This document shows, one piece after another, positions 1 to 64,000 of a stretch of 64,000 nucleotides of DNA. The position numbers and the translations under genes were made by a program. The notes below the pieces were generated by a model, which worked only from the letters and a program-made list of their open reading frames with translations, did no database searches and was not told where the DNA came from. The DNA is from Flectonema sp. DT1601. Lineage: Eukaryota. The DNA lies in contig OZ025788.1 of assembly GCA_964019425.1 (NCBI GenBank), positions 372,001 to 436,000 of the forward strand, given 5' to 3'. Numbering within the stretch: position 1 is the stretch's first letter; each line of letters begins with the position of its first letter.

Positions 1-180
1 AGTGTTTTACGAGTAGCTGAACGTCAACAACAAGAGGCAACAAGAAAGAAAGAAACTGAAGAGAAAAAGTTTATTGAATGGAAGAAGAAGAGGTCCATAA
101 TGATAGAAGAAGACGAAGCTGTCCGACTACACGAAAGACTCAGTAGCATGCAGAGATTACCAGAACTTCCAGTTATGTGA
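1..180 (+). CDS. 3' end of a gene truncated by the window edge (charged, coiled-coil-like C-terminus)
   Basis: Frame 1 is open from base 1 to TGA 178-180: SVLRVAERQQQEATRKKETEEKKFIEWKKKRSIMIEEDEAVRLHERLSSMQRLPELPVM*. Confidence 0.7.
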   Translation, partial: SVLRVAERQQQEATRKKETEEKKFIEWKKKRSIMIEEDEAVRLHERLSSMQRLPELPVM

Positions 181-424
181 TGTTACTTCTGAGTTTATGA
201 TGATAACTACTATTTGTGACACTTTTCTAAGTGCTCAACATTGGAAAACTCTGAGCTGGTTTTGTTTCTATTTAATTATTTATTTCTTATGTGGGATTCC
301 CCCTCATCGATTCTATTCTTTTTTTTAAATTTTTTATTTTTTTATTTATTTTGTTAATAATTTGAATCAAAACATATTTATTTCAGTCGATTACACTACC
401 CCACTCCCGTTCTTTCTTTTTTTT

Positions 425-488
<64 letters not shown>

Positions 489-510
489 GATAAAAGGTTT
501 TATTCTAATT

Positions 511-550
511 GAGGAGACACGTTTCCAGCTCTGAAACTGTCATCAGCCTC
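511..550 (-). ncRNA. Minimal type I hammerhead ribozyme motif (stem I slightly imperfect)
   Basis: Reverse complement GAGG-CUGAUGA-CAGUU-UCAG-AGCUG-GAAAC-GU-GUC-U-CCUC has the complete core, a 5-bp stem II and a near-palindromic mini stem III. Confidence 0.6.
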
Positions 551-851
551 TTTCATGTTGACAACACACATCTGTGCTATTTACACTCACTTTTATATAT
601 ATATCGGAGTTGTACTTCTTGCCTTCGAACCCATTTACTGAATGTGTCTTAATTAGTGGTGACGTTTTCTTTTTTGAATATATTTTTTTATTTTCAAACG
701 TATACACCAAAAAAAAGAATCGGCAAACTTCACTTTTTTTTGCTTACTCACTCACTCTTCTTTTTTATATTTTTAAAATTTATATATTCTTTTGTAACAG
801 GGAGACGGCATCATAGAGAGCCGTCTTTTTAATAAAAAGAAGAAAAATAAA

Positions 852-2147
852 ATGCGGAGGAGTCCAACAGGAGGACGTAGTCCTTCCTCAGTAAGTAGTA
901 GTTGTGTTGACTTGGTGTCGTCGCCGCTGTCTGATGACGTCTTTTATCCGGCTTCTGACATGAGTTCTGTTGCTTTTGAGTATTCGCAAGAAACAACAGT
1001 TGAGAGTCTGCAGTCTGTCTCGTTAGTTAAACCTGTACGTTCATCAGCGACGATTGAATCACTTCTACCGCCTGTTCTGAGATGTCCGACTTGTAGTGAT
1101 GGTAGAACTCAAATTATGAAAATGGGAATCTACCTGATGACGTTATCACTTTCTATTGAGTCTCTTAGTATTGCTTTTTCTATTACTTCGACTCGAAATC
1201 GATTATCTGAGTCTGGTATTATAAAATCGAGTACCTGCTTACTACAAACATTATTATTGATATTATCATCGCTATTATTCTTACCATCGTCTGGTAGTAT
1301 TTTTAATAATATTCGTCCACACGTTTTAAGAAGAATTGTCAGCCTCACTCTCTTAGTTGTGATAACGAGATCAATGATTGAAATTGATTTGTTGGCAGGA
1401 GAATGGGAAACACCGATACTATCAAAGTTATCATCGACTTACTGTAATATGAGACTGGTATCTGAATTATCAGCGAAGTGCATGTGGCATTCTACTTGGG
1501 TAGTTTTTCAGTTAAAGGAAATAGTGGCTATTGTAGCGACGGCTGCAGCCCCTGTTCTTCTTGTTAAAATATCGTTACAACAGAATAGCATTCAACAAGT
1601 AACTTCACTTATCAAAGGAATAGCATTGGTATTGTTGCTGCTAACACTTTTCGAAAGTTTTGTATTGCCGTTGGCGACTCTTTATGGAGTTGTTCAAACT
1701 CGTGAGTTTCCTGACTATCCTGTTACGAAAATAAATCTTTTGATAGTTATTGTCGGAGCAGTATTCCAACTCTGTGGATTGGTACCCGTGTTGTTAACTA
1801 AAGTTTCCTTCACATCAATTGGTCTTCTTGTCAGTGGTGGTTTCATCTCCGCTGTCGGATTCCTACATCAGTTATCTCCAATAAGACACGGACCAGTTCT
1901 TCACGCTTCATCTACTTATCAGATTCTTATTGCAGAGGCAGCTTCTCGAGTACTTTATTTAACATTGTTTGCTGTCTCTATAGCCATGTGTTCCTGGAGT
2001 GTGTTGGTATGAATTGCTCTCATAGGGATCTCTTTATTCAATCAAGGTTAACTTTAATAATAAAAAAAAAACAATAAACACACACAGTCTATCCGGACCT
2101 GTTGTAAGCCACTCAATAACAACCAGTGTAGTGAGGTCCTCTTATGA
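852..2147 (+). CDS. Multi-pass membrane protein, unknown family; exons 852-2006 and 2088-2147
   Basis: 386-aa ORF with a Ser-rich N-terminus and several hydrophobic helices. GTATG donor at 2007 and ACACACAG acceptor at 2087 give the in-frame tail SIRTCCKPLNNNQCSEVLL*. Confidence 0.75.
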
Positions 2148-4040
2148 TGGCCTGATCTGATGCCTACCCAAACACGACTTAATACACACATGCTTATTGT
2201 ACACTAAGTAATTCCGATTCACACAAGGGCCTCTGTAATGTTTTTTTTTTTTTTTTTTTTTTAAATTATTTTGTTATTTCTCCGATGCATGCCTTTTAAG
2301 AATTTAAAAGTCATCTTATTTACGGTTCTTTATTTTTACTACTTCACTTAATGTGTGGAGATGACGTCATCCACTAGCTCAATTGCGATATGTCACTCGG
2401 GTGATGATCATAGTTTAGCAGCCAGAAACTCAAACTGACGGACGTGTTATGATTTCGACAAGGAACACATCCGTAGGGAGATTTCAGAAATTAATTTTGT
2501 TTGTTTTGTTAAATTTGTATTACTTTTGAACTTGTAAATTTTTTTTTTTTTTTTTATTAAAAGAACCTCGTGAACAGCAGGCCATAGCATCCTCAGCCAG
2601 CTTGTTCATTCTTGTTAAATGATCCCAACATAAGGATTGTGACAAGAAAAATTAAAAAATTAAATAACATTCTCCTAAGTCTAGTCATCCAGCTTTCGAT
2701 TAGTGAGGCGGTTTTAGGAATGGTTTGGGATTGTTCTTCCCAAGTAAAGAGAAGAAAAAAAAAAAAAAAAAAACTGTTGTCGCTTTGTCACTTCCGATCT
2801 CTACGATGATGTTAAATGAGTGTATCACTTAGCTAGTGTAGAACCTTCAGTCACTGCATGACTGTTATGAAGTCAGTGAGCGTCTTTTTCTTCAGAAAAA
2901 AAAAGAAAAGGGATTTTCCCTTTAATTTTGATCAACATTTTGACGCGTCACCGAAGTTTTATAATATTCTGTTAGTCGCTCGTTCACACTTTGTCTTTTT
3001 TTTGAGATTTTTCTCACCATTTTGGAAAAAAATATAAAATGGCTGTTGAGTTGTCCAGATCTTGTTGAGAAGGACAACAATATCTGTTTTAATTACATAA
3101 ATAAAATATTCCCCTCAAGGAGGTCCAAAGAGTACAACACTCATCTTTTTAATTCTTGCATTTTATTTTTTAACTACGACTGTAGTGCGATTCGCTCCCC
3201 GCTCTCCTTTTTCTTCTCCTCATGTAGTAAATCCTTTTTTTTGTTTGATTGGCAACAATCAAACGAAACTTATGTTAATTTTAGTTTCTTTTTATGTTTA
3301 TGGGGTGAGGTTTCCTTTTTAACATCCCCATCTTCTTTTTTGTGTAGAGACTGAATTTAGACTCAGCAGTAGCTTCCTGTCGTTGTGGGGGAAGAATCTT
3401 ATTTTTGTTTGCGAATCGATACGGCTGAAATTATACATCATAACAAAATGATAAATTCAGGATTCATTTTATGAATAAAATAATGATATTAACGATTACG
3501 TAACGTACTTCTTCTCACCTGTGAGGTAGTCTCATGGGTGTGGTACTGAATTACTGTTACTCCCCGAGCTATTGACTTCCCTGACTTCAAAAAGATAAAT
3601 TTTTTTTTTTTCCACTCCTAGTTCCTCATTTACCACACGCGAAATCCTGATGAGAAGTTTCCACTGTCGCATGTTTTCTTTTCTTTTTTTTTTTTTTTTT
3701 TTTTTTGCACCGACGAAGAAGAAGCTATTCAGATTAAGAACCTTTTATTTATTATGTCAAATATTATCCATGTTCCCTGTGCGTTCAGTTTTACTTGTCT
3801 GCGTCAACAAAATATAAGGCTTTCTCTGAAATAGTTTGGATTTCGATTCATACTCGTAATTAGCTTGGTGGGTCTGGAGCTGTTTAGACCTAACCAATCA
3901 TCGTTCCTTACAGATTGGTGCAGTTATTCTTGTTTTCTAATTGTTGTGGTTCTTTCTTACAGATGACAACTACTTAAGACTGATTAGGAGAATCTTGTGG
4001 TTAATCGATACAGCTAATTTTGATACTAACTAGCAAAAAT

Positions 4041-4190
4041 TATATTTTTCGCCCCGAAACCTAACCATTATTTTGTTTTGTCCTACGAACTTTTACATTT
4101 GATTATTTTGATTGACTGATAATTATTAATACAAACTGGCTGAAATAGTTTTCCACGATGTTAATACGGAATAGCAGAACAATTAATGTT
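4041..4190 (+). repeat. Decayed 3' part of ribozyme repeat family 1 joined to a 3' fragment of family 2
   Basis: CCCGAAACCTAACCATTATTTTGTTTTGTCCTACGAAC...GACTGATAATTATTAATAC matches 50420-50518. The following GGAATAGCAGAACAATT matches the family 2 tail (5037-5053, 56247-56263). Confidence 0.75.
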
Positions 4191-4940
4191 TTCACTGTCT
4201 TATTTTTCTCAACTGCACCTTTTTTAATAATCTCATAATACTAACTACCCGAAATAATGAATCAACGATTCATATAAAGGAACGGTATTAACGATTACAT
4301 GAAATTATTTTTGTGAATCCCCCACCTCATTGCCATCTACTTTTCTTAATCGCTTCGGTTATACGAAATCCCGATGAGAAATAAAATTCCCACCGTCATC
4401 TGTTTCGCACCATTAATTCTTTTTCCTTTGCATTTAACAGTTGTAAAAACGAAAAAGAATCAGCACCTATGAACCTTCTTTAGCTTTATCAGTTTAAGTC
4501 GTTTCGTGCACGAACAAGTTTCAGATTTTGACAGATACGTGTAATTAACGTTGGTATTCGGAGCCTACCTCCTTTTAATTCTGTTGTCCTCACAAATTAA
4601 TAGTCCTGTTGTCACAAAAAGCTTTTTGCTTCTTCTTGAAGCCTTCGGTGACCTTTTTTTCGATATTAATGCTTGGACACTTAGGGTGGTCATGTTCTGG
4701 GTTTTTTATTTTCATTTGTGTTATGGCGGCTTTTTGATACACGTAATTATTTCGTAAAGAACGGTTTTTCGAAATGGAATAGAAAAAAGTGTTTTTACTT
4801 AATTACTCTTTATCTCCGCTCCTCTCCTGATCATTTCTTTTTTTGATTTCGACCTATTAATAGCGAAACTATAAAAAACACAATCTCCGTGATTGGGGTC
4901 CTCTACTGGTGCGGGTCTAGACTTACGAACTAGTCAAGCC

Positions 4941-5053
4941 AATGAAGTCCCTTAGAACTTACTAAAGAAGTCATTAAAAGGGACAAGTATTATAAGACTA
5001 AGGCTCCTGAAACTACATATTCCACAAGTGTCAAATAGAATAGCAGAACAATT
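4941..5053 (+). repeat. Decayed copy of family 2 permuted hammerhead repeat
   Basis: Aligns to 53987-54067. The core is mutated (CTAAAGA for CTGATGA, GTATTA for GTAGTA), while GTCCCTT/AAGGGAC and GAAACTAC are retained. Confidence 0.85.
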
Positions 5054-5325
5054 TTTTTTTATTCTTTCAAAAACTTTTTTATTATTATTAATATCTTGAT
5101 TCAATACGCTAACTAAGCCCCATTATCGTCCTTATTCAGCCTACAATAACTTGGCTTAATTAATCTCCCTAAAGATATTTCTGAAGGGGAACAGTACTTC
5201 TATCCGCTGCCAACAGTAGCTATCTTAGTGATAAGTTACGGTTTAAAATATGCGGCAACTTTACCTGATTTCTAGTACCTCAAGAAAAAAAGAAAAAAAA
5301 TAACATGAATAATAATAATAATATA

Positions 5326-5416
5326 GGCTTTGCTGAGAGGGGCATACGCCGTGAGAAGGACAGGCCTGTCCCCCTTACTTTCTTTGCTGCTGAAGAAGGG
5401 CTGGATGTGGTCCGAT
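5326..5416 (+). repeat. Decayed, internally deleted copy of family 1 repeat
   Basis: GGACAGGCCTGTCCCCCTTACTTTCTT...GCTGAAGAAGGGCTGG...TGGTCCGA matches 50326-50398. Confidence 0.8.
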
Positions 5417-6054
5417 TTGATTGTTTTTTTTTTCTTTTCCTTTGTGATAACTCCCCGCTAATAAAGCTAAAAAAAAAAAATACCACATCTGTGGTAAGTT
5501 CCAATTTCAAAACATGCCTCGCTTTTCTGGTACCTCTTTCTTGAATAGAAAAGAAAAACAAAACCAACGAGTGAACCGGAGTCAAGTTATTACATAATTT
5601 GACAGTTTTTTTTTTTTTGTTGAACTACCGCTCTTTTTTTTTTTTTGGGTAAGTTGAAATATTATTATGGTGAAGTAGGTCACGTTTATAACCAACAGCT
5701 GAAACTAATTTATACATACCACGTCCCGAGTCTTCGGAAATAGCTACGGATTTCCAAACCATTGACCGAACCATTAATTTATTAACAATATAAGTAATCG
5801 ACCCACTCTCTGATGTATTTCATTATGACTCCTGGTTTTGGTTTCTTCACAACTATTTAAGTAATTGAATAACTCTATATCGTCACCTGCACTGAATGGT
5901 AACACAGAAGAGATATCTCAAACCTAAGAGTGTTTGATGTCGTTTGTTGACTTCTACTTATAAACTAATACTGATAGTTTGAATACTGTTGAGCATGAAT
6001 GGAAACTTGTTTTTTATTATTCATCTCCCGTAGACATACCTCAGTACCACTTAT

Positions 6055-6220
6055 TAGTTGGTATCCCTCGTTCACTGATGGTAAAAGAAATAACCTTTGC
6101 TGAGGAGGGCTGGGTTAGGGGAATGGTCCGAAGAAAAACTTCTTAAGTTTATCCCATCAGTTGTTTGTTGTCCTGCGAATTTTTGATTTTAATAATTGAA
6201 ATGACTAATTAATATTAATA
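6055..6220 (+). repeat. Decayed copy of family 1 repeat
   Basis: GTATCCCTCGTTCACTGAT...GCTGAGGAGGGCTGGGTTAGGGGAATGGTCCGAAGAAAA...TTGTTGTCCTGCGAA matches 50220-50456. The AGCCCGAAAC strand is lost. Confidence 0.8.
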
Positions 6221-7432
6221 CTGACTTAATTGTTTGAAGCTGTTTAATTTTTTTTTTACCTACCCAATGTTGGTGTTATCCGTCTACTCATATTAAGCAT
6301 TACTCAACTAACTAATCCTCAAATGGGTATTGATGCAGATGAGAAATCCAAGTCAGATCACTCAAAAGGAGAAAAGCAATTTAGTTCTTACATTTCGGAA
6401 CTAAGACGACTTTTGATGTTCCTCAAATAATGAGAACACGGAAATCATATTTCCCCCCCCCCCCCCCCCTCTTTATTTCTTGTTCTCTTTTATAATCATT
6501 TGGTAGTATTGAGCGGTGAGTACTGTTTTCGTTTGTTGAGAGGTCGATTTTCTATCGATTTTTCACAATGTTTTAGTTAAATAGGAAATTCCCGTGAGAA
6601 TTCTCGATTAAGTTCTCAATTATGGGAAGCTAAGTGGTAAAATAACCTTCTAAAAAACCAATTAACCACAGAAGGGAACAAACAGCACTCTTGTGTTACT
6701 ACTTTCATACAAACTAACATACGTGTGGTTTTTAATTAAATAATTAATAACGTATATAAGTAATTTTGAAGACCAAAACCCTTTTTTTTTTTTTTTTTAA
6801 AATGACCTTTTCTTGCTTTGTTATTCGTTGCCTGTGTTGTCATATTGTTCAGTTTTTTTTTTATATTTATAACAGGTGGCGACTGCGAAAAAGCAAAAAC
6901 GTTTTGTGTGTGTTCGTAAAGGGTTTTTCTGATTTCCGACTAGCAGCGCCAAACCCTATGCAAGTGATTCTTTAACCCCATTATACTTCACCCCCTCAGA
7001 AATTACCGAACAAGATGAAAGGCTCAATTATATTTTTATTTACTGACTATGGTGCTGTTAGTGATTGACAAAAGAGAAAATGTGAACATCTGTTTTAATA
7101 TTTCCGATTAGCGAAAATAGGTGATGATATTGTTATTATACTGCACTTATACAGGACACTCGGAACAAGTGGAATTGCGTTTTTTTTAAGTTTATTTTCT
7201 GTTATATTAATAACAGCGTGAAGGGTTCACATTTAGTATACTTTAAGTAATGTTACGTCTGTTGGGAAATGGTAGTTGATTGATCTTTATAGGTATAATG
7301 TGATTGTCAATACCTTTCTTATTTATGTTTCATCACTGGATTTATCAAGATTTAAGAACGTGACGTCGATTATTTTTATGATTACTTTCTGTAATTCATA
7401 ACTCAATTCTTAAAGCAGTGGGGACAGCTGAA

Positions 7433-9385
7433 ATGCAGCGACCACTCTGCGACTACCCGATTGGTGTTGTAGCACTTGGGTGGTGTGTACTTCATGTTGC
7501 GAAGAGGGGGCTGACACCATTCGAATCCGCAACTTCGATAGTACAACGAGGAGGATGTACAGATGACGAGGACAGTAGTTTATTACTTGCAGAGTATTAT
7601 GTCGACGAGAAGTCTTCACCAGCTGAGCGAGCAGCTTATCATCAAAAGTGGTGCGAAGACAATAAACTTTCTGAGAAAGAAGAAGAAGTTCGACGATACC
7701 TTCATTCTCTGTTGTCAGAAGAAACCATCACAGACATTCACCATCAAGACACTGCCATAATGAATAAACTCTTGCAGATAATGAAAACATTTGAAATTGA
7801 CACTCCCGACTCTGAGGCTTCCCAACTCCTATCAGAATGGTGTTTAAGTGATGATGTGATCTCTTCAACTGTTGGGAAGTTAGATATTCTCCAACAAGAG
7901 AGTGATGATAAACTTATTTATAAGACGTATGATCTCCTTGGTACCGCCCTCCACACTTCTTCCGGAGATCTAATTCGCAACTGTACGAAGTCTTTGAGAG
8001 GTGTCGATCCTCTCGTGTTTCTATTTACACGTCGTGGGTTTTCAGACTGGGCTCGTCCGCTGATTTCAACAACAGTTTTCGATCCAGCCAACACTCTGTG
8101 TAGAGTAACTTACACATCGACTGATGATGTGATTCTGTCTCCGAATCGCTCTCTTTCATTTGCGATGACTCTGTTTTCAGGAATTCTTAATGATCCAACT
8201 GCTTGTCCACTTTATCTGGCATTTGAGAACGAGCTTCCGGCTCACCTGATGAAAGTTGAAATTAATGATACGAATTGTTCAGTAATGTACATCCCTGACA
8301 GTGAAGAACTATTGGGTTCAAGTACAGCCTCACGTTTAGCGATGTCATTAGTTGGTGTTGGTGAAATGTACCACCCGAGATCTAAAGTATGCAGGTACTC
8401 AGATCGTGTTGTTGGATATTTTGGAAGAACAACACCAGCAACTCTACCAAAGGATTTACTGCTGTCTGAGAGTAGAGAAATATCAATCGCCGAGTCCTCG
8501 ACACTAACTCTAATTCATCCATTCGTATCGAGTGATGCAACGAAGAGTTCAGAGAGAGATTCCATCAATGATCAACTGAAGCACTTTTACAATTTAATCG
8601 AAGAAAACATTAAAGAGCTTCCAGCTACTGAACGTGACGTAATACGATTGGTACTGCTGCCTTCCTCAATGCGTTTCAATGGAACGAAAGATGTTTTAGA
8701 AACTACCGTTTCAACTTATAATGTAAACGGCTCACCTGCAATGAGCGATCTGATGGAGTTATTGACACTCAGTGATGTCACCGTCCTGACAGAAGTTCAT
8801 AGAGGATCTTTATCTTTGTTGCCGAGATCTTTTTTTTCTGAATTTCGTGGATCCCCTGACTACGGAATCGCTGTAGTGGTGTCAGATATTTATTCTACTT
8901 TTGTTGGATCTATTTTAGTTGGAAAAGACAGGTCAGCAATTTGTGTAAAGAGAATGGACTTATTTATTGTTGGTGTTCACTTAAATAATTCATCGGAGTC
9001 TATTCGTCTTTCTGAATTAAAACAAATATTAAATTGGATTGAAAATGATCTTTCCATCGACAAGTTTCGCCATCTAATCGTTGGGGATTTTAATTCTCTC
9101 GTTCGGTCTGATTATTCTTCTGAACAATTAATACGAATATCAAAACAGAGAAGTAGTTCTTGTTGGGAAAATATATCTTTTGATGTTTCTGACTTTCTTA
9201 TTTCAAAAGATTACGATTACATTTCTTCTAACGGAGTTCCAACTAGTAGACGACACACTGCCATAGATCACATCTGGGGGAAGCATCATTCGGCCTCTTG
9301 TAGTAGTTCTGTTCATCCATTTACTTTGTCAGATCATCGTCCTGTTAGTTGTTCCTTTAGGAAGATGGATCTCAACGGAGAGTGA
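7433..9385 (+). CDS. Protein with a C-terminal endonuclease/exonuclease/phosphatase (EEP) domain
   Basis: Motifs TYNV, LTEV, GVHL, IVGDFNS, IDHIW and SDHRPV occur in canonical EEP order. First ATG is at 7433, after an AG at 7417-7418. Confidence 0.85.
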   Translation: MQRPLCDYPIGVVALGWCVLHVAKRGLTPFESATSIVQRGGCTDDEDSSLLLAEYYVDEKSSPAERAAYHQKWCEDNKLSEKEEEVRRYLHSLLSEETITDIHHQDTAIMNKLLQIMKTFEIDTPDSEASQLLSEWCLSDDVISSTVGKLDILQQESDDKLIYKTYDLLGTALHTSSGDLIRNCTKSLRGVDPLVFLFTRRGFSDWARPLISTTVFDPANTLCRVTYTSTDDVILSPNRSLSFAMTLFSGILNDPTACPLYLAFENELPAHLMKVEINDTNCSVMYIPDSEELLGSSTASRLAMSLVGVGEMYHPRSKVCRYSDRVVGYFGRTTPATLPKDLLLSESREISIAESSTLTLIHPFVSSDATKSSERDSINDQLKHFYNLIEENIKELPATERDVIRLVLLPSSMRFNGTKDVLETTVSTYNVNGSPAMSDLMELLTLSDVTVLTEVHRGSLSLLPRSFFSEFRGSPDYGIAVVVSDIYSTFVGSILVGKDRSAICVKRMDLFIVGVHLNNSSESIRLSELKQILNWIENDLSIDKFRHLIVGDFNSLVRSDYSSEQLIRISKQRSSSCWENISFDVSDFLISKDYDYISSNGVPTSRRHTAIDHIWGKHHSASCSSSVHPFTLSDHRPVSCSFRKMDLNGE

Positions 9386-9541
9386 GAGTTGGAAATGATA
9401 TTTAATATTTGTATTTCTCATTTCACAAGTTGTCTCGACAGGAATCAATTTAGCGAATGCGATTCCATCTCTGAAATATTTAGTGATCCGTACTACTTGT
9501 CATTCATAAGTTAATTATTATTTTCTTTTACCAGGAGGAAG

Positions 9542-12220
9542 ATGCCGATCACAACCCGGCAACAATTAAGAAAGGGACCTACTTATCGTCAAGATGGTAG
9601 GAAACAATTAGATGACAGCATCGACTCAGGTTGTAGTCTTCCGTATGGTTATGAAGACGAAGATGATCGCACCATAGTTATTGAAAATGGAGGAGGTGTG
9701 GCGTACAGAAAAGGTACACAACAAGACGAGACAATGACCGACGATTTACATCTTTCAATTGAAGAAGTGACAGCGACTGGTGACAAGTCTCAATTTACGG
9801 TGATTGGAACTTCTTTTTTAGATCGACCTTGGCAGCCTCCAATGGACACGACAACGGAATCAGGAGAGTCACTTGTTGGAAACGATGAAGTAATTGGATG
9901 TGGAATTAATAACAACGACATCAGTTCAAACGGCATCACCAGAAGTAGAAGTCATCTCGCCAACAGCGCCAATCGTACTCAAGATACTCACTTGTCAATA
10001 GACCGCAATCCTCATCAAAACGACAGACCTGGGAGGACTCGAACACGAGGAAATCCTGAAGAACCTATCGTATCGCAGTCACCAGCTGGAAAGTTGCCAA
10101 CTTGCTCTGCTTGTAAGAAATCTATTTTGGGAAAGTATTACGAAAAAGATGGGCTGGCCGTACACGTCGAGTGCTTTCGGGACTTTCTAAAAGATTCGAA
10201 AAAGTCTCAAAACAGTACAATTAGAAGTTCTTCAAAGAGATCTCGTAGTGGAGGAAGGAAAAGTCCTCATCCGAGAAGAGCTCCTCCAGTACCAGTAAAG
10301 AGAGATCCAATACTACAAAGTAATGAAGTGGTTGGTAGTAAAAGAGGTAGTTTCTCACCTGATGTCAGAGACAGAGGTCCAAGTTCTGGAAGTGTTGATG
10401 CGCCATATCGAAATGCTGCTCCTTCAATGGGTCCTTACTTACCAAGAGATAGTGATGGAAGTGGATCGTGGCTTGCACATCCATCTTCATTAGAACCTTA
10501 TCAAAATAGATCTGATGGTCAGCTTCCAAAACCTCTCTCTCCACCTAATAATGTACCGACAAATGTCCCTTCGACTACTGTTAATAATCTCCGTAGTGTT
10601 AGTGGCAGCAGCAACAACAACATTAACAGTACCCGTACCGCCACCAACAATAACACTGCCAATGGTAATACCAGAGCTATAAATCAAAATATCAGTTTGA
10701 CTCTATCCCCTGAAGGGAAGACAACTCGGGGACAGGATGCTGACGAGCTCCTCATCGGAAATATTTCACCAATAAAAGAATTAGAGGAAGCAGCAGTGAT
10801 GAATACAAATAAAGAAACCACACAGTCACCACACCAAAACCAACATGTGAGAACATCTGCATTAGAACAACCAAATCCTTATGATATGAGTGATATGTAT
10901 CCTCAACAACCTGATCTTATGGAAGGACCTGTTGTGGAACAGAAAGAAGAGCCAGCTGATGAGATGTCCGCCTGTTCGTTTACATCTTCAATTTCAGAAT
11001 CACCGTATGGCGGAGAGAACTTACCTCGAGTATCAGAAGGGACACCAATTCAACAACGTGTTATGTATAACAGTAACACAAATCGTTCTACTCCTCCATC
11101 AAAAGCTTTGAGTACTAAACTTGAATCACCTGCGACACCAACACCTGGATCAGAACATTCGATGGGAGGATCACTTTTATTTGATGACATTCGTAATTCT
11201 GGTGCTAAAGCTCCAGTTGATGTACTTCTTAGTGGAGGTAGTCCAGGGTCTGCTTGGGTTCCTATTGAGAGATCAAGTAATCCACCAGTTGAGAATGCAC
11301 CTCTTGAGATATCAATGGTTAGTCAAGGAGTTGTAACAGACTCTCCTCCTCGTAATATTAAAACTCGTTACAGAGCATCAGTTGCTGGAAGCTTTACTGA
11401 AGAGATTGAAAGAGTTCCAACACCACGCGATGTGATTGTCACCAGAAGTGGATCTGCAAGAAGATCAGTTCCAAAGTCACTGTCACCTCCTCTTATTCCT
11501 CAACATCAACCCAACATGGCTGCACTTCTTCTAGAAAAGACTCCTCCAGTGAAACCAAAGAAACAACCTACTGCTGTCCCTGTGGAAGTCGTACCAAAGA
11601 AACAGCCTGTCCCTGCTCCTGCGGAAGTTGCACCAAAGAAGAAACCAACAGTTGCTAAAAAAACAGCAAACCAAACAAACAAGATCTCAACTAACGAAGC
11701 GATACTTGGGGCGGAGATTGCAAAGTATCGATTGATGGCTGAGACAGCATCTCTAAGAGAAGATGAAATGCAGGGCAGACTTAATATTATTTCAGAACAG
11801 ATGGAACAGACTCCAGACTGGATGAATGAGACGTCACGTATTCTAAAAGAATTAATATCAGCAAAGGTTGAACTCGCTACTTTAAAAACAAACACGAATC
11901 CACTCTCTGCAATACGACTTATAGCTTCGGATCAATTGACCCATCCTGTTCCACCTCCGGCAATTGCGAAACCAAAAGCGGGTTGGTCTCCACCAACAGC
12001 AAAGTCATCGCCGGGAGGGAAGTCACCTCCTTTTGTAAAATCTCCAACTGGATATAAATGTGCTCCGGACACACCACAGAAATCAGTTCCTGGACCAAAC
12101 CTTCCTATGAACTCACTCACAGTGAATAATGAAGGAGTTGGTCTTCATATTAATGGAACTAAACAAACAAAAAAAGGAAACAGTTGGAAAAACATGGTGT
12201 CTCGAAAGAAACAAACATAG
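9542..12220 (+). CDS. Large disordered Pro/Ser-rich protein with a LIM-like zinc finger and a C-terminal coiled segment
   Basis: 892-aa ORF. CSACKKSILGKYYEKDGLAVHVECF resembles the first finger of a LIM domain. T-rich tract plus CAG lies just upstream. Confidence 0.85.
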   Translation: MPITTRQQLRKGPTYRQDGRKQLDDSIDSGCSLPYGYEDEDDRTIVIENGGGVAYRKGTQQDETMTDDLHLSIEEVTATGDKSQFTVIGTSFLDRPWQPPMDTTTESGESLVGNDEVIGCGINNNDISSNGITRSRSHLANSANRTQDTHLSIDRNPHQNDRPGRTRTRGNPEEPIVSQSPAGKLPTCSACKKSILGKYYEKDGLAVHVECFRDFLKDSKKSQNSTIRSSSKRSRSGGRKSPHPRRAPPVPVKRDPILQSNEVVGSKRGSFSPDVRDRGPSSGSVDAPYRNAAPSMGPYLPRDSDGSGSWLAHPSSLEPYQNRSDGQLPKPLSPPNNVPTNVPSTTVNNLRSVSGSSNNNINSTRTATNNNTANGNTRAINQNISLTLSPEGKTTRGQDADELLIGNISPIKELEEAAVMNTNKETTQSPHQNQHVRTSALEQPNPYDMSDMYPQQPDLMEGPVVEQKEEPADEMSACSFTSSISESPYGGENLPRVSEGTPIQQRVMYNSNTNRSTPPSKALSTKLESPATPTPGSEHSMGGSLLFDDIRNSGAKAPVDVLLSGGSPGSAWVPIERSSNPPVENAPLEISMVSQGVVTDSPPRNIKTRYRASVAGSFTEEIERVPTPRDVIVTRSGSARRSVPKSLSPPLIPQHQPNMAALLLEKTPPVKPKKQPTAVPVEVVPKKQPVPAPAEVAPKKKPTVAKKTANQTNKISTNEAILGAEIAKYRLMAETASLREDEMQGRLNIISEQMEQTPDWMNETSRILKELISAKVELATLKTNTNPLSAIRLIASDQLTHPVPPPAIAKPKAGWSPPTAKSSPGGKSPPFVKSPTGYKCAPDTPQKSVPGPNLPMNSLTVNNEGVGLHINGTKQTKKGNSWKNMVSRKKQT

Positions 12221-13018
12221 ATGATCTCTTTTTTCTTAGAGACGTTACTTTATCATCCGACTCGACGTGCTCACGTGAAGAGAATACGCGCTACCGGAAG
12301 GAACATTCCTGTTATAACACCAATTTTCTTTTAAAAAATAAGTAATTTTTTTTCCTTCTTTTTCTTTTTCAAATCCCTACCAAGGGTGCTGTATTGTCAA
12401 TTCGCGTAGATGCGATTATTTCTAATTTTTTAAAAAAAGATTTTTTTTTTCCCCCCTTCAAGTTTTGGCCAGTCTGGTAGCATTGTAACCATCATCTCAA
12501 CCACGGTGACTTCAATATCTGCAAGTAGGGCAGTCTTGTAGGGATCCCTTACATATAAATAGAATAGAAGAAGAAAAAAAAAAAAAGAATAATAGATTTG
12601 ACATTTTTATTTTTCCCCTCTTTTTTATTATTGTCTTATTCTTATTTTATTTTAAACCAATTGTTAGATAGTAAAGTTGTACTTCTGGTTGCCGATTAGC
12701 ATATTGTATCTTAATTTTCTTAAGCAGTTCTACAGCATGATTGAATTACCAAACTGGTTGTTTGTAAATTTTTTTTTTCCAACAACAGTCCACACTAAAA
12801 AAACATGCAGCTGGTAGTCTAAATAAAAAAAAAAAAAATAACCCGCAGTATTTGAAGAAAAAAAAAACAAAAAAAAAAAAAAACAAAAGGAATCTTTTTA
12901 TTCTTTTTATTTATTTATTTATTTATTTATTTATTGTGGGAAAGATTTAGTGAGCCTGCACACCAGCATTGAAGACAACAACCAGCACACACACAACTAC
13001 TAACAGCGTTAGGAAAGG

Positions 13019-14569
13019 ATGGGTGTCTGTTGTTCTATGTTTGCTGACCTTCCTGATGAGCCTATTCGGGATGCAAAAAGTTGTGAAAAGGCTCCGATCT
13101 TAATAAAGAGAGGTGAGACATACACCAAATTACGATCTGAAAGTCAAGCATTTAGTAGTAATAAAAAGTTCAGTATGAGATATTCACTTATAAGTGACAG
13201 CAGCGCTGGTGATGAACCTCGGCACAAACAATTCGCATTGTTTTCACCGCCGAGTTTGGGAGAAGGAAACTCACCGAATATTGATTTTGATTTTCCTGAC
13301 AGCGCTTCGTCAGCGTTGTCACCTCCGCAAATTCTGCCGAAGACTCCTTCGACTGTATTAGATGACTCTATCCGTATGCGTCGACTTCACGATATCAAAA
13401 AAGGTGTTTTTGAGAGTGAAAATACCTACGTAGAAGGTCTCACTAGAGCGTGTAACTACTACATGGAACCACTAAAACAGATGCTTGACGCTTCAGCAGC
13501 AAGAAGAAAAGTTGAATTATCAACTAACGATAGTATTGTTGACACAATGTTTGGTCATTTAATGACTATCAGAGCCTGTAATGTTCTTCTTCTCAAAGCT
13601 ATGAAGCAGGCGATTGAGGATGAACCGTCAGCGTCAGGACCAGACGCTGACTATTCCGGAGTTGATTTCGCTCCAGTCTTCGTCGACAATTTCAAACTAC
13701 TTCGGTTATACGCTGCTTATATTAATGATTATGAGAAACTGTCTTGTTTTATTGAATCACCGACGACACCTTCGAAGTTCAGATCATTTTTGTTAAAAAC
13801 TGAAGAAGAGACAGAAGAGTCTCTCTGGGATATATTAATTACTCCAATTCAAAGATTAATTCATTATAGAATGTTCTTACAAACTCTACTTCGATACTCA
13901 AAAGGTGATGAGGTGACATCATTATCGAGAGCAATCGAAGAGATTGGAACAGTTTGTCAATATTGTAATCAAAAAAAAAGAGAAGCAGATGGAAGTGCTA
14001 AAGTCGCTGTTATTGAATCTGAATTAGGAATAAAAGATTTATCACAACCAGGCAGGTATTGGATCATGGACAGTGAGATGGATAAAGTCACAGGAGGCAA
14101 AAAGACTGATCGCTGTCACGTTTACTTATTTAGTGACGTCTTGCTGGTTGTTAGAACATCAGCGTGGAGTTTAAATAAGAAACCAATTTACCTTCCTCTC
14201 GATGAGATTACTGACGTGATAGTTGACACAGGGTTTAATGACGTTTCTTCTTCTTCATCATTCTTCAGTGGTAGTAAACAACAAGTACCATCTCGAGGTA
14301 GTCTAACTATTGAGATGGCTGACTACACTCTCGTTCTGGTCCCAGACACTCACTGTCAGTTTGCTGTTTGGATGGAGGCAACCAAATCTGCGTTCAACTC
14401 TCGCAGAAGACGTACTTCTAATATGGTTTGTTATGATACTTTTTATTGTATTCACAGGTTCAGAGTCGTTGTGTGTGTCTTTTAAACATTTTTTTTTAAA
14501 TAAATTCCAATAAAACAGCTCAAGAAAAGATCCATTATCGGAATCGATCTAAACGACAGCGGGATGTGA
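13019..14569 (+). CDS. DH-PH Rho-family guanine nucleotide exchange factor; exons 13019-14425 and 14519-14569
   Basis: DH motifs ESENTYVEGL, LYAAYINDY and LITPIQRLIHY, then PH motif HVYLFSDVLLV. N-terminal MGVCCS suggests myristoylation/palmitoylation. Intron is GTTTGT...AAAACAG. Confidence 0.92.
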
Positions 14570-17500
14570 TATCTGAGTTCTGTGGAAGGTTTGTTGAATC
14601 GTTAATCGTAATCTCCAGTAATTGTGATCGAAGGTAACAAAACACAAACAGAACTCGACAAGTACTCACTTATGTTGGCGTCATCGATAATCAGAAATGT
14701 GACACATGACTTGTAGAGAGTTTTAGTCACTTTCTGGGATGTTGAGAAATCTTTTACTGACATGTGGACGTAACGATGCTGATGTTTTCTATCCCATGAT
14801 TGACTTGAATCGTACTAGTAACAACTTCAAGGTAGACTCAATAACTGTTATGGCTTACTGTAAACTTGTTTCTCTTTTCTTCTTCTTTCTGCTTCTCCAT
14901 GCTGTGAAGTAGAGTGGAAGACGTTGATCACAGCTGTTAGTAATATGTCGAGACCAATTCCTGCTCCTCACGGCCCTCGAGACTTTCTCAAGAGAGATTA
15001 CCATAGCCAGCTCAGCGGACTGGTTTTCTTGGTCTATTTTCTCCCTTTTTTCCTTTTTCACCCCTTTGTTGTCTTTACCCTTCTTCTTAGTTTTTTATTT
15101 CCAGTTTGAAAAGTGCGATTTTTTATTTTATTTTTTTTTTTAATTTATTTCTTGTCTCCTATTACCTGTGTCTTTGATGAAGTCACAAGGGAGGAGGGAA
15201 ACTCGAATTACAGGAGCACAGATTGTATTAAGATTCTGATTATTGTTTTGTTGTTTTATTAATTAGCAATCGTAGTCAGATACAAACAACAACGCTCTTA
15301 GGTATGGAGCCCTGAAGTATTTGTGTGAATCTCTTTTTTTTAAATTGGTCATCTACGTCTCTCCTGTCCTGTTTTATTTATTCAGCTGTGTTCCTTTCTG
15401 TCTTCAAAGAAAATATTTGTTCCGCTTATGTCAGTCAGTTTCTTTCTTTTTTTTTTCTCTTTTTTCTTTTTTGTCTTATTGTTCTATGTGGCTTATGGCT
15501 CTTGACTACAGCAAACATCAGCCTGTTACGAAGTTCATCACTGAATGAACCTTTTTTTCTTCTTTTCTTTCCCCTTATATTTCATCATAGTATCAAGTTA
15601 CCCCCCCCTACTAACATTACTTTATGCTCCCTACCCAATAATAAGCTGAGTTAAGCATCACCATAGTCACTGTATCCTTAACAGATGTCAATGTATCGCT
15701 GTGATGTTATAATATGAGTATCGTTTGTGCAGAATTATTTATTTTTTTTGACAAGTAAGTAGGTAAAAACCTGCACCTTTGATAGTATAAAGTAGATATC
15801 TGCAAGTGTGTTTTTCCTGTAATAATAACAATTGTATCATAATATTACAATACTTGTATTTATATTGCTCAAACTGTTAACCCCCACCCATTTTTTTTTC
15901 CTTCTTCTTTTGTAACTCTTTTTAAAGGAAAGTTGGGTCTTCTTTGGATACGAGAACTCGCATCCCCACAGACTGAGTCCATTCTGTTTATAGTATACCA
16001 TCTGTGATGCAATGCATAGGATCTGGGTAGAGAATCTGTTGGGAATTGCTTAAAAGTCTTTTTTTTCGATTTTTCGATTTTTTTTTTTTTTTTTTTTTTT
16101 TTTGTATTTAATAGTTTAATAGGTATTCTTGCAAGAGTTAAAAAGAATGTACGTAAGCTTCCCTTAGCTTCTAATTTTAAGTTCGGTTCATGGTTTCGTT
16201 AACAAACCTTTTTGGTTATCCGCAGAAGAGTATTCGAGAATAATAATTTAAGGGAAGGATTGGCTTCCTCGACACTCACAATTTCCCTCTCATTGTTTTT
16301 TTTCCTAGTGTTTGTTTGTTTTTTTTCTCTTTTTTTTTTGCTGCTTCGACTTAGGACTTTCTTTTTTGTGAAACACCTGAGCTGAGCTGCTATCTCCTCA
16401 ACCCGAGGCATACTTCAATTGGTGACTATCACTATGGCTTTAGGCTCTTCGATACGAGTGAAAAAAAGAACCGCAGCAAACACAAAGAAAAAAAAACACC
16501 CTTTTACTAAAAGTGAGAAAATACATAGTGAGGTGCCAATTCTCTGTTTTTATTGTTTTTTTGTTTTTAAAGCAGGAAGACGAAAAAGAGATTTAAATAC
16601 CCTCCTTTCTAGCTGCTTTTTGTTCAGACAGTAATTACATGAAGTTTTCCCTGACTTCGATAAATTAAAAACAAAAAAAGAAATCCTAACCACCACCACC
16701 ACCACAAAAAGAAAAAATAAAAAAAAATAAACGGGCGCGGGGACACCATGACCCGGTTTGTTTAATAGAAGCAAAAAGTTTTTTAAGACCTGAAGCTCTC
16801 TGGAAAAAAAAAAGACAAAACAATTTTAAACTATCAATTATTGTAAACATAATCGGGTGGTTGGCATCTCTAATCTGCAGCTAGCTTTTTATCGGTCGAT
16901 CACCTTCTTACGTCGAGTAACCTTTTTTTTTTTTTTTTTTTTTATTAAAAATTTAATAAAAAGTAGAGTTCGACGTTATTCAAAGTATTCTTGTTGCCCT
17001 TCGTTGTCTTCATTATTTCTTTTTTTTTTTGTTCTTTTCGTATTGGTACTCTCTCTCTCATTCAAACTGAACTTCTTAAAAAATTGTGTCTTTCCACCAG
17101 ATTCGCGTGAGGTGGGGACGTAGTCTTATTTTAATGTATTTTGAGGAAGTGAGGTTATGAGTGAGATTAATTTTTTTGTGATGCCTTTACAAAAAGTCAA
17201 ATCAACTTCCCCCCTCAGTTTATTCTGTTTACCAATTTTCGTCTTTCGGGATTGGAATCCGGAATGGGCTATCATTTCGGTTTTCCCCCCTTTTTTTTCC
17301 TCCTTTTTTTAAATTTCGATTTTTCGGATGTTGCAATGAGTTTTTTTTTTTTTTGCAAAACAATTAAAAGGTCTTCAGTTTATGGAGTCCGTGAACTGAA
17401 CTGAACTGAACTAAACTAAACTGATTCGTTGCTAAGGATTTGATTCAATCAACTACCGCAGTAAAGGAATCGATTCTCTTTTGAGAGTCTACTTAACTAA

Positions 17501-18360
17501 TACTCGGTGGTTAGTTGGACTCGTTAACTAGCTAATTAGATTCTGTGCGATGTCTTCTTCGTATGAGAATGAGAATCAGCGGTGACTCTGTGCTTTGATT
17601 GATTGAACTTTTCGATAACTCAAGTACTAGTTTTTCGCGGCGACAACAGGTTAGTTTTCCGTTTCGTATACGTGTGTTTTAGCTGATGGTTGTGCCAACT
17701 GAATTATTTCTTCTGAATTTTCTTTTTTACCCCCACTGACTACCAAATTGCACCACATTATGAATATCCTGTGTACAGCAAACTGCACTAAAGACGATGT
17801 CTTTTTCGATCGTTTGTTTTTTTTTATTTTTTTTATTTTTCCTCTCTCCGTTATTGTAATTAACACAGATATGTGCCGCTGAGGCTTCTCCCCCCTTTTT
17901 TAAAAAAAAATTTTTTTTTTACAGCGAAATTACGTAGAAAGTACTTTACTTTAACGAAGAACGTTAATAGCAAGAGAAAAAAAAAAAAAAAAAAAAGATT
18001 TTTATTGATTTGCGTGTCATTTGTTCTGATTGCTCACTTTCCTTTTTGTTATTTTATACTAAACGACAAGGACAGGTCTTCTCCAATCTTGTTTTGCACG
18101 TCCCTGGTGACACGAAGAAGAAGAGGTCTAATCCTCTCTGGTGTTTGTCCTTGAAGTTAGTATGAGTTTAATGACCAGTTTTGAGTGATCCTTAAATAAG
18201 GAAGAAAAAAAAAAAAAAAAAACAGGGAGATGCCTCATTTCTGTCTCCCTCTTTGTTGTAGAGAGGAGCAACAAGAATCGGAAATCTTATTTCGAGGTCA
18301 ATTTCGTACCTGAAAAATGAAAACTTTTGCAACCGATTGCGGTGCATGAATCAGATAACT

Positions 18361-18540
18361 TTTTGAGTATCTACCTAACCGATACTCGGTGGTCTGAAGG
18401 ACTTGCTAACTATTATTACTAACTATTACGTAACCTTTTAGCCCGAAACCAACCATTATTTGTTTGTTGTCCTACGAATTTTTAGCATTTAATTTTTTTG
18501 ATTGACTGATGATTATTACTAACTATTAGGTAACCTAACA
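18361..18540 (+). repeat. 110-bp-satellite-related module followed directly by the 3' half of family 1 repeat
   Basis: TATCTACCTAACCGATACTCGGTGG...GACTTGCTAACTA resembles the satellite unit. AGCCCGAAACCAACCATTATT...GTCCTACGAA follows at 18440-18478. Confidence 0.75.
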
Positions 18541-21231
18541 TTTGTTATTCGTCCGAACCCCTTTTGCCATTTCTTTTTTCTGTTACGGAATTATTGTTTT
18601 AAGGCGTGAAAAGGAATATTTTGTCCACCACCACTTCCCCTTTAGCAAATGTATCGAACCCTTATCGGGTAATTGCTTTTTCACGCAATTCCGCCTGAGG
18701 ACGAAGGATGATGAAAAAAAAAAAAAAAAAAAAACTGATATTTCAGTTCTGTTGGTACGTTATTACTCGTTGATTGTGTTGTATTGATGAACGATTACTG
18801 TTTCGAGCACAAGTAAAACACATTATTGTTCTCATTGTTGAGGGATATCATGGTAAAAGTAAATGATAAACCATCGATGAGAAGCCTCCATATGGGAAGG
18901 AATTATTTAAAATGAATATTGTCTTAATCTCCCTTTTTTTTTCCCCCCTTTTTGGCAATCATTTACTACGCTGACTGTCAAGATTGTCGGAGAAATTGTT
19001 GTTCCTTTTGAGCTTTAAAATGCAGTATCAAATTACCCCTTTTTTTTTAAAATAATGATTTGCTCAACTATCTGATCGAGCATCACGTGGGAAGTTCTGA
19101 ATATTAGTTCATTAAAATAATTTATTTTATAAAAATAGTACTATGGAATACTACGAGAGACTATGAGTGTTGCATCATTTCTGAAAATTCCCCCAAAAAC
19201 TGCATGGGAGGGAGAAAAAAATAAACATCGATATTTTTACCCTTTTTCTAACTTGATTCACAAACAAATAAATTACTCTGAGTTTTATGAATAAGTTGAG
19301 TGATATTTCTGAGAGAAATTATTGTTATCGATGAGATCTTTTTTATTAGCAGCGATGCATTTCAGCTCCCTGTCGTTTCCTTTGTATTCCTTTGACTATT
19401 AAAGTCTACCTCCCCTCTCCTTTTATCCCTCCCGGATTTACTGGGTCTTTGAATTCGGAACTCAGCTGTCTTTCTCTGTGAGAGAGATATTTTTTTCACC
19501 CTTTTTTTCTTTCTCTTTTGTTCCTTCGGGTGGGGACTACGAAGTGGTCAGCCCTCATTACCTAAAGCTACAACACAAATGGGGAGGCACATCGGCAGAG
19601 ATGAGTCTTAGAACCCAATCCTCGGTATCGGAGGAGTACTTTTTGTAACTCAGTTGAACAATCGGTCACTTATTGCTACTCAGAGAGACTCTTATTGAAG
19701 TAGTAAAACATTAATAACATTTCTCGGATGGTTGTGTGAGTCTTTTCAATTATTAGAACTCAGTTACCCCGTCTCGACATTTCTTTTGTACAACACTCGT
19801 GTAGTGTTTTAGTGATTCTTCTCTTTTTCTTGATTTAGTTGAAACTGACAGTTGAATGATGACTGTTAGATCATAAATGAATAAAAAAAAAGCCAACTCA
19901 TCTTTAATGATTTAATTCACTGACGTATGCTCCTGTTGAGTTACATTTACAACAAATGGACCGGCAACGTGCTTATGAAGTGTTTTAGTTAACGAAGGAG
20001 CCTTTTAACACAAAGCTATGTGCTCTTATTTCGATTTTTTTTAATAACTTTACAGACAGACGTTGCAATGCAATTTCGTTTAATTTACCACCTCAGTGCA
20101 CGTGCGTAGTAAAAGCAGCCTTTTTTTTTTTTTGTCAAGTTGCTTTCCCTCCCTTTCCACTTCTTTATCTCATCTTTCTTCCCTTTCCAAAACATAAACA
20201 AAAAAAAAAAAAAAGAGTAAACAAAAAAAAAGAGGAAAAAAAGAAACGAATCGAATATTGCAGAGGGAAGTCGACCTGTTTTAAAGTGAAATCTAAATCC
20301 GAAATTCAATTTACAGAAGCAGAGGTCTAACCACCTGTAGTGTTGTCTTGTTGCTATTTGTACTCTTCAGCGCTATTTAGAATATGTACATTATTACTTG
20401 TAAACTTTGTAACGATTCGACCTCCTTTGCAGGAACTACTTTTTTGTGTTTATGTTGAACCTTTCTGTTAACCTTCTTGAGTTGACCATTAGGTCAGTTC
20501 ACAGGATAACAATAATAAAAAAAAGCACTACGAAATACTTGTCGTGGTCGAGGTTTGTATTTTCTTTTTTTTTTCGAGCTTTCTGTTGAACGTCTTTGAG
20601 ACAGCTGCTCTGTTCTAATTTCCTTATTTAGGATAACCACAAAAGCCAGTTTTTCAGGCGTTTGTACGGCATAATAAGATTCACTCAATGCTTCCGTCAG
20701 CTATTTTCTTTCCTTTTCGACGGATGAATAATAATTCGTTCTGGGTGTCGGTGTTGTCTTTACAAACGAACCGACTGTACGCGAAGAACTCTTTTGGAGA
20801 CTATCCCGAACATTAAAAAAGAAATCATTTTTGGATAGCAGTAATCACAAATCCTGAGTCTCAGAGCAGCAACAAAAGCAAGAAAAAATATCATTTTATA
20901 ACCTCAGCCAGCAGCTGAGCTATTGAAGTATAATTTATTACGCCTTTTTCTTTTGCATCGGCCACAGTCGTTTTACTTTTACTTTATAAACTATATTTCC
21001 TCTTCATCTTTGGGGAGAATCGTTTGTGCCGCCTCCTTTTTATTTAGTTGGGGGATTTTGTTACTTTTATTGAAATGAATACCTGCGAACTATATAATTA
21101 CCAACTAGTGACTTCATCACAACACACAACAGGACACAATAAAATATTTATGTAGAGTGCTGAGGAGGTTGAAGGCACAATCAAATTTATTTCTGACGCT
21201 ATTTATTTCACCCTCACAGCAACTGTGGGTG

Positions 21232-22926
21232 ATGGAAAGACTTCCATTAGGACTACGAACACGAGTTACAAAAAGAAATTCAGATGCGAAGTCTCACAGT
21301 GTGCGGAGGAGTAGTGACACCGATCTCGCTGTGAGAGATTCTCGAATTCCTCAAATAGTTATCGACAAGGCGAGTAGCAGAAGTAGTAGTTTGAATAGCA
21401 GTACTGTTGACCAGACTCATGAGATTAAAAAGAGAAAAGAAGAACTGACAATTGTTATTAGAGAGCAATTTGAAAAAGCAGCAATCCGAGACACTTATCA
21501 GTGTGCAGCCACAACCATGGGAAATCTGATTATGAACACCGCAGAGGAAGGTGATGATTCAATATCTCAACAACTCTACCGCGAGACATTAGAAATGGTG
21601 AAACAGACATCTGGTAGTTGGGGAATCAGATTCAGTTGTTGGAGCGTAACGATGCTGATTGAATACCATCCCTGGCTTTCCGCAGTTAACTTTTCCTTTT
21701 TGTCATCTGCGTGCTTTCCGTCACTTCTGAGTGCTTCAGATCGCGAGGATGACGTCACCCATGTCGCGGAGTTTATTAAAAAAGTTCTTCCTCTCATATC
21801 TGAAGTTCTAAGGAGTGATTCTGACAGTGGTAGTGGCAATGCGAGTTGTGAGTCCGGGATTGGTTTCACTGATTATAAAGGAGATGATGTGTTGGTTGAA
21901 GGAATGCGATACTTTCACCACCTGATAGCTCCATTAATACCGAACCTTTCATCGAACGGCGTCAACCAGCGTTGGGCTAGCATTGGACTTGCAGCGATCC
22001 TACAGAGCAGTGAGGAACCCCTCCTCAGTACCTCCGGTGGTATTTATGGTCCCTGCAATGGTGAGGCTGATGATGTTCTCATACCGCTCTTTGGAACTAT
22101 TTCTTCCCTTTTCTGTTCTCTTGATGCGAAGGTGTTTCCTGAGGCACGGCCGGCCTTCCTGCAGTTGTTTGAAACCACACTTGATTCCATCCTTTCACTT
22201 TCTTCTTATCATTCTCCGCTGTTTAGCGTCGCAGACTTACTTCCCGTTAGTTATGAAGAAGTACTTCAGGTGATAATTAAATTATTGAAACATAACAACT
22301 GGAAAGTCCGGATACGAACCATTGAGATATTCACAACACTTACAAAGGGTGGGAGTGGTTCACGATGGCGGCCGGTACCATCAAAGCTAGAAGACGTTGT
22401 ATCTGTGCTGAGAGTATTATCTAAAACGGATCGAATAAAATCAATCAGAGAGAGGTGTAAAGAAGTCGTCATTCAACTTGATGACATCGGTCACTGTTGT
22501 CATTTATGCGGCGCTCAGTTTGCTGGTGATCCATTCTGCGGACAGTGCGGTACCAAATCTGGACAACCTCCTCTTTCGGAAACAGAACAGTTGCGGAAGT
22601 TCATTTCTGACGAGTCGACAGATGCGTGTCCTCTACATTTCGAACATCTCTACTCTCAGGTACCAATCCAGCAGCGGAAGAAGCTGCTCCTGGAAGTCGC
22701 TCGTCGTCTCGGTTGGTCTGAAAATCCGAACCTTCAAAAATGTTTTATTTTAATGCTTCGAAGTGTAAGTAATTGTCTCCTTTCTACTTCACATGCAACA
22801 CTGTTGTTGGAAGTACTTGAAAGGCGGTGCTACGATACAACAACTGAGACGGAATTTCGAGACATCAAACAGCTGCTAATAAACGCAAAAGAGAATCCCC
22901 TCATATCACAGAGTGGAGTCGATTGA
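21232..22926 (+). CDS. HEAT/ARM-like repeat protein with a double zinc ribbon
   Basis: HEAT-like segments NNWKVRIRTIE and DRIKSIRERC, plus CHLC...FCGQCG. First ATG at 21232 follows a CACAG. Confidence 0.8.
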   Translation: MERLPLGLRTRVTKRNSDAKSHSVRRSSDTDLAVRDSRIPQIVIDKASSRSSSLNSSTVDQTHEIKKRKEELTIVIREQFEKAAIRDTYQCAATTMGNLIMNTAEEGDDSISQQLYRETLEMVKQTSGSWGIRFSCWSVTMLIEYHPWLSAVNFSFLSSACFPSLLSASDREDDVTHVAEFIKKVLPLISEVLRSDSDSGSGNASCESGIGFTDYKGDDVLVEGMRYFHHLIAPLIPNLSSNGVNQRWASIGLAAILQSSEEPLLSTSGGIYGPCNGEADDVLIPLFGTISSLFCSLDAKVFPEARPAFLQLFETTLDSILSLSSYHSPLFSVADLLPVSYEEVLQVIIKLLKHNNWKVRIRTIEIFTTLTKGGSGSRWRPVPSKLEDVVSVLRVLSKTDRIKSIRERCKEVVIQLDDIGHCCHLCGAQFAGDPFCGQCGTKSGQPPLSETEQLRKFISDESTDACPLHFEHLYSQVPIQQRKKLLLEVARRLGWSENPNLQKCFILMLRSVSNCLLSTSHATLLLEVLERRCYDTTTETEFRDIKQLLINAKENPLISQSGVD

Positions 22927-23181
22927 CCTCATTCTCCACCTCATCAAAGATCTACTTGTCTTTGAACCATCTGATCGCTGTAACGTTTCCTCCGCTTTGT
23001 AGATTTAATACTTTCCTTGTTGTTGTTGTTGTTGTCGTGTGCGGTCTACAATTCTATTTCTCCAGATGGCACTAAATGTTGTGAAAGAGAAGAGAACTTA
23101 TATTTGACAAGTTCGGATTTCATTTTTACGAAAACCATTTTAGCCGTTTATAAGATGATCTCGACTTCTATTTTTTGGGTT

Positions 23182-23607
23182 ATGAGAGGCAAGGAAGCAG
23201 AAAAGTGGGAACTACAAATTGAGCCTGACCCAGAAGGGAAGCAAAACTGGTCTGTTTGGAGAGAACAAAATCAAATATCAACGTACCTTCATAGTTGGCA
23301 CTGGAGTGGTATCAAAGATGAGACGTCGCCTCTTGTTGCTGTCAGAACAAGTCGACGTCATTGCGACAGGCGACAGAAAACATCTGCTGTGCCGTCAGCA
23401 ATTAAGAACTCTGCTGCTAAGAATATGATTCCGATGATATTTACCTCATCTTCTACTGATAAGAGGAAGTACGACATGTGTCATATTCAGGTAGACATTC
23501 CAAAACGGTTTACAAAAAAGAAATTGCCAAACAAATCTACTCAAAAGAAGAAGACCTCCTCAGCAGCAAGGGAATTTTCTCCTTCGTATAAACCTGCATT
23601 TCATTAG
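23182..23607 (+). CDS. Hypothetical basic protein (start uncertain)
   Basis: Part of the 196-aa ORF with protein-like composition (EKWELQIEPDPEGKQNWSVWRE), on the same strand as its neighbours. Confidence 0.5.
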   Translation: MRGKEAEKWELQIEPDPEGKQNWSVWREQNQISTYLHSWHWSGIKDETSPLVAVRTSRRHCDRRQKTSAVPSAIKNSAAKNMIPMIFTSSSTDKRKYDMCHIQVDIPKRFTKKKLPNKSTQKKKTSSAAREFSPSYKPAFH

Positions 23608-23665
23608 CTATCTTTGTTTTTATCTGCTACGCATAACGCTGGTGTGCATTTGTCTTCCTTCCTTC

Positions 23666-23697
<32 letters not shown>

Positions 23698-24084
23698 TAC
23701 CTACAAACCCATTGGTAGAAACAGAATTGTGGACAGTGTAACTTACCTATTCCTTATTAGGATTTTTGTACCGGTTGCACAAACAAACAAACAGACAAAC
23801 ACACAAACATTTTCTTTTTTTTCCTACCGTCGTTTTCTTATTTTTATTTTCTTTTTGAACAACACTTCCGATGAGCTCCCTTTGACATTGTTGTTGTTGT
23901 TGTTGTTGTTCGCTTTCAGTTACACCTCAAGCGCCTTAACGCATTGATATATTATTAAAGTGAAAAACTGTAATTTCCTTCCGATCACGTCTGCTGATCG
24001 GAACCGATCATCGGAATAGTGGGATTTGAATTTTATTGCGGCAACAGAACAGCATTTACTTCTTTATAACAGTCAGGTGGTGAA

Positions 24085-26234
24085 ATGGAGGAGGAAGTGA
24101 TAAACAAGACTGCCCTCTTACGATGGACGTCAGGGATGTTACATCAGAATTGCTACACATTTGAGAAGCTGAAGGACGGGTCAGTATTGGTGCAATTATT
24201 TGGAAGACTTTTCCCCTCCGTTGTGAACTTGAAAACTACAAAGTGGGTACGAGCTCCAATGACAACTGACGAGGTACTTCTCAACTTCTCTGTTGTTGAA
24301 TTGGCTGTCGAGCAGTTAGGACTTCCCAAAAGGACTCTTGACATCCGGGGGATTCGCGCAACTGATTTTACTCCTTGTTTTAATCTATTGGTTATGCTTC
24401 ACTTACTTCATCATCTTACACAATCCCCACATTATAGAGCTGCCATAGCTCACCCACTTCCTGATTATTTGATGCATTTTTTCGAAGATAAAGAAACTCT
24501 GTCAGGTATAATTACTAAAGTTTGTATCTCAGAGTCAAGTGATGAAGGATTACCAGATATAGGATCTTTTGTTGAGGTCGTCAACATGCAGTCTACCAAT
24601 CACATGAATTTGAATGGAATACGAGGGTGTGTTGTCGAAAAGGAATTCCACAGAGTATCAGTTGCATTCCCAGAACCATTCGGAAAGCATTGGGTACAGG
24701 CTGGGAATTTGAAACTCATCAAACCCCCAGGCAGTGCACCACCAGAAGGTAGCTCTGTAGTGGCCACAAATATGAATAATGAACTCGATGGTCAGATTGG
24801 TGTTGTCACCGGGAAATATGATGCGGCTGATGGTCTTCGTGTAATCGTCGAGTTCCCCGATCCACACGGTCCGATGTTGATATTGGCAGGCAATCTGGAA
24901 CTCGTTAATGAAACAGCAGCGATTGCCATTAAAACAAAGTCGCAATCCCCTCGTCGTGCAGATATCGATGACAACGTTGCGAGTGAATCAGATTTCAGCA
25001 ACATGACACCATCCGAAGAACTGGTACGTCTTCGTTTGGAAAATCAATCCCTGAGGAGAATACTGAAAACCCAAAAGTGCGAATTCGACGCTTTTCGGGA
25101 AGCTTCGAGAGAAATGGTTCGAGAAATGGATGCTGCTCTAGAGCTTGAGATTTCAAGCTCCCGCTACAAGAGAGATTGCGATGCAAGAATTGGAGAAGGG
25201 TATAAACTCGAAGCGGAGGAAAAATGTCACAAGCAATTTCTCGACTTCGTACGGCGCCACAGCAAGGACGAAGAGCATCCATTGGTAGGGGCACTTGAAG
25301 CATCAAATCGATCTCTTCAGTTTCTTGCAGACTTTCAGTCTGAACGTGCTGCTCAAACAGTTCGACTTGTCGATGAACTTCTGGCACACTCTCGTATGCT
25401 ACTACAGGTTTGTAATTATTGTTTGGGATCGTTAAAATAATTCATTCGAAGTCGCATATCCATATCAACACACAACAGGGTTTACTTTTTTCTTCACAAT
25501 TAACTTGCAATTCAAGTGACGTGAAGGTCCTTTCATCTGACGAAGACGATGAACTGACACCTATTGAGAGGTTGTTATTTGAGAAGGAGTTTTCGAGTGA
25601 GCACGAGACAGTGTTGCGCAACAAGTTGAATGAATATTGTGCTCCTGAAGGGAGAGACACGAGACATTTAGTGAACGAGTTGTTAGCCATGGCACTCAAA
25701 GTAAGGAAGTTATTAATGCTAAATAATGAAAGGGATCAGAGGTTGGCCGGAGCAGCAACAAAAGAATGCGAACATAGCCCACCCCCGACCCCGATTATTA
25801 TACGGGAAAGCCCTGCGAGTTCCATTCAAGCACCTTTTCCTCTTCCTTTGCCTGGATTTCTTGAGGTACAAACCCCATTCTTGCAGCCGCCGTCACCTAT
25901 GCTTCTTTCGCCTCATAACTTGCCCGGTTGCACTTCTTCCTTTGGTCGGAGTCAGGAGAAAAACCGTTTTAATGAAACAGAGCAGCCGGTAGAACAACAG
26001 AATGCGCAGGAAACTGAAACTGAGTTAGGAACGAAGAACCTCATTCAGAAAACAGACACAGAATTCGAGGACGCTAAACGAGCAATTCAAGATTTGGTTC
26101 AAAGCGGAAGGTCTGCAGGTGAAATGCGCACTTTGAAAGAGGATCCACTCCACCGAAAAATGCCGCTGCTCACAGGAGACATCATGAAAGATATTCAAAT
26201 AATTGCTTCTCACAGTCACAAGCAGATCCTTTAA
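24085..26234 (+). CDS. Calponin-homology domain plus coiled-coil protein; exons 24085-25407 and 25479-26234
   Basis: CH-like N-terminus (ALLRW...LKDGSVLVQL...NF) and two similar short beta-rich repeats (LNGIRGCVV / LDGQIGVVT). Intron GTTTGT...ACACAACAG joins the two ORFs in frame. Confidence 0.85.
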
Positions 26235-26452
26235 TTTTGATATTGTATTGATATTGTATTAATAGATAGGTTATTTTGGTGAACATATAGTTCTTCTATA
26301 TTCAATGAGCTCTTTTTTACAGCATCCGCACCGAAGAGTTGGTATATGCAAAGTGATGGTAATAGAGTCATCGCGTTAAATTTTTTCCTCCTTCTTGATG
26401 ATCGGAAAAATATACATTTTTCTTTTTAAAAAATAGTTTTTTCGCACACAAC

Positions 26453-29121
26453 ATGGCATCCAGGGGCCCACCGCGGCCTCGGCCACTCAATATATTGAAA
26501 AGCACCAGCAATAGTGGAAGTGTGGTTCCGGATCCTCCACAGGAAATGATCGTTAATGCGATAGCTGAATTGAAAAAGGGTGGATGCGAAGAAGAGTCTG
26601 TACGAAGATGTTTAGGTGTTCTTCAAGTTGTTGTTTGGAGAACAAAAGGAGATCATGGCAGTAAATGGATTGAAATGGATAAGAAAGACCCAGTCGTATC
26701 AAAACTAGAAGAAGCATGGAGACTATCACTAACAGTTGCGATATCTGGAACAAATCAAGTTTGTAGAATATGCGACCTCTTAACTAATGAACACCCATTC
26801 TGTTCAAAGACTGGACAACAACATCCAGCACCAAGAGCAATATTTCCAGAATACAGTAAATACAAAAGGTCATACATCCTTCCTGGAAAGGTTAAAGAAA
26901 TGTTAAGCACTACTTATCTAAAAGACTTAACAGATATCATGCGGAATAACATGGGTCACTTGGAGGTCTTAGTATTCGGAATGATGGTCGTGACTGAAAC
27001 GACATCACCAAAACTCGCAGTCGATGCAAACAAAAAAGAATTACTTGACTTGGGAATAATCGAAATTGTTATCGAAGCTGCAACTCGCTATACACAGATT
27101 GAAATTGTTTCTCAAGACATTTGCGCGGTTTTGAGAAACTTATTAACTCACATCCCAACTAACTCTCAATTTGAGCAACTAAAAGGATCACAACATTTGA
27201 TCAAATGCGTTAAGAAGTATCCTATGAATCAAGAACTGGTCCACCGTGCATGTGGATGTCTATTAATAATTGCTTCCAGAGGAACAGAAAGCCGACAATC
27301 ACTATTCAAGCTTGGTGTTATTCCATGTCTTGTTCAGGTGTTAAACACACCTCATGGAAGAGATCATTTAGTGAGACGTTTGGTAGTCTCAACATTTCAA
27401 AAACTTATAAAATCGATTGATAAAGGACCATTCTGTGAAGTTATGGAATCAGAAAAAGGTTTTACGATAATAAATAATTTGTATGCGACGACACAAGATG
27501 ACGACAAAGCTGGACTACAAGAAATACTTCAAATCAGAGGTGACTTACCCAGAGGTACTTTTGTTGATCCGAAAGTACTCGTCATTGATGACAAGGGTGA
27601 CATTAAGAGAGAGTCACTTGTAAAACTTTTAAAAAGTAATGAACATCGAGACTACGTTGAGGATCCACCAACACCAAAAATGGCTCCATTGGATTGGCCT
27701 GTTGCGACATGTGCTTCGCCATTGTTTCCATCACCTCCATCATTTGGAGCCACAGATTTTGATGGAGATGATGACGAGACGTTTACCAATGCAATTCATC
27801 AAAAACAAGTAACTCAAGCAAGAACTCCTGGTGGTGTTCATGTTGTTCAGAGTACACTACCTGATGTTGCTATGGCTGATGAAGACTTAGCTATGTATAC
27901 TCAGCAAACATCAGGAAATATCACCACACCTTCAACACAAGCACAGATAGAATCCGATTCGAGAGGTCTTCTAACTCATTCAATGCCTTCTGATGGAACT
28001 GCAACAGCAGCTATCGACTTTCTTGAATCAAACTTCACATCACGTGGAACCTTCGACAGAAAACCCGACTACTGTAAAAGACTATTCAGATTAATCGACA
28101 CGTTGTTAGGAACCGTTACAAATATTCTCAAAAATCAACCAAAACTAATCGACATGAGCGCTCCGGTATACGTCTTTGGTGACATTCATGGAAACTTTGG
28201 AGATCTTCACTACTTTATGAAACAATTGTTAGTATTTAACGATCCAGCTTATACTCCATACAGCTTTCTGTTTGTTGGTGATTACGTCGATAGAGGAAAG
28301 TGGGGACCAGAAGTTATGGCATACCTGTTGGCTTATAAAGTATTAGCTCCACAAGACTTTCACTTGTTGAGAGGAAACCATGAGGATGTAGTTGTGAATG
28401 GTGATGTGGAAATGTATGGTAATGGATCATTGCGTAGTCAGATTATGCAATGCTTCTCTCCAACTATGGGACCTGACGCTTCTAGTAAGTTATTTAATAA
28501 GATGAATAGTTGTTTTAAGTACTTTCCAATTTCTGCGGTGATTGACAATAAAATATTTGCAACTCACGGTGGAATTCCTCGTTTTCTTGGTGGAAGTGAT
28601 GATCGGTTAGATGTCCTTCGCGATCCTAATTTCGCAGCGTTTGAGAATTTTATCTTACCTTATGACTTGGACTTGGCAAACCCTCGCACACGTCAACACG
28701 TCTACGCTCATGACTGTATTTGGTCTGATCCTAGTGTTACAGGTGAACGACTTGATGCATTCGGATTTGGAGAATCTCAAAGAGGAGGACAAGTTGTCTC
28801 CTACGGTCAGGCAGCGATTCATCAATTCCTCGACAACACTGGACTCGAATTTATTATTAGAGGTCATGAAGAAAAGGCTGACGGTCTAAACATATCCAAA
28901 CAAGCTAGAGTTTTGACGGTGTGTTCTTATTACATGTTTAACTTCACAAGGGTTTAACTTTCCCTTATTAAATTAACACAAAACAGGTCTTCTCAACTTC
29001 TGATTATTGTGGAAAAGGAAATCGAGGAGGAGTTGCGTTGGTCAGAGGATTACAGAATGGTGACTTATTATGCAAGATGATTCATAGGGCAAAGCCTTCT
29101 GATCAAGTCTCTGCATACTAG
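26453..29121 (+). CDS. Armadillo-repeat plus PPP-family Ser/Thr protein phosphatase; exons 26453-28918 and 28987-29121
   Basis: Motifs GDIHG, GDYVDRG, LRGNHE, HGG, WSDP and RGHE. Splicing restores LTVFSTSDYCG, the equivalent of the PPP SAPNYC motif. Confidence 0.95.
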
Positions 29122-30788
29122 GATTACTATTTCTTTGTAGCATAAAAACTGATTTGTTCATTAGTCTTCTGGGGAAAAGGGGAAAAAAAAAAAAAAACTG
29201 AAAATGGAATAAAATGTGGAGGACTTTTGAGATCCTCATAGAAATTGATGTGAGACAACTTTAGTGATTGAATGAACAAAAAAAAAAAAAAAAAAATTAA
29301 AAAAAACTAGGCAGAGTTGTTTATTATGAAAACCGCAGTCAAGAGAGAGAACGAAGGGAAAAAAAAAAAAAAAAAACAGACTGGTAACTGCAACAATAGT
29401 AGTCCTTTATTGTGGACCGGAAGGTTATGGCTCCTTGATCTCGTCACCCATTTTAATTTTATTATTTTATGATTATTATTTATTATAATTTATTATTTTC
29501 TTTTTTTTGTAATTGACCTGCATTCAAAAAAAAGGAGAAAAAAAAAAGGGGGGGGGGGAAAAAAATAGCGATTTCCGTCTTTTAACTCTTTGTGAGGTAT
29601 TTGGCAATTGGGAATCACTATTTGTTTTTTTTTTTTTCCAACCGAGATTTTGTATTTTTTTCTCCCTCTAACCTCCATTCGGAATATTGTTAGCGATCTC
29701 CGAAGTGTAAGTAACGTCACTGGATGTTTTCCGGTCTTCGTTTTCTGACTGAAGTTCGGCGGAAGCAACCTGGTTTCTATCTTCCACATTTACTTTCATG
29801 TTGTTGTTGATAACTTTCTTCGTCTCAACAAGAACCGTCTGAATGCAACGTGTATCGGACCTCTTTTTCTAGCTTCCTACCTTACATTCACAACGTATGA
29901 AGCACACACACATGGTTTTTTTATTTCCCTGACTGAGATTTAATTGGCCGCCGAACGCTATGTTTAAGAATAATAAAAAAAAAAAAAAAAAAAAAAAAAT
30001 CTTTTACTTTAAAAGTTGGAAGGCCAATTTCCCTCACCTTTTCTTTTTCTTGTTCTCTCTCCTACAAAAGGGTCTTCAACACATTACAGCACACGGATGT
30101 CTATTGAAAACGTGCCATCTAAAGTGAGTTTGTATTTGTGTTATGTGTGTGTGTGTTGTGTGTGGCTTCAGTTCAGTATGTAAAGGCAACGTGGCTAGCT
30201 CGTATGTAAGTTCTCTGTTCTGGTGGAATTTCTTTTTCTTTTCCGCCCCCTTTAATAATGCGGTATTACCCCCTCCACGGAGCAGGAAAAAATATGATGA
30301 TGAGGGAGTACAAAAAAAAAAAAGAAGATATAAAAAATAATGGGAATAAAAAGTGGACAAGAAGCCATTGACACAACCCTCAAGTGACCTCCCTCCCGAA
30401 GTTAATTGTAGTTTATTATATTTTTTTGTATTGGGGTTGTTACCCCTCGGTTTTACTACATGACCCGATTCTTCCCGGAAGGAACTACCAGCCTGCGGTA
30501 ACTTGACTGAATAGGGAAAAAAAAAAAAAAAAAAAGAGGAGAATGAAAATATGTAAAAGTACGTTTAAAAAAATAATAAGACTGAGGAAAAAAAACAACA
30601 ACAAAAAAAAAAAAAAAAATCTAACAAGTGAGTAAAATATAGTGTACTATTCACTCTGATGTCACGATTTCTCATTGACATGTTGTTGTTGATATTTATT
30701 TTATTTTATTTTATTTTATTTTTTTTAAAAGAAATTAGATTTTCGATATGTCAATAAAATTGATAACAACATAACAATCCCTATCCCA

Positions 30789-32729
30789 ATGAGCAACACA
30801 ACACTAATATCAAAAGAAGAACGTCGAGTGTTAGCAGAGCAATGGGAAGAGATGGTAAGCATGCATAGGGATGTTGTTACCATTCATGAGTTGAGATCAT
30901 TAATGATGATGTGTAACGTCCAACCAATGGATCCGATAGAAGAGTATGAGCAACTACTACCAGGAAATGGGATTTCCTTAACATTTTCGGGATTTTTAGC
31001 AATCATGGAAAGTGAAAAGAAAAATTTCTTAAAACAATCTTCAACTGATACTGATCTTCACGATGCCTACACTGCTGTTGGCGGCTCATCAACAGAAGGA
31101 CACATCGATAACCAGAATGTTTTAAATGAGATTTGCAACTCTTTTGGTCTTCAACTTGACTTAGGCAACTCTGTTAGACCTGACAGGTACACATCTATCA
31201 ATGGTGAGGTAGACACGACAGGTAATGATAGTTGGAGATCGAATTCAGAACAGGGACTGTCATTCGATGATTTCACTGCTATCCTTTCATCCGGTAGCGT
31301 TGAAGAAAATGACGTTTCTAACAACAAACATAACATCAATCTTGATTGCAGTATCGTTAGAAAGTATTGTGAAGGAGTCGGATGGCAAACATCGACTATC
31401 AACGAATTGATCGAAGATTTAGATGCCGATCAAAGCGGCATCATCGACAGAGACGAAGTACTAACCGGTATTCAAAGACGTTTAAGAAAGTTACAAGCCT
31501 TAAAGGGTGGTAAATTAAAAATAAAACCATCCCCATCACCCAATGCAACAGATCAAGAACTACTAGAACACTTGGTAGTACTTTGTACTCGAATACGAAC
31601 AGTTGAATTCGAACAAGAAAGGACCAAAAAAAGATTCGCGCTGGACGAAGCATCAGTATCTCTTGCAGGTTATAAAAGCCAATATAAAAAATCAAAATCA
31701 AGATTGAGACTGACGTCCATAACAAGCAAGGTTTTATCTAATCAAACCGCGTTGTGGAATTCAGGAAAGTATTCGTCTACAGATAATAATGAAGAATCAA
31801 TCTTTTCGCCTTCTCCTCCGGAACAAAAAAATATTCTCCCGACTGATGCTTTTTCAATGTCGTGTACGGTTGAGTCAGCTATGTCTACACCATGTGGTGG
31901 ATACGGCAAATGTAAAAAGAGAAATTTCAGAAAATTAAATTTAGGAAAAAACCCACCACGTCAAAAACGATTTAAAAAAATTTTAAATTTCCATCCGGTA
32001 GCCGCGGAGTATAAAAGAAACTGTTTTAAGGAACACACAAAGTATCAGTCACAAATACGTTTAGGAATTCAGAGTACGGATCAAAGATGCAGAGGGTCAC
32101 CAGGTAACTGGGAGCATTGCGTTGATAAAAGTGACATACCAATGTATTCATTACCAATACCTACACAGTTGAGCTTACCCACATCCACAGTACCTTTTAC
32201 AAATACAAATTACCTTGGAGATGATAACGCAAACACCACTATTGACATAGAGCCATCAATCATACATCCGGGTCCTGTTGTGGATCCTGTGGTAGGTCGT
32301 AAATCTAAAGTGGGTAGTAGACCAGTCCAATTCGTAGCTTGTTCAGCCGAACGTGAAAAAATGAATAAAAAAATAGCAAAGTTCAGCAGTAATGGAAAAC
32401 CAAGGCCGCCAATTGAACGGAAACTGTTTGATCATTATTTTGGTTTTGTGCTTCCTCCTCGATATGCTGCTCAAGAGATGGTTAAAGGACAGAATGATGA
32501 GTTTCATGGTCTGATGGAATTTGTTCCAAGATCTGGACCTGTGATGTCATCGAAGTCAAAAAATCAAATTGATGAACTTCATCGACTGTCTCTCGATTCT
32601 GATGATGTAGTTGTTCCAACAAAAGCAACACGACGACCAACTCTGTCAACTAATAAGTCTTTCGACACTTCATCAATTCTGAGAAAACTCGGACTGAGAT
32701 CAGTCGACTACGATAGGAAAGGTGCTTAG
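30789..32729 (+). CDS. EF-hand-containing protein with a basic disordered C-terminus
   Basis: Canonical EF loop DADQSGIIDRDE plus degenerate calmodulin-like N-terminal hands. Confidence 0.8.
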   Translation: MSNTTLISKEERRVLAEQWEEMVSMHRDVVTIHELRSLMMMCNVQPMDPIEEYEQLLPGNGISLTFSGFLAIMESEKKNFLKQSSTDTDLHDAYTAVGGSSTEGHIDNQNVLNEICNSFGLQLDLGNSVRPDRYTSINGEVDTTGNDSWRSNSEQGLSFDDFTAILSSGSVEENDVSNNKHNINLDCSIVRKYCEGVGWQTSTINELIEDLDADQSGIIDRDEVLTGIQRRLRKLQALKGGKLKIKPSPSPNATDQELLEHLVVLCTRIRTVEFEQERTKKRFALDEASVSLAGYKSQYKKSKSRLRLTSITSKVLSNQTALWNSGKYSSTDNNEESIFSPSPPEQKNILPTDAFSMSCTVESAMSTPCGGYGKCKKRNFRKLNLGKNPPRQKRFKKILNFHPVAAEYKRNCFKEHTKYQSQIRLGIQSTDQRCRGSPGNWEHCVDKSDIPMYSLPIPTQLSLPTSTVPFTNTNYLGDDNANTTIDIEPSIIHPGPVVDPVVGRKSKVGSRPVQFVACSAEREKMNKKIAKFSSNGKPRPPIERKLFDHYFGFVLPPRYAAQEMVKGQNDEFHGLMEFVPRSGPVMSSKSKNQIDELHRLSLDSDDVVVPTKATRRPTLSTNKSFDTSSILRKLGLRSVDYDRKGA

Positions 32730-32947
32730 AATTGATACAATTATTAACATCATTTACATGGTGTTTTGATATTCTGTATTTAGTTAGCTCTTGTATAACA
32801 ATTACTTATCTACCAAACACATTCTATTCAGTACTACAACTATGATGAGATCGATGATGGGAAGTCATTAAGAATACTTATGTTTTTTTTTTGTGTTTTT
32901 CTATTTATATTTTAACAAAAAAACAGTAAAAAAAATAAATTATATAA

Positions 32948-33409
32948 ATGAGTCGCAAAATACTTCCATGCGTACCTCGAATTCTTAAACACGATCATTG
33001 TGCTATTGGAGTAAAGAATATAGAACAAAGTATAAAGTGGTATAATAATGTTTTAGGAATGAAACCATTCATGGATAAACATCCTCAATTTAGAGATAAA
33101 GACTTGGCAATGATAAAAAGAGGTGATGTTGTATTCGCGTTATTAAAACTCCCTCAGGGAAAGAAAGTAGTTGGAACTAGAGAACAAAAAGGACATTGTG
33201 CCTTGACTGTAACTCACAAAGAGATTCAAAGGATGGCTTTGGATCTTCCTGTTCTTCTTAAAGAGAATAAGATACGAAGACAGCAGGACATATCTGTTGA
33301 TCCTCAGGACTACGGGGCACAGTTGTCTCTTTTTTTTTATGACCCAGATGGAAATGAATTGGAATTAGCAGCGTGGGTAAAGGATAGTACTCCCGTAAGA
33401 TTTTCATAA
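32948..33409 (+). CDS. Glyoxalase/bleomycin-resistance (VOC) family protein
   Basis: DHCAIGVKNIEQSIKWYNNVLG, GHCAL and FFYDPDGNELEL are typical VOC motifs. Confidence 0.93.
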   Translation: MSRKILPCVPRILKHDHCAIGVKNIEQSIKWYNNVLGMKPFMDKHPQFRDKDLAMIKRGDVVFALLKLPQGKKVVGTREQKGHCALTVTHKEIQRMALDLPVLLKENKIRRQQDISVDPQDYGAQLSLFFYDPDGNELELAAWVKDSTPVRFS

Positions 33410-33509
33410 AAAAAAAAAAAAATGGAAAACAAAATAACAATTGAAGAAAAAAAAAATATTACATACCTAAATAACATATATTTTTACATCATCACAGGAA
33501 TCATCAAAC

Positions 33510-34788
33510 ATGGTGAAAACCTCAAAACCGAAGCCCAAAAGGGACAAACCCGGGCTGCGAAGGATCGGTAAGGTTCTCCGTTTACCTGAGAACACATCAG
33601 AGGCACAAATGCAGCCACCAGAGAATATGTCATCCGAAAAGGGAAGTAAGATAGCGAGAATTAAATATTATCAGAAATTGAAGCTGGAGAAAGGAATGCG
33701 AAAACTTGCGAGGAGAGAGAAGCGTCAAAAGGATCGAGAGGAGATGGGAGAAGCTGCAGTCCCAAAGGAAATACCAAAAACTCTCGATAATATGCGGGCT
33801 CCTGACGACACCTTCGTCTCTGACGACGATGAAGAAGTAGAAGCTGACGAAGCTGATGACGAGTACTTGGAATACGTCACTGGTGTCGAACCTCGCCTTC
33901 TTATAACAACTTGTCCAGATCCTTGTAAAAGAACTCGTGAGTTCTGTCAGGAATTATTATTTCTATTTCCGAATTCAGAGTACTTCAAACGTCGTGGATA
34001 TCGCATTAAGCAAATAACTCAATACGCTGTAAATAAAGGATACACTGATATAATGGTTATTGGAGATGGTGGAGGTGGTTCAAACAAAAAGCCATGTATG
34101 TGTCTATCTTTTTCTTCCTTCCTTTTCTAGCTGCGGTTGCTTATGCTCACGAGAACGCGAGCTGGGTTTGGACCGTCACAGCAATACGGAGTAGTACGAG
34201 AGGAACTCCCGCTTCTATCCCTGGTATCTACAGTTGTCCAATCGGATCATAGTCAGGGTAACGTAGCGCTGTGTCTGTTTTCCCCCTTTTTTCTTCCTTC
34301 CTTCATTCCTAAAGGCCTCTGTAACTTCTTAAGAAGGATGATAATAACACAAAACAGATTCTATGATCCTCTCTCATCTTCCACAAGGACCGACTCACTG
34401 GTACCGATTGAGCTCAGTTCAATTTCACAGTGAGATGGAGTCACCAGCTGAACGCACAGAACATTACCCACGACTAGTACTTAAGGGATTCCAAACTAGA
34501 CTTGGAAAGCGTATCAGTAGACAGTACAAGTGTATGTTTCCACAGTTAAAGGATGATTCTGGAAGAGGAGTTGCAACGTTTTTTAATCATAGAGACTTTA
34601 TCTTTGTTAGATCTCATCGATACGTCTTTGACAGCATGGAGAAGGTTAGACTTCAGGAAATGGGGCCATCATTTACAATGAGACTTCGATCAGTTCAGTC
34701 TGGGCTATTTGATCCCAGATATGGTGAATATGAGTGGTTCCGAAAGAAGAAGGAAATGGACAAATGCAGGAGAAAATTCCATCTCTAG
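33510..34788 (+). CDS. RPF1: Ribosome production factor 1 (Brix domain); exons 33510-34095 and 34358-34788
   Basis: PKTLDNMR, PRLLITT, HLPQGPT, FQTRLGKR, FFNHRDFIFVRSHRY, LQEMGPSFTMRL and RRKFHL. A phase-1 GTATGT...AAAACAG intron joins the two ORFs. Confidence 0.92.
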
Positions 34789-34934
34789 TTAATCAATATC
34801 TCTAACATAATCAAATCAGTCTCAGTGAAGATGTCAACTACATTACGAATCAGTTTGGTGAGTTTAGATGTTTGTTAATATTTCATTCAGATTCATTCTC
34901 TTATTCTCTTTAATAAAGGATACACAAATGATTT

Positions 34935-36161
34935 ATGGATTTGGAATATCTGATTCCTGCTTCACAAGAATTGATTCGAATTCTTCATGCGGCTGACATT
35001 ATTCCTTCCTTACACACCAATGATGGTCTTCGTCAAGCTATTCATCGATACGCCGTGTGGATGACAGTCTTGGAAAATATTGGAGAGGGAGCACTTGACT
35101 TGTCACCTCCAAATGATATTTTTTTTATATGGATTGTTCACAAATTAGCACCCTTGAAATACTATAATGATTGTATGCGAATTCACGGGAGACTCTTGGA
35201 CGTTCAAAGATCGGAAACATTGTTAGAAATACAACAACAAAATACAAAAGAATTATGGCCACCCGACGAACCTTGGACACTCGTAGAGAGTCTTGCCTCC
35301 CAGTCTTGCAGTAGTAGTAATACACTTTATAGTTGTGATTTATTTGCATCAGCAAAAAAACAATTTGACTTTTTATTTCAAATTTCTCGTCCGCAATTTC
35401 TAAACGAAGAATACCTCACAAGATCTTTGGATAGGTATCGCCGTTTTACTCAACTTGCAACGCAACCGGGAGGAGTGGAATTTGCAGTTCCTACCTACGA
35501 CATCGATCTAATGTGGCACTCCCATATGATAGATGTGTTGTCGTACAGAAACTATTTTCTTAACTCTGCAGGATTTGTTCTTAATCACGATGATGGAAGT
35601 TCATCACAAATAGAAAAAATTCTACTTAAAAAATACAAAGAAACTTCTGATGCCTACGAAACAACATTTAATATGCCGTACGTATTGTGTGGTTGTGAAA
35701 AAATGAGTCCAACGAGACCAACTGAATGGAAATATAAAGATTCTTTATCGGAGATGCTGTGTGAAATGATGCCGGAAATCTGCGTTGAAAACATCACAAC
35801 GTTCGGTATTAAGCAGCCTTGGTCACCTACTGGAATTTCTTTATCTATAATAAACTGTAAGGGTTTAGCGATTGATTTTTTTTCATGTGTCCTATGCACA
35901 TTTTGTGGATTCTGGGAGCAACAGTCAGACACAGTAACAATCACTCTTGGTGACTCTTCTTTATTTATTCCATTAGAGAATCCTGGTGTTCGATCAGCTT
36001 TGTTAGTGTCAACTACTTGTGGATCGTCTCTTATTATTTTAGAACCGTTTGTATCACATCCTTCAGTAGAAGTAATTGCGTGGTATCCGTTCTGTGTTGA
36101 TGATATTGGAATGTGTGCCTCTTTGTGTATTAAACTATCTGGTGTGGCTAGAACTCTTTGA
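34935..36161 (+). CDS. Glycine-rich-domain-containing-protein-like (GRDP/DUF1399) protein
   Basis: Duplicated motifs PPNDIFFIWIVHKLAP..Y and VPTYDIDLMWHSHM...LNHDD. Confidence 0.85.
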   Translation: MDLEYLIPASQELIRILHAADIIPSLHTNDGLRQAIHRYAVWMTVLENIGEGALDLSPPNDIFFIWIVHKLAPLKYYNDCMRIHGRLLDVQRSETLLEIQQQNTKELWPPDEPWTLVESLASQSCSSSNTLYSCDLFASAKKQFDFLFQISRPQFLNEEYLTRSLDRYRRFTQLATQPGGVEFAVPTYDIDLMWHSHMIDVLSYRNYFLNSAGFVLNHDDGSSSQIEKILLKKYKETSDAYETTFNMPYVLCGCEKMSPTRPTEWKYKDSLSEMLCEMMPEICVENITTFGIKQPWSPTGISLSIINCKGLAIDFFSCVLCTFCGFWEQQSDTVTITLGDSSLFIPLENPGVRSALLVSTTCGSSLIILEPFVSHPSVEVIAWYPFCVDDIGMCASLCIKLSGVARTL

Positions 36162-36421
36162 GAACACTGCTGACTAATCCTTCGGTAGAAGACCGACATT
36201 TTATACCATTGTGGTGACGTGATTTTATGATTATTTCTTCTCAACAGGAAAGTCTACCAACGAATGAAATTCGAACCTCTCAGTTAATCATGTGTAAGAA
36301 CGAATCGTATGTAGTCTTTTGGAACAGCTCTCTGAACCTTTTCTTTTCAGGAGGAAGGGGCTGGGGGGGAAGGAAACCGACACATCTACAAGAAAAAAAA
36401 AATATTAAAAAATAAATAAAA

Positions 36422-39400
36422 ATGAAATTCAGACCCCTTGTAGTAATCTCACTGTTGGTGCTTTACACCATCGTACTGTTAACGGCAATGCAAAGAATTA
36501 ATCTCGTTGATCAACAGGCTCCTGTTGTTCAAAAGCTTCAAGACGAAACTGCAAGAAGTAAAGAAATAAAGAAACGTATTGAAGATAGTCAGCAGCTCCT
36601 GAAGAATGAATTCTCACAGGAATTGCAAGAACTCCGACGTGAGATTAGTAGTCTTCGAGACAGAGATGTTGAAAAAACGAAAGCCTATAACGAGACAATC
36701 GTGGGACTTGAGAAAAAGATTCAAATCCTAAACGGGAACATTACCTCCACTTACGACTTTGCGCTTCGGGCGCGAATAGTAGCGGATGTTGCGAATAATA
36801 AATTATTATCATTGCCAGAAGAGATTAAAAGGAAATTTGCGACACCGCCTCCACCTGGTGTTACGATAGGACTCCCACCAGGTCGTGGTGGAAAGACTCC
36901 CATGCCAGTACCAAATCCAGTGTGCCAACAGAAGTTAGATCAACTAAAGGCTGAGCCATATGATTGGCTTTCATTTGGTCTTGAAACAAGTAGAGGTGAA
37001 CCTGTACGACCAGTAGATGTTACTGCTGGAACTTTAGTGTTAGCTGTTGCAGTTAATTCTACAATGCAACAATGCCTTCAAATATCAACTTCAGCTATCG
37101 ATTTGGATCCTTACATTGAACAGCATCGACTTAAAGTAAACCCTCCCAACTCACCATGTGATAAGAAACTTAGAGAACGATTATCAGCAATGTTTGGAGA
37201 GCCAACAGATCCACATTCAGATGTTTGGTATATTGTGAGTAGTAGAAAGTATGGATCTAATGGTTGGCTTATGATTCAGATTAGACCAAGAAAGGATTTC
37301 CCAACTGATAGGGATTTCAGTGCTGAGTTTAGTTTCCCAGTAGAGTGTTTTAGAATTCTACCAACGAACGGATTAGATGTTCCTACGAAACGAATTCACA
37401 TCAAATCTGACATCACACCGACAGTAAAGTTAGCAGGTGACCTCCGTGAAGGTCTTCATGACGGAGTACTTGCTGATGGAGGTCGATTAGGTACGTTGAT
37501 TGCAACTCATGGATTGCCTTGGAAGTTTGAAGACCCAAACTTTCAACAAGGAATACGAAGATATTTAAGCGATACTTTCGGTGAACCTGATGCTGGAAGT
37601 AATGATGCCATCTTACGGGGATGGGATAAGAGTACTCTTAGTTTTGTATTAGCACCTCGTCAAATATCAACCCATCAAAATGGTATTCGTGAACTTAGCT
37701 GTTCTGATGTACCAACAACTCTTTTAGAACACTCTTCACCTGTTAAAATTATTGAAAAGATTCAAATTGAGGACGTTATTACTCCTTTTTCTGAACTAAC
37801 ATCTGATTTACTTCCAAAGATAGCTGCTTCTGATTTCGTTAAGGGTGGTGGTCGTTTGAGTTTTAAGTTATTCGCTGGCGTGTTCTTTCAAACAAAAGAA
37901 ATCTTATTCCCGCTATTACAAGAGGAACTCAATAGAGTCTACGGACCAACTTCTGGTTCAACAGATGAAATTAATATCGTATCTCCAATTGAGTTAGAAA
38001 TAACACTTGGACAACGTACCATAAACGACATGCCGTGGTTGATTCCAAAGAACGATGAAGCAAAAACACATTCGGTGTTGCGTTTAGTGTTAAATCCAAG
38101 AATGTTATTACAGACAGCATCGAATTGTCCATCAAAATGTTTTAAGGCGGGTCTTTCTGGTTGTACTTATCATCAATACGTCCCAAGTGTGACAGACACT
38201 CAAGCGGAAGGCATCGCTCCGTTCCCTGCTGTTACTGTAATCTTACCGAAGAAAGATGAAACAAAACCAGATTTAATATTTAAATGGGCAGTGATAGGAG
38301 CAGGACCATCTGGAACAAACGGCATGGGTCGCGTCTACGATCAAATGAATGGTTCTAACTCTCAAATTCTTTGGGTAGATGAACGCGGTTTCAAAGTAGG
38401 ACGATTAGAAGGTTATCACGACGTTCAGAGTATGAATCCTTGTTCTGATTTCCTATCATATATGAACGACTATAATTGTTTTAAAAACTTTCCACTTGGA
38501 GAATCAAAGAAACCACTCGAAGCTTATGAAATGAATAAAAAACATTGTCGTTTAGGATTCTTATCTGAACCTCTCTTGAAGGCAACACACTTGATCAGAA
38601 GTCAGATCGTCAGTATTACTGGAAGAGTATCTGATATGCATAAAGTATGGTACAACTCTACTAATCAAACAAATCAAAATACATCATCTGATTTTGTTTG
38701 GTCACTAAGAATAGGAAATAGTGATCCAGTGTGGGTCACTGATGGAATCATCGTAGCAATTGGTGCTGATCACGCTGCTGCTCAGTATCCATCAAATGTG
38801 ACTAATGATGATATTCCGACTGAAATACCATTCACGACAGCTCTTAATCCTGGATTGATGCGTTCTTTTATCAATTCAAACTCGCAAAAATCTCGCAACC
38901 CAAATGGAAAAAAACACGTCTTAGTATTTGGTGCTGGTCCATCAGGCGTGGTTGCTCTTCATAATTTAGCGTTGTCACCTGAGGTTGGACGTGTTACTCA
39001 TGTTGCGAAGTTCTTTAGGTCTGAGTACACTCAATTGATACCTCCTAAGCCAGATGGTACCTTACTGAACTTGACTCGTAGTGTCTACAATAGTAAGAAT
39101 GTGACTGACTTGTTTCCTGATGCTGATTTTGTAGTTCAATGCGTTGGTTGGAGATTCCCAAAGTTTCCTTTCAACGGATCACTCATGCCGACTGGTAAAT
39201 CTCAATCAACTTACGTCAGTCCAAAATTATTTAACATCGGAGTGAGGCATTCTCCTGGACAACCAAAAGCTCAATTATTCTTTATATCACACTTAAGGTC
39301 AAGTAGTAGGCCGCATGCTAATTGTGCGAAGAATAACTCTGAGTGTATGACTCGTTTGATTGCACCCTTCCCTGAAGACTTACAAGATCCAAATAAGAAT

Positions 39401-39427
39401 GCCATGGGTGGATACACAGCTACATAA
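36422..39427 (+). CDS. Type II membrane protein with coiled-coil stalk and C-terminal FAD/NAD(P)-dependent oxidoreductase domain
   Basis: N-terminal anchor, coiled coil and Pro-rich linker, then two Rossmann motifs WAVIGAGPSG and VLVFGAGPSG. Confidence 0.85.
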   Translation: MKFRPLVVISLLVLYTIVLLTAMQRINLVDQQAPVVQKLQDETARSKEIKKRIEDSQQLLKNEFSQELQELRREISSLRDRDVEKTKAYNETIVGLEKKIQILNGNITSTYDFALRARIVADVANNKLLSLPEEIKRKFATPPPPGVTIGLPPGRGGKTPMPVPNPVCQQKLDQLKAEPYDWLSFGLETSRGEPVRPVDVTAGTLVLAVAVNSTMQQCLQISTSAIDLDPYIEQHRLKVNPPNSPCDKKLRERLSAMFGEPTDPHSDVWYIVSSRKYGSNGWLMIQIRPRKDFPTDRDFSAEFSFPVECFRILPTNGLDVPTKRIHIKSDITPTVKLAGDLREGLHDGVLADGGRLGTLIATHGLPWKFEDPNFQQGIRRYLSDTFGEPDAGSNDAILRGWDKSTLSFVLAPRQISTHQNGIRELSCSDVPTTLLEHSSPVKIIEKIQIEDVITPFSELTSDLLPKIAASDFVKGGGRLSFKLFAGVFFQTKEILFPLLQEELNRVYGPTSGSTDEINIVSPIELEITLGQRTINDMPWLIPKNDEAKTHSVLRLVLNPRMLLQTASNCPSKCFKAGLSGCTYHQYVPSVTDTQAEGIAPFPAVTVILPKKDETKPDLIFKWAVIGAGPSGTNGMGRVYDQMNGSNSQILWVDERGFKVGRLEGYHDVQSMNPCSDFLSYMNDYNCFKNFPLGESKKPLEAYEMNKKHCRLGFLSEPLLKATHLIRSQIVSITGRVSDMHKVWYNSTNQTNQNTSSDFVWSLRIGNSDPVWVTDGIIVAIGADHAAAQYPSNVTNDDIPTEIPFTTALNPGLMRSFINSNSQKSRNPNGKKHVLVFGAGPSGVVALHNLALSPEVGRVTHVAKFFRSEYTQLIPPKPDGTLLNLTRSVYNSKNVTDLFPDADFVVQCVGWRFPKFPFNGSLMPTGKSQSTYVSPKLFNIGVRHSPGQPKAQLFFISHLRSSSRPHANCAKNNSECMTRLIAPFPEDLQDPNKNAMGGYTAT

Positions 39428-40344
39428 TATTAATTGATCTTCGGAAGGTGAAAAATTATCTAAGAGTCCCTTCATACCGTAGCAGGCCAGATGATGCGAC
39501 ACTCAAGAACTGTTGTGGGCACGGTCGCTTGTACTCTACTGGTTTAACGCACTCCGGGAAAAAAAAAAAAAAAAAAAAAAAAAGAAGAATTCAAAAATGT
39601 TGTCTGTTTTGTTGACCTCGTTGGTAGGAAGTTTGTCATCTCAAACCCCCTAATTGGTTTTGAGATACTTTTATTTATTATTGTCGTGAGAACATTAGTT
39701 TGTTGTCATCTTTATATGGACGTGTTGTGCATCCTGCAGTCTCGTAAGAGTAGCTAATGCCGCATTCCTAATTTTTCGTTTTAGTCACTTGTGGACAATA
39801 GCTATTTTTACGAGGTCACAGTGGAGAATCTTTGAACAAACTACTGTTTTGAGCAACGACTGTGTGCGTTTTTTTTCCCTTCTTTTTTTAGATTTGTTGA
39901 GTTAAGAGAATTCAAAATGCTATGAACAAAAAAAAAAAAAAAAAAACTGGAATATAGAAAAAAAAAGAACGGAAAATGGCTGGCTCCACTCCAAGAAACT
40001 ACGAAAAATATAATAGTAAAAAAAAAAAAAAAAAGAGAGAGGGAACTGTAGCCACTACATCTTCAATAAGATGTTATGTTTTTCCTTAGTCATGCTGTGT
40101 TTAGACGATGGTTAATTTTTGCATTGATCAGAAGTAACCCTTGATCACCCCTTTCAGTGTCGCAACTGATTTCTGCTTGTCCGTGTTTTTCTGATCTCTT
40201 CCCTCATTCAAATACAACACTTCTACGTGAAGGGATGGTTGCCCACCTTCATAAGTAGTTTCTCAGATTTGAGGTTTAAAAGAAAAAGTTTATTTTCATT
40301 TATGAATTTCATTCAGGGAAGACAACAGATAATAATAAATATAT

Positions 40345-41472
40345 ATGGAGATTGCTGTTCTTAGTCAAATATGTTCAAAAATACATGATCTGAACACTGA
40401 GACAACAGAGCTGTTAGTGAAGACGCTTTGTAACTGTAATGATAGATTTGCGTGTTTTGATATTTGTAAAATACTGTTGGATATTTTAAGAGGCAAACCG
40501 TTACAAGAAACATGTTCATTAATTCTAAAACAGATTAGAAAAGAGACATTAGGTTCAGTAGAGGCTCTCGTCATGCTTAGTACTTTACTGGATGAGTCAG
40601 ATAGTTTCTTGCGTGTTGAATTGTCTGAAACAACAATAGCTCTATTACGTGAAATCATAAACAATAACAGCGACACTACCGTCTCTCAGTTGTTAACGCA
40701 TTCGGTTTTGTCAATAATGAAATGGATTCGTTTTTTTAGTTTTTCAGAAACATCGTCGATGATATTTAGTAACTCATCACATGTTATAAAACGAAGATGG
40801 CTTCAAACAGCTATTTCTGTTATACAAAACCCACCATCAGAACTGTACAAACAGGAACTCACAACGATGATTCTAACGTCACTGAACGACTCACCAACAT
40901 TGTTATCTCTTTTTGATGATCATTCCAGTGACAGTGATCATAGTCTTATCCCCTTACTTGGGATAAATGAAGAAACAGTTTACATGAATGCAAACATCAG
41001 TGCTTTAGTATGCTCAAGTCTTGTTGAAGGATCGCGCGAAGATATTCCTGATTGGATTCTACTGAGAGATTGTGAAAAGGATCGAAATGATGTAATTTCA
41101 GCAGCTCTCGGAACAGATGAAACACTTGTTTTGGTGATGTTGGTATCATTAAAGAGTGTCTCTTGTGGTAATAGTTATGTGAGAAAACTTTTATCTCCGG
41201 GAAGAATATTTTTTACTTTGCAATCACACTTATCAGTCTCAGCTACATCGGAATTGCTTATCGACCTCTTATCATCATCAGACCTGTCTCCTTCACTTCT
41301 TTCAGTATTACTATCTGTGCTGAAAACAACATCATCAACTAATTCTCCATTTCTCATACCTTTGTTCTCTGATCTTAACGCAAGACTACGCCGGGCAGCG
41401 GTTGGCATACCTTTTAGCATTCAACCTATTATTGCTAGGATAAATACCTGGTTGGTGGGAAGTACGTCATAG
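40345..41472 (+). CDS. Alpha-helical protein, possibly Lines (LINS1)-like
   Basis: Leu/Ser-rich helical ORF. C-terminal SPGRIFF...LLIDLLSS...PFSIQPIIARI resembles my recollection of the Lines C-terminal motifs; the family call is tentative. Confidence 0.6.
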   Translation: MEIAVLSQICSKIHDLNTETTELLVKTLCNCNDRFACFDICKILLDILRGKPLQETCSLILKQIRKETLGSVEALVMLSTLLDESDSFLRVELSETTIALLREIINNNSDTTVSQLLTHSVLSIMKWIRFFSFSETSSMIFSNSSHVIKRRWLQTAISVIQNPPSELYKQELTTMILTSLNDSPTLLSLFDDHSSDSDHSLIPLLGINEETVYMNANISALVCSSLVEGSREDIPDWILLRDCEKDRNDVISAALGTDETLVLVMLVSLKSVSCGNSYVRKLLSPGRIFFTLQSHLSVSATSELLIDLLSSSDLSPSLLSVLLSVLKTTSSTNSPFLIPLFSDLNARLRRAAVGIPFSIQPIIARINTWLVGSTS

Positions 41473-41662
41473 CCATTGTAGAAAGGTATGGCTCTTTAAA
41501 AAAACTATTTTTTTTTTTTAAATGTTCTTTTCCAGCTTACAAGATTATGTCACCATACGACAGAGTAATTTTCTGTTTGTGGTTTTTCTTTTTTCTGGTG
41601 CAATTATTTTTTTATTTTCAAAAACACAGAAGCAAAAAAAATCAAAAAAAAAAACCATCAAT

Positions 41663-42412
41663 ATGAGTGAATGTCAGCAAGCAATCAACCCACAAGTTGT
41701 AACATATGGAAGTAGTGGAGTACAGCCGATTCCAAATCAATACGTAGCTCCAGCACCACCGATGTACGATCCAAGACTAGCAATGCAATGCAAGGCGAGG
41801 AGATTCACTGATGAGGGTGGAAAATTTGTACTTCGTCATAGCAATGTGAGAGTTCATCTTATTTTGTGTGTTCTTATAGCTTCCATGTTGCCTATTATTA
41901 TAGTGATGTCGTGGAGTGTAGCACAGATTTCTTGCATTGCAGGATGCTCCGTCTTAGTAATATTAATATTTATTCTTTTGATTAAACTCGCATGGTACGA
42001 ATTAACCTTTTGTGACGACACAAGAACCGTCCACTACACGTTATCAGGTTGCGCGTCTAAGAATGTTGTTGTGAAGTATGATGATATTGTATCTGTGCTT
42101 GCAACGGCAAGTGGTAATAGACGCGTTCAATACACATATGCTTTAGCTACTATTGGATCTGGTAATTTATTATTTCTAAGAACGAAGGATTGTTACGAGG
42201 AGAGTGAATTCAATGCGTTTATTCAAGAACGGAAGATGGGTTTTGTTAATATCCCTGCTACTCATCCTCCTGCTCCTCACCCTCCTGCTCCTTCTGCACC
42301 ACTAGCACCTTCAGCTCCTTCAGCTGCAGCCCCTCTTACGAATTCAAATTATCAGAGTTATGCTACTATTGCTGTTGGTATTCCTGTGTCACAGGCACCA
42401 GCTGATATGTAG
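41663..42412 (+). CDS. Small protein with two transmembrane helices and a Pro/Ala-rich tail
   Basis: Likely start MSECQQ at 41663, since the upstream ORF part is T/A tract. Two hydrophobic helices follow. Confidence 0.8.
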   Translation: MSECQQAINPQVVTYGSSGVQPIPNQYVAPAPPMYDPRLAMQCKARRFTDEGGKFVLRHSNVRVHLILCVLIASMLPIIIVMSWSVAQISCIAGCSVLVILIFILLIKLAWYELTFCDDTRTVHYTLSGCASKNVVVKYDDIVSVLATASGNRRVQYTYALATIGSGNLLFLRTKDCYEESEFNAFIQERKMGFVNIPATHPPAPHPPAPSAPLAPSAPSAAAPLTNSNYQSYATIAVGIPVSQAPADM

Positions 42413-42920
42413 TCTTTGTTTCTCTTATGTATTCTTGTTTCTCTCAATTTTTGTTTCGGTTGAGCTCGTCCTTGAGATAAACGATCGTCAAACTTTGGCA
42501 TCTTCTTATAATCTCAAAAGAAATGAAAAAAAAAAAACTAATCAGTACCGATTGAAAATAATGTCACTTATGTGCATATTTTTTTTTTTTTTTTTCATTC
42601 TCGGAATTTATCGATAATTATAAAGAAAGTCGTTGGATTAAATAATTAAAATACGAACAACCCATCGAGGTATATTATCGTTTGTTTTTTTCTTTTTCTT
42701 TTTCTTTCTTAGATTGATTAAGAACAAAAAACGTCACTGAAGTCATCATTGACTTTTGGTTTTCTCTTTTTTCCAACAACGCTCTTCATCTTTCCTGCTA
42801 TGTTAGTTCCCTTGAGGAGGTGTTTTTTTTCTCGAAGCATTGTAAAAAAAATACTTCGATCAATTTACTCTCGCTTACGCTAAAAAAGTGATCCTCTCGG
42901 GGATCAGGTTCGACATAAAG

Positions 42921-43013
42921 TCGTAGTATTGGGGACTCGCAGGTGGTTAACCGTTCCACCCTGTTGTGTCTATCTAACCAGTACTCGATGGTATGTCGGG
43001 CTCGCTAACTAAC
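42921..43013 (+). repeat. Solo copy of the 110-bp satellite unit
   Basis: GTAGTATTGGGGACTCGCAGGTGGTTAACCG...GGGCTCGCTAACTAACT is nearly identical to the unit at 53208-53908. Confidence 0.95.
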
Positions 43014-43304
43014 TAATTTAAAAAAAAACAGTTTTTTTAGATATCCTCTTCGTCTTTTTTTTAAAAAAAAAAACAAAAAAAATCGTATTTCTTTCCTTTT
43101 TCCAAACTGAACGAAGACAGCTAAGCTTGCCTTTGTCGAGTTATTCTTTATCGACCAGTTTATTTTAAAATCTGCTGCTATCTTTTTTAGTCGTTGTTGA
43201 CAGCATATAACATCTCCATGATGCTTCGAATCAAACTTCTTTGATGGGAAGTACAAAAATGTTTGAGATGACTCGTGGCTGTCTGTTACGTGTCCTCTAC
43301 TCAC

Positions 43305-43490
43305 CATTAGCAACATATATTCCTGTTACAGAACTTGATAGAGAACTGTTTTTTTTGAAACAAAAATAATGGAAGTATAATCTCACTTCTTTTTACAGTA
43401 AATGAGAAATGTTTGGCTGTTGGCCGTCTAGGTTGCTATAGTAGTGTTGCTGAATGGAGCGTCGAATATGACACAACATGTGTTTCCAAA
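43305..43490 (+). pseudogene. Truncated duplicate of the upstream region and first codons of the SGNH esterase gene at 54682
   Basis: Matches 54586-54790, including ATGAGAAATGTTTGGCTG. It has a premature TAG, an internal deletion and then breaks off. Confidence 0.88.
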
Positions 43491-43507
43491 TTGGTCCAAA
43501 CATACTC

Positions 43508-44008
43508 ACCTTTTTTTTTTGACTAAGTCTAACATAAAAAAAGAATCAGCAATCTCACTAAATAATTCAGTGGTTTTGGTTTCCCAGGACTCACAACTAT
43601 TTAAGTAATTGAATAACTCGATTCCGTACTGCACTGAATGCACACCCAAGCCTGAATCCGAAAGGAATTGTGGTGCAAGCTATTGTGGGGATCTGGTGGT
43701 GTTCGGACAAGTCTCCTGGAATGGGGTCACCAAAGAGGGTGAGAGTCCCGTACATCTGAGCAGCCATCCAGTCTACCTTCACAGTCAGCAAACACGAAAA
43801 AAAAGAAATGTGTATGCAGCTAAGTTAGAAACATTTAATTTTATGTAAACCTCTCGTACTAACATTACCTTTAATCACTGTATTATAACTAATGTTTGTT
43901 TTAATTAACTTTGGTACAATACAGATATTTATTTGTTCGTAACATTTCGACCCACAAAATTACTATCCAAAAGACCCAAACCCGGTACTGGGGAGCCCCC
44001 CTAACTGC
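43508..44008 (+). repeat. Duplicated non-coding segment (other copy 59302-59619; partial copy 5832-5898)
   Basis: Near-identical to 59302-59619 apart from a ~174-bp extra block at 43641-43814. Confidence 0.92.
43641..43814 (+). pseudogene. LSU (28S) rRNA D1-region fragment
   Basis: AAGTCTCCTGGAATGGGGTCACCAAAGAGGGTGAGAGTCCCGT matches the conserved eukaryotic D1 motif AAGT..CTTGGAA.AGG.....AGAGGGTGAGA.TCCCGT, preceded by CCCAAGCCTGAATCC...GAATTGTGG. Confidence 0.8.
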
Positions 44009-44027
44009 CTGTAAACACAATGTTGAG

Positions 44028-44287
44028 TGACTAACTGTACTGACTAACTGTACTGACTAACTGTACTGACTAACTGTACTGACTAACTGTACTGACTAAC
44101 TGTACTGACTAACTGTACTGACTAACTGTACTGACTAACTGTACTGACTAACTGTACTGACTAACTGTACTGACTAACTGTACTGACTAACTGTACTGAC
44201 TAACTGTACTGACTAACTGTACTGACTAACTGTACTGACTAACTGTACTGACTAACTGTACTGACTAACTGTACTGACTAACTGTAC
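44028..44287. repeat. Perfect minisatellite (TGACTAACTGTAC)x20
   Basis: 13-bp period over 260 bp, read directly. Confidence 0.98.
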
Positions 44288-45054
44288 TTGATAACTTGAA
44301 GAACTTGTTGATAACTTGAATACGAGGTTTTGTGCCGTCAGGTACGTACTGTTGCTGTGGCGAAGGTTATCCTGGCAAGGCGGTGGAGTTACAATCCTGC
44401 ACCCAGAAGATTGATTTTCCGATCATAAACAACAAGCCCTCCTTTGATTCACACCACATTCGTTCGGTCAGGGTAGGTCTTTGGGCCAATTAAGCGTCTG
44501 ACCAACGTTCCAGAGTGTCTGCCCCATATATCCCCTCTATCTCTTCCGTCCGGCTTCATCCCTGGAAGTCATTTTTGCATACAACGATTGATGCATCTTC
44601 GTTAGGGCCACTACATTACCAACGAGGTGCTTCAGTGGGTGCTTGTACAGCTGTTGCCAATGTAAGGGCAGTTAGTGCCACTGTAACACCCACCTCCATA
44701 AGAGACCTTAAACGATGTGCGGGTGGTTTGAGGCAATGATGTTGACAGTACAAGCCAGGTGGTCAAGAGACATGTGGTGCAAGAACGTCCAAAATAATCT
44801 GAGAAAAACTCTTTGTGAACTTGTCACGCGTCCCAAAGGTGTCCCCCATCAGAAGCAGGCATGTTTGTTTAGAATAAAATTGTGAGGAATTTAAAATTAC
44901 TCAACATATTTTTCAGGGGAAAAAAAAGTCTGCCTTAAATTCGGCAAGTTCGATTCCAGGTGGCGGATTTTTTAACCACAGGCCGCAAGGCACTTTTTTT
45001 GTATAGAGGTGGCGGTTTCGGAAACTTTTGTCTGGATTAGAGGTTTTCCCAAAA

Positions 45055-48000
45055 AAAATTAAAATAAAATAAAACTCACCATGATGCAGCATTTCATTCT
45101 TACTTTTGCTGGCAAGATATAACTACAGGGTATGAGGGGCTCAACCTACGTTGTCGTCGAATTGTCAGATTCAATAAAGATCCGACTCAGTTGTGATTTT
45201 ATTAAAGTTTGTTTGAAGTTAAGTTATTTAATTGTCAGAGAAACGAAAAATGATGGTGCCAATAGTGTTAGCAAACGTGGTTCTTGCTTCAAAGTCACTC
45301 TGATGACATATTTTGCTTATAATTTCTTTTTCTTCAGACGCTGGGGCAAATGTTGGTATTCTTTCTGTTGTTGGCACTCCATTTCTCAATGACTGTCGGT
45401 TGGTCGGGTTCTACAAGTGCAGGATCTACGTCTACAATTGATATTAATGTCCGCAGTCTTTCGATGAGAGTCCGACAAGTGTACTTCAAATTCAGTCCAA
45501 GTTCTGGAGCCTGCGCTTTAATTTCAAAAAAAAGCAAATTCGATGTCCGACTTAGTTCCTGTGGAAAGTTGACTGACGTCCACTCGGGGAACATCGATTA
45601 TACTGCGGGAACACAGTTTGCAGTTGACGCTAGATTGCGATGTACTTCATCAAGCAAATGGTACCTCGAATTTCGAAATAACAATACCAACTGTAAAACA
45701 AATTGGGAAATCAGACTACCATCGTGGGAGTGCGATTCTGCCGGTCCGAATAAAGCTAACGAGTGTCTTCTTCGTTATAGAACAATTCCTCATAAACAAA
45801 ATGGTCCTGTTGTTGTAGGAACGGTAGTGAAATCAACTATCGAAGTCCTTGATGATCCGTATTCATCAAATAACCTATTAGTAGGATTGTCTTCATCACT
45901 TTTGTTTAATTCTATAACACCTTTTCCGATTGCAATAACGTCAAAAGGGACGACAACATTGGAGTCAACAATAACAACATCAAGTGTTGGGATGACAGAC
46001 TTTTGTGTTGATGTTAATGGACCTGCATTATCACAATATTATAATTTGGGTACTGGGTGTAAACCAATTGAAGTTTACGGACTGACTAATGCACCGCCTA
46101 CGTTAGTTCCAACACTCATTCCTACTGACTTACCAACTATTGTTCCAACTGATGTCCCTCCAACTGCTGTACCGACGAACATACCGACAGCTGTACCGAC
46201 TTTAGTTCCTACTACTATTCCTACCACTATTCCTACGCTGATTCCGACAAGTATTCCGACGACAATCCCAAGAACAGCTCAGCCAACTTTGATTCCAACA
46301 TCAGTACCACTAACTCAGATACCGATTACATCAAAACCAGCTGTGCCGGATTCATTGGGTACGGGCGATGCTGGAGGAGGTGTTAGTTTTACTGCATCTG
46401 TTGGTTCTCTTGTAGCAGGTTCTGGAGCTGGTGGAGCTCTATCAAAAACAATGGTTATTGCTAATCAAATAAAATGTACTGATGGTGTCCCCTCAGACGG
46501 CCTTCCTTTTATAGTTCACCCTCTGATCTTCGCAATAAAGGGAAACTACTGGGCTGGTGCTGTGATTGGAAATATTTCGTTGTGTCTATTCTCGTATATA
46601 TTTTTATATTTATTCGTTTTTATTATGAAGCGAAGGAATCCAGACAAAGACATTACCCTGACCATGAGGTATCCTGGAGTCTTGATTCCAGCCTCATTAA
46701 TTCTGTACCCATCAATCCTGCAGTATTCTGGTCTGCTGTTGATATATTCACACACTGCAGTTATGAAGATCGTGGGGGTATCAGGAATTTCATTTTGTAT
46801 AATTTTTATGGCTTTGGTGATGACGATATTCAGATGTAATCATAACAAATGTGCATATCGACAACGTTCGGAGGAGCATTACACTCCATTCGTTGCCTAT
46901 GCTCTTGGATGTGGTGCTTGGGAAGCTGTTGATGAGGATGACTACTATGTAGAAAGAATGGGAACCGGTTTTGATATTTATTGTTATATAAAACACTTAC
47001 GAGGTCACTATATTGTTATTGAATATGGTCCAGTCCCACTCCTGGTAGGAGCGGCATGGATATCAACGAACAATGTGTGGTATTGTACTGTACGGATTTC
47101 TGTTTTATTTTTTGCAACGTTTGTTCAATTGATCTACGTATGGAAGTTTAGAGTTTACATTGCCCCCTTACTAACTCATCTACACGTTTTAACAAATTCT
47201 TTAATTAGTTCTGCATTATTATTAGAACTTGTTTCTATTCATGCGTATGGTGAAAGTGATAATTGGGCTGATTCAATAAGTACCAACTTAATGACTGCTA
47301 GTGTCAGTTTGGTTCTTTTACGATGTGCTTACGACTGTCTTCAATACGTTGTTGATATTGTATCTGGTTATAAGAGACTAATTATTCAAGAATCACACAA
47401 TGATTCTCCTCAATTTGAAAAAGAAAATGTTAGCTGTACATCAGCAAGTGATATGATGATGCCTTTAATGCCTTTATCTAATCGGCATTCTTCCGAAGCA
47501 AGTAGCCAACCGAATCTTGCGTTTGTTAATATGGAATACAACCTACTACACTGTAAGTTTGGTGACAGTGATAACGAAGGTTGTGAAGTTATTCCTTTTC
47601 ATAACATCCAACCAGTTGATGACATGCTTAGTGGATTCATTAAAACGTCTCTGTAGAAAATATATCGGTCTTTCTTTTTTTTTTCCACTAATTTTTTTCA
47701 ATCGAGGCGGCATTATAGTGCGCTGCATCACTCGGTTCATTTCTGTCTAAAATTCTGGGAGGTTGGAGAACATCGAACAAAAAGCTATTACAGAGTACGA
47801 GCATGTGTAGGTGAAATATACTACGTTCATGATCAGATCATCATCGCAGTTAGTGTTAGTGAAGGAGCTCTCAGACTCGAAGGAAGTGCTATCCTGTTCT
47901 TCAGATAAAGGCAAAATTATCTCCCGCGGGGAGGTTCTCTAGGAGCTGCAACAGTTTTCTAACGCAATTGCTAGCATGAGAAGAACTGGGTCAAAGGCAC

Positions 48001-48393
48001 ACTTGGGAAGGAGGAAAAAAGAAAGTTGAAAAGGAATAAACTATAAAACTGGGGCTGTTTTTTACTCAGATTATCTCGATCGTTCCATTCCAGGTCCGGG
48101 ATTAATATTTATCATTGAGTAGGAAATCCTGCAAGGAGAGGTTAATATCCCTTTAGTGTCACTAAATATGTGTAAAAGTGCATATACAATCGAACCCTCC
48201 CCGATTCCAAAAAAAAAAAATCATGATGTGTTTACTCCAGGTGGTGCGTTTTTTGGTCGCAAAAATAATTTTGACTGATGTATATTTATTTTTTTTCTTC
48301 TGATCAAATTTATCAAAAAAAAAAAAATAAAAAATAAAAAAATATTCCACTCTTTTATTGATAAAATAAATAAGTAAATAAATCTGTATAAGT
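45055..48393 (+). repeat. Segmental duplication copy 1 (copy 2 at ~60610 to beyond 64000)
   Basis: Near-identical flanks and CDS between the two locations. Confidence 0.97.
45350..47656 (+). CDS. Surface protein: signal peptide, Cys-containing ectodomain, PT-rich mucin-like stalk and multi-pass membrane domain (copy 1)
   Basis: 768-aa ORF with a hydrophobic N-terminus, PTxV/PTxI repeats and about 7 hydrophobic helices. Confidence 0.92.
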   Translation: MLVFFLLLALHFSMTVGWSGSTSAGSTSTIDINVRSLSMRVRQVYFKFSPSSGACALISKKSKFDVRLSSCGKLTDVHSGNIDYTAGTQFAVDARLRCTSSSKWYLEFRNNNTNCKTNWEIRLPSWECDSAGPNKANECLLRYRTIPHKQNGPVVVGTVVKSTIEVLDDPYSSNNLLVGLSSSLLFNSITPFPIAITSKGTTTLESTITTSSVGMTDFCVDVNGPALSQYYNLGTGCKPIEVYGLTNAPPTLVPTLIPTDLPTIVPTDVPPTAVPTNIPTAVPTLVPTTIPTTIPTLIPTSIPTTIPRTAQPTLIPTSVPLTQIPITSKPAVPDSLGTGDAGGGVSFTASVGSLVAGSGAGGALSKTMVIANQIKCTDGVPSDGLPFIVHPLIFAIKGNYWAGAVIGNISLCLFSYIFLYLFVFIMKRRNPDKDITLTMRYPGVLIPASLILYPSILQYSGLLLIYSHTAVMKIVGVSGISFCIIFMALVMTIFRCNHNKCAYRQRSEEHYTPFVAYALGCGAWEAVDEDDYYVERMGTGFDIYCYIKHLRGHYIVIEYGPVPLLVGAAWISTNNVWYCTVRISVLFFATFVQLIYVWKFRVYIAPLLTHLHVLTNSLISSALLLELVSIHAYGESDNWADSISTNLMTASVSLVLLRCAYDCLQYVVDIVSGYKRLIIQESHNDSPQFEKENVSCTSASDMMMPLMPLSNRHSSEASSQPNLAFVNMEYNLLHCKFGDSDNEGCEVIPFHNIQPVDDMLSGFIKTSL

Positions 48394-48731
48394 TCCTTTT
48401 AATAAGATTTTTATTTTATATTTTATCTCTCTCTCTCTACGCTTGCGGTGAAAAGCATATTGTAGTCTGCTCCAGTGGTGGCCTGAGATCAAGGGAGGCA
48501 CACTGGCTTACATTCGACGCAGTCTCTGCAATCCCTGATCCTGGCTTGCGTGTTGTCTAGACTTGGCTGAATTCAAAGTTGACTACAAGCCAAAGACATG
48601 GTTCTGGATATATCTTAATTAGTACCCTCTATGGTGTGGTGTATCATCTGTGCATGTCACTGGAGCCCTAGTCGATGCGGACACATTTTTTTATACAGGG
48701 GTTCGTCATAGAGGCAAGAGAGTAGAGCTAC

Positions 48732-48895
48732 GTTGCCTGTGGGGCAGCAGCGTGCACCGAAGCCAAGGATGCAGGATGGACTCCTCGACCATATCGTAAA
48801 ATAAATTAATTAAAATTAAATTTAAACGACGGTTTTAGATGCAAAAGCAGATACGGATTTTCACTTGTGGGTCTTTTCTTTGCCTCTCGCTTCGC
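48732..48895 (+). repeat. Short duplicated segment (other copy 51067-51230)
   Basis: GTTGCCTGTGGGGCAGC...CTCCTCGACC and AAACGACGGTTTTAGATGC...GTGGGTCT occur at both sites. Confidence 0.9.
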
Positions 48896-49172
48896 TCGTG
48901 AGGTAAACACACTCGAGTGGGTAAAAACCCTGAAATTCAGGCTATCTGATCTTCGTCTAGTAGTTATTAGTTTTTTCGAACGAAAAAAACTTGTGAACAA
49001 AAAAAAAAAAAAAAAATCATGTCAGGTATTCTTCGGGTTGCGTTCCATTTTTTATTCTTCTTTTTTCCCTTGTCATCTATTTTTCCCAACTGCATAAAAA
49101 GGATATTAACAAGGCATTGTGATTTAACTATCACTCATTATCTGTTTGAGAATATTTTTGGTAGTCAGTTGC

Positions 49173-49240
49173 GGAATGAGGTACCCAGAACTCACTGATG
49201 AAATCAAGGAGATAATTTAGAAAAAAATATGGAACAGCAG
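49173..49240 (+). repeat. Heavily deleted family 2 copy
   Basis: GGAATGAGGTACCCAGAACTCACTGATGAA followed by ATGGAACAGCAG, matching the head and tail of the 53985/56154 copies. Confidence 0.65.
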
Positions 49241-49416
49241 CATTATTTTCTTTTATTTTTGTTGCACCCGACACAAGTCAGTTAGCAGAGCTATTCGAAT
49301 AAACGATGCGTCTTTCTTGTCGAATGCTTTCGCAGAAGGTCGTCTTCCCACGATCTAAGAATTTCACCTCTGACGTCGACCAGTGTTGCTGTCATGTGAT
49401 CAACAGATCATAATAA

Positions 49417-49960
49417 GTTAGACTGCAATCAAATTCCCTCTCCTTTTATTTCATGAGAGTGAGATCCCCAGGGAGTTAGGAAAAAAAAAGAAGGGATCTC
49501 ATTAATTATTGTTATTCGTTAGTTCGTTCGTTTTTTTTCTTCTTTTTTTTTTTCCCCGCACTGAAAATATCTAATTAGAGTTGTTACGTAAACGATGCGG
49601 ATTCAGAGGATGAGAAGATTTTTTAGTGTGTATGTGTGTGTTTTTTTTGCGCAAAAATAATCTCATTCATGAGCAGGTGTTCGACCGATTTTTTTCTTTT
49701 GGTTTAAGTCTTCCGACTTTTTTAACTCAAGAAATCAACGAATTCGGAAAAACTGCAGGCTCCTTCGCTAATTGTTTCGTAGCTTCTTATTAGGTAGCAT
49801 TTCTTCTTGTGCATCTTCCTCTCCTTATTTTTCTGCCGAACGTTTTTAGCTTTGTTTTCCTCCTCCTTTTTGTACAAGACCTCAGAGGAAGTATCAAATT
49901 ACCTTTCCAAGGGGCTATATTGGCGAAATTAGTTCTTGTCATGCGTGCTTTTTGAATTGA
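49417..49960 (+). repeat. ~540-bp non-coding duplication (other copy 51296-51852)
   Basis: Near-identical from GTTAGACTGCAATCAAATTCC to GTCATGCGTGCTTTTTGAATT. Confidence 0.95.
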
Positions 49961-50216
49961 ATAATTTTGACTGTTATGTTTTTTTTTCTCTTTTTCTGAT
50001 TAAATTTTATCAAAAAAAGAAAAAAAAAACAAACTTTTCTGATCAAATTGCAACTGTCCTACGAAAATTTTGCTTGCCGAAAGAAATGTCTTCGTACGTC
50101 TGGCGGTGCCATGAGACTCGGACACATCTATAGAATACCGTCTGAGCATGAGTGGAAACCTTTTTATTTTTTTATCATTCATTCTCCATAAACATAACTC
50201 AGCCCCACTAATTTTG

Positions 50217-50523
50217 TTAGTATCCCGCGTTCACTGATATTTACATATGGGGACTGTGTTAAATAGTAAAGGAAATAACCATGTTGACGTGGTCCCTTGG
50301 CTGAGAACGGAAAACGCGATGAGTAGGACAGGCCTGACACCGCAGTGTCCCCCCTTGCTTTCTTCGCTGAAGAGGGCTGGGTAAGGGGAATGGTCCGAAG
50401 AAAGATTTTTTAATTTTAGCCCGAAACCAACCATTATTGGTTTGTTGTCCTACGAACTTTTGCATTCGATTGAATTTTCCCGCCCTCTCCCCTTCTTTTG
50501 ACTGATAATTATTAATACTAACT
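50217..50523 (+). mobile_element. Family 1 dispersed structured repeat (retrozyme-like, ~300 bp), best-preserved copy A
   Basis: Near-identical to 57933-58207, with decayed copies at 4.0, 5.3, 6.1 and 18.4 kb. It is non-coding and contains a hammerhead core. Confidence 0.75.
50323..50453 (+). ncRNA. Non-circularly permuted hammerhead ribozyme, family 1
   Basis: CUGAAGA 50367-73, GUC 50393-95 and GAAA 50423-26. Stems I (8 bp), II (7 bp) and III (4 bp) all pair flush against the core. Confidence 0.8.
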
Positions 50524-50647
50524 TTTCTGATCAAATTTTATCAAAAAAAAAAAAAACAATATTCCTCTCTTTTATTGATGATCTGTATAAGTTCCTCTTA
50601 ATAAAATTTTTATTTTATATCTGCTTGATTGCGTTGAGACCAGGGAA

Positions 50648-50947
50648 TTGGTAAAGCAAACCATGAGATTTCCGACACCAGATGATGAGCTCTCTCTGGA
50701 TATGTTCTTTCGAACTGAATGGCAGCCTTTCACGTTGTTATTGATCAGCAAGCTTGATAATCATCTTAAAGAGTTATCTGACAATCCGTTGTTGTTGAAG
50801 TTTCAGGGTATTTTTATGAGGAGGAAACTAATCGCGCACATCGAAAGGAAAATAAGTTTCTCGTTACTGGGTTCTGATGTGAAGGAGCATGTTATAGAAC
50901 TTATTGATAATTCATATAAAGTTATCGATTTGACGAACTTTCTATAG
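50648..50947 (+). other. Short ORF of uncertain status (possible gene fragment)
   Basis: 99-codon ORF with protein-like composition and no recognisable motif. Confidence 0.25.
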
Positions 50948-52260
50948 CAGATGCGCTTATCAATCCTGACTGGTCGGAGCCCAAGCTTTCTAAGTTTCTT
51001 TCTCGGTTAAGTCGCCTCCTGTGACGAAATCCCCTAGGTAGATAAAGAACGTCTCTTTCCTCTAGTGTTGCCTGTGGGGCAGCAGCGTGCACCGAAGCCA
51101 AGGATGCAGGATGGACTCCTCGACCGGGTGTACATTTTCCCTTCGGAGCCTCCTATCGTAAAATAAAACGACGGTTTTAGATGCAAAAGCAGATACGGAT
51201 TTTCACTTGTGGGTCTATTCTTTACCTCACGAGCGAAGCTGGCAACCGTGGGTTGGCCGAACCTTTTTTAGTTTAACAGTTTTAAATTACTTTTTGTTAG
51301 ACTGCAATCAAATTCCCTCTCTTTTTATTTCATGAGAGTGAGATCCCCAGGGAGTTAGGAAAAAAAAGAAGAAAAAAAAAAAAAAAAGAAGGGATCTCAT
51401 TTATTATTGTTATTTGTTGGTTCGTTCGTTTTTTTTTTTTTTCCCCCGCACTGAAAATATCTAATTAGAGTTGTTACGTAAACGAAGCGGATTCAGAGGA
51501 TGAGAAGATTTTTTAGTGTGTATGTGTGTGTGTTTTTTTGCGCAAAAATAATCTCATTCATGAGCAGGTGTTCGACCGATTTTTTTCTTTTTTCTTTTGG
51601 TTTAAGTCTTCTGACTTTTTTGACTCAAGAAATCAACGAATTCGGAAAAACTGCAGGCTCCTTCGCTAATTGTTTCGTAGCTTCTTATTAGCATTTCTTC
51701 TTGTGCATCTTCCTCTCCTTATTTTTCTGCGGAACGTTTTTAGTTTTGTTTTCCTCCTCCTTTTTGTACAAGACCTCAGAGGAAGTATCAAATTACCTTT
51801 CCAAGGGGCTATAATGGCGAAATTAGTTCTTGTCATGCGTGCTTTTTGAATTTTTTGATCCGAGAGGAAACAAAAAAAAAAAAAAGTGAGCTTCAAGCTT
51901 CAATAGTAGGATATTTTTTATAAATAAAATAAACTTCTAGGAGGAGTTCTCTGATAAACTCTGTGAAGATATATTTTTTTATTCTTTTTTTTTGCAACCT
52001 CTCTATAACAAGAAGGAAAGAGTTCTTATCTTCACACTGATCAGTGATCATCCTACTGGATCCACGAATGACCCCACAGGAAACTATATTAACTAATACA
52101 ACTGTTGCAGTAACAACAAACGGCAATGGTGGTAAATGATGGGAAAAACGACCTCCACGAGCAGTTCTTAAAAGTGAACTTGAGAAGGTCGATATGGTAG
52201 GGTGTTTTTATGACTAAAAGTAAACTTCTAAAAGGAGTTCTATGATAAACTTTGTGAGAT

Positions 52261-52368
52261 CACAAGCCAGTTATCCCTGTGGTATTTTTTGTATCACCTT
52301 GGCTTCGTCCCTCGCGAACATGAAGCAAGCTTTAGACCTTGCTTTCACATCGTCGGTATTGAATATCG
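52261..52368 (-). pseudogene. LSU (28S) rRNA domain V fragment
   Basis: Reverse complement ends in TACCACAGGGATAACTGGCTTGTG, a highly conserved LSU stretch, preceded by diverged GTGAAAGC and AAGGTG motifs in the expected order. Confidence 0.85.
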
Positions 52369-53207
52369 TAAAATGGTGCAGCAAGGCAATTACTGGGCAA
52401 AGTTAGAACTGGTGGACGCAACTTTTGGCATCCAAACTGATTCTTGGCTTTTTATTTTAATTCGATGGACAAAAAAAAGAAGACGCGTCCGGAATTGAGC
52501 CTGGTCTGGAGCACGGTACCGTACCGTTCGACCATCCCTGCTCTGAAACACATCCCAACCACTGGGGATCTCGATGCGTTCCGTGTAAAGTTTGGGGGGC
52601 CCCTCTAACCATTTTGAATTTTGTAATAACGCCCCATTTTGGAACTATTTATGTAGCAAAGGTTAGTTTGTCCATATTTCTTTTTTTGCAACCTTTGTAA
52701 GAATAAAAAGAAAAAAAAACGTTGCTGTGATTTTTATCTTGAGCGGATTCGCAATGACTCACAATGTCCTTTCTTTTTGTTTTTTCTTGTTCTTTTTCCT
52801 CCCTTATTTTTAACGACGTTTATTATAAATAACGTTTTTCTTTATTTTTTGTATAAACTTTATATTGTGACTCACATCACCCTGGTTGCGAAATGCATTG
52901 ATATTCCGGATGAGCGCAATTTCCTGCCATCCGTTCATCACTGCTTTTTCTGATGCCAATCTCAATGCGTGTCATAATATACACAAGCGAACTTTGAGTG
53001 TCATCTTTTTTAATTTTCTTAAAGAGATGTCTCAGAGATTCCTGTGAGATACATACATAGAGAATATGAATTCATTATTGTTACGTGAATCATAATATTA
53101 TAGAAGATTTTTGTACCAATTAATAAATAAATATTCGGATTGAATTCCAACTGAAAAATAAAAGTTTGCGGGTTTGCGGTGTGTCATATTACGAAGTATT
53201 GAGAATT

Positions 53208-53908
53208 CACAGGTGGTTAACCGTTCCACCCTGTCGTGTCTATCTAACCAGTACTCGATGGTATGTCGGGCTCGCTAACTAACTCAGGGATTACATAATG
53301 TTGTAGTATTGGGGACTCACAGGTGGTTAACCGTTCCACCCTATCGTGTCTATCTAACCAGTACTCGATGGTATGTCGGGCTCGCTAACTAACTCAGGGA
53401 TTACATAATGTTGTAGTATTGGGGACTCACAGGTGGTTAACCGTTCCACCCTATCGTGTCTATCTAACCAGTACTCGATGGTATGTCGGGCTCGCTAACT
53501 AACTCAGGGATTACATAATGTTGTAGTATTGGGGACTCACAGGTGGTTAACCGTTCCACCCTATCGTGTCTATCTAACCAGTACTCGATGGTATGTCGGG
53601 CTCGCTAACTAACTCAGGGATTACATAATGTTGTAGTATTGGGGACTCACAGGTGGTTAACCGTTCCACCCTATCGTGTCTATCTAACCAGTACTCGATG
53701 GTATGTCGGGCTCGCTAACTAACTCAGGGATTACATAATGTTGTAGTATTGGGGACTCACAGGTGGTTAACCGTTCCACCCTATCGTGTCTATCTAACCA
53801 GTACTCGATGGTATGTCGGGCTCGCTAACTAACTCAGGGATTACATAATGTTGTAGTATTGGGGACTCACAGGTGGTTAACCGTTCCACCCTGTCGTGTC
53901 TATCTAAC
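53208..53908. repeat. 110-bp tandem satellite, ~6.4 copies
   Basis: AGGTGGTTAA recurs at 53211, 53321, 53431, 53541, 53651, 53761 and 53871. Units are almost identical and have no variable spacers. Confidence 0.98.
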
Positions 53909-53983
53909 GAATAGCTCCGATGGACATTAAGAAATCAGTTCTTTTGAAATGGACCAATTGATAAATCCGATTTATTAATAAAC

Positions 53984-54067
53984 TGGAATGAAGTCCCTTA
54001 GAACTTACTGATGAATGCCTAAGAGGGACAAGTAGTATAAGATTAAGGCTCCTGAAACTACATATTC
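53984..54067 (+). ncRNA. Non-circularly permuted hammerhead ribozyme, family 2 (core intact)
   Basis: CUGAUGA 54008-14, GUA 54035-37 and GAAA 54054-57. Stem I is CUUA/UAAG, stem III is ACUAC/GUAGU, and stem II is bulged. Confidence 0.72.
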
Positions 54068-54681
54068 TATCACCCTTTGATGTTAGGAAACTGCAGAAAT
54101 GAATACTTTTCTTTTACTGATCTCTACTTCTTATTAAATAAAATAATAAATAAAAAATATTCTCGCTTTTCTATACCAAATTTAATGATACTAACTAACA
54201 TTCTATTTTCATAATTACGTCTCTACTACTTGTTCCTTTGTTGGTTCTAGTTACGGTGAGAGTAGCGTACAAGTGAAGATATTGCTAATGTAGTTTAGTA
54301 ATCTTTCGCCCAATGTTATTAGTTAGTTCTTTTTCTGCTAGTAGTACATATTCTTATTGGTACAGTTTCCAATGGAAAACAATCCCGAATGTAGCGACCG
54401 GTATTCTTAACTCTGTCAACAGAAAACATGAATTAATAAATTCTGACCTTCTTGGTTTGATTTCTTTTGTGTTTCGGTCATAGTTACTGGTGTCGTCTGC
54501 GATTCCTCTTCGAACACTTCTACGGGGTACAGCGTCTGCACCATTTCCGTCAGGAACACCCGCCGTTGACGTCGCACGTGACGCTTATTAGCAGCATATA
54601 TTGTTGCAGAACTTGATGGAGAACTGTTTTTTTTTTGGAACAAAAATAATGGAAGTATAATCTCACTTCTTTTTACAGTAA

Positions 54682-55752
54682 ATGAGAAATGTTTGGCTGT
54701 TGGCTGTCTCAGTTGCTATAGTAGTGTTGCTGAATGGAGTGTCGAATGTGAGTTGGGGTTTGGAAGACATTACACAGCATGTGTTTCCAAGCATCGATCT
54801 AAACATTACACAGAATGAGTTGGCAAGTACCGATCAACCAGTACCAGAATCAGCAGCATTGGATGATGGAAGTTGCCGTAACATTGACAGTTTGATGCCT
54901 GGTTCTTTTGAGAACGGAAGTTGGGTTTCTGAAAACTGCGAATTCAGACCACTGAATATTTCAGAAGTTCAAAAGTGCCTTGAAAATAAAATAGTTCTCG
55001 TAGTTGGTGATTCTCAACTAAGATCCTTGACCACGAGTGCTGCTACAGCTTTTGGATTGTCTCGCATGAAAAAAGGACATCATGATAAACCTATTAAGTT
55101 AGTAGCGCCGGGGAGTAAAAAATCACCACTACAGTTCTTCTGGAAGCCGTCCGTTAACTTTCGAGGGTTTAAGAATTATTATCCTCCCAGAAAGAATCAA
55201 CTGGCAGCGACAGATCATTTAATATTTAATGACGCAATGTCAGATATTGGTCGTTATGGCTGTGGGGTTCAAGTCTTCTATACTCGTTTATTAAAACAGA
55301 TGAGGCTGTACAAGGCAGCGATCCCATCCGAGGCTGTATTTTCACTATTTGTTCTTCACTGGATTTGGTTAGATCCAACAATTTGTAGTGAGCTTTGTCG
55401 CAAATGTAACAGCCCTGCTAAACTTGCTGCCTTCAGAGAAGCAACACTGTTAGCAGCATCATGTAGTGGAATAAGTCTCATTGATACTTCGAAAGTAACT
55501 CGATCAATGGGAATGAAGCATTCTTATGATGGTGTCCATCTTAGTGGTAGTGCTCTTCGTTTACAACTCGACATTGTGGCTCATAACATCTGCCGCCCAC
55601 GTGATGTTCCTTTCACTTCTTCAAATCCGATTCGCTGTTCAGACGAAGCAGTAATTCGTAAAAAGTGGGAAACTATCCCAGAGGCAGAAACAAGCTGTGC
55701 GACCATTCCAATAGATTGCTCACCTGAAGGGGGTGAATTTGGGGGGATTTGA
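54682..55752 (+). CDS. SGNH/PC-esterase-like (TBL/Cas1p-type) acyl-esterase or O-acetyltransferase with an N-terminal anchor
   Basis: VLVVGDSQLR and YDGVHL catalytic motifs, the W..C......CL pre-domain and an N-terminal hydrophobic segment. Confidence 0.88.
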   Translation: MRNVWLLAVSVAIVVLLNGVSNVSWGLEDITQHVFPSIDLNITQNELASTDQPVPESAALDDGSCRNIDSLMPGSFENGSWVSENCEFRPLNISEVQKCLENKIVLVVGDSQLRSLTTSAATAFGLSRMKKGHHDKPIKLVAPGSKKSPLQFFWKPSVNFRGFKNYYPPRKNQLAATDHLIFNDAMSDIGRYGCGVQVFYTRLLKQMRLYKAAIPSEAVFSLFVLHWIWLDPTICSELCRKCNSPAKLAAFREATLLAASCSGISLIDTSKVTRSMGMKHSYDGVHLSGSALRLQLDIVAHNICRPRDVPFTSSNPIRCSDEAVIRKKWETIPEAETSCATIPIDCSPEGGEFGGI

Positions 55753-56150
55753 GAGGACGTAATTCAACCAAGTGGTTAGTGAATTAAGAATCTTATTGAC
55801 TTTATGTCACTTTTCATAAGTCATCTAACTAATTGATAACTCGTGTGCTATGATGTATTATGACCTTGGTAACTTTCTTTTTTTTTGTGTGTGATTTGCT
55901 ACCGACGCGTTTGGCACGATGCTTCTTATTAGATATTCTTTTTTAATAAATTATTTATGATTTTCTAGATTATAATATCGTCAAAAAAAGAAAAAAAAAA
56001 AAATAAAAAAAAAAATAAAAAAATAAAAAGGAAAACCTAGTTAGTTAGCCAATCAAAAGTAAATATATGTTAGCCAGTTCTGACGAGTTTCGATGGACAT
56101 TAAATCAGTTCTTTTGAAATTGACATTGGTTAATCTGATTTATCAAAAAA

Positions 56151-56263
56151 ACTGGAGTGAAGTCCCAGGAACTTACTGATGAAGGCCTACGAGGGACAAG
56201 TAGTATAAGATTAAGGCTCCTGGAACTATGTATTCCGGTGTTTTATGGAACAGCAGAACAATT
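56151..56263 (+). ncRNA. Family 2 permuted hammerhead copy with GGAA instead of GAAA (probably inactive)
   Basis: CUGAUGA 56176-82 and the same helices as 53984-54067. Outer stem is ACUGGAGUG/UAUUCCGGU. Confidence 0.65.
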
Positions 56264-57895
56264 GTATTTTTATTCTCACTAATAGCTGGAAAGTGGGGAC
56301 CACAACCGTACTCTTTGGAGGTTTATCGGATCCCTGTTCATATTGCAATGAGTAGCATTGTTAATTGGATGGATGGAAAAGGTTACCAACTTAGAGTTGT
56401 GAAAATGTGTTAAGGATATGTAATCCTACGCCAGTCAAACGTCGTTTTATTTTATTAATTTTTCATCATTATCATCTTCTGGGATCAGTCTGCTTGCATC
56501 CCTTCTCCGTAGCAAACAAACTGGATCCTTCTCTGAACTCCTTTATCTCCTTATTCTCCTCATGAAATAAACACTTGAGGCAGAGTCTTCGGACCAATGC
56601 GGTCACTGCCGCTCTGGACAGCCCGTCGTTTCCCTAACGATGGTAGGAATGTGCTTCGTACGCTTAAGAGTGCGTGACTATTTCATGCTCTTCTGACGTC
56701 CTTAACCATGTTTCTCGTATTCCTTGTCAGGCTTCAACCAAAAGTGAAAAAAGAAAGGCAAACATTGAAGTGAAAACAACAATGAACAAAGAAGGCGGTT
56801 GCACCCATGAGTGCAACCAGAAAAAACAAAAAAAAATAAAAAAGAACCAAAAATTTCGAATCTCTGGTTTTTCTGGTATGACCTGAATTATGACCACTGT
56901 TTTGGTGGAATTAGAGATTTTCCTAAAAGAGAAAAAAAACTCTTTCAATCATTTACAAGGCGCTTCAGGAACAACTATAATCTTCAACCTTTAGAAATCA
57001 ATATTTTGTTTTAGCAGTGTGCTCCGAGCTACGAACTAACAAATACAAGCTTCGTTTTTTAAAAGAAATACGATAACCGACGACAAAAAAAAAAAAAACA
57101 GAAATTTAAATCAGTAGTGACGAACTGCAAGGCGTAAAGCTCTCAACTTGTAGAACGTAACCATCAGATTCGACAGTGATTTCTGGATACTTGTACTAAC
57201 ATTATTTTAGTTATGTACGAGTGTAATACATTGTCTGACTTTTCAGCGACTATCCTACAATGAAGCTTAATCTTCCTTTTTTTTCCAGTATAACCTTATT
57301 ACTCATGTAGTATTAAAAGGTTTATTACTGTTTCTACATTGTCAAACTATCACCCACGCTCAACCTGCCCCCCAAATTACCACAATTGACAACGTCTTCT
57401 GTTCAATAAGACGGAAAAAAAAAAAAAAAAAAAAAAAAAAACCCTTTTCTTTTTTCTAAACGTAATTATTTTTTGATTAACAGCTACGAATATTTTTTTT
57501 TAGTCAAGTACTTGATATTAATTTTGTTTTTAGTACCTAAAGCTGTTACTGTTTTTTACATTGTCAAAGTCTCATCCCCCAGATTCTTTCGTATTCGTAT
57601 TAAATCCCAGATGCAGCAGGGCATGGGATGCTCAACCTGTAGTGCGTGGTCCCCGGGTCAATTTGACTTGACAGCATTTCTTTCTGTGGTAGTTTATTTG
57701 AAGCATGCGATCTGGACAGAATCCAGTAATGATAATTCATGTCCAATCTGTTGCGTGTTAACCTTAATTTATTCATCCAAGTCCCCTAGGGGGATTTTGA
57801 TACGATACGAAAAGATCCTTGTAGATCCTTGCGTATCGTATTAAGTCCCCCCCTTCTTGCGTATGTTTCGTTCACAATATCTGATTTAACCCGAC

Positions 57896-58209
57896 AACTA
57901 ACTAACTAATACTAACTCTGGTCACTACCAAGGGGGACTGTGTTAAATGGTAAAATAAATAACCATGTTGACGTGGTCCCTTGGCTGAGAAGGGAAAACG
58001 CGATGAGTAGGACAGGCCTGACACCGCAGTGTCTCCCTTGCTTTCTTCGCTGAAGAGGGCTGGGTAAGGGGAATGGTCCGAAGAAAGATTTTTTAATTTT
58101 AGCCCGAAACCAACCATTATTGGTTTGTTGTCCTACGAACTTTTGCATTCGATTGAATTTTCCCACCCTCTCCCCTTCTTTTGACTGATAACCATTAATA
58201 GTAACTAAC
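57896..58209 (+). mobile_element. Family 1 dispersed structured repeat, copy B, flanked by TAAC-rich tracts
   Basis: Near-identical to 50249-50523. AACTAACTAACTAATACTAACT lies upstream and GTAACTAAC downstream. Confidence 0.75.
58007..58136 (+). ncRNA. Non-circularly permuted hammerhead ribozyme, family 1 copy B
   Basis: CUGAAGA 58050-56, GUC 58076-78 and AGCCC-GAAAC 58101-10, with a 9-bp stem I CUUUCUUCG/CGAAGAAAG. Confidence 0.8.
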
Positions 58210-60898
58210 AATCGACTTAACTTACTGATTGTTTTAACGGCTTCTTCTATGTTGAGTTCTATGCTGCTTTTCCTATACAGCCCAGGGGACAGTTATATAT
58301 CAAAAGAGACAAATAGGGAGGCTCCACTTCGGAGACTGAGAGTCGTGACTGTACAGGTATAAGTACACTTTATCCCACTCCCCTTCAATAGTAGTTGGTT
58401 ATAGGTTTTCAGTGGCCATCGCGGCGATAGGATGGATCCAAATCAGAGCGAACCAATTTTGGATGGTCTCCGGGCAGATGGGTGAGCTCGTCCTTCCCAG
58501 GTTGAGTAGTCTAGGATGTACCGACGTAGTCGGAGAAGAAACTTTTCAGATTGCTAATCAGAATGGTTTTTTTTATTTATGTGCAAAGACCTGCCGTATT
58601 CAGATCCTTTCGTCTCGTATTAAATTTCTCCGTTCTTCAACCCGTACTAACATTTCCTTTGGTCGTATCAACTGACGTTTATTTACTTAACTCTCTAGAT
58701 ATTTATTTATTCTTCTTCCATTAAATATATGCCAGCATCTCAATCCCTCATTCTTCATTGAATGTGGTGCCTCGGAATCCCAGGCCCGTAGGCCCTTTGA
58801 TTTAAGAGCTAAAATGTAAGGTCTTACAAGATCAATGCAGAACAACTTACTTATCACTCGCAGCCAAATCTTGCGAAATGTGCTGTGTTAGGAACCAGAA
58901 ATTTCATTTTCATTGTGTATTTTAATTGTTTTTGCGGAAATAATTTTCCTTTAATATCAACTTGAAGTTAAGCTGTAAAGGGCTACAGGGCATAGGGCGC
59001 TCAACCTGTATGCTGTACCGTGGCCCACTGGTTTGGCAGAACACTATATTCGTTTTATCCAGTTTCAACTTGCTTTATATTTTATTATTGTATCAAGTTA
59101 CTCCACATAAACTGTCGATCATATCGTAGTCTGCATGGACTAAACTAAGCATCAGAGTTCAATTTCAAATAATTAAAGAAACAACATAAAAAAAAAAGAA
59201 GAAATAGTGCTACTCTGGAGCTGAAACTTCTTTTGTGATTACTGCAACCTGCGTTTTTATTCTAAGATTGTTCAGCAACGTGAAGAATTTGATCTCACAA
59301 AACCTTTTTTTTTGACTAACATAAAAAAAGAATCAGCAATCTCACTAAATAATTCAGTGGTTTTGGTTTCCCAGGACTCACAACTATTTAATTAATTGAA
59401 TAACTCGATTCCGTACTGCACTGAATGTGCAGCTAAGTTAGAAACATTTAATTTTATGTAAACCTCTCGTACTAACATTACCTTTAATCACTGTATTATA
59501 ACTAATGTTTGTTTTAATTAACTTTGGTACAATACAGATATTTATTTGTTCGTAACATTTCGACCCACAAAATTACTATCCAAAAGACCCAAACCCGGTA
59601 CTGGGGAACCCCTAACTGCCCACCGGTTTCAAAGTTCCCATTTTTTAAGAATGTTGGCAGCACACGTAAACCTCCTTTAACTTTATCAGTTTAAGTCGGT
59701 TCACGGTTTTGTGCACAAACAAAACATCGCAGGGTTATATTACTGTTTTCTGTATAGTTTAAGATAAAGCCAATTCTTTTTTACTTTACCTTTTAAGCTG
59801 TGTACAACTGTGGTAACAATTATGTTTGTAAGTTTTATTTTTTTATGAAGGTCCGGATTTCCTGTGACTTATGCGAATGTCAGACTTTGCCAAAGTGTCG
59901 GTCACAGTCGGACTTGCTGTGAGAAAAGGTCAACCGAGCTGATTAACTTATTCTTCAGAAGGGCACTGATTACAAGTTGTGTTCTCAAATTGCCTGCCGG
60001 CATCAGCCAAAAGTGAATCTTCTTGTCCTTCTCATGCACCGGTAGAACTTCTTCACAACTAGATACGTCACTACAGCGTCCTGGTTGATGTGTGAGGAGG
60101 AAGCCGATATGGCTTCGTTGAGCCTCAGTTCCAAGGTGCTTAAGTAGTTGACATCCAAGTAGACTGTATCCCTCTTGTTGATAAAAGAGAGAATTTGACC
60201 CTTCTAACATCAGTAGAAGCTTCCTCTCTTTGTAATCCAGAGTCATAATTATATAGTCACTAGGATTGGATGTATGTTCTCGATACACCTGACACTGCTC
60301 TTGCCTTCTCCATGTGAATGTATCTCGGTGATTACTTTGATATGCTTCTCAGCTTCAGGCTTTACGCATGTTGGAAAGCTGTCCGCTGGTGTAGAAGGCT
60401 CCAGAGACCCCAGCTTTCCAGATGGAAACATGTGAAGACTTAGGCGGGCAAGCTTATTTCAGAGATTCTTTCCGACGAGACGGTAGTTACACACATCTGT
60501 ACGATGTTGTAGCTGCTGAAACTCTACTCCACGTAGTGAATCGGTTTTTTTTTTTAAACGTTTTTCAAAAAAAAAAATGACTGATATAACAATAATAAAA
60601 AAAAAAAAAAAATTAAAATAAAACTCACCATGATGCAGCATTTCATTCTTACTTTTGCTGGCAAGATATAACTACAGGGTATGAGGGGCTCAACCTACGT
60701 TGTCGTCGAATTGTCAGATTCAATAAAGATCCGACTCAGTTGTGATTTTATTAAAGTTTGTTTGAAGTTAAGTTATTTAATTGTCAGAGAAACGAAAAAT
60801 GATGGTGCCAATAGTGTTAGCAAACGTGGTTCTTGCTTCAAAGTCACTCTGATGACATATTTTGCTTATAATTTCTTTTTCTTCAGACGCTGGGGCAA

Positions 60899-63253
60899 AT
60901 GTTGGTATTCTTTCTGTTGTTGGCACTCCATTTCTCAATGACTGTCGGTTGGTCGGGTTCTACAAGTGCAGGATCTACGTCTAAAATTGATATTAATGTC
61001 CGCAGTCTTTCGATGAGAGTCCGACAAGTGTACTTCAAATTCAGTCCAAGTTCTGGAGCCTGCGCTTTAATTTCAAAAAAAAGCAAATTCTCTGTCCGAC
61101 TTAGTTCCTGTGGAAAGTCCGCTAATGTTCACTCAGGGAACATCGATTATACTGCGGGAACACAGTTTGCAGTTGACGCTAGATTGCGATGTACTTCATC
61201 AAGCGAATGGTACCTCGAATTTCGAAATGACAATACCAACTGTAAAACAAATTGGGAAATCAGACTACCATCGTGGGAGTGCGATTCTGCCGGTCCGAAT
61301 AAAGCTAACGAGTGTCTTCTTCGTTATAGAACAATTCCTCATAAACAAAATGGTCCTGTTGTTGTAGGAACGGTAGTGAAATCAACTATCGAAGTCCTTG
61401 ATGATCCGTATTCATCAAATAACCTATTAGTAGGATTGTCTTCATCACTTTTGTTTAATTCTATAACACCTTTTCCGATTGCAATAACGTCAAAAGGGAC
61501 GACAGCATTGGAGTCAACAATAACAACATCAAGTGTTGGGATGACAGACTTTTGTGTTGATGTTAATGGACCTGCATTATCACAATATTATAATTTGGGT
61601 ACTGGGTGTAAACCAATTGAAGTCTACGGACTGACTAATGCACCGCCTACGTTAGTTCCAACACTCATTCCTACTGACTTACCAACTATTGTTCCAACTG
61701 ATGTCCCTCCAACTGCTGTACCGACGAACATACCGACAGCTGTTCCGACGAACATACCGACAGCTGTACCGACGAACATACCGACAGCTGTACCGACTTT
61801 AGTTCCTACTACTATTCCTACCACTATTCCTACGCTGATTCCGACAAGTATTCCGACGACAATCCCAAGAACAGCTCAGCCAACTTTGATTCCAACATCA
61901 GTACCACTAACTCAGATACCGATTACATCAAAACCAGCTGTGCCGGATTCATTGGGTACGGGCGATGCTGGAGGAGGTGTTAGTTTTACTGCATCTGTTG
62001 GTTCTCTTGTAGCAGGTTCTGGAGCTGGTGGAGCTCTATCAAAAACAATGGTTATTGCTAATCAAATAAAGTGTACTGATGGTGTCCCCTCAGACGGCCT
62101 TCCTTTTATAGTTCATCCTCTGATCTTCGCAATAAAGGGAAACTACTGGGCTGGTGCTGTGATTGGAAATATTTCGTTGTGTCTATTCTCGTATATATTT
62201 TTATATTTATTCGTTTTTATTATGAAGCGAAGGAATCCAGACAAAGACATTACCCTGACCATGAGGTATCCTGGAGTCTTGATTCCGGCCTCATTAATTC
62301 TGTACCCATCAATCCTGCAGTATTCTGGTCTGCTGTTGATATATTCACACACTGCAGTTATGAAGATCGTGGGGGTATCAGGAATTTCATTTTGTATAAT
62401 TTTTATGGCTTTGGTGATGACGATATTCAGATGTAATCATAACAAATGTGCATATCGACAACGTTCGGAGGAGCATTACGCTCCATTCGTTGCCTATGCT
62501 CTTGGATGTGGTGCTTGGGAAGCTGTTGATGAGGATGACTACTATGTAGAAAGAATGGGAACCGGTTTCGATATTTATTGTTATATAAAACACTTACGAG
62601 GTCACTATATTGTTATTGAATATGGTCCAGTCCCACTCCTGGTAGGAGCGGCATGGATATCAACGAACAATGTGTGGTATTGTACTGTACGGATTTCTGT
62701 TTTATTTTTTGCAACGTTTGTTCAATTGATCTACGTATGGAAGTTTAGAGTTTACATTGCCCCCTTACTAACTCATCTACACGTTTTAACAAATTCTTTA
62801 ATTAGTTCTGCATTATTATTAGAACTTGTTTCTATTCATGCGTATGGTGAAAGTGATAATTGGGCTGATTCAATAAGTACCAACTTAATGACTGCTAGTG
62901 TCAGTTTGGTTCTTTTACGATGTGCTTACGACTGTCTTCAATACGTTGTTGATATTGTATCTGGTTATAAGAGACTAATTATTCAAGAATCACACAATGA
63001 TTCTCCTCAATTTGAAAAAGAAAATGTTAGCTGTACATCAGCAAGTGATATGATGATGCCTTTAATGCCTTTATCTAATCGGCATTCTTCCGAAGCAAGT
63101 AGCCAACCGAATCTTGCGTTTGTTAATATGGAATACAACCTACTACACTGTAAGTTTGGTGACAGTGATAACGAAGGTTGTGAAGTTATTCCTTTTCATA
63201 ACATCCAACCAGTTGATGACATGCCTGGTGGATTCATTAAAGCGTCCCTGTAG
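60899..63253 (+). CDS. PT-rich multi-pass surface protein (copy 2)
   Basis: 784-aa paralogue of 45350-47656 with two extra PTNIPTAV units. Confidence 0.92.
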   Translation: MLVFFLLLALHFSMTVGWSGSTSAGSTSKIDINVRSLSMRVRQVYFKFSPSSGACALISKKSKFSVRLSSCGKSANVHSGNIDYTAGTQFAVDARLRCTSSSEWYLEFRNDNTNCKTNWEIRLPSWECDSAGPNKANECLLRYRTIPHKQNGPVVVGTVVKSTIEVLDDPYSSNNLLVGLSSSLLFNSITPFPIAITSKGTTALESTITTSSVGMTDFCVDVNGPALSQYYNLGTGCKPIEVYGLTNAPPTLVPTLIPTDLPTIVPTDVPPTAVPTNIPTAVPTNIPTAVPTNIPTAVPTLVPTTIPTTIPTLIPTSIPTTIPRTAQPTLIPTSVPLTQIPITSKPAVPDSLGTGDAGGGVSFTASVGSLVAGSGAGGALSKTMVIANQIKCTDGVPSDGLPFIVHPLIFAIKGNYWAGAVIGNISLCLFSYIFLYLFVFIMKRRNPDKDITLTMRYPGVLIPASLILYPSILQYSGLLLIYSHTAVMKIVGVSGISFCIIFMALVMTIFRCNHNKCAYRQRSEEHYAPFVAYALGCGAWEAVDEDDYYVERMGTGFDIYCYIKHLRGHYIVIEYGPVPLLVGAAWISTNNVWYCTVRISVLFFATFVQLIYVWKFRVYIAPLLTHLHVLTNSLISSALLLELVSIHAYGESDNWADSISTNLMTASVSLVLLRCAYDCLQYVVDIVSGYKRLIIQESHNDSPQFEKENVSCTSASDMMMPLMPLSNRHSSEASSQPNLAFVNMEYNLLHCKFGDSDNEGCEVIPFHNIQPVDDMPGGFIKASL

Positions 63254-64000
63254 AAAATGTATCGGTCTACTTTTTTTTTTGCGACTAAATTTCCACTAAT
63301 TTTTTTCAATCGAGGCGGCATTATAATGTGCCGCATCACTCGGTTCATTTCTGTCTAAAATTCTGGGAGGTTGGAGAACATCGAACAAAAAGCTATTACA
63401 GAGTACGAGCATGTGTAGGTGAAATATACTACGTTCATGATCAGATCATCATCGCAGTTAGTGTTAGTGAAGGAGCTCTCAGACTCGAAGGAAGTGCTAT
63501 CCTGTTCTTCAGATAAAGGCAAAATTATCTCCCGCGGGGAGGTTCTCTAGGAGCTGCAACAGTTTTCTAACGCAATTGCTAGCATGAGAAGAACTGGGTC
63601 AAAGGCACACTTGGGAAGGAGGAAAAAAGAAAGTTGAAAAGGAATAAACTATAAAACTGGGGCTGTTTTTTACTCAGATTATCTCGATCGTTCCATTCCA
63701 GGTCCGGGATTAATATTTATCATTGAGTAGGAAATCCTGCAAGGAGAGGTTAATATCCCTTTAGTGTCACTAAATATGTGTAAATTGCATCCCTATGCTT
63801 ATTTTGAACAACCGAACCCTCCCCGATTCCAAAAAAGAAATCATGATGTGTTTACTCCAGGTGGTGCGTTTTTTTGGTCACAAAAATAATTTTGACTGAT
63901 GTATATTTATTTTTTTTCTTCTGATCAAATTTTATCAAAAAAAAATAAAAAAATATTCCCCTCTTTTATTGATAAAATAAATAAATAAATCTGTATAAGT

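What the first reader, a model, noticed from the sequence alone, without database searches (positions are those of the whole stretch)
4041..58209. Modular multi-ribozyme (retrozyme-like) element scattered through intergenic DNA
Seen: at least six family 1 pieces (4.0, 5.3, 6.1, 18.4, 50.2, 57.9 kb) and five family 2 pieces (4.1, 4.9, 49.2, 54.0, 56.2 kb), all on the + strand like the genes. They are physically linked. At 4.0-4.2 kb a family 1 end runs into a family 2 tail through ATTAATACAAACTGG (compare ATTAATAAACTGG at 53974). At 18.4 kb a satellite-like module precedes family 1, and at 53.9 kb the satellite runs into family 2. TAAC-rich tracts recur at the ends. Inference: a non-autonomous, non-coding retroelement built from ribozyme modules. 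Sense-oriented self-cleaving sites between genes could also cut a polycistronic pre-mRNA. I could not identify a reverse transcriptase gene in the window.
Basis: partly seen in the sequence, partly recalled or inferred. Interest (0 to 1): 0.8.

Follow-up and report, generated by a model that had tools for sequence, protein, structure and literature searches.

The report
Sense-only intergenic repeat mosaic, not ribozymes
The flagged pieces are real copies of a short non-coding repeat that always points the same way as the genes in the long gaps of a likely diplonemid protist's gene cluster, but they match no known self-cutting RNA and are most likely ordinary decaying repeat fragments.

Summary
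The repeats are real. Family 1 has 6 of 6 claimed pieces. Family 2 has 3 solid pieces, 1 marginal (4.1 kb) and 1 unsupported (49.2 kb). A 110-nt satellite has related single units. Every copy lies on the + strand: 3,823 direct versus 22 inverted repeated 14-mers.

The families are related. The 5' part of family 2, the 3' part of family 1 and the 3' half of the satellite look homologous. Junctions carry CTAACTA-type tracts.

The repeats are not only local. Spurious ORFs read across family 1 match ORFs on 4 other large contigs. One further ORF reads family 1 and family 2 together in the same order and direction.

The ribozyme reading fails. Rfam gives no ribozyme match, even in lax scans of the repeats. 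Folding is no better than shuffled sequence, and there is no covariation. A hammerhead-like core occurs in only 2 near-identical copies, lacks a proper helix I, appears in about 10-32% of shuffled windows, and is deleted in most other copies.

No reverse transcriptase, target-site duplications or poly(A) tails were found.

Best reading: degenerate fragments of a composite, non-coding, SINE/SIDER-like dispersed repeat in a polycistronic gene cluster. Modest interest.

The parts
50133..50241 (+). Module X, which precedes family 1 here. A second copy lies at 5982-6079.
   Evidence: nhmmer E 2.2e-11. The X-Y junction is also read in the external ORF P0010.
50242..50523 (+). Family 1 reference copy: Y 50242-50361 plus Z 50362-50523. 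The hammerhead-like letters are CTGAAGA 50367-50373, GAAA 50423-50426 and GUC ending at 50449.
   Evidence: 95.4% identical over 282 nt to 57926-58206. Descriptor hits. No Rfam hit.
57926..58209 (+). Family 1 copy (Y-Z) with unrelated flanks. The same hammerhead-like letters start at 58050.
   Evidence: Flanks read. No target-site duplication seen by eye.
5299..5404 (+). Family 1 copy. It holds the 3' two-thirds of Y and the start of Z, and lacks GAAA and helix III.
6096..6228 (+). Family 1 Z copy joined to X, with most of Y missing. The GAAA and the 5' half of helix III are deleted.
18367..18530 (+). Satellite-like piece (18367-18412), then a CTAACTA tract, then a family 1 Z copy (18433-18530). 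There is no CTGANGA.
   Evidence: The core 18436-18494 is 91.5% identical to 50414-50471.
4013..4238 (+). Z-like copy (4046-4142) running through ATTAATACAAACTGG into a family 2 tail (4164-4238, marginal). The family 2 core is absent.
4923..5120 (+). Family 2 copy lacking the Z-like 5' part. CTGATGA has changed to CTAAAGA. It ends near CGCTAACTAAG.
53913..54204 (+). Family 2 reference copy, entered directly from the last satellite unit. It ends at ATACTAACTAAC (54189).
   Evidence: No Rfam ribozyme hit. Fold z -0.01.
56059..56300 (+). Family 2 copy. CTGAAAC has changed to CTGGAAC.
   Evidence: 85% identical over 156 nt to 53913-54067. Upstream extension to 56059 is shared with P0012.
49165..49260 (+). 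Claimed family 2 piece. It shows only two short similar stretches.
   Evidence: Not detected. Aligned.
53085..53923 (+). 110-nt satellite array. Single units lie at 42905-43013 and 17468-17531.
   Evidence: No Rfam hit on three units. Fold z +0.17.
50496..50625 (+). Module W, which overlaps the end of Z. Other copies lie at 48271-48420, 49960-50029 and 63892-63998.
43513..43650 (+). Module V. Other copies lie at 59307-59436 and 5832-5904.
43651..43814 (+). Inserted fragment of 28S rRNA with an A-rich 3' end. It is absent from the paralogous spot at 59437.
   Evidence: LSU_rRNA_eukarya positions 157-256, 29.3 bits, E 1.5e-5 in a 231-nt search. Alignment.
44028..44288 (+). Tandem array of a 13-nt unit (TGACTAACTGTAC) with 20 copies. 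It is the same CTAAC-type motif as at the module borders.

Best explanation
Families 1 and 2 and the 110-nt satellite are related, non-coding, degenerate repeats that lie only in the gene direction in the long spacers of a one-directional gene cluster. They are most likely fragments of one composite non-autonomous dispersed repeat (X-Y-Z, a linker, then family 2; roughly 0.7 kb), and they are predicted not to cut themselves.

Shown:
- The copies exist, and all repeats share one strand.
- The modules share homologous segments.
- Family 1 occurs on other contigs.
- Family 1 and family 2 are joined at an outside locus.
- No known ribozyme signature is present.

Inferred:
- The element spread by copy-and-insert events, possibly reverse transcription by a partner element encoded elsewhere. 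A retroposed 28S rRNA piece in the same spacers makes this plausible.
- Copies were then multiplied and shuffled locally by tandem and segmental duplication, unequal recombination and deletion.
- The uniform direction comes from duplication in place. It may also reflect insertion next to the CTAAC-rich ends of earlier copies, or loss of antisense copies inside a transcription unit.
- The copies are carried passively in the primary transcript.
For: Repeats and strand.

Shared backbone: the family 2 5' part aligns with the Z 3' part and the satellite 3' half (mean column identity 53%).

Copies are cut at different points:
- Z only: 4.0 and 18.4 kb.
- Y without most of Z: 5.3 kb.
- X joined to Z: 6.0 kb.
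- Family 2 with and without its 5' part or its core.

Spread beyond this region:
- The ORF at 57902-58117(-) matches 4 ORFs on 4 contigs of 172-844 kb. Each has different indels.
- P0010 repeats the X-Y-Z order.
- P0012 carries family 2 (residues 2-57) and family 1 (residues 98-155) in one reading run.

Local duplication is rife in the window:
- 45051-48393 ~ 60600-64000 (96%).
- 49417-49958 ~ 51296-51852.
- 43306-44009 ~ 54587-59620, in pieces.
- The order family 2, Y, V is colinear at 4.9/5.3/5.8 kb and 56.1/57.9/59.3 kb.

Retroposition is active in these spacers: a 28S fragment with an A-rich end is present in one paralogue only.

No catalytic RNA.

Context: the Diplonema papillatum genome paper reports 52% repeats, about 10,000 dispersed motifs many of unknown origin, about 3,600 scattered 28S pieces, unidirectional clusters and spacers over 10 kb (PMC10161547, sections 8 and 9 read).
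Against: - I found none of the usual insertion marks. The two best family 1 copies have no target-site duplication by eye. No module ends in a poly(A) tail.
- The window holds no partner element.
- Module order is not fixed. Z is preceded by X, by Y or by a satellite-like piece. Family 2 follows family 1 in P0012 but precedes it by 1.6 kb at 56-58 kb. Homology of the Z end continues into module W. This reticulate pattern fits recombination as well as transposition.
- The copy number in the genome is unknown, because no whole genome was held.
- The outside ORFs have no context, and their organism is not given.
- A 59-nt core of Z is 91.5% conserved between copies whose flanks are much more diverged. 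That could mean constraint.
- Two copies do carry all 13 core hammerhead letters with a GUC site.
- Family 2 and the satellite were found outside the window only through P0012, and the satellite not at all.
Confidence: 0.6

Rival explanations
1. Family 1, and perhaps family 2 and the satellite, encode self-cleaving hammerhead-type ribozymes. The element is a retrozyme-like retroelement whose sense-oriented sites also cut the polycistronic pre-mRNA.
For: At 50367 and 58050 the letters CTGAAGA are followed by an 8-bp helix II (5 Watson-Crick and 3 G-U pairs, 33-nt loop). GAAAC follows, then an irregular hairpin, then GUC. Family 2 contains CTGATGA and CTGAAAC. The copies are sense-oriented and lie between genes.
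Against: - No hammerhead or other ribozyme model of Rfam matches, even at E<=10 on 221-331-nt stretches.
- Helix I has only 5 of 7 in-register pairs, with mismatches at 1.2 and 1.4.
- A descriptor loose enough to accept the site finds at least one such site in 32% of 200 dinucleotide shuffles, or 10.5% when helix I must have >=5 of 7 pairs.
- The local minimum-energy fold locks CUGAAGA into a 9-bp hairpin, z -0.31.
- The core is complete in 2 of 6 window copies. Among the 4 outside ORFs, 3 have deletions in the GAAA or helix III region.
- Covariation is 0.075 against 0.071 in shuffles.
- In family 2 no helix II abuts the core, and CTGATGA or CTGAAAC is mutated in 2 of 3 solid copies.
- The satellite has no CTGANGA.
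Confidence: 0.05
2. The modules are domesticated cis-acting RNA elements, in the manner of Leishmania SIDERs. Carried in the sense strand of long 3' UTRs or spacers, they would set mRNA stability, translation or the choice of polyadenylation and trans-splicing sites. The CTAAC/TACTAAC tracts would act as branch-point-like signals.
For: - The orientation lock is complete.
- A 59-nt Z core is kept at 91.5% between otherwise diverged copies.
- TACTAAC occurs 16 times on + and 5 on -; CTAACTA 20 on + and 4 on -.
- The host is a euglenozoan-type cluster, where control is expected to be post-transcriptional (PMC10161547 section 9).
- There is a SIDER precedent (PMC2323293, abstract and section 7).
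Against: - The modules show no fixed distance to stop or start codons.
- The acceptor regions just upstream of 15 start codons show polypyrimidine-AG but only one TACTAAC.
- Most copies are truncated or internally deleted at different points.
- Orientation is equally explained by duplication in place.
- No RNA data could be had.
Confidence: 0.15
3. The pieces are nothing mobile. They are leftovers of repeated local tandem and segmental duplication of spacer DNA, and any spread is by recombination only.
For: All repeats are direct. Several large local duplications exist, with colinear module order between 4.9-5.9 kb and 56.1-59.4 kb. No insertion marks were found. The Diplonema genome paper describes tandem repetition of gene-adjacent segments (PMC10161547, passage from section 7).
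Against: Family 1 is read on 4 other contigs of 172-844 kb, with different flanks at the same left border. A family 1 plus family 2 composite exists in a further ORF. The 282-nt unit at 50.2 and 57.9 kb is 95% identical, with unrelated flanks on both sides.
Confidence: 0.12
4. The modules are pieces of cellular or organellar RNA genes or DNA scattered through the nuclear genome. Candidates are lineage-specific rRNA expansion segments, rDNA spacer, or mitochondrial chromosome constant regions.
For: A true 28S fragment sits in the same spacer. The Diplonema genome paper reports about 3,600 28S pieces and more than 1,400 mitochondrial segments, some in tandem arrays (PMC10161547 section 8).
Against: Lax Rfam scans of family 1, family 2 and the satellite give no rRNA match, whereas the same kind of scan found the 28S piece. 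Random insertions of such pieces should fall in both directions.
Confidence: 0.08

Closest known systems
Retrozymes: the plant LTR type (PMC4918200, abstract read) and the animal non-LTR type with type I hammerheads in short tandem repeats (PMC7229834, abstract read)
   Same: They are non-coding and non-autonomous. They are repeated, partly in tandem (the 110-nt satellite), and have heterogeneous sequence.
   Different: The defining hammerhead is not demonstrable. There is no Rfam match and no conservation, and a core-like motif appears in only 2 copies. The tandem unit (the satellite) has no hammerhead core at all. No terminal repeats each carry a ribozyme. No circular RNA evidence was obtainable.
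SIDER1/SIDER2 degenerate retroposons of Leishmania (PMC2323293, abstract and section 7 read; PMC2943621 and PMC2689281, search listing only)
   Same: They are short, degenerate, non-coding repeats in a euglenozoan with polycistronic gene clusters. They sit between coding regions in the sense direction. No active partner lies nearby.
   Different: The SIDER hallmarks were not found: no A-rich 3' end and no roughly 13-bp target-site duplications. The upstream T-rich motif was not examined. The 79-bp signature could not be compared. The ends here are CTAAC-type tracts. Function is untested.
Dispersed repeats and scattered 28S rRNA pieces of the Diplonema papillatum nuclear genome (PMC10161547, sections 8 and 9 read)
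   Same: The genomic setting is the same: unidirectional clusters, long repeat-rich spacers, dispersed motifs of no obvious origin and tandem amplification of gene-adjacent segments. One 28S piece is present in the window.
   Different: The paper's main text names no family resembling these modules. Its supplementary repeat tables were not consulted. Whether the window is from that species is not known. The best outside protein match was 87% identical.
Type I hammerhead ribozyme (Rfam Hammerhead_1; name recalled)
   Same: Two copies carry CUGANGA, a G-C closed helix II, GAAA, an A-U/C-G closed helix III and a GUC triplet in the right order.
   Different: Helix I is not formed in register, helix III is bulged and the helix II loop is 33 nt. 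No covariance-model score was obtained. The motif is not kept in other copies.

Membership tests
Hammerhead ribozyme | Catalytic core letters CUGANGA ... GAAA ... NUH in the right order, with helices II and III abutting the core | tested here: inconclusive
   The core is present at 50367-50449 and 58050-58132 only, which is 2 of 6 window copies. A matching descriptor hits 32% of 200 shuffled windows. Family 2 has the letters but no abutting helix II. The satellite lacks CTGANGA.
Hammerhead ribozyme | Helix I formed directly after the cleavage site | tested here: not met
   There are 5 of 7 in-register pairs, with mismatches at the second and fourth pair. Across copies, 54.8% of cells pair in helix I.
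Hammerhead ribozyme | Match to the curated covariance models | tested here: not met
   No hammerhead family appears at the gathering score, at E<=5 on the window, or at E<=10 on 50230-50540, 53900-54120 and 53195-53525.
Hammerhead ribozyme | Core and helices conserved, with compensatory changes, among copies | tested here: not met
   Covariation is 0.075 against 0.071 in shuffles, and 180 of 500 shuffles reach it. The core region is deleted in 4 of 6 window copies and in 3 of the 4 outside ORFs.
Hammerhead ribozyme | Self-cleavage | not testable with these tools
   No RNA run was listed. This needs a bench assay.
Retrozyme | A hammerhead in each terminal repeat (plants) or in each unit of a short tandem repeat (animals) | tested here: not met
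   There are no terminal repeats around family 1 or family 2. The only tandem unit, the satellite, has no hammerhead core or Rfam hit.
Retrozyme | Non-coding and non-autonomous | tested here: met
   No Pfam family of mobile-element proteins was found in 77 spacer frames of at least 70 aa. The frames across the repeats differ by indels between copies.
Retrozyme | Circular RNA products | not testable with these tools
   No sequencing run was listed for 48400-58300.
SINE / SIDER-like non-LTR retroposon | Dispersed copies on different chromosomes or contigs | tested here: met
   For family 1, there are 4 ORFs on 4 contigs of 172-844 kb, and P0012 joins family 1 to family 2. Family 2 alone and the satellite were not shown.
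SINE / SIDER-like non-LTR retroposon | A-rich 3' end | tested here: not met
   Module ends carry TACTAAC/CTAACTA-type tracts, not poly(A). Only the 28S insert has an A-rich end.
SINE / SIDER-like non-LTR retroposon | Target-site duplications | tested here: not met
   None was seen by eye at 50242/50523 or 57926/58209. Old copies would have lost them.
SINE / SIDER-like non-LTR retroposon | 5' truncation with a common 3' end | tested here: inconclusive
   Three of four family 2 copies with a tail (4.1, 4.9 and 54.0 kb) have different 5' extents and end near ATAC(G)CTAACTA. However, family 1 copies without family 2 also exist.
SINE / SIDER-like non-LTR retroposon | 79-bp 5' signature of trypanosomatid retroposons | not tested
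Box C/D snoRNA (considered because of CTGATGA ... CTGA in family 2) | Conserved C and D boxes brought together by a terminal stem | tested here: not met
   The C box is CTAAAGA at 4.9 kb and the D box is CTGG at 56.2 kb. The flanks are not complementary. No snoRNA family match falls on the modules above noise.

The most novel reading that the evidence does not exclude
A diplonemid counterpart of Leishmania SIDERs. This would be a composite, CTAAC-punctuated, strictly sense-oriented non-coding retroposon (X-Y-Z, linker, family 2) that colonises the spacers of polycistronic clusters. New copies would insert into the tails of older ones. It would be retained because its conserved Z core or its branch-point-like tracts steer processing or decay of the long primary transcript. 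Master copies might still carry a working, unusually built type I hammerhead.
Probability: 0.1. Interest if true: 0.6.

Novelty: new member of a known kind. Interest (0 to 1): 0.27.

Why it matters
The repeat content of diplonemid genomes is large and almost undescribed at the family level. The published D. papillatum paper leaves non-coding elements for later (PMC10161547, section 8).

A defined composite element with a strict sense orientation inside transcription units would be a useful handle. It could show how repeats spread and are tolerated in genomes that transcribe polycistronically. It could also show whether diplonemids, like Leishmania, recycle such repeats for post-transcriptional control.

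For the scan itself, the lesson is negative. CUGAUGA and GAAA letters inside AT-rich repeats are not evidence for ribozymes.

Tried and rejected
- **Sequencing runs.** A search for runs holding 48400-58300 listed none, so no RNA holder was listed. Expression, RNA ends and circles could not be examined.
- **Whole genome.** None is held for this window.
- **Collection scans.** Exact-pattern scans for the Z core and the family 2 core found 0 stretches in metagenome contigs. The Z core found 0 in prokaryote genome contigs.
- **Earlier findings of this scan.** Nothing exists for this genome or these sequences.
- **Family 2 frame in the word-indexed protein search.** No candidate. The full HMMER search then found one protein, P0012.
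- **tRNA-derived SINE idea.** There are 0 tRNA genes or tRNA-like hits.
- **snoRNA idea for family 2.** Rejected: the boxes are not conserved and there is no terminal stem.
- **Spliced-leader relic idea.** The 15-nt 3' end of the kinetoplastid mini-exon, quoted in PMC11613528, gives 8 matches at up to 3 mismatches against 7.1 expected. None lies in the modules.
- **TACTAAC as a trans-splicing branch point.** Only 1 of 15 regions upstream of start codons has it. The apparent TACTGAC excess (25 against 2) comes mostly from the 13-nt tandem array.
- **Partner element in the window.** None was found. The only endonuclease/exonuclease/phosphatase domain (7418-9385) is at the C-terminus of a 655-aa protein with no reverse transcriptase and no solved relative.
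- **HDV-like fold.** I looked for it in family 1 only by eye and through Rfam's HDV-type families. This is a weak test for that class.

Full report
**What the window is.** The window has 34-44% G+C. All 20 reading frames of 150 aa or more but one lie on the + strand. The exception is a minus-strand frame inside a + strand gene.

Recognisable genes include a RhoGEF, a PPP-type phosphatase, a GRDP-like protein, an endonuclease/exonuclease/phosphatase-domain protein and a Brix protein split over two frames. Short polypyrimidine-AG stretches precede the start codons.

The phosphatase finds relatives only among EukProt transcriptome proteins. The best is 87% identical. One carries the label 'Rhum_', which I read from recall as the diplonemid Rhynchopus humris.

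The layout matches what the Diplonema papillatum genome paper describes: one-directional clusters, some spacers over 10 kb, 52% repeats and scattered 28S pieces (PMC10161547, sections 8 and 9 read). I therefore treat the window as part of a polycistronic gene cluster of a diplonemid-like euglenozoan. That is an inference.

Self-comparison gave 42 matches at E<1e-3, all direct. I split the longest copy at 50.1-50.6 kb into four modules: X (50133-50241), Y (50242-50361), Z (50362-50523) and W (50496-50625).

It also recovered three of the five family 2 places.
- The 4.1 kb family 2 tail is marginal: E 0.03 and 0.048.
- The 49.2 kb piece is not statistically detectable.

The 110-nt satellite has 6.5 units at 99% match. 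Its single relatives at 42.9, 17.5 and 18.4 kb are real. So are the quoted junction strings.

Further small + strand-only families exist:
- V at 5.8, 43.5 and 59.3 kb.
- W at 48.3, 50.0, 50.5 and 63.9 kb.
- Two short motifs at 57.3-60.7 kb.

The named modules cover 14% of the five long spacers. None lies in the short spacers.

**Orientation.** Every non-low-complexity repeat is direct. Minus-strand matches between spacers are poly(A)/poly(T) only. Direct repeated 14-mers number 3,823 and inverted ones 22. The inverted ones are chance matches plus one small local hairpin inversion.

**The families are related and mosaic.** The 5' part of family 2 aligns with the 3' part of Z and with the 3' half of the satellite unit (about 53% mean column identity, so a weak but consistent relation). 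The piece at 4.0-4.25 kb is a Z-like segment joined to a family 2 tail, with the family 2 core missing.

Z is preceded by different modules at different places:
- By Y at 50.2 and 57.9 kb.
- By X, with most of Y missing, at 6.0 kb.
- By a satellite-like piece at 18.4 and 4.0 kb.

The end of Z continues into W at 50.5 kb, and W also occurs alone. Module borders carry TACTAAC/CTAACTA-type tracts: CTAACTA occurs 20 times on + and 4 on -. A 13-nt unit with the same motif is amplified 20-fold at 44.0 kb.

**Local duplication versus spread.** The right half of the window is built from local duplications:
- 45051-48393 ~ 60600-64000 (96%).
- 43306-43471 ~ 54587-54751.
- 43512-44009 ~ 59305-59620.
- 48732-49958 ~ 51067-51852.

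The order family 2, Y, V is colinear between 4.9-5.9 kb and 56.1-59.4 kb. Part of the family structure is therefore segmental.

Family 1 is not only local, however. A spurious minus-strand reading frame across Y-Z (57902-58117) matched four ORFs on four other contigs of 172-844 kb. Each has its own indels and frame changes, as expected of non-coding DNA copies.
- P0010 repeats the X-Y-Z order.
- P0011 breaks off within Y, close to where the 5.3 kb copy starts.
- To the left of the Y start (GGGGACTGTG) the copies have at least four unrelated flanks, so this is a real unit border.

A full HMMER search with the family 2 frame found one 169-aa ORF, P0012. It reads family 2 (residues 2-57), about 40 unrelated residues, and then family 1 (residues 98-155). 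On the element's + strand this is Y-Z, a linker of roughly 100 nt, then family 2. These outside ORFs come without context or organism names.

**Ribozymes: not supported.** The evidence is as follows.
- Rfam gave no match at gathering scores.
- It gave no ribozyme at E<=5 on the whole window.
- It gave none in lax scans of family 1, family 2, three satellite units, 3990-6260 and 56280-59320.
- The same kind of lax scan did pick up a 100-nt 28S fragment, so the method can see short structured pieces.
- Fold energies are ordinary: z -1.27 for family 1, -0.01 for family 2 and +0.17 for a satellite dimer.
- The family 2 consensus fold is a single 5-bp stem with no compensatory change.

At 50367 and 58050 the order is CTGAAGA, an 8-bp helix II with a 33-nt loop, GAAAC, a bulged hairpin and then GUC. 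Several points count against it:
- Helix I has only 5 of 7 in-register pairs.
- A descriptor that accepts the site hits at least once in 32% of 200 shuffled windows, or 10.5% when helix I must have >=5 of 7 pairs.
- The local minimum-energy fold buries the core in another hairpin, z -0.31.
- Only the two 95%-identical copies have it. The copies at 4.0, 5.3, 6.1 and 18.4 kb lack CTGANGA or GAAA.
- Three of the four outside ORFs have deletions exactly in the GAAA or helix III region.
- Pair counts equal those of shuffles.

A real hammerhead family keeps its core best, and here the core region is the part most often lost. Rfam's coverage of HDV-like ribozymes is thin, so that class is excluded less firmly.

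**Retroelement: unproven but plausible.** No reverse transcriptase, endonuclease or transposase remnant occurs in 77 spacer frames. The best family 1 copies show no flanking duplications. Module ends are CTAAC-type tracts, not poly(A).

Two observations favour copy-and-insert spread:
- Three of four family 2 copies with a tail have different 5' extents and end near ATAC(G)CTAACTA.
- A 28S rRNA fragment (43683-43785, model positions 157-256, 29.3 bits, E 1.5e-5) lies in a ~165-nt insertion with an A-rich end. That insertion is absent from the paralogous copy at 59.4 kb. Reverse-transcription-type insertion in the sense direction has therefore happened in these very spacers.

**Most likely mechanism.** The pieces are decaying fragments of a composite, non-coding, non-autonomous dispersed repeat. 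They were multiplied further by local duplication and scrambled by recombination between their shared segments.

The uniform direction follows from duplication in place. It may also follow from insertion next to the oriented CTAAC tails of earlier copies, or from removal of antisense copies inside a transcription unit. These last steps are inferred. I put this explanation at 0.6.

The rivals, with my confidences:
- A SIDER-like cis-acting role: 0.15.
- Purely local duplication: 0.12, already contradicted for family 1.
- RNA-gene or organelle fragments: 0.08.
- True hammerhead retrozymes: 0.05.

**Comparison with known systems.** The element works most like SINE/SIDER-type degenerate retroposons, but it fails or could not be put through their membership tests (A-rich end, flanking duplications, 79-bp signature). 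It fails the defining retrozyme test, which is a demonstrable hammerhead in each repeat (PMC4918200 and PMC7229834, abstracts read). It fits the 'dispersed repeats of no obvious origin' of the Diplonema genome paper. I did not open that paper's supplementary repeat tables, which might already list it.

**Verdict.** It is a new member of a known kind and of modest interest. The strict sense orientation, the CTAAC punctuation and the conserved 59-nt Z core are the points worth a genome-wide follow-up.

Noticed in passing
window 43651-43814 (28S match 43683-43785): A fragment of the 5' domain of 28S rRNA with an A-rich 3' end is inserted in the sense direction. It is absent from the paralogous segment at about 59437. 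It looks like a retroposed rRNA piece of the kind reported for Diplonema papillatum.
   Followed up: yes
window 45051-48393 and 60600-64000: A segmental duplication (96%) carries two paralogous genes for a signal-peptide, Pro/Thr-repeat, multi-pass membrane protein (45350-47656 and 60899-63253). The genes differ by two extra 24-nt repeat units in the second copy.
   Followed up: partly
window 43306-43471: This is an orphan copy (91%) of the upstream region and first ~70 nt of the gene at 54682-55752, followed directly by module V. The rest of the gene and about 4.5 kb appear to have been deleted from this paralogue.
   Followed up: partly
window 44028-44288: A perfect tandem array of 20 copies of the 13-nt unit TGACTAACTGTAC. 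It is absent from the paralogous segment at 59.6 kb.
   Followed up: partly
window 33510-34130 and 34348-34785: A Brix-domain gene is split over two reading frames about 220 nt apart. This is probably an intron, as expected for a diplonemid.
   Followed up: no
window 45139, 57358, 57630, 58999, 60688; and 57581-57605, 57823-57846, 58602-58625: There are two more short motif families, both on the + strand only. One is ...CAGGGyATrrGGnGCTCAACCT..., which forms a small hairpin. The other is AGATyCTTkCGT..CGTATTAArT.
   Followed up: partly
window 428-487 and many others: The sense strand carries very long homopolymer runs in the spacers. T runs reach 60 nt in the first 24 kb. A runs of 12-27 nt dominate from 26 kb on.
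   Followed up: no
window 48889-48907 versus 51221-51239: A small palindromic segment (CGCTTCGCTCGTGAGG) is inverted between the two copies of a local duplication.
   Followed up: no
window 7418-9385: A 655-aa protein has a C-terminal endonuclease/exonuclease/phosphatase domain (Pfam E 9e-11) and no solved relative. It carries no reverse transcriptase, so it is probably a cellular enzyme and not a mobile-element protein.
   Followed up: partly
window 50591-50944: A 118-aa + strand frame lies just after the X-Y-Z-W block, with no Pfam match. It may be a small gene.
   Followed up: no

Follow-up and report, generated by a model that had tools for sequence, protein, structure and literature searches.

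A hammerhead motif of type CSG in a short, probably retroposed repeat of Flectonema sp. DT1601

A stretch of 64,000 nucleotides from Flectonema sp. DT1601 (contig OZ025788.1, positions 372,001 to 436,000 of the forward strand; hereafter the window, to which all coordinates refer) contains at 50323-50453 a motif that, by its anatomy, is almost certainly a hammerhead ribozyme of type CSG. This ribozyme is very probably carried by a retroposon, and the explanation that we prefer, with somewhat better than even confidence, is a CSG hammerhead within a short, non-coding and non-autonomous retroposon that probably derives from the 3′ end of a Penelope-like element. Since the block order was already named type CSG in 2023, the fold is not new, but its setting is.

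Eckert et al. (2023; PMC10085705) named six block orders of hammerheads, including type CSG, for which soil metagenome DNA had yielded five sequences, two of them unique. The two cut at the predicted site, with rates of 0.004 (CSG-1) and 0.026 per min (CSG-2). The paper reports no type CSG in genomes of known organisms and rates the evidence for biological relevance weaker for CSG than for type SGC, which comprises 583 essentially metatranscriptomic sequences and for which the necessity of all four helices was shown by compensatory mutation. In our literature searches, which subscription papers mostly escaped, type CSG and hammerhead were found together in Eckert et al. (2023) only. No report of CSG in eukaryotic genomes was found, within a literature of which subscription papers were mostly, and bioRxiv supplements possibly, beyond reach. 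As far as these searches reach, the element carrying the motif is undescribed.

Results

Anatomy of the motif

Three blocks follow each other on the + strand in the order C, S, G. Block C (50359-50380) contains a stem I strand, the CUGAAGA core (50367-50373) and a stem II strand, block S (50391-50403) a stem III strand, the GUC triplet (50393-50395) and a stem I strand, and block G (50416-50429) a stem II strand, the GAAA core (50423-50426) and a stem III strand. Stem I (50359-50366/50396-50403) is formed by eight Watson-Crick pairs, stem II (50374-50380/50416-50422) by five Watson-Crick and two G·U pairs, including G10.1-C11.1, and stem III (50391-50394/50426-50429) by four pairs, including A15.1-U16.1. 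The stems of 8, 7 and 4 bp directly adjoin the core, as a hammerhead requires, and the core elements CUGANGA, GAAA and an NUH triplet with the A15.1-U16.1 and G10.1-C11.1 pairs are all present. A further helix of 8 bp with one G·U pair (50351-50358/50381-50388) braces stems I and II at the position known from CSG-1 and CSG-2, and an outer helix of 9 bp with a terminal G·U pair (50323-50331/50445-50453) encloses the whole. A possible ninth stem I pair, C50358-G50404, competes with the brace.

An earlier note on this DNA, made from the letters alone, had proposed a rearranged hammerhead at this site, and base by base we recovered all of its segments and pairings, among them the enclosing helix and the extra 8-bp helix, for which CSG-1 and CSG-2 have an equivalent. 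The order that it gave, CUGANGA, NUH, GAAA, equals that of the published and experimentally tested type CSG (PMC10085705). It was also accurate in calling rearranged hammerheads rarely reported and in expecting standard models to miss the motif, for which Rfam returned no hammerhead match. The note stood with respect to structure, but it had recognised neither the retroposed repeat, with its target-site duplications, in which the motif is set nor a hairpin that competes for the GAAA block. Hammerhead types I-III are ruled out by the order C-S-G, which is not the circularly permuted C-G-S order of a nested three-way junction, and by the lack of an Rfam match.

With CSG-1 and CSG-2 (PMC10085705), the motif shares the C-S-G order, an intact core, the GUC triplet, occurrence in DNA and an 8-bp helix that pairs a strand 5′ of stem I with a strand 3′ of stem II. 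It differs from them by other helix sequences, an A at N7, longer stems I and II, an added outer helix and an S-to-G linker of 12 nt, compared with about 5 nt. The two RNAMotif descriptors for CSG that we examined call for CUGAUGA and allow no more than 8 nt between S and G, so that the present family would escape both. Type SGC (HRIMA-1 and variants) has, in the same source, an equal cyclic block order and the same four helices, but its ends open elsewhere, and it is nearly all metatranscriptomic and found beside hairpin ribozymes. By analogy with the published CSG forms, the cut is predicted after C50395 (50395/50396), and the motif at 50367 is quite likely to cleave in vitro.

Chance expectation and database searches

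A hammerhead descriptor allowing any order of the three blocks was applied to both strands of the 64-kb window and returned two strong matches, one at 50367 and one in an almost identical copy at 58050. Both have the C-S-G order, and their stems I-III add up to 21 bp. Block-wise dinucleotide shuffling of the window, repeated 100 times, produced C-S-G matches of 14 bp at best; when all orders were allowed and the fourth helix was not demanded, the shuffles gave three matches at 19-21 bp, one of them at 21. A core-plus-stem pattern matched twice in the window and 0.00 times on average in 100 shuffles. On the opposite strand of the window, the order-free descriptor detected no ribozyme. In the whole window, Rfam gave no match at gathering scores. 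Up to E=10, it listed no hammerhead in 49900-50700; there, as in 52900-58400, all that occurred were sub-threshold chance matches.

Other sequence collections yielded little. The pattern of the element described below (family 1) had no match among JGI metagenome contigs, and a pattern combining family 1 with CSG-1/2 had none among prokaryote genomes and two among the JGI contigs, which lie in GC-rich coding DNA, lack the helices and were rejected as products of chance. Two looser patterns matched 10 and 26 loci in viral contigs, and the order-free descriptor was applied to all 38 metagenome and viral pattern loci. At locus L005:305 (+), a viral contig carries a hammerhead of the ordinary type I whose stem III is long. 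A weak and widely spaced C-S-G match of 4+4+3 bp at locus L007 was rejected.

A search of sequencing runs found one marine RNA run, X1, that shares part of the stretch (0.07 of words). A 389-nt contig from this run aligns to 50130-50523, from which it departs by 20 substitutions and 36 gap letters; it is known as a contig alone and is not evidence of transcription or habitat. It ends at the 3′ end of the element and continues beyond the 5′ edge of the query. All 28 listed differences lie outside both the 65 core and helix positions and the outer helix, with three of the 20 substitutions not placed. If uniform placement is assumed, the probability of this constraint is 0.005 for 29 events, one of them from other contigs, and about 0.006 for 28. 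In a second X1 contig, with a depth of 3, C50427G breaks stem III. The 389-nt contig had no joint closing a circle. Within family 1, the helices show conservation and one change of C-G to U·G, but no compensatory base change; the same topology with other helix sequences occurs in a second family in the window, in CSG-1/2 and, judged by eye from the available Naiad sequences, in Naiads.

The carrier element and its copies

The motif is situated near the 3′ end of a non-coding insertion of 470 bp (family 1; 50050-50519, +), and 128 nt of the element follow the predicted cut. The insertion is flanked by an exact 18-bp direct repeat (50032-50049 and 50520-50537), which we infer to be a target-site duplication. 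In a random control of 2000 pairs of intergenic 30-nt zones, taken 470 apart, the shared sequence never exceeded 15 nt, compared with 18 here; the target of this insertion is itself a locally repeated AT-rich unit. The 3′ terminal segment (50464-50523) ends at a TACTAACT-like motif common to five copies. Frames of at least 60 aa in the element matched no Pfam family above cut-off. A tRNA-derived SINE head found no support, as ARAGORN found no genes and no tRNA family matched up to E=10.

Altogether, the window contains six copies or fragments of family 1, all on the + strand and four of them decayed or truncated. The second intact copy (57933-58206, core at 58050) is 96% identical and 5′-truncated, and one C-G pair of its brace is changed to U·G. 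A 5′-truncated fragment at 18437-18511 starts with block G and is flanked by 25-bp direct repeats with one mismatch (18412-18436 and 18512-18536). The copy at 5977-6226 is decayed, with internal deletions and loss of block G, that at 4032-4137 is a decayed 5′-truncated fragment whose flanking repeat has decayed too (74% over 19 nt), and that at 5327-5415 is a decayed internal fragment, reaching from the outer helix strand to block C, without the common 3′ end. In the remaining five, the 3′ ends are in register (at about 50523), and the 5′ ends correspond to positions near 50050, 50133, 50249, 50400-50408 and 50414. Flanking repeats are clear at two of five copies examined, decayed at one and weak or absent at two; no clear flanking repeat was found at the copies 58050 and 6100, both of which are long. 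The common 3′ end, the variable 5′ ends and the flanking repeats together fit the pattern of target-primed retroposition.

Close to the 5′ end of the element, a 19-nt remnant of its own post-ribozyme sequence (50055-50073, matching 50446-50463 at a spacing of 391) may represent a partial tandem; it is a single match, and 30 of 3000 random 60-mers scored equally well (p ~0.01). The 3′ segment has about 40 nt in the older copies and 60 in the intact ones.

The copies adjoin repeats ending in CTAAC, which suggests a common targeting of ACTAAC sites. A 110-bp tandem repeat (53195-53908, +) consists of 6.5 copies that are 99% alike, has single copies at 42914-43015, 17468-17534 and 18362-18412, and its dispersed relatives end in CTAAC repeats as well. 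A perfect 13-bp tandem repeat of 20 copies (44028-44288) contains ACTAAC. The idea that TACTAAC serves as a trans-splicing branch point found no support, as the motif was not enriched in the 120 nt before the 19 long ORFs.

Competing folds

A 7-bp hairpin at 50424-50443 (+; -5.7 kcal/mol) would sequester part of the GAAA core and of the stem III strand. It is present in both intact copies, has -0.4 and 0 kcal/mol in copies 18436 and 4040, and is disrupted in the X1 contig by deletions at 50432 and 50436. Nested folding prefers such alternatives, with the hairpin over block G and the brace extended into the core; the stacking sums of the active and the alternative fold are about equal (-48.6 and -48.0). 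The brace is also part of the nested minimum-energy fold. As 345 nt that precede the cut site are still included in the copy at 50050, the template of this copy must have been uncut at that site. Cleavage is probably slow or conditional. The hammerhead of a Penelope element from a lizard needed a protein to cleave and was dispensable for insertion in vitro, where uncut RNA was the main substrate (PMC11167929).

A second family and the genomic setting

A sequence-unrelated C-S-G hammerhead (family 2) is present on the + strand at 53918-54115 and 56091-56284, with cores at 54008 and 56176, and in decayed form at 4941-5065, 49172-49259 and 4149-4191. It has a stem I of 4 bp, a stem III of 5 bp, a brace of 5-7 bp and a GUA triplet, and it is imperfect, with a mismatch at the second stem II pair in 54008 and GGAA for GAAA in 56176. 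The two better copies flank the ORF 54682-55752, and all five family-2 matches are on the + strand, as are all ORFs of more than 200 aa in the window. Copies of both families lie in repeat-rich patches at 1.3-4.3 kb from the next long ORF and have no fixed place; the stretch of core genes at 21000-42000 contains none.

The best relatives of a phosphatase encoded at 26453 are EukProt transcriptome proteins, of which the highest-ranking one with a label bears the prefix Rhum, followed further down by Sspe and Hpha proteins, trypanosomatids and Diplonema papillatum. These prefixes, which presumably denote Rhynchopus humris, Sulcionema specki and Hemistasia phaeocysticola, serve as species codes in a table of diplonemid gene families. 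We conclude that the host is a diplonemid nuclear genome. The region 43000-64000 is a patchwork of local duplications; a 3.4-kb duplication (45051-48393 and 60600-64000, 96%) carries a gene for a membrane-type protein with PT repeats. A decayed gene on the - strand (59847-60539) matches unnamed proteins of 606 and 678 aa (P0146 and P0147), without a Pfam family above cut-off; its motifs presumably recall a DDE transposase of the Sola/Zator type.

Neighbouring and related retroelements

The sole retroelement ORF found nearby belongs to a 5′-truncated remnant of an ingi-like LINE with APE, RT and RNase H (50621-51260, +), of which a second 3′ piece is located at 48722-48902. ORF 50621-51042 corresponds to the 3′-terminal part of a longer APE-RT-RNase H ORF, which has 1349 aa in full and belongs to a 90% cluster of 25 members. 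The ribozyme was rejected as the 5′ end of this LINE, which starts about 100 nt past the 3′ flanking repeat and is missing at the other copies. The 3′ region of the LINE (51043-51260 and 48722-48902) has nothing in common with the 3′ end of family 1, and by this 3′-end test family 1 was also rejected as a SINE of the local LINE. Those intergenic frames of the window that were tested contained no remnant of an RT or a GIY-YIG domain and no protein of Penelope type.

SLACS and LINE ORFs are present in D. papillatum. The word Penelope had no match in seven supplements of the D. papillatum paper, whose Additional file 1 may contain repeat sections outside the searched text. In kinetoplastids, elements of the CRE and INGI clades make target-site duplications, and the known INGI ribozymes are HDV-like and situated at the 5′ end (PMC12278014). 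INGI/L1Tc, RIME, NARTc and SIDER resemble family 1 as euglenozoan retroposons with a ribozyme and target-site duplications, but are unlike it in their 5′ HDV-like Pr77 and poly(A) end, as described there.

Naiads are Penelope-like elements for which Craig et al. (2021; PMC8557442) state the lack of canonical hammerheads, flag eight families as having half cores with the second half 35-50 nt off, and describe 5′ truncation, partial tandems and a tail of 30-40 bp. We read by eye the 3′ regions of 17 of the 54 families in File S5 of that paper, picked partly by its flags. The C-S-G fold with stems I-III and brace was found by eye in seven of these (Parc, Nbra-1, Nbra-2, Nbra-3, Hcon, Hpol and Smim, the last from a spider), the helix sequences varying while pairing was kept. 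In the Naiad section of the file, five of the 12 matches to CTGANGAG represented, again by eye, complete C-S-G hammerheads with brace. The other ten viewed 3′ regions had no clean C-S-G fold: the order resembled S-G-C and stem II was split in Ovul and three Acropora Naiads (Amil, Aacu and Anas), and no clean fold was seen in Asuum, Dst-1, Dst-2, Dst-3, Esco and Tama, as far as their last ~600 nt show. No paper linking Naiads to C-S-G hammerheads was found in literature that mostly excluded subscription papers, and PMC13159263 contains no such link.

Discussion

The likeness between family 1 and the seven Naiad families, judged by eye, is the presence of a C-S-G hammerhead with a brace in the 3′ region, which Craig et al. 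do not report. No sequence kinship was seen; Naiads are autonomous animal elements of 3.4-4.4 kb with GIY-YIG and RT, whereas family 1 is non-coding, has 470 bp and resides in a protist. The hammerhead of family 1 lies in the 3′ terminal region, and copies are truncated at the 5′ end, as described for Naiads. The 19-nt remnant at a spacing of 391 and the ~40-nt segment of the older copies recall the partial tandem and the 30-40-bp tail of Penelope elements, the former by one short match. We regard a Penelope-like retroposition partner as slightly favoured. Non-LTR retrozymes are likewise short, non-coding retroelements with hammerheads and were proposed to be derivatives of Penelope pseudo-LTRs (bioRxiv 10.64898/2026.07.22.740005; see also PMC7229834), but they are arranged in tandem, each unit having its own type I hammerhead, whereas family 1 is dispersed and truncated and carries type CSG. 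Identity with non-LTR retrozymes was rejected, as no tandem array holds the motif and its order is C-S-G.

According to the explanation that we prefer, family-1 copies would be transcribed within unidirectional gene-cluster transcripts of the host. The brace would form first, after which stems I, II and III could close as pseudoknots around an ordinary hammerhead core. A cut after C50395 may release the RNA of the element from a longer precursor or, alternatively, reduce the transcript of a partial tandem to single units of about 391 nt. At ACTAAC(T)-like targets, reverse transcription would then be primed by an enzyme whose gene lies in another part of the genome, and it may often halt early and so leave 5′-truncated copies.

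The same ribozyme and retroposon might instead be a SINE-like passenger of a conventional non-LTR element, either ingi-like with APE-RT-RNase H or of the CRE/SLACS type, without Penelope ancestry. The ingi-like LINE in the window (50621-51042, from the 25-member cluster) and the SLACS and LINE ORFs of D. papillatum would supply such a partner, and flanking repeats of 18-25 bp suit elements of this kind, as CRE and INGI make target-site duplications (PMC12278014). We nevertheless consider this origin rather unlikely, because the 3′ region of the LINE is unrelated to that of family 1, no LINE ORF accompanies the other five copies, and the ribozyme lies near the 3′ end, as in the Naiads viewed, while the INGI ribozymes described are HDV-like and 5′. 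More improbable still is that the copies descend from a working CSG hammerhead but are trapped in misfolded states, barely cleave and persist as neutral relics of recent retroposition. The competing hairpin, the extended brace and the stem III of 4 bp would be expected for such relics, as would insertions that include sequence upstream of the cut and the decay or truncation of four of the six copies, and the lizard Penelope hammerhead depends on protein and is unneeded for insertion in vitro (PMC11167929). On the other hand, core and all four helices are intact in two copies and the X1 contig, in which the hairpin is disrupted, and CSG-1 and CSG-2 do cleave (PMC10085705).

The orientation of the copies raises the question whether the host has co-opted the ribozyme to cut intergenic polycistronic pre-mRNA and thereby to help set the 3′ ends or the decay of neighbouring mRNAs. 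Long ORFs, the six family-1 and the five family-2 matches all share the + strand, a family-2 pair flanks ORF 54682-55752, and diplonemids are thought to process polycistrons (PMC10161547). Such a role is very improbable given the lack of a fixed place for the copies, which lie in patches of repeats at a distance of 1.3-4.3 kb from the next long ORF, the decay of most of them, their absence from the core-gene stretch 21000-42000 and the flanking repeats that mark copies as insertions. An origin as genomic copy of a viroid-like circular RNA is barely conceivable: C-S-G and S-G-C are one cyclic order and type SGC occurs in RNA-only elements (583 sequences; PMC10085705), and the 391-nt spacing resembles the size of the contig from an RNA library, but there is no ribozyme on the opposite strand, X1 lacks a circle-closing joint, and dispersed, 5′-truncated copies with flanking repeats fit retroposition.

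We consider the chances evenly balanced that type CSG is the missing ribozyme of Naiad-type Penelope-like retroelements and that diplonemids harbour at least two families of short retroposons carrying it, placed in sense within polycistronic transcripts that they would cut. They would be natural hammerheads with non-circularly permuted blocks in a euglenozoan nuclear genome, a setting that we did not find described for this form in the literature searched. The repeated family, the second family and the seven Naiad examples would provide the CSG fold with a host, a job and support from covariation. If true, the published conclusion that Naiads spread free of hammerheads would change, and the role of ribozymes in Penelope transposition would become testable in a new clade. 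An entire class of ribozymes in eukaryotic repeats would then go unnoticed by standard searches. In a lineage believed to process polycistrons, intergenic ribozymes on the sense strand could additionally affect host transcripts.

Follow-up and report, generated by a model that had tools for sequence, protein, structure and literature searches.

The segment at 53984-54069 raises two questions: whether its interleaved helices constitute a new kind of hammerhead ribozyme, as a first-pass annotation had proposed, and what sort of genetic element carries it. We addressed both within the window, by which we mean the whole 64,000-nucleotide stretch of DNA analyzed here and in whose numbering all positions are given. 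Every strand named in the annotation is present at its position, and the pairings assigned to those strands hold (Table 1), with stems I and III adjoining the core through four and five Watson-Crick pairs, respectively. The conserved core bases (CUGAnGA, GAAA, and UH) are complete in this copy, hereafter the 54 kb copy, and broken in the related copies at 56 kb and 4.9 kb, which together belong to a repeat that we call family 2. The core blocks C, S, and G follow one another in that order (54008, 54032-41, and 54046-61). A descriptor compared with shuffled sequence, an alignment of family 2 with a second repeat (family 1), and the pairing itself support the hammerhead reading and, with it, the cut predicted by analogy after A54037. 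Core positions follow the established hammerhead numbering, and hammerhead cleavage leaves a 5'-OH and a cyclic phosphate.

Table 1 Ribozyme elements of the 54 kb copy, and repeat copies and adjoining array in the window.
Feature	Position	Strand	Remarks
Outer closing helix	53984-53990 / 54063-54069	+	7 pairs, 2 of them G-U
I/II helix	53993-53998 / 54024-54029	+	6 Watson-Crick pairs
Stem I	54004-54007 / 54038-54041	+	4 Watson-Crick pairs; first strand 5' of core (block C), second 3' of cut
Core CUGAUGA (C3-A9)	54008-54014	+	intact
Stem II	54015-54020 / 54046-54053	+	block G; 3' strand 2 nt longer
Stem III	54032-54036 / 54057-54061	+	5 Watson-Crick pairs including U16.1-A15.1
Block S: one strand of stem III plus the GUA triplet	54032-54037	+	A54037 = H17; predicted cut 3' of A54037
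Core GAAA (G12-A15.1)	54054-54057	+	intact; then stem III 3' strand to 54061
Family-2 copy bearing the ribozyme (54 kb)	53918-54110 (3' end approximate)	+	86% over 151 nt to 56091-56235
Family-2 copy (56 kb)	56091-56276	+	best stem II; GGAA for GAAA; rival rod fold dominates
Family-2 copy (4.9 kb)	4941-5065	+	G5 missing from the core (CUAAAGA); pairing of stems II and III disrupted
Family-2 relic (49 kb)	49173-49260	+	block C and 3' flank only; weak match, E 0.037 / 0.56
Probable family-2 relic	4133-4185	+	ribozyme interior deleted; 16-nt exact match to 4.9 kb tail; flanks by eye
Family-1 copy (50 kb)	50133-50523	+	CSG intact; core 50367, predicted cut after C50395
Family-1 copy (58 kb)	57933-58206	+	CSG intact; core 58050; 96% to 50 kb copy over 275 nt
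Family-1 copy	5981-6227	+	block G deleted
Family-1 relic, 5' part	5328-5418	+	similarity ends just past predicted cut site
Family-1 relic, 3' part only	18436-18523	+	25-nt direct repeat, one mismatch (18412-36, 18512-36)
Family-1 relic, 3' part only	4040-4137	+	sequence similarity
Tandem array of 110-nt unit	53195-53908	+	6.5 copies; runs straight into 54 kb copy

The annotation had singled out stem II as weak, and correctly so: A54015 pairs with U54053, a U.C mismatch follows within a 1x3 loop, and only then do four pairs form (54017-20/54046-49). U54016 is left unpaired, and the other two near-complete family-2 copies carry G at the equivalent site. The stem II of the 56 kb copy, AGGCCU, does pair better, as had been claimed, with six pairs and a 2-nt bulge, but the same copy has lost the GAAA of the core; the stem II of family 1 comprises eight pairs, three of them G-U. 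Because of the mismatch in stem II, cleavage of the 54 kb copy is doubtful; by our rough estimate, this copy may cleave measurably but would more probably fail to, and the majority form of family 2 would quite likely cleave measurably.

In fold computations on the 54 kb copy, the I/II helix has a pair probability of 0.84-0.95 and stem III one of 0.86-0.91, and the outer closing helix falls to 0.2-0.3 once the flanks are lengthened. Stem I is weak as a lone duplex (-0.8 kcal/mol). The preferred fold is the nested I/II helix with stem III, in which the strands of stems I and II are left in two loops.

The arrangement of these helices has a published counterpart. Eckert et al. 2023 defined blocks C, S, and G and named the order CSG (PMC10085705), and the CSG motif described there shares with the 54 kb feature all four helices, their order, and the 2-nt linker ahead of stem III, so the proposal of a distinct structural class is not borne out. 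Likewise, the helix that the first-pass annotation had described as an extra pseudoknot is present but not extra, being the published I/II helix of CSG. Judged from its sequence, the 54 kb feature is a type-CSG, non-circularly permuted hammerhead fold, and thus an already published topology, to which, as far as the predicted pairing goes, it adds no more than an outer closing helix and a bulge in stem II. The published examples, CSG-1 and CSG-2, are a pair of unique sequences separated by eight differences, both from the DNA of soil metagenomes and of unknown host; they cleaved at the predicted site at 0.004 and 0.026 per min, and the ribozyme was inactivated by changing G5, the base lost from the 4.9 kb copy (PMC10085705). 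Its authors called the evidence for CSG weaker, given that it came from two similar sequences of unknown host, and placed none of their supported motifs in the genome of a known organism (PMC10085705).

The 54 kb ribozyme shares with CSG-1 and CSG-2 the order C-S-G, a 5' helix that joins stems I and II and closes immediately past the 5' strand of stem II, a 5-bp stem III (one pair of which differs) preceded by a 2-nt linker, a spacing of 16 nt from the cut to GAAA, and a length of 69 nt as compared with 66. The published sequences have 6-bp stems I and II, a GUC site, and a G-C closing pair, whereas here stem I has 4 bp, stem II is bulged, the site is GUA, the closing pair is A-U, and an outer helix is present; in addition, the sequences described here are multi-copy repeats in a eukaryotic nuclear genome and are accompanied by a second, unrelated family. 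The 4-bp stem I, the 1x3 loop beside the core, and the A-U closing pair, for which the published descriptors require G-C, weigh against the reading, and neither family satisfies either of two RNAMotif CSG descriptors from that source (CUGAUGAG or CUGAUGAUG, and CGAAA). Type-SGC hammerheads (HRIMA-1 and its variants; 583 sequences, validated by compensatory mutants) resemble the present fold in being non-circularly permuted with an I/II helix but have another block order, with the cut site first, and come from metatranscriptomes, where they lie beside hairpin ribozymes (PMC10085705). In the open-access literature we found no report of further CSG examples or of diplonemid hammerheads. What is new is the setting, namely a likely diplonemid nuclear genome with two CSG families unrelated in sequence.

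The comparison with shuffled sequence that the annotation had suggested gave three matches of the full descriptor in the window (50367, 54008, and 58050) versus two in 1500 block-wise dinucleotide shuffles, or 0.0013 per shuffled window, with descriptor thresholds that were fixed after the candidate had been seen; the loosest version of the descriptor gave 0.17 matches per shuffle. When the six block orders were searched on both strands at equal thresholds, CSG alone matched in the window, and the CGS, GSC, and SCG orders, the circular permutations of classical types I, II, and III with their pseudoknot-free three-way junction, had no match there. Rfam yielded no match at gathering score anywhere in the window and no ribozyme match near the 54 kb feature at E values up to 10; a further Rfam search returned weak matches only, in A-rich sequence.

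A second family that shares the topology and is unrelated in sequence, as had been proposed, is supported by pairing tests and by alignment. In a MAFFT alignment computed with no structure input, the three core blocks of families 1 and 2 fall in register, and 91.7% of the cells of this joint alignment, a comparison that the annotation had also suggested, pair, as compared with 36-40% after the partners are slid. The helices of family 1 are for the most part longer (9 bp in stem I, 8 bp in stem II, 4 bp in stem III, and 8 bp in the I/II helix), and its scaffold (50323-50453) is richer than that of family 2, with an 8-bp outer helix and two small hairpins. The shared outer stem of the first-pass annotation thus stands as to topology, but in family 1 the outer helix is split from the core by these two extra hairpins. 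The claim of whole-structure covariation holds in part: 5 of the 12 core pairs changed on both sides between the families (three of four in stem I and one of five in stem III), but the comparison rests in effect on two independent sequences, and the count was equalled in 149 of 500 shuffles. Within family 2, no pair changed on both sides and the changes are one-sided or disruptive, so these copies give no sign of selection. In family 1, a downstream ACCAUU can displace the partner of stem III (-4.1 versus -3.3 kcal/mol), an alternative pairing that might possibly act as an off-switch, as modeled from these energies.

The ribozymes lie in repeats that are dispersed through the window, non-coding, truncated, and decayed in both families, which is the pattern of non-autonomous retroposons. 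Each of the three near-complete family-2 copies is damaged at a different place (stem II at 54 kb, GAAA at 56 kb, and CUGAUGA at 4.9 kb); they score 101-118 bits against the family-2 model, values that are high by construction. Of the six family-1 copies, two are intact; the other four are partial and count as damaged. Three of the family-1 relics break near the predicted cut: those at 4040 and 18436 begin about 13-19 nt after it, and that at 5328-5418 ends just after it. All hammerhead repeat loci of the window are intergenic; the 56 kb copy lies 424 nt past a stop codon, and the 54 kb copy lies 674 nt ahead of the next ATG. All 46 probe matches, which come from ten hammerhead loci and from the 110-nt units, fall on the + strand, which is that of the long open reading frames; the hammerhead loci are clustered, hence this count does not represent ten independent events, and we regard the strand bias of these loci as suggestive.

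Several copies are flanked by direct repeats. In family 1, these are exact over 17 nt at 18.4 kb and over 18 nt at 50 kb (null 0.2%), the latter detected only with a wider flank. Direct repeats of 8-10 nt flank four further spans (null 0.2-2.7%), two of whose boundaries were set after the repeats had been seen; those of family 2 measure 9 nt at the 54 kb copy, where the boundary was chosen in the same way, and 8 nt at the 49 kb relic. The copies at 56 kb, 4.9 kb, and 5.4 kb have no flanking direct repeat of at least 8 nt. Most of the flanking repeats overlap ACTAAC. We considered this motif as a strand-specific branch-point signal, a role that is unsupported by its distribution in the window, which has no strand bias (23 versus 18).

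The genome that carries the repeats is likely that of a diplonemid, as judged by protein similarity: a glyoxalase encoded in the window shows 76% identity with a Flectonema protein, 62% with that of Diplonema ambulator, and 57% with that of D. papillatum, and a second frame also has a relative in D. papillatum. In D. papillatum, genes are grouped in one-strand clusters, probably with co-transcription and trans-splicing, amid many dispersed repeats (PMC10161547). At 50621-51042 (+), homology identified the 5'-truncated tail of a non-LTR retrotransposon, 87% identical to P0011, a protein of 1349 aa with endonuclease, reverse transcriptase, and RNase H that belongs to a 25-member cluster; a reverse transcriptase therefore exists in this lineage. 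The hammerhead repeats share no common end or similarity with this tail, which is the window's sole LINE 3' end. We rejected the tail as a part of the 50 kb repeat and treat it as a mere neighbor, the 58 kb twin being without it. The sequence that follows the tail recurs at 48732-48889. The frame adjoining the 58 kb copy has no homologue that we could find.

The reading that we favor, with moderate confidence, is that the 54 kb feature is a CSG hammerhead with an intact core and a predicted cut after A54037, residing in a short, dispersed, decaying repeat, likely a non-autonomous retroposon, in the genome of a likely diplonemid. The repeat would be transcribed by read-through of the gene cluster. 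In its RNA, the I/II helix and stem III would form first, as two nested hairpins beneath the outer helix, and the two hairpin loops would then pair through stems I and II to yield an ordinary hammerhead core. By analogy with trypanosomatid retroposons, cleavage would release the repeat RNA from a long polycistronic precursor, and the cut ends, 5'-OH and cyclic phosphate, could permit its joining into a circle. Since the copies hold sequence on both sides of the cut, the template would have been a rejoined, tandem, or uncut RNA and not a plain cleaved monomer. New copies would be made by a reverse transcriptase acting in trans, in many cases at ACTAAC-like sites.

Release of this kind has parallels. 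Ribozymes free retroposon RNA from long transcripts in trypanosomatids (PMC4035085), and hammerhead SINEs are thought to be released by ribozyme cleavage (PMC6765202). The trypanosomatid elements L1Tc/ingi, NARTc/RIME, and SIDER, with the Pr77 HDV-like ribozyme, are likewise short and intergenic in one-strand euglenozoan gene clusters, and their copies are mostly sense and often degenerate (PMC4035085, PMC2689281); Pr77, as described there, has an HDV-like fold at the extreme 5' end and cuts upstream of itself, whereas here a hammerhead lies inside the repeat. Hammerhead SINE-like repeats, retrozymes, and the terminal repeats of Penelope-like elements likewise carry a hammerhead in a non-coding repeat mobilized in trans (PMC6765202, PMC4209133, bioRxiv 10.64898/2026.07.22.740005). 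In those accounts their hammerheads are circularly permuted forms (type I), often in tandem; here, by contrast, no tandem hammerhead was seen in the window and no Penelope protein in the 150 intergenic frames searched.

Of the alternatives, the one that survives best, although we consider it quite improbable, is that the repeats are fossils of small circular RNAs, retrozyme- or viroid-like, whose multimers are cut by the hammerhead and whose DNA copies are occasional reverse-transcribed insertions. Such a circular template would give copies that extend across the cut, as observed, and might explain both the piece of a family-1 3' strand at about 50055, just upstream of the 50 kb copy, and the perfect tandem array of 110-nt units that adjoins the 54 kb copy; type-SGC hammerheads do come from circular-RNA-like metatranscriptome contigs, but the published CSG examples were found only as DNA (PMC10085705), and the window has neither a tandem array that contains a hammerhead nor an antisense ribozyme of any block order.

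Ranked next, and also improbable, is the view that each repeat is the solo terminal repeat of a Penelope-like element, from a clade in which the permuted hammerhead replaces the canonical form. The terminal repeats of Penelope-like elements do contain hammerheads, and in some of these helix II is bulged (PMC4209133); among such elements, Naiad and Chlamys are described as being without canonical hammerheads, some holding core motifs (PMC8557442). The main text of PMC8557442 makes no mention of Diplonema, Euglen-, Discoba, or excavat-, and our Pfam search found no reverse transcriptase or endonuclease/GIY-YIG match, and hence no Penelope protein, in 150 of the 256 intergenic frames of the window or in three regions read through stops. 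The relic at 59883-60539 (-) has no Pfam match; it is a frameshifted remnant of a multi-copy gene family (P0024, 59% over 129 aa) with a relative in D. papillatum. We take this relic to be a candidate transposase-like gene by its motifs.

Less probable again is a domesticated role in RNA processing, in which the ribozymes would cut the polycistronic precursor or destabilize neighboring mRNAs, comparable to SIDER2 in Leishmania. Every copy is sense and intergenic, the distances of the 56 kb and 54 kb copies from the nearest stop codon and start codon would suit such a role, and Leishmania SIDERs are about 4-fold enriched in sense orientation (PMC2689281); the damage in all near-complete family-2 copies and in most family-1 copies, which at 56 kb has reached the core, nevertheless speaks for decay and not for conservation. 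That the match arose by chance, or is a non-functional resemblance in a sequence that never adopted the hammerhead fold, would agree with the short stems, a folding z-score of -0.43 from a method blind to pseudoknots, and the lack of an Rfam match, but is very improbable in light of the two descriptor matches in 1500 shuffles, the failure of pairing at 99 of 100 outside loci with the same core pattern, the one that passes being in an open reading frame, and the second, unrelated family that keeps the same order with longer stems.

These 100 outside loci (7 viral, 55 metagenome, and 38 genome) were collected with a core pattern common to family 2 and published CSG. The single locus to pass the pairing test, L098:480-548, is on the coding strand of a 103-aa open reading frame of an Acidobacteriaceae genome, and we treated it as chance; its stem I includes two G-U pairs, and its site is GUU. 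The family-2 model matched none of the 100 loci at E values up to 0.1. Published CSG-1 and CSG-2 were not recovered by the pattern scans, which thus ran without a positive control and constitute weak evidence of absence. The family-1 pattern had 0 viral matches, and BLAST against phages gave chance matches only.

Two unrelated families in one eukaryotic genome provide the independent variation that CSG had been missing, and the repeats supply its first apparent biological and eukaryotic setting, that of a likely mobile element. Both families also show why standard searches overlook such ribozymes, and the window supplies natural constructs, including the intact family-1 pair, whose 8-9 bp stems are suited to structure work. 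A broader conjecture, which we offer tentatively and regard as somewhat unlikely, is that diplonemids hold an undescribed group of short retroposons with a knotted CSG ribozyme and an outer helix, of which at least two unrelated families are carried on the polycistronic transcript, self-excise, circularize, and insert at ACTAAC-like targets. Were it true, a eukaryotic mobile element would have CSG as its standard, selected ribozyme, and this order would cease to be a mere rarity of metagenomes.

The surroundings of the repeats have further structure. The 110-nt unit occurs elsewhere in the window at 42913-43014, 18361-18412, and 17479-17530, as one single copy and two diverged relatives. It keeps a hairpin of 3 bp and an 8-nt loop; in the variants at 42.9 kb and 17.4 kb, the strand after this hairpin pairs with sequence upstream, and the terminal sequence of the unit is GYUAACUA. 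We take this arrangement to resemble P3/L3/P1 of HDV-like ribozymes. An HDV-like fold was ruled out for the unit by eye, the P2 helix being absent, and an Rfam search with it had no match. At 52699-52787, there is a weak C/D snoRNA-like match (snoZ162, E 0.077, under the gathering score). At 44028-44288, a 13-nt unit containing ACTAAC is repeated 20 times in perfect tandem, and 43306-43471 duplicates the start of the gene at 54682. A 3.4-kb duplication (96%) comprising 45051-48393 and 60600-64000 carries a 768/784-aa gene with a PT repeat.
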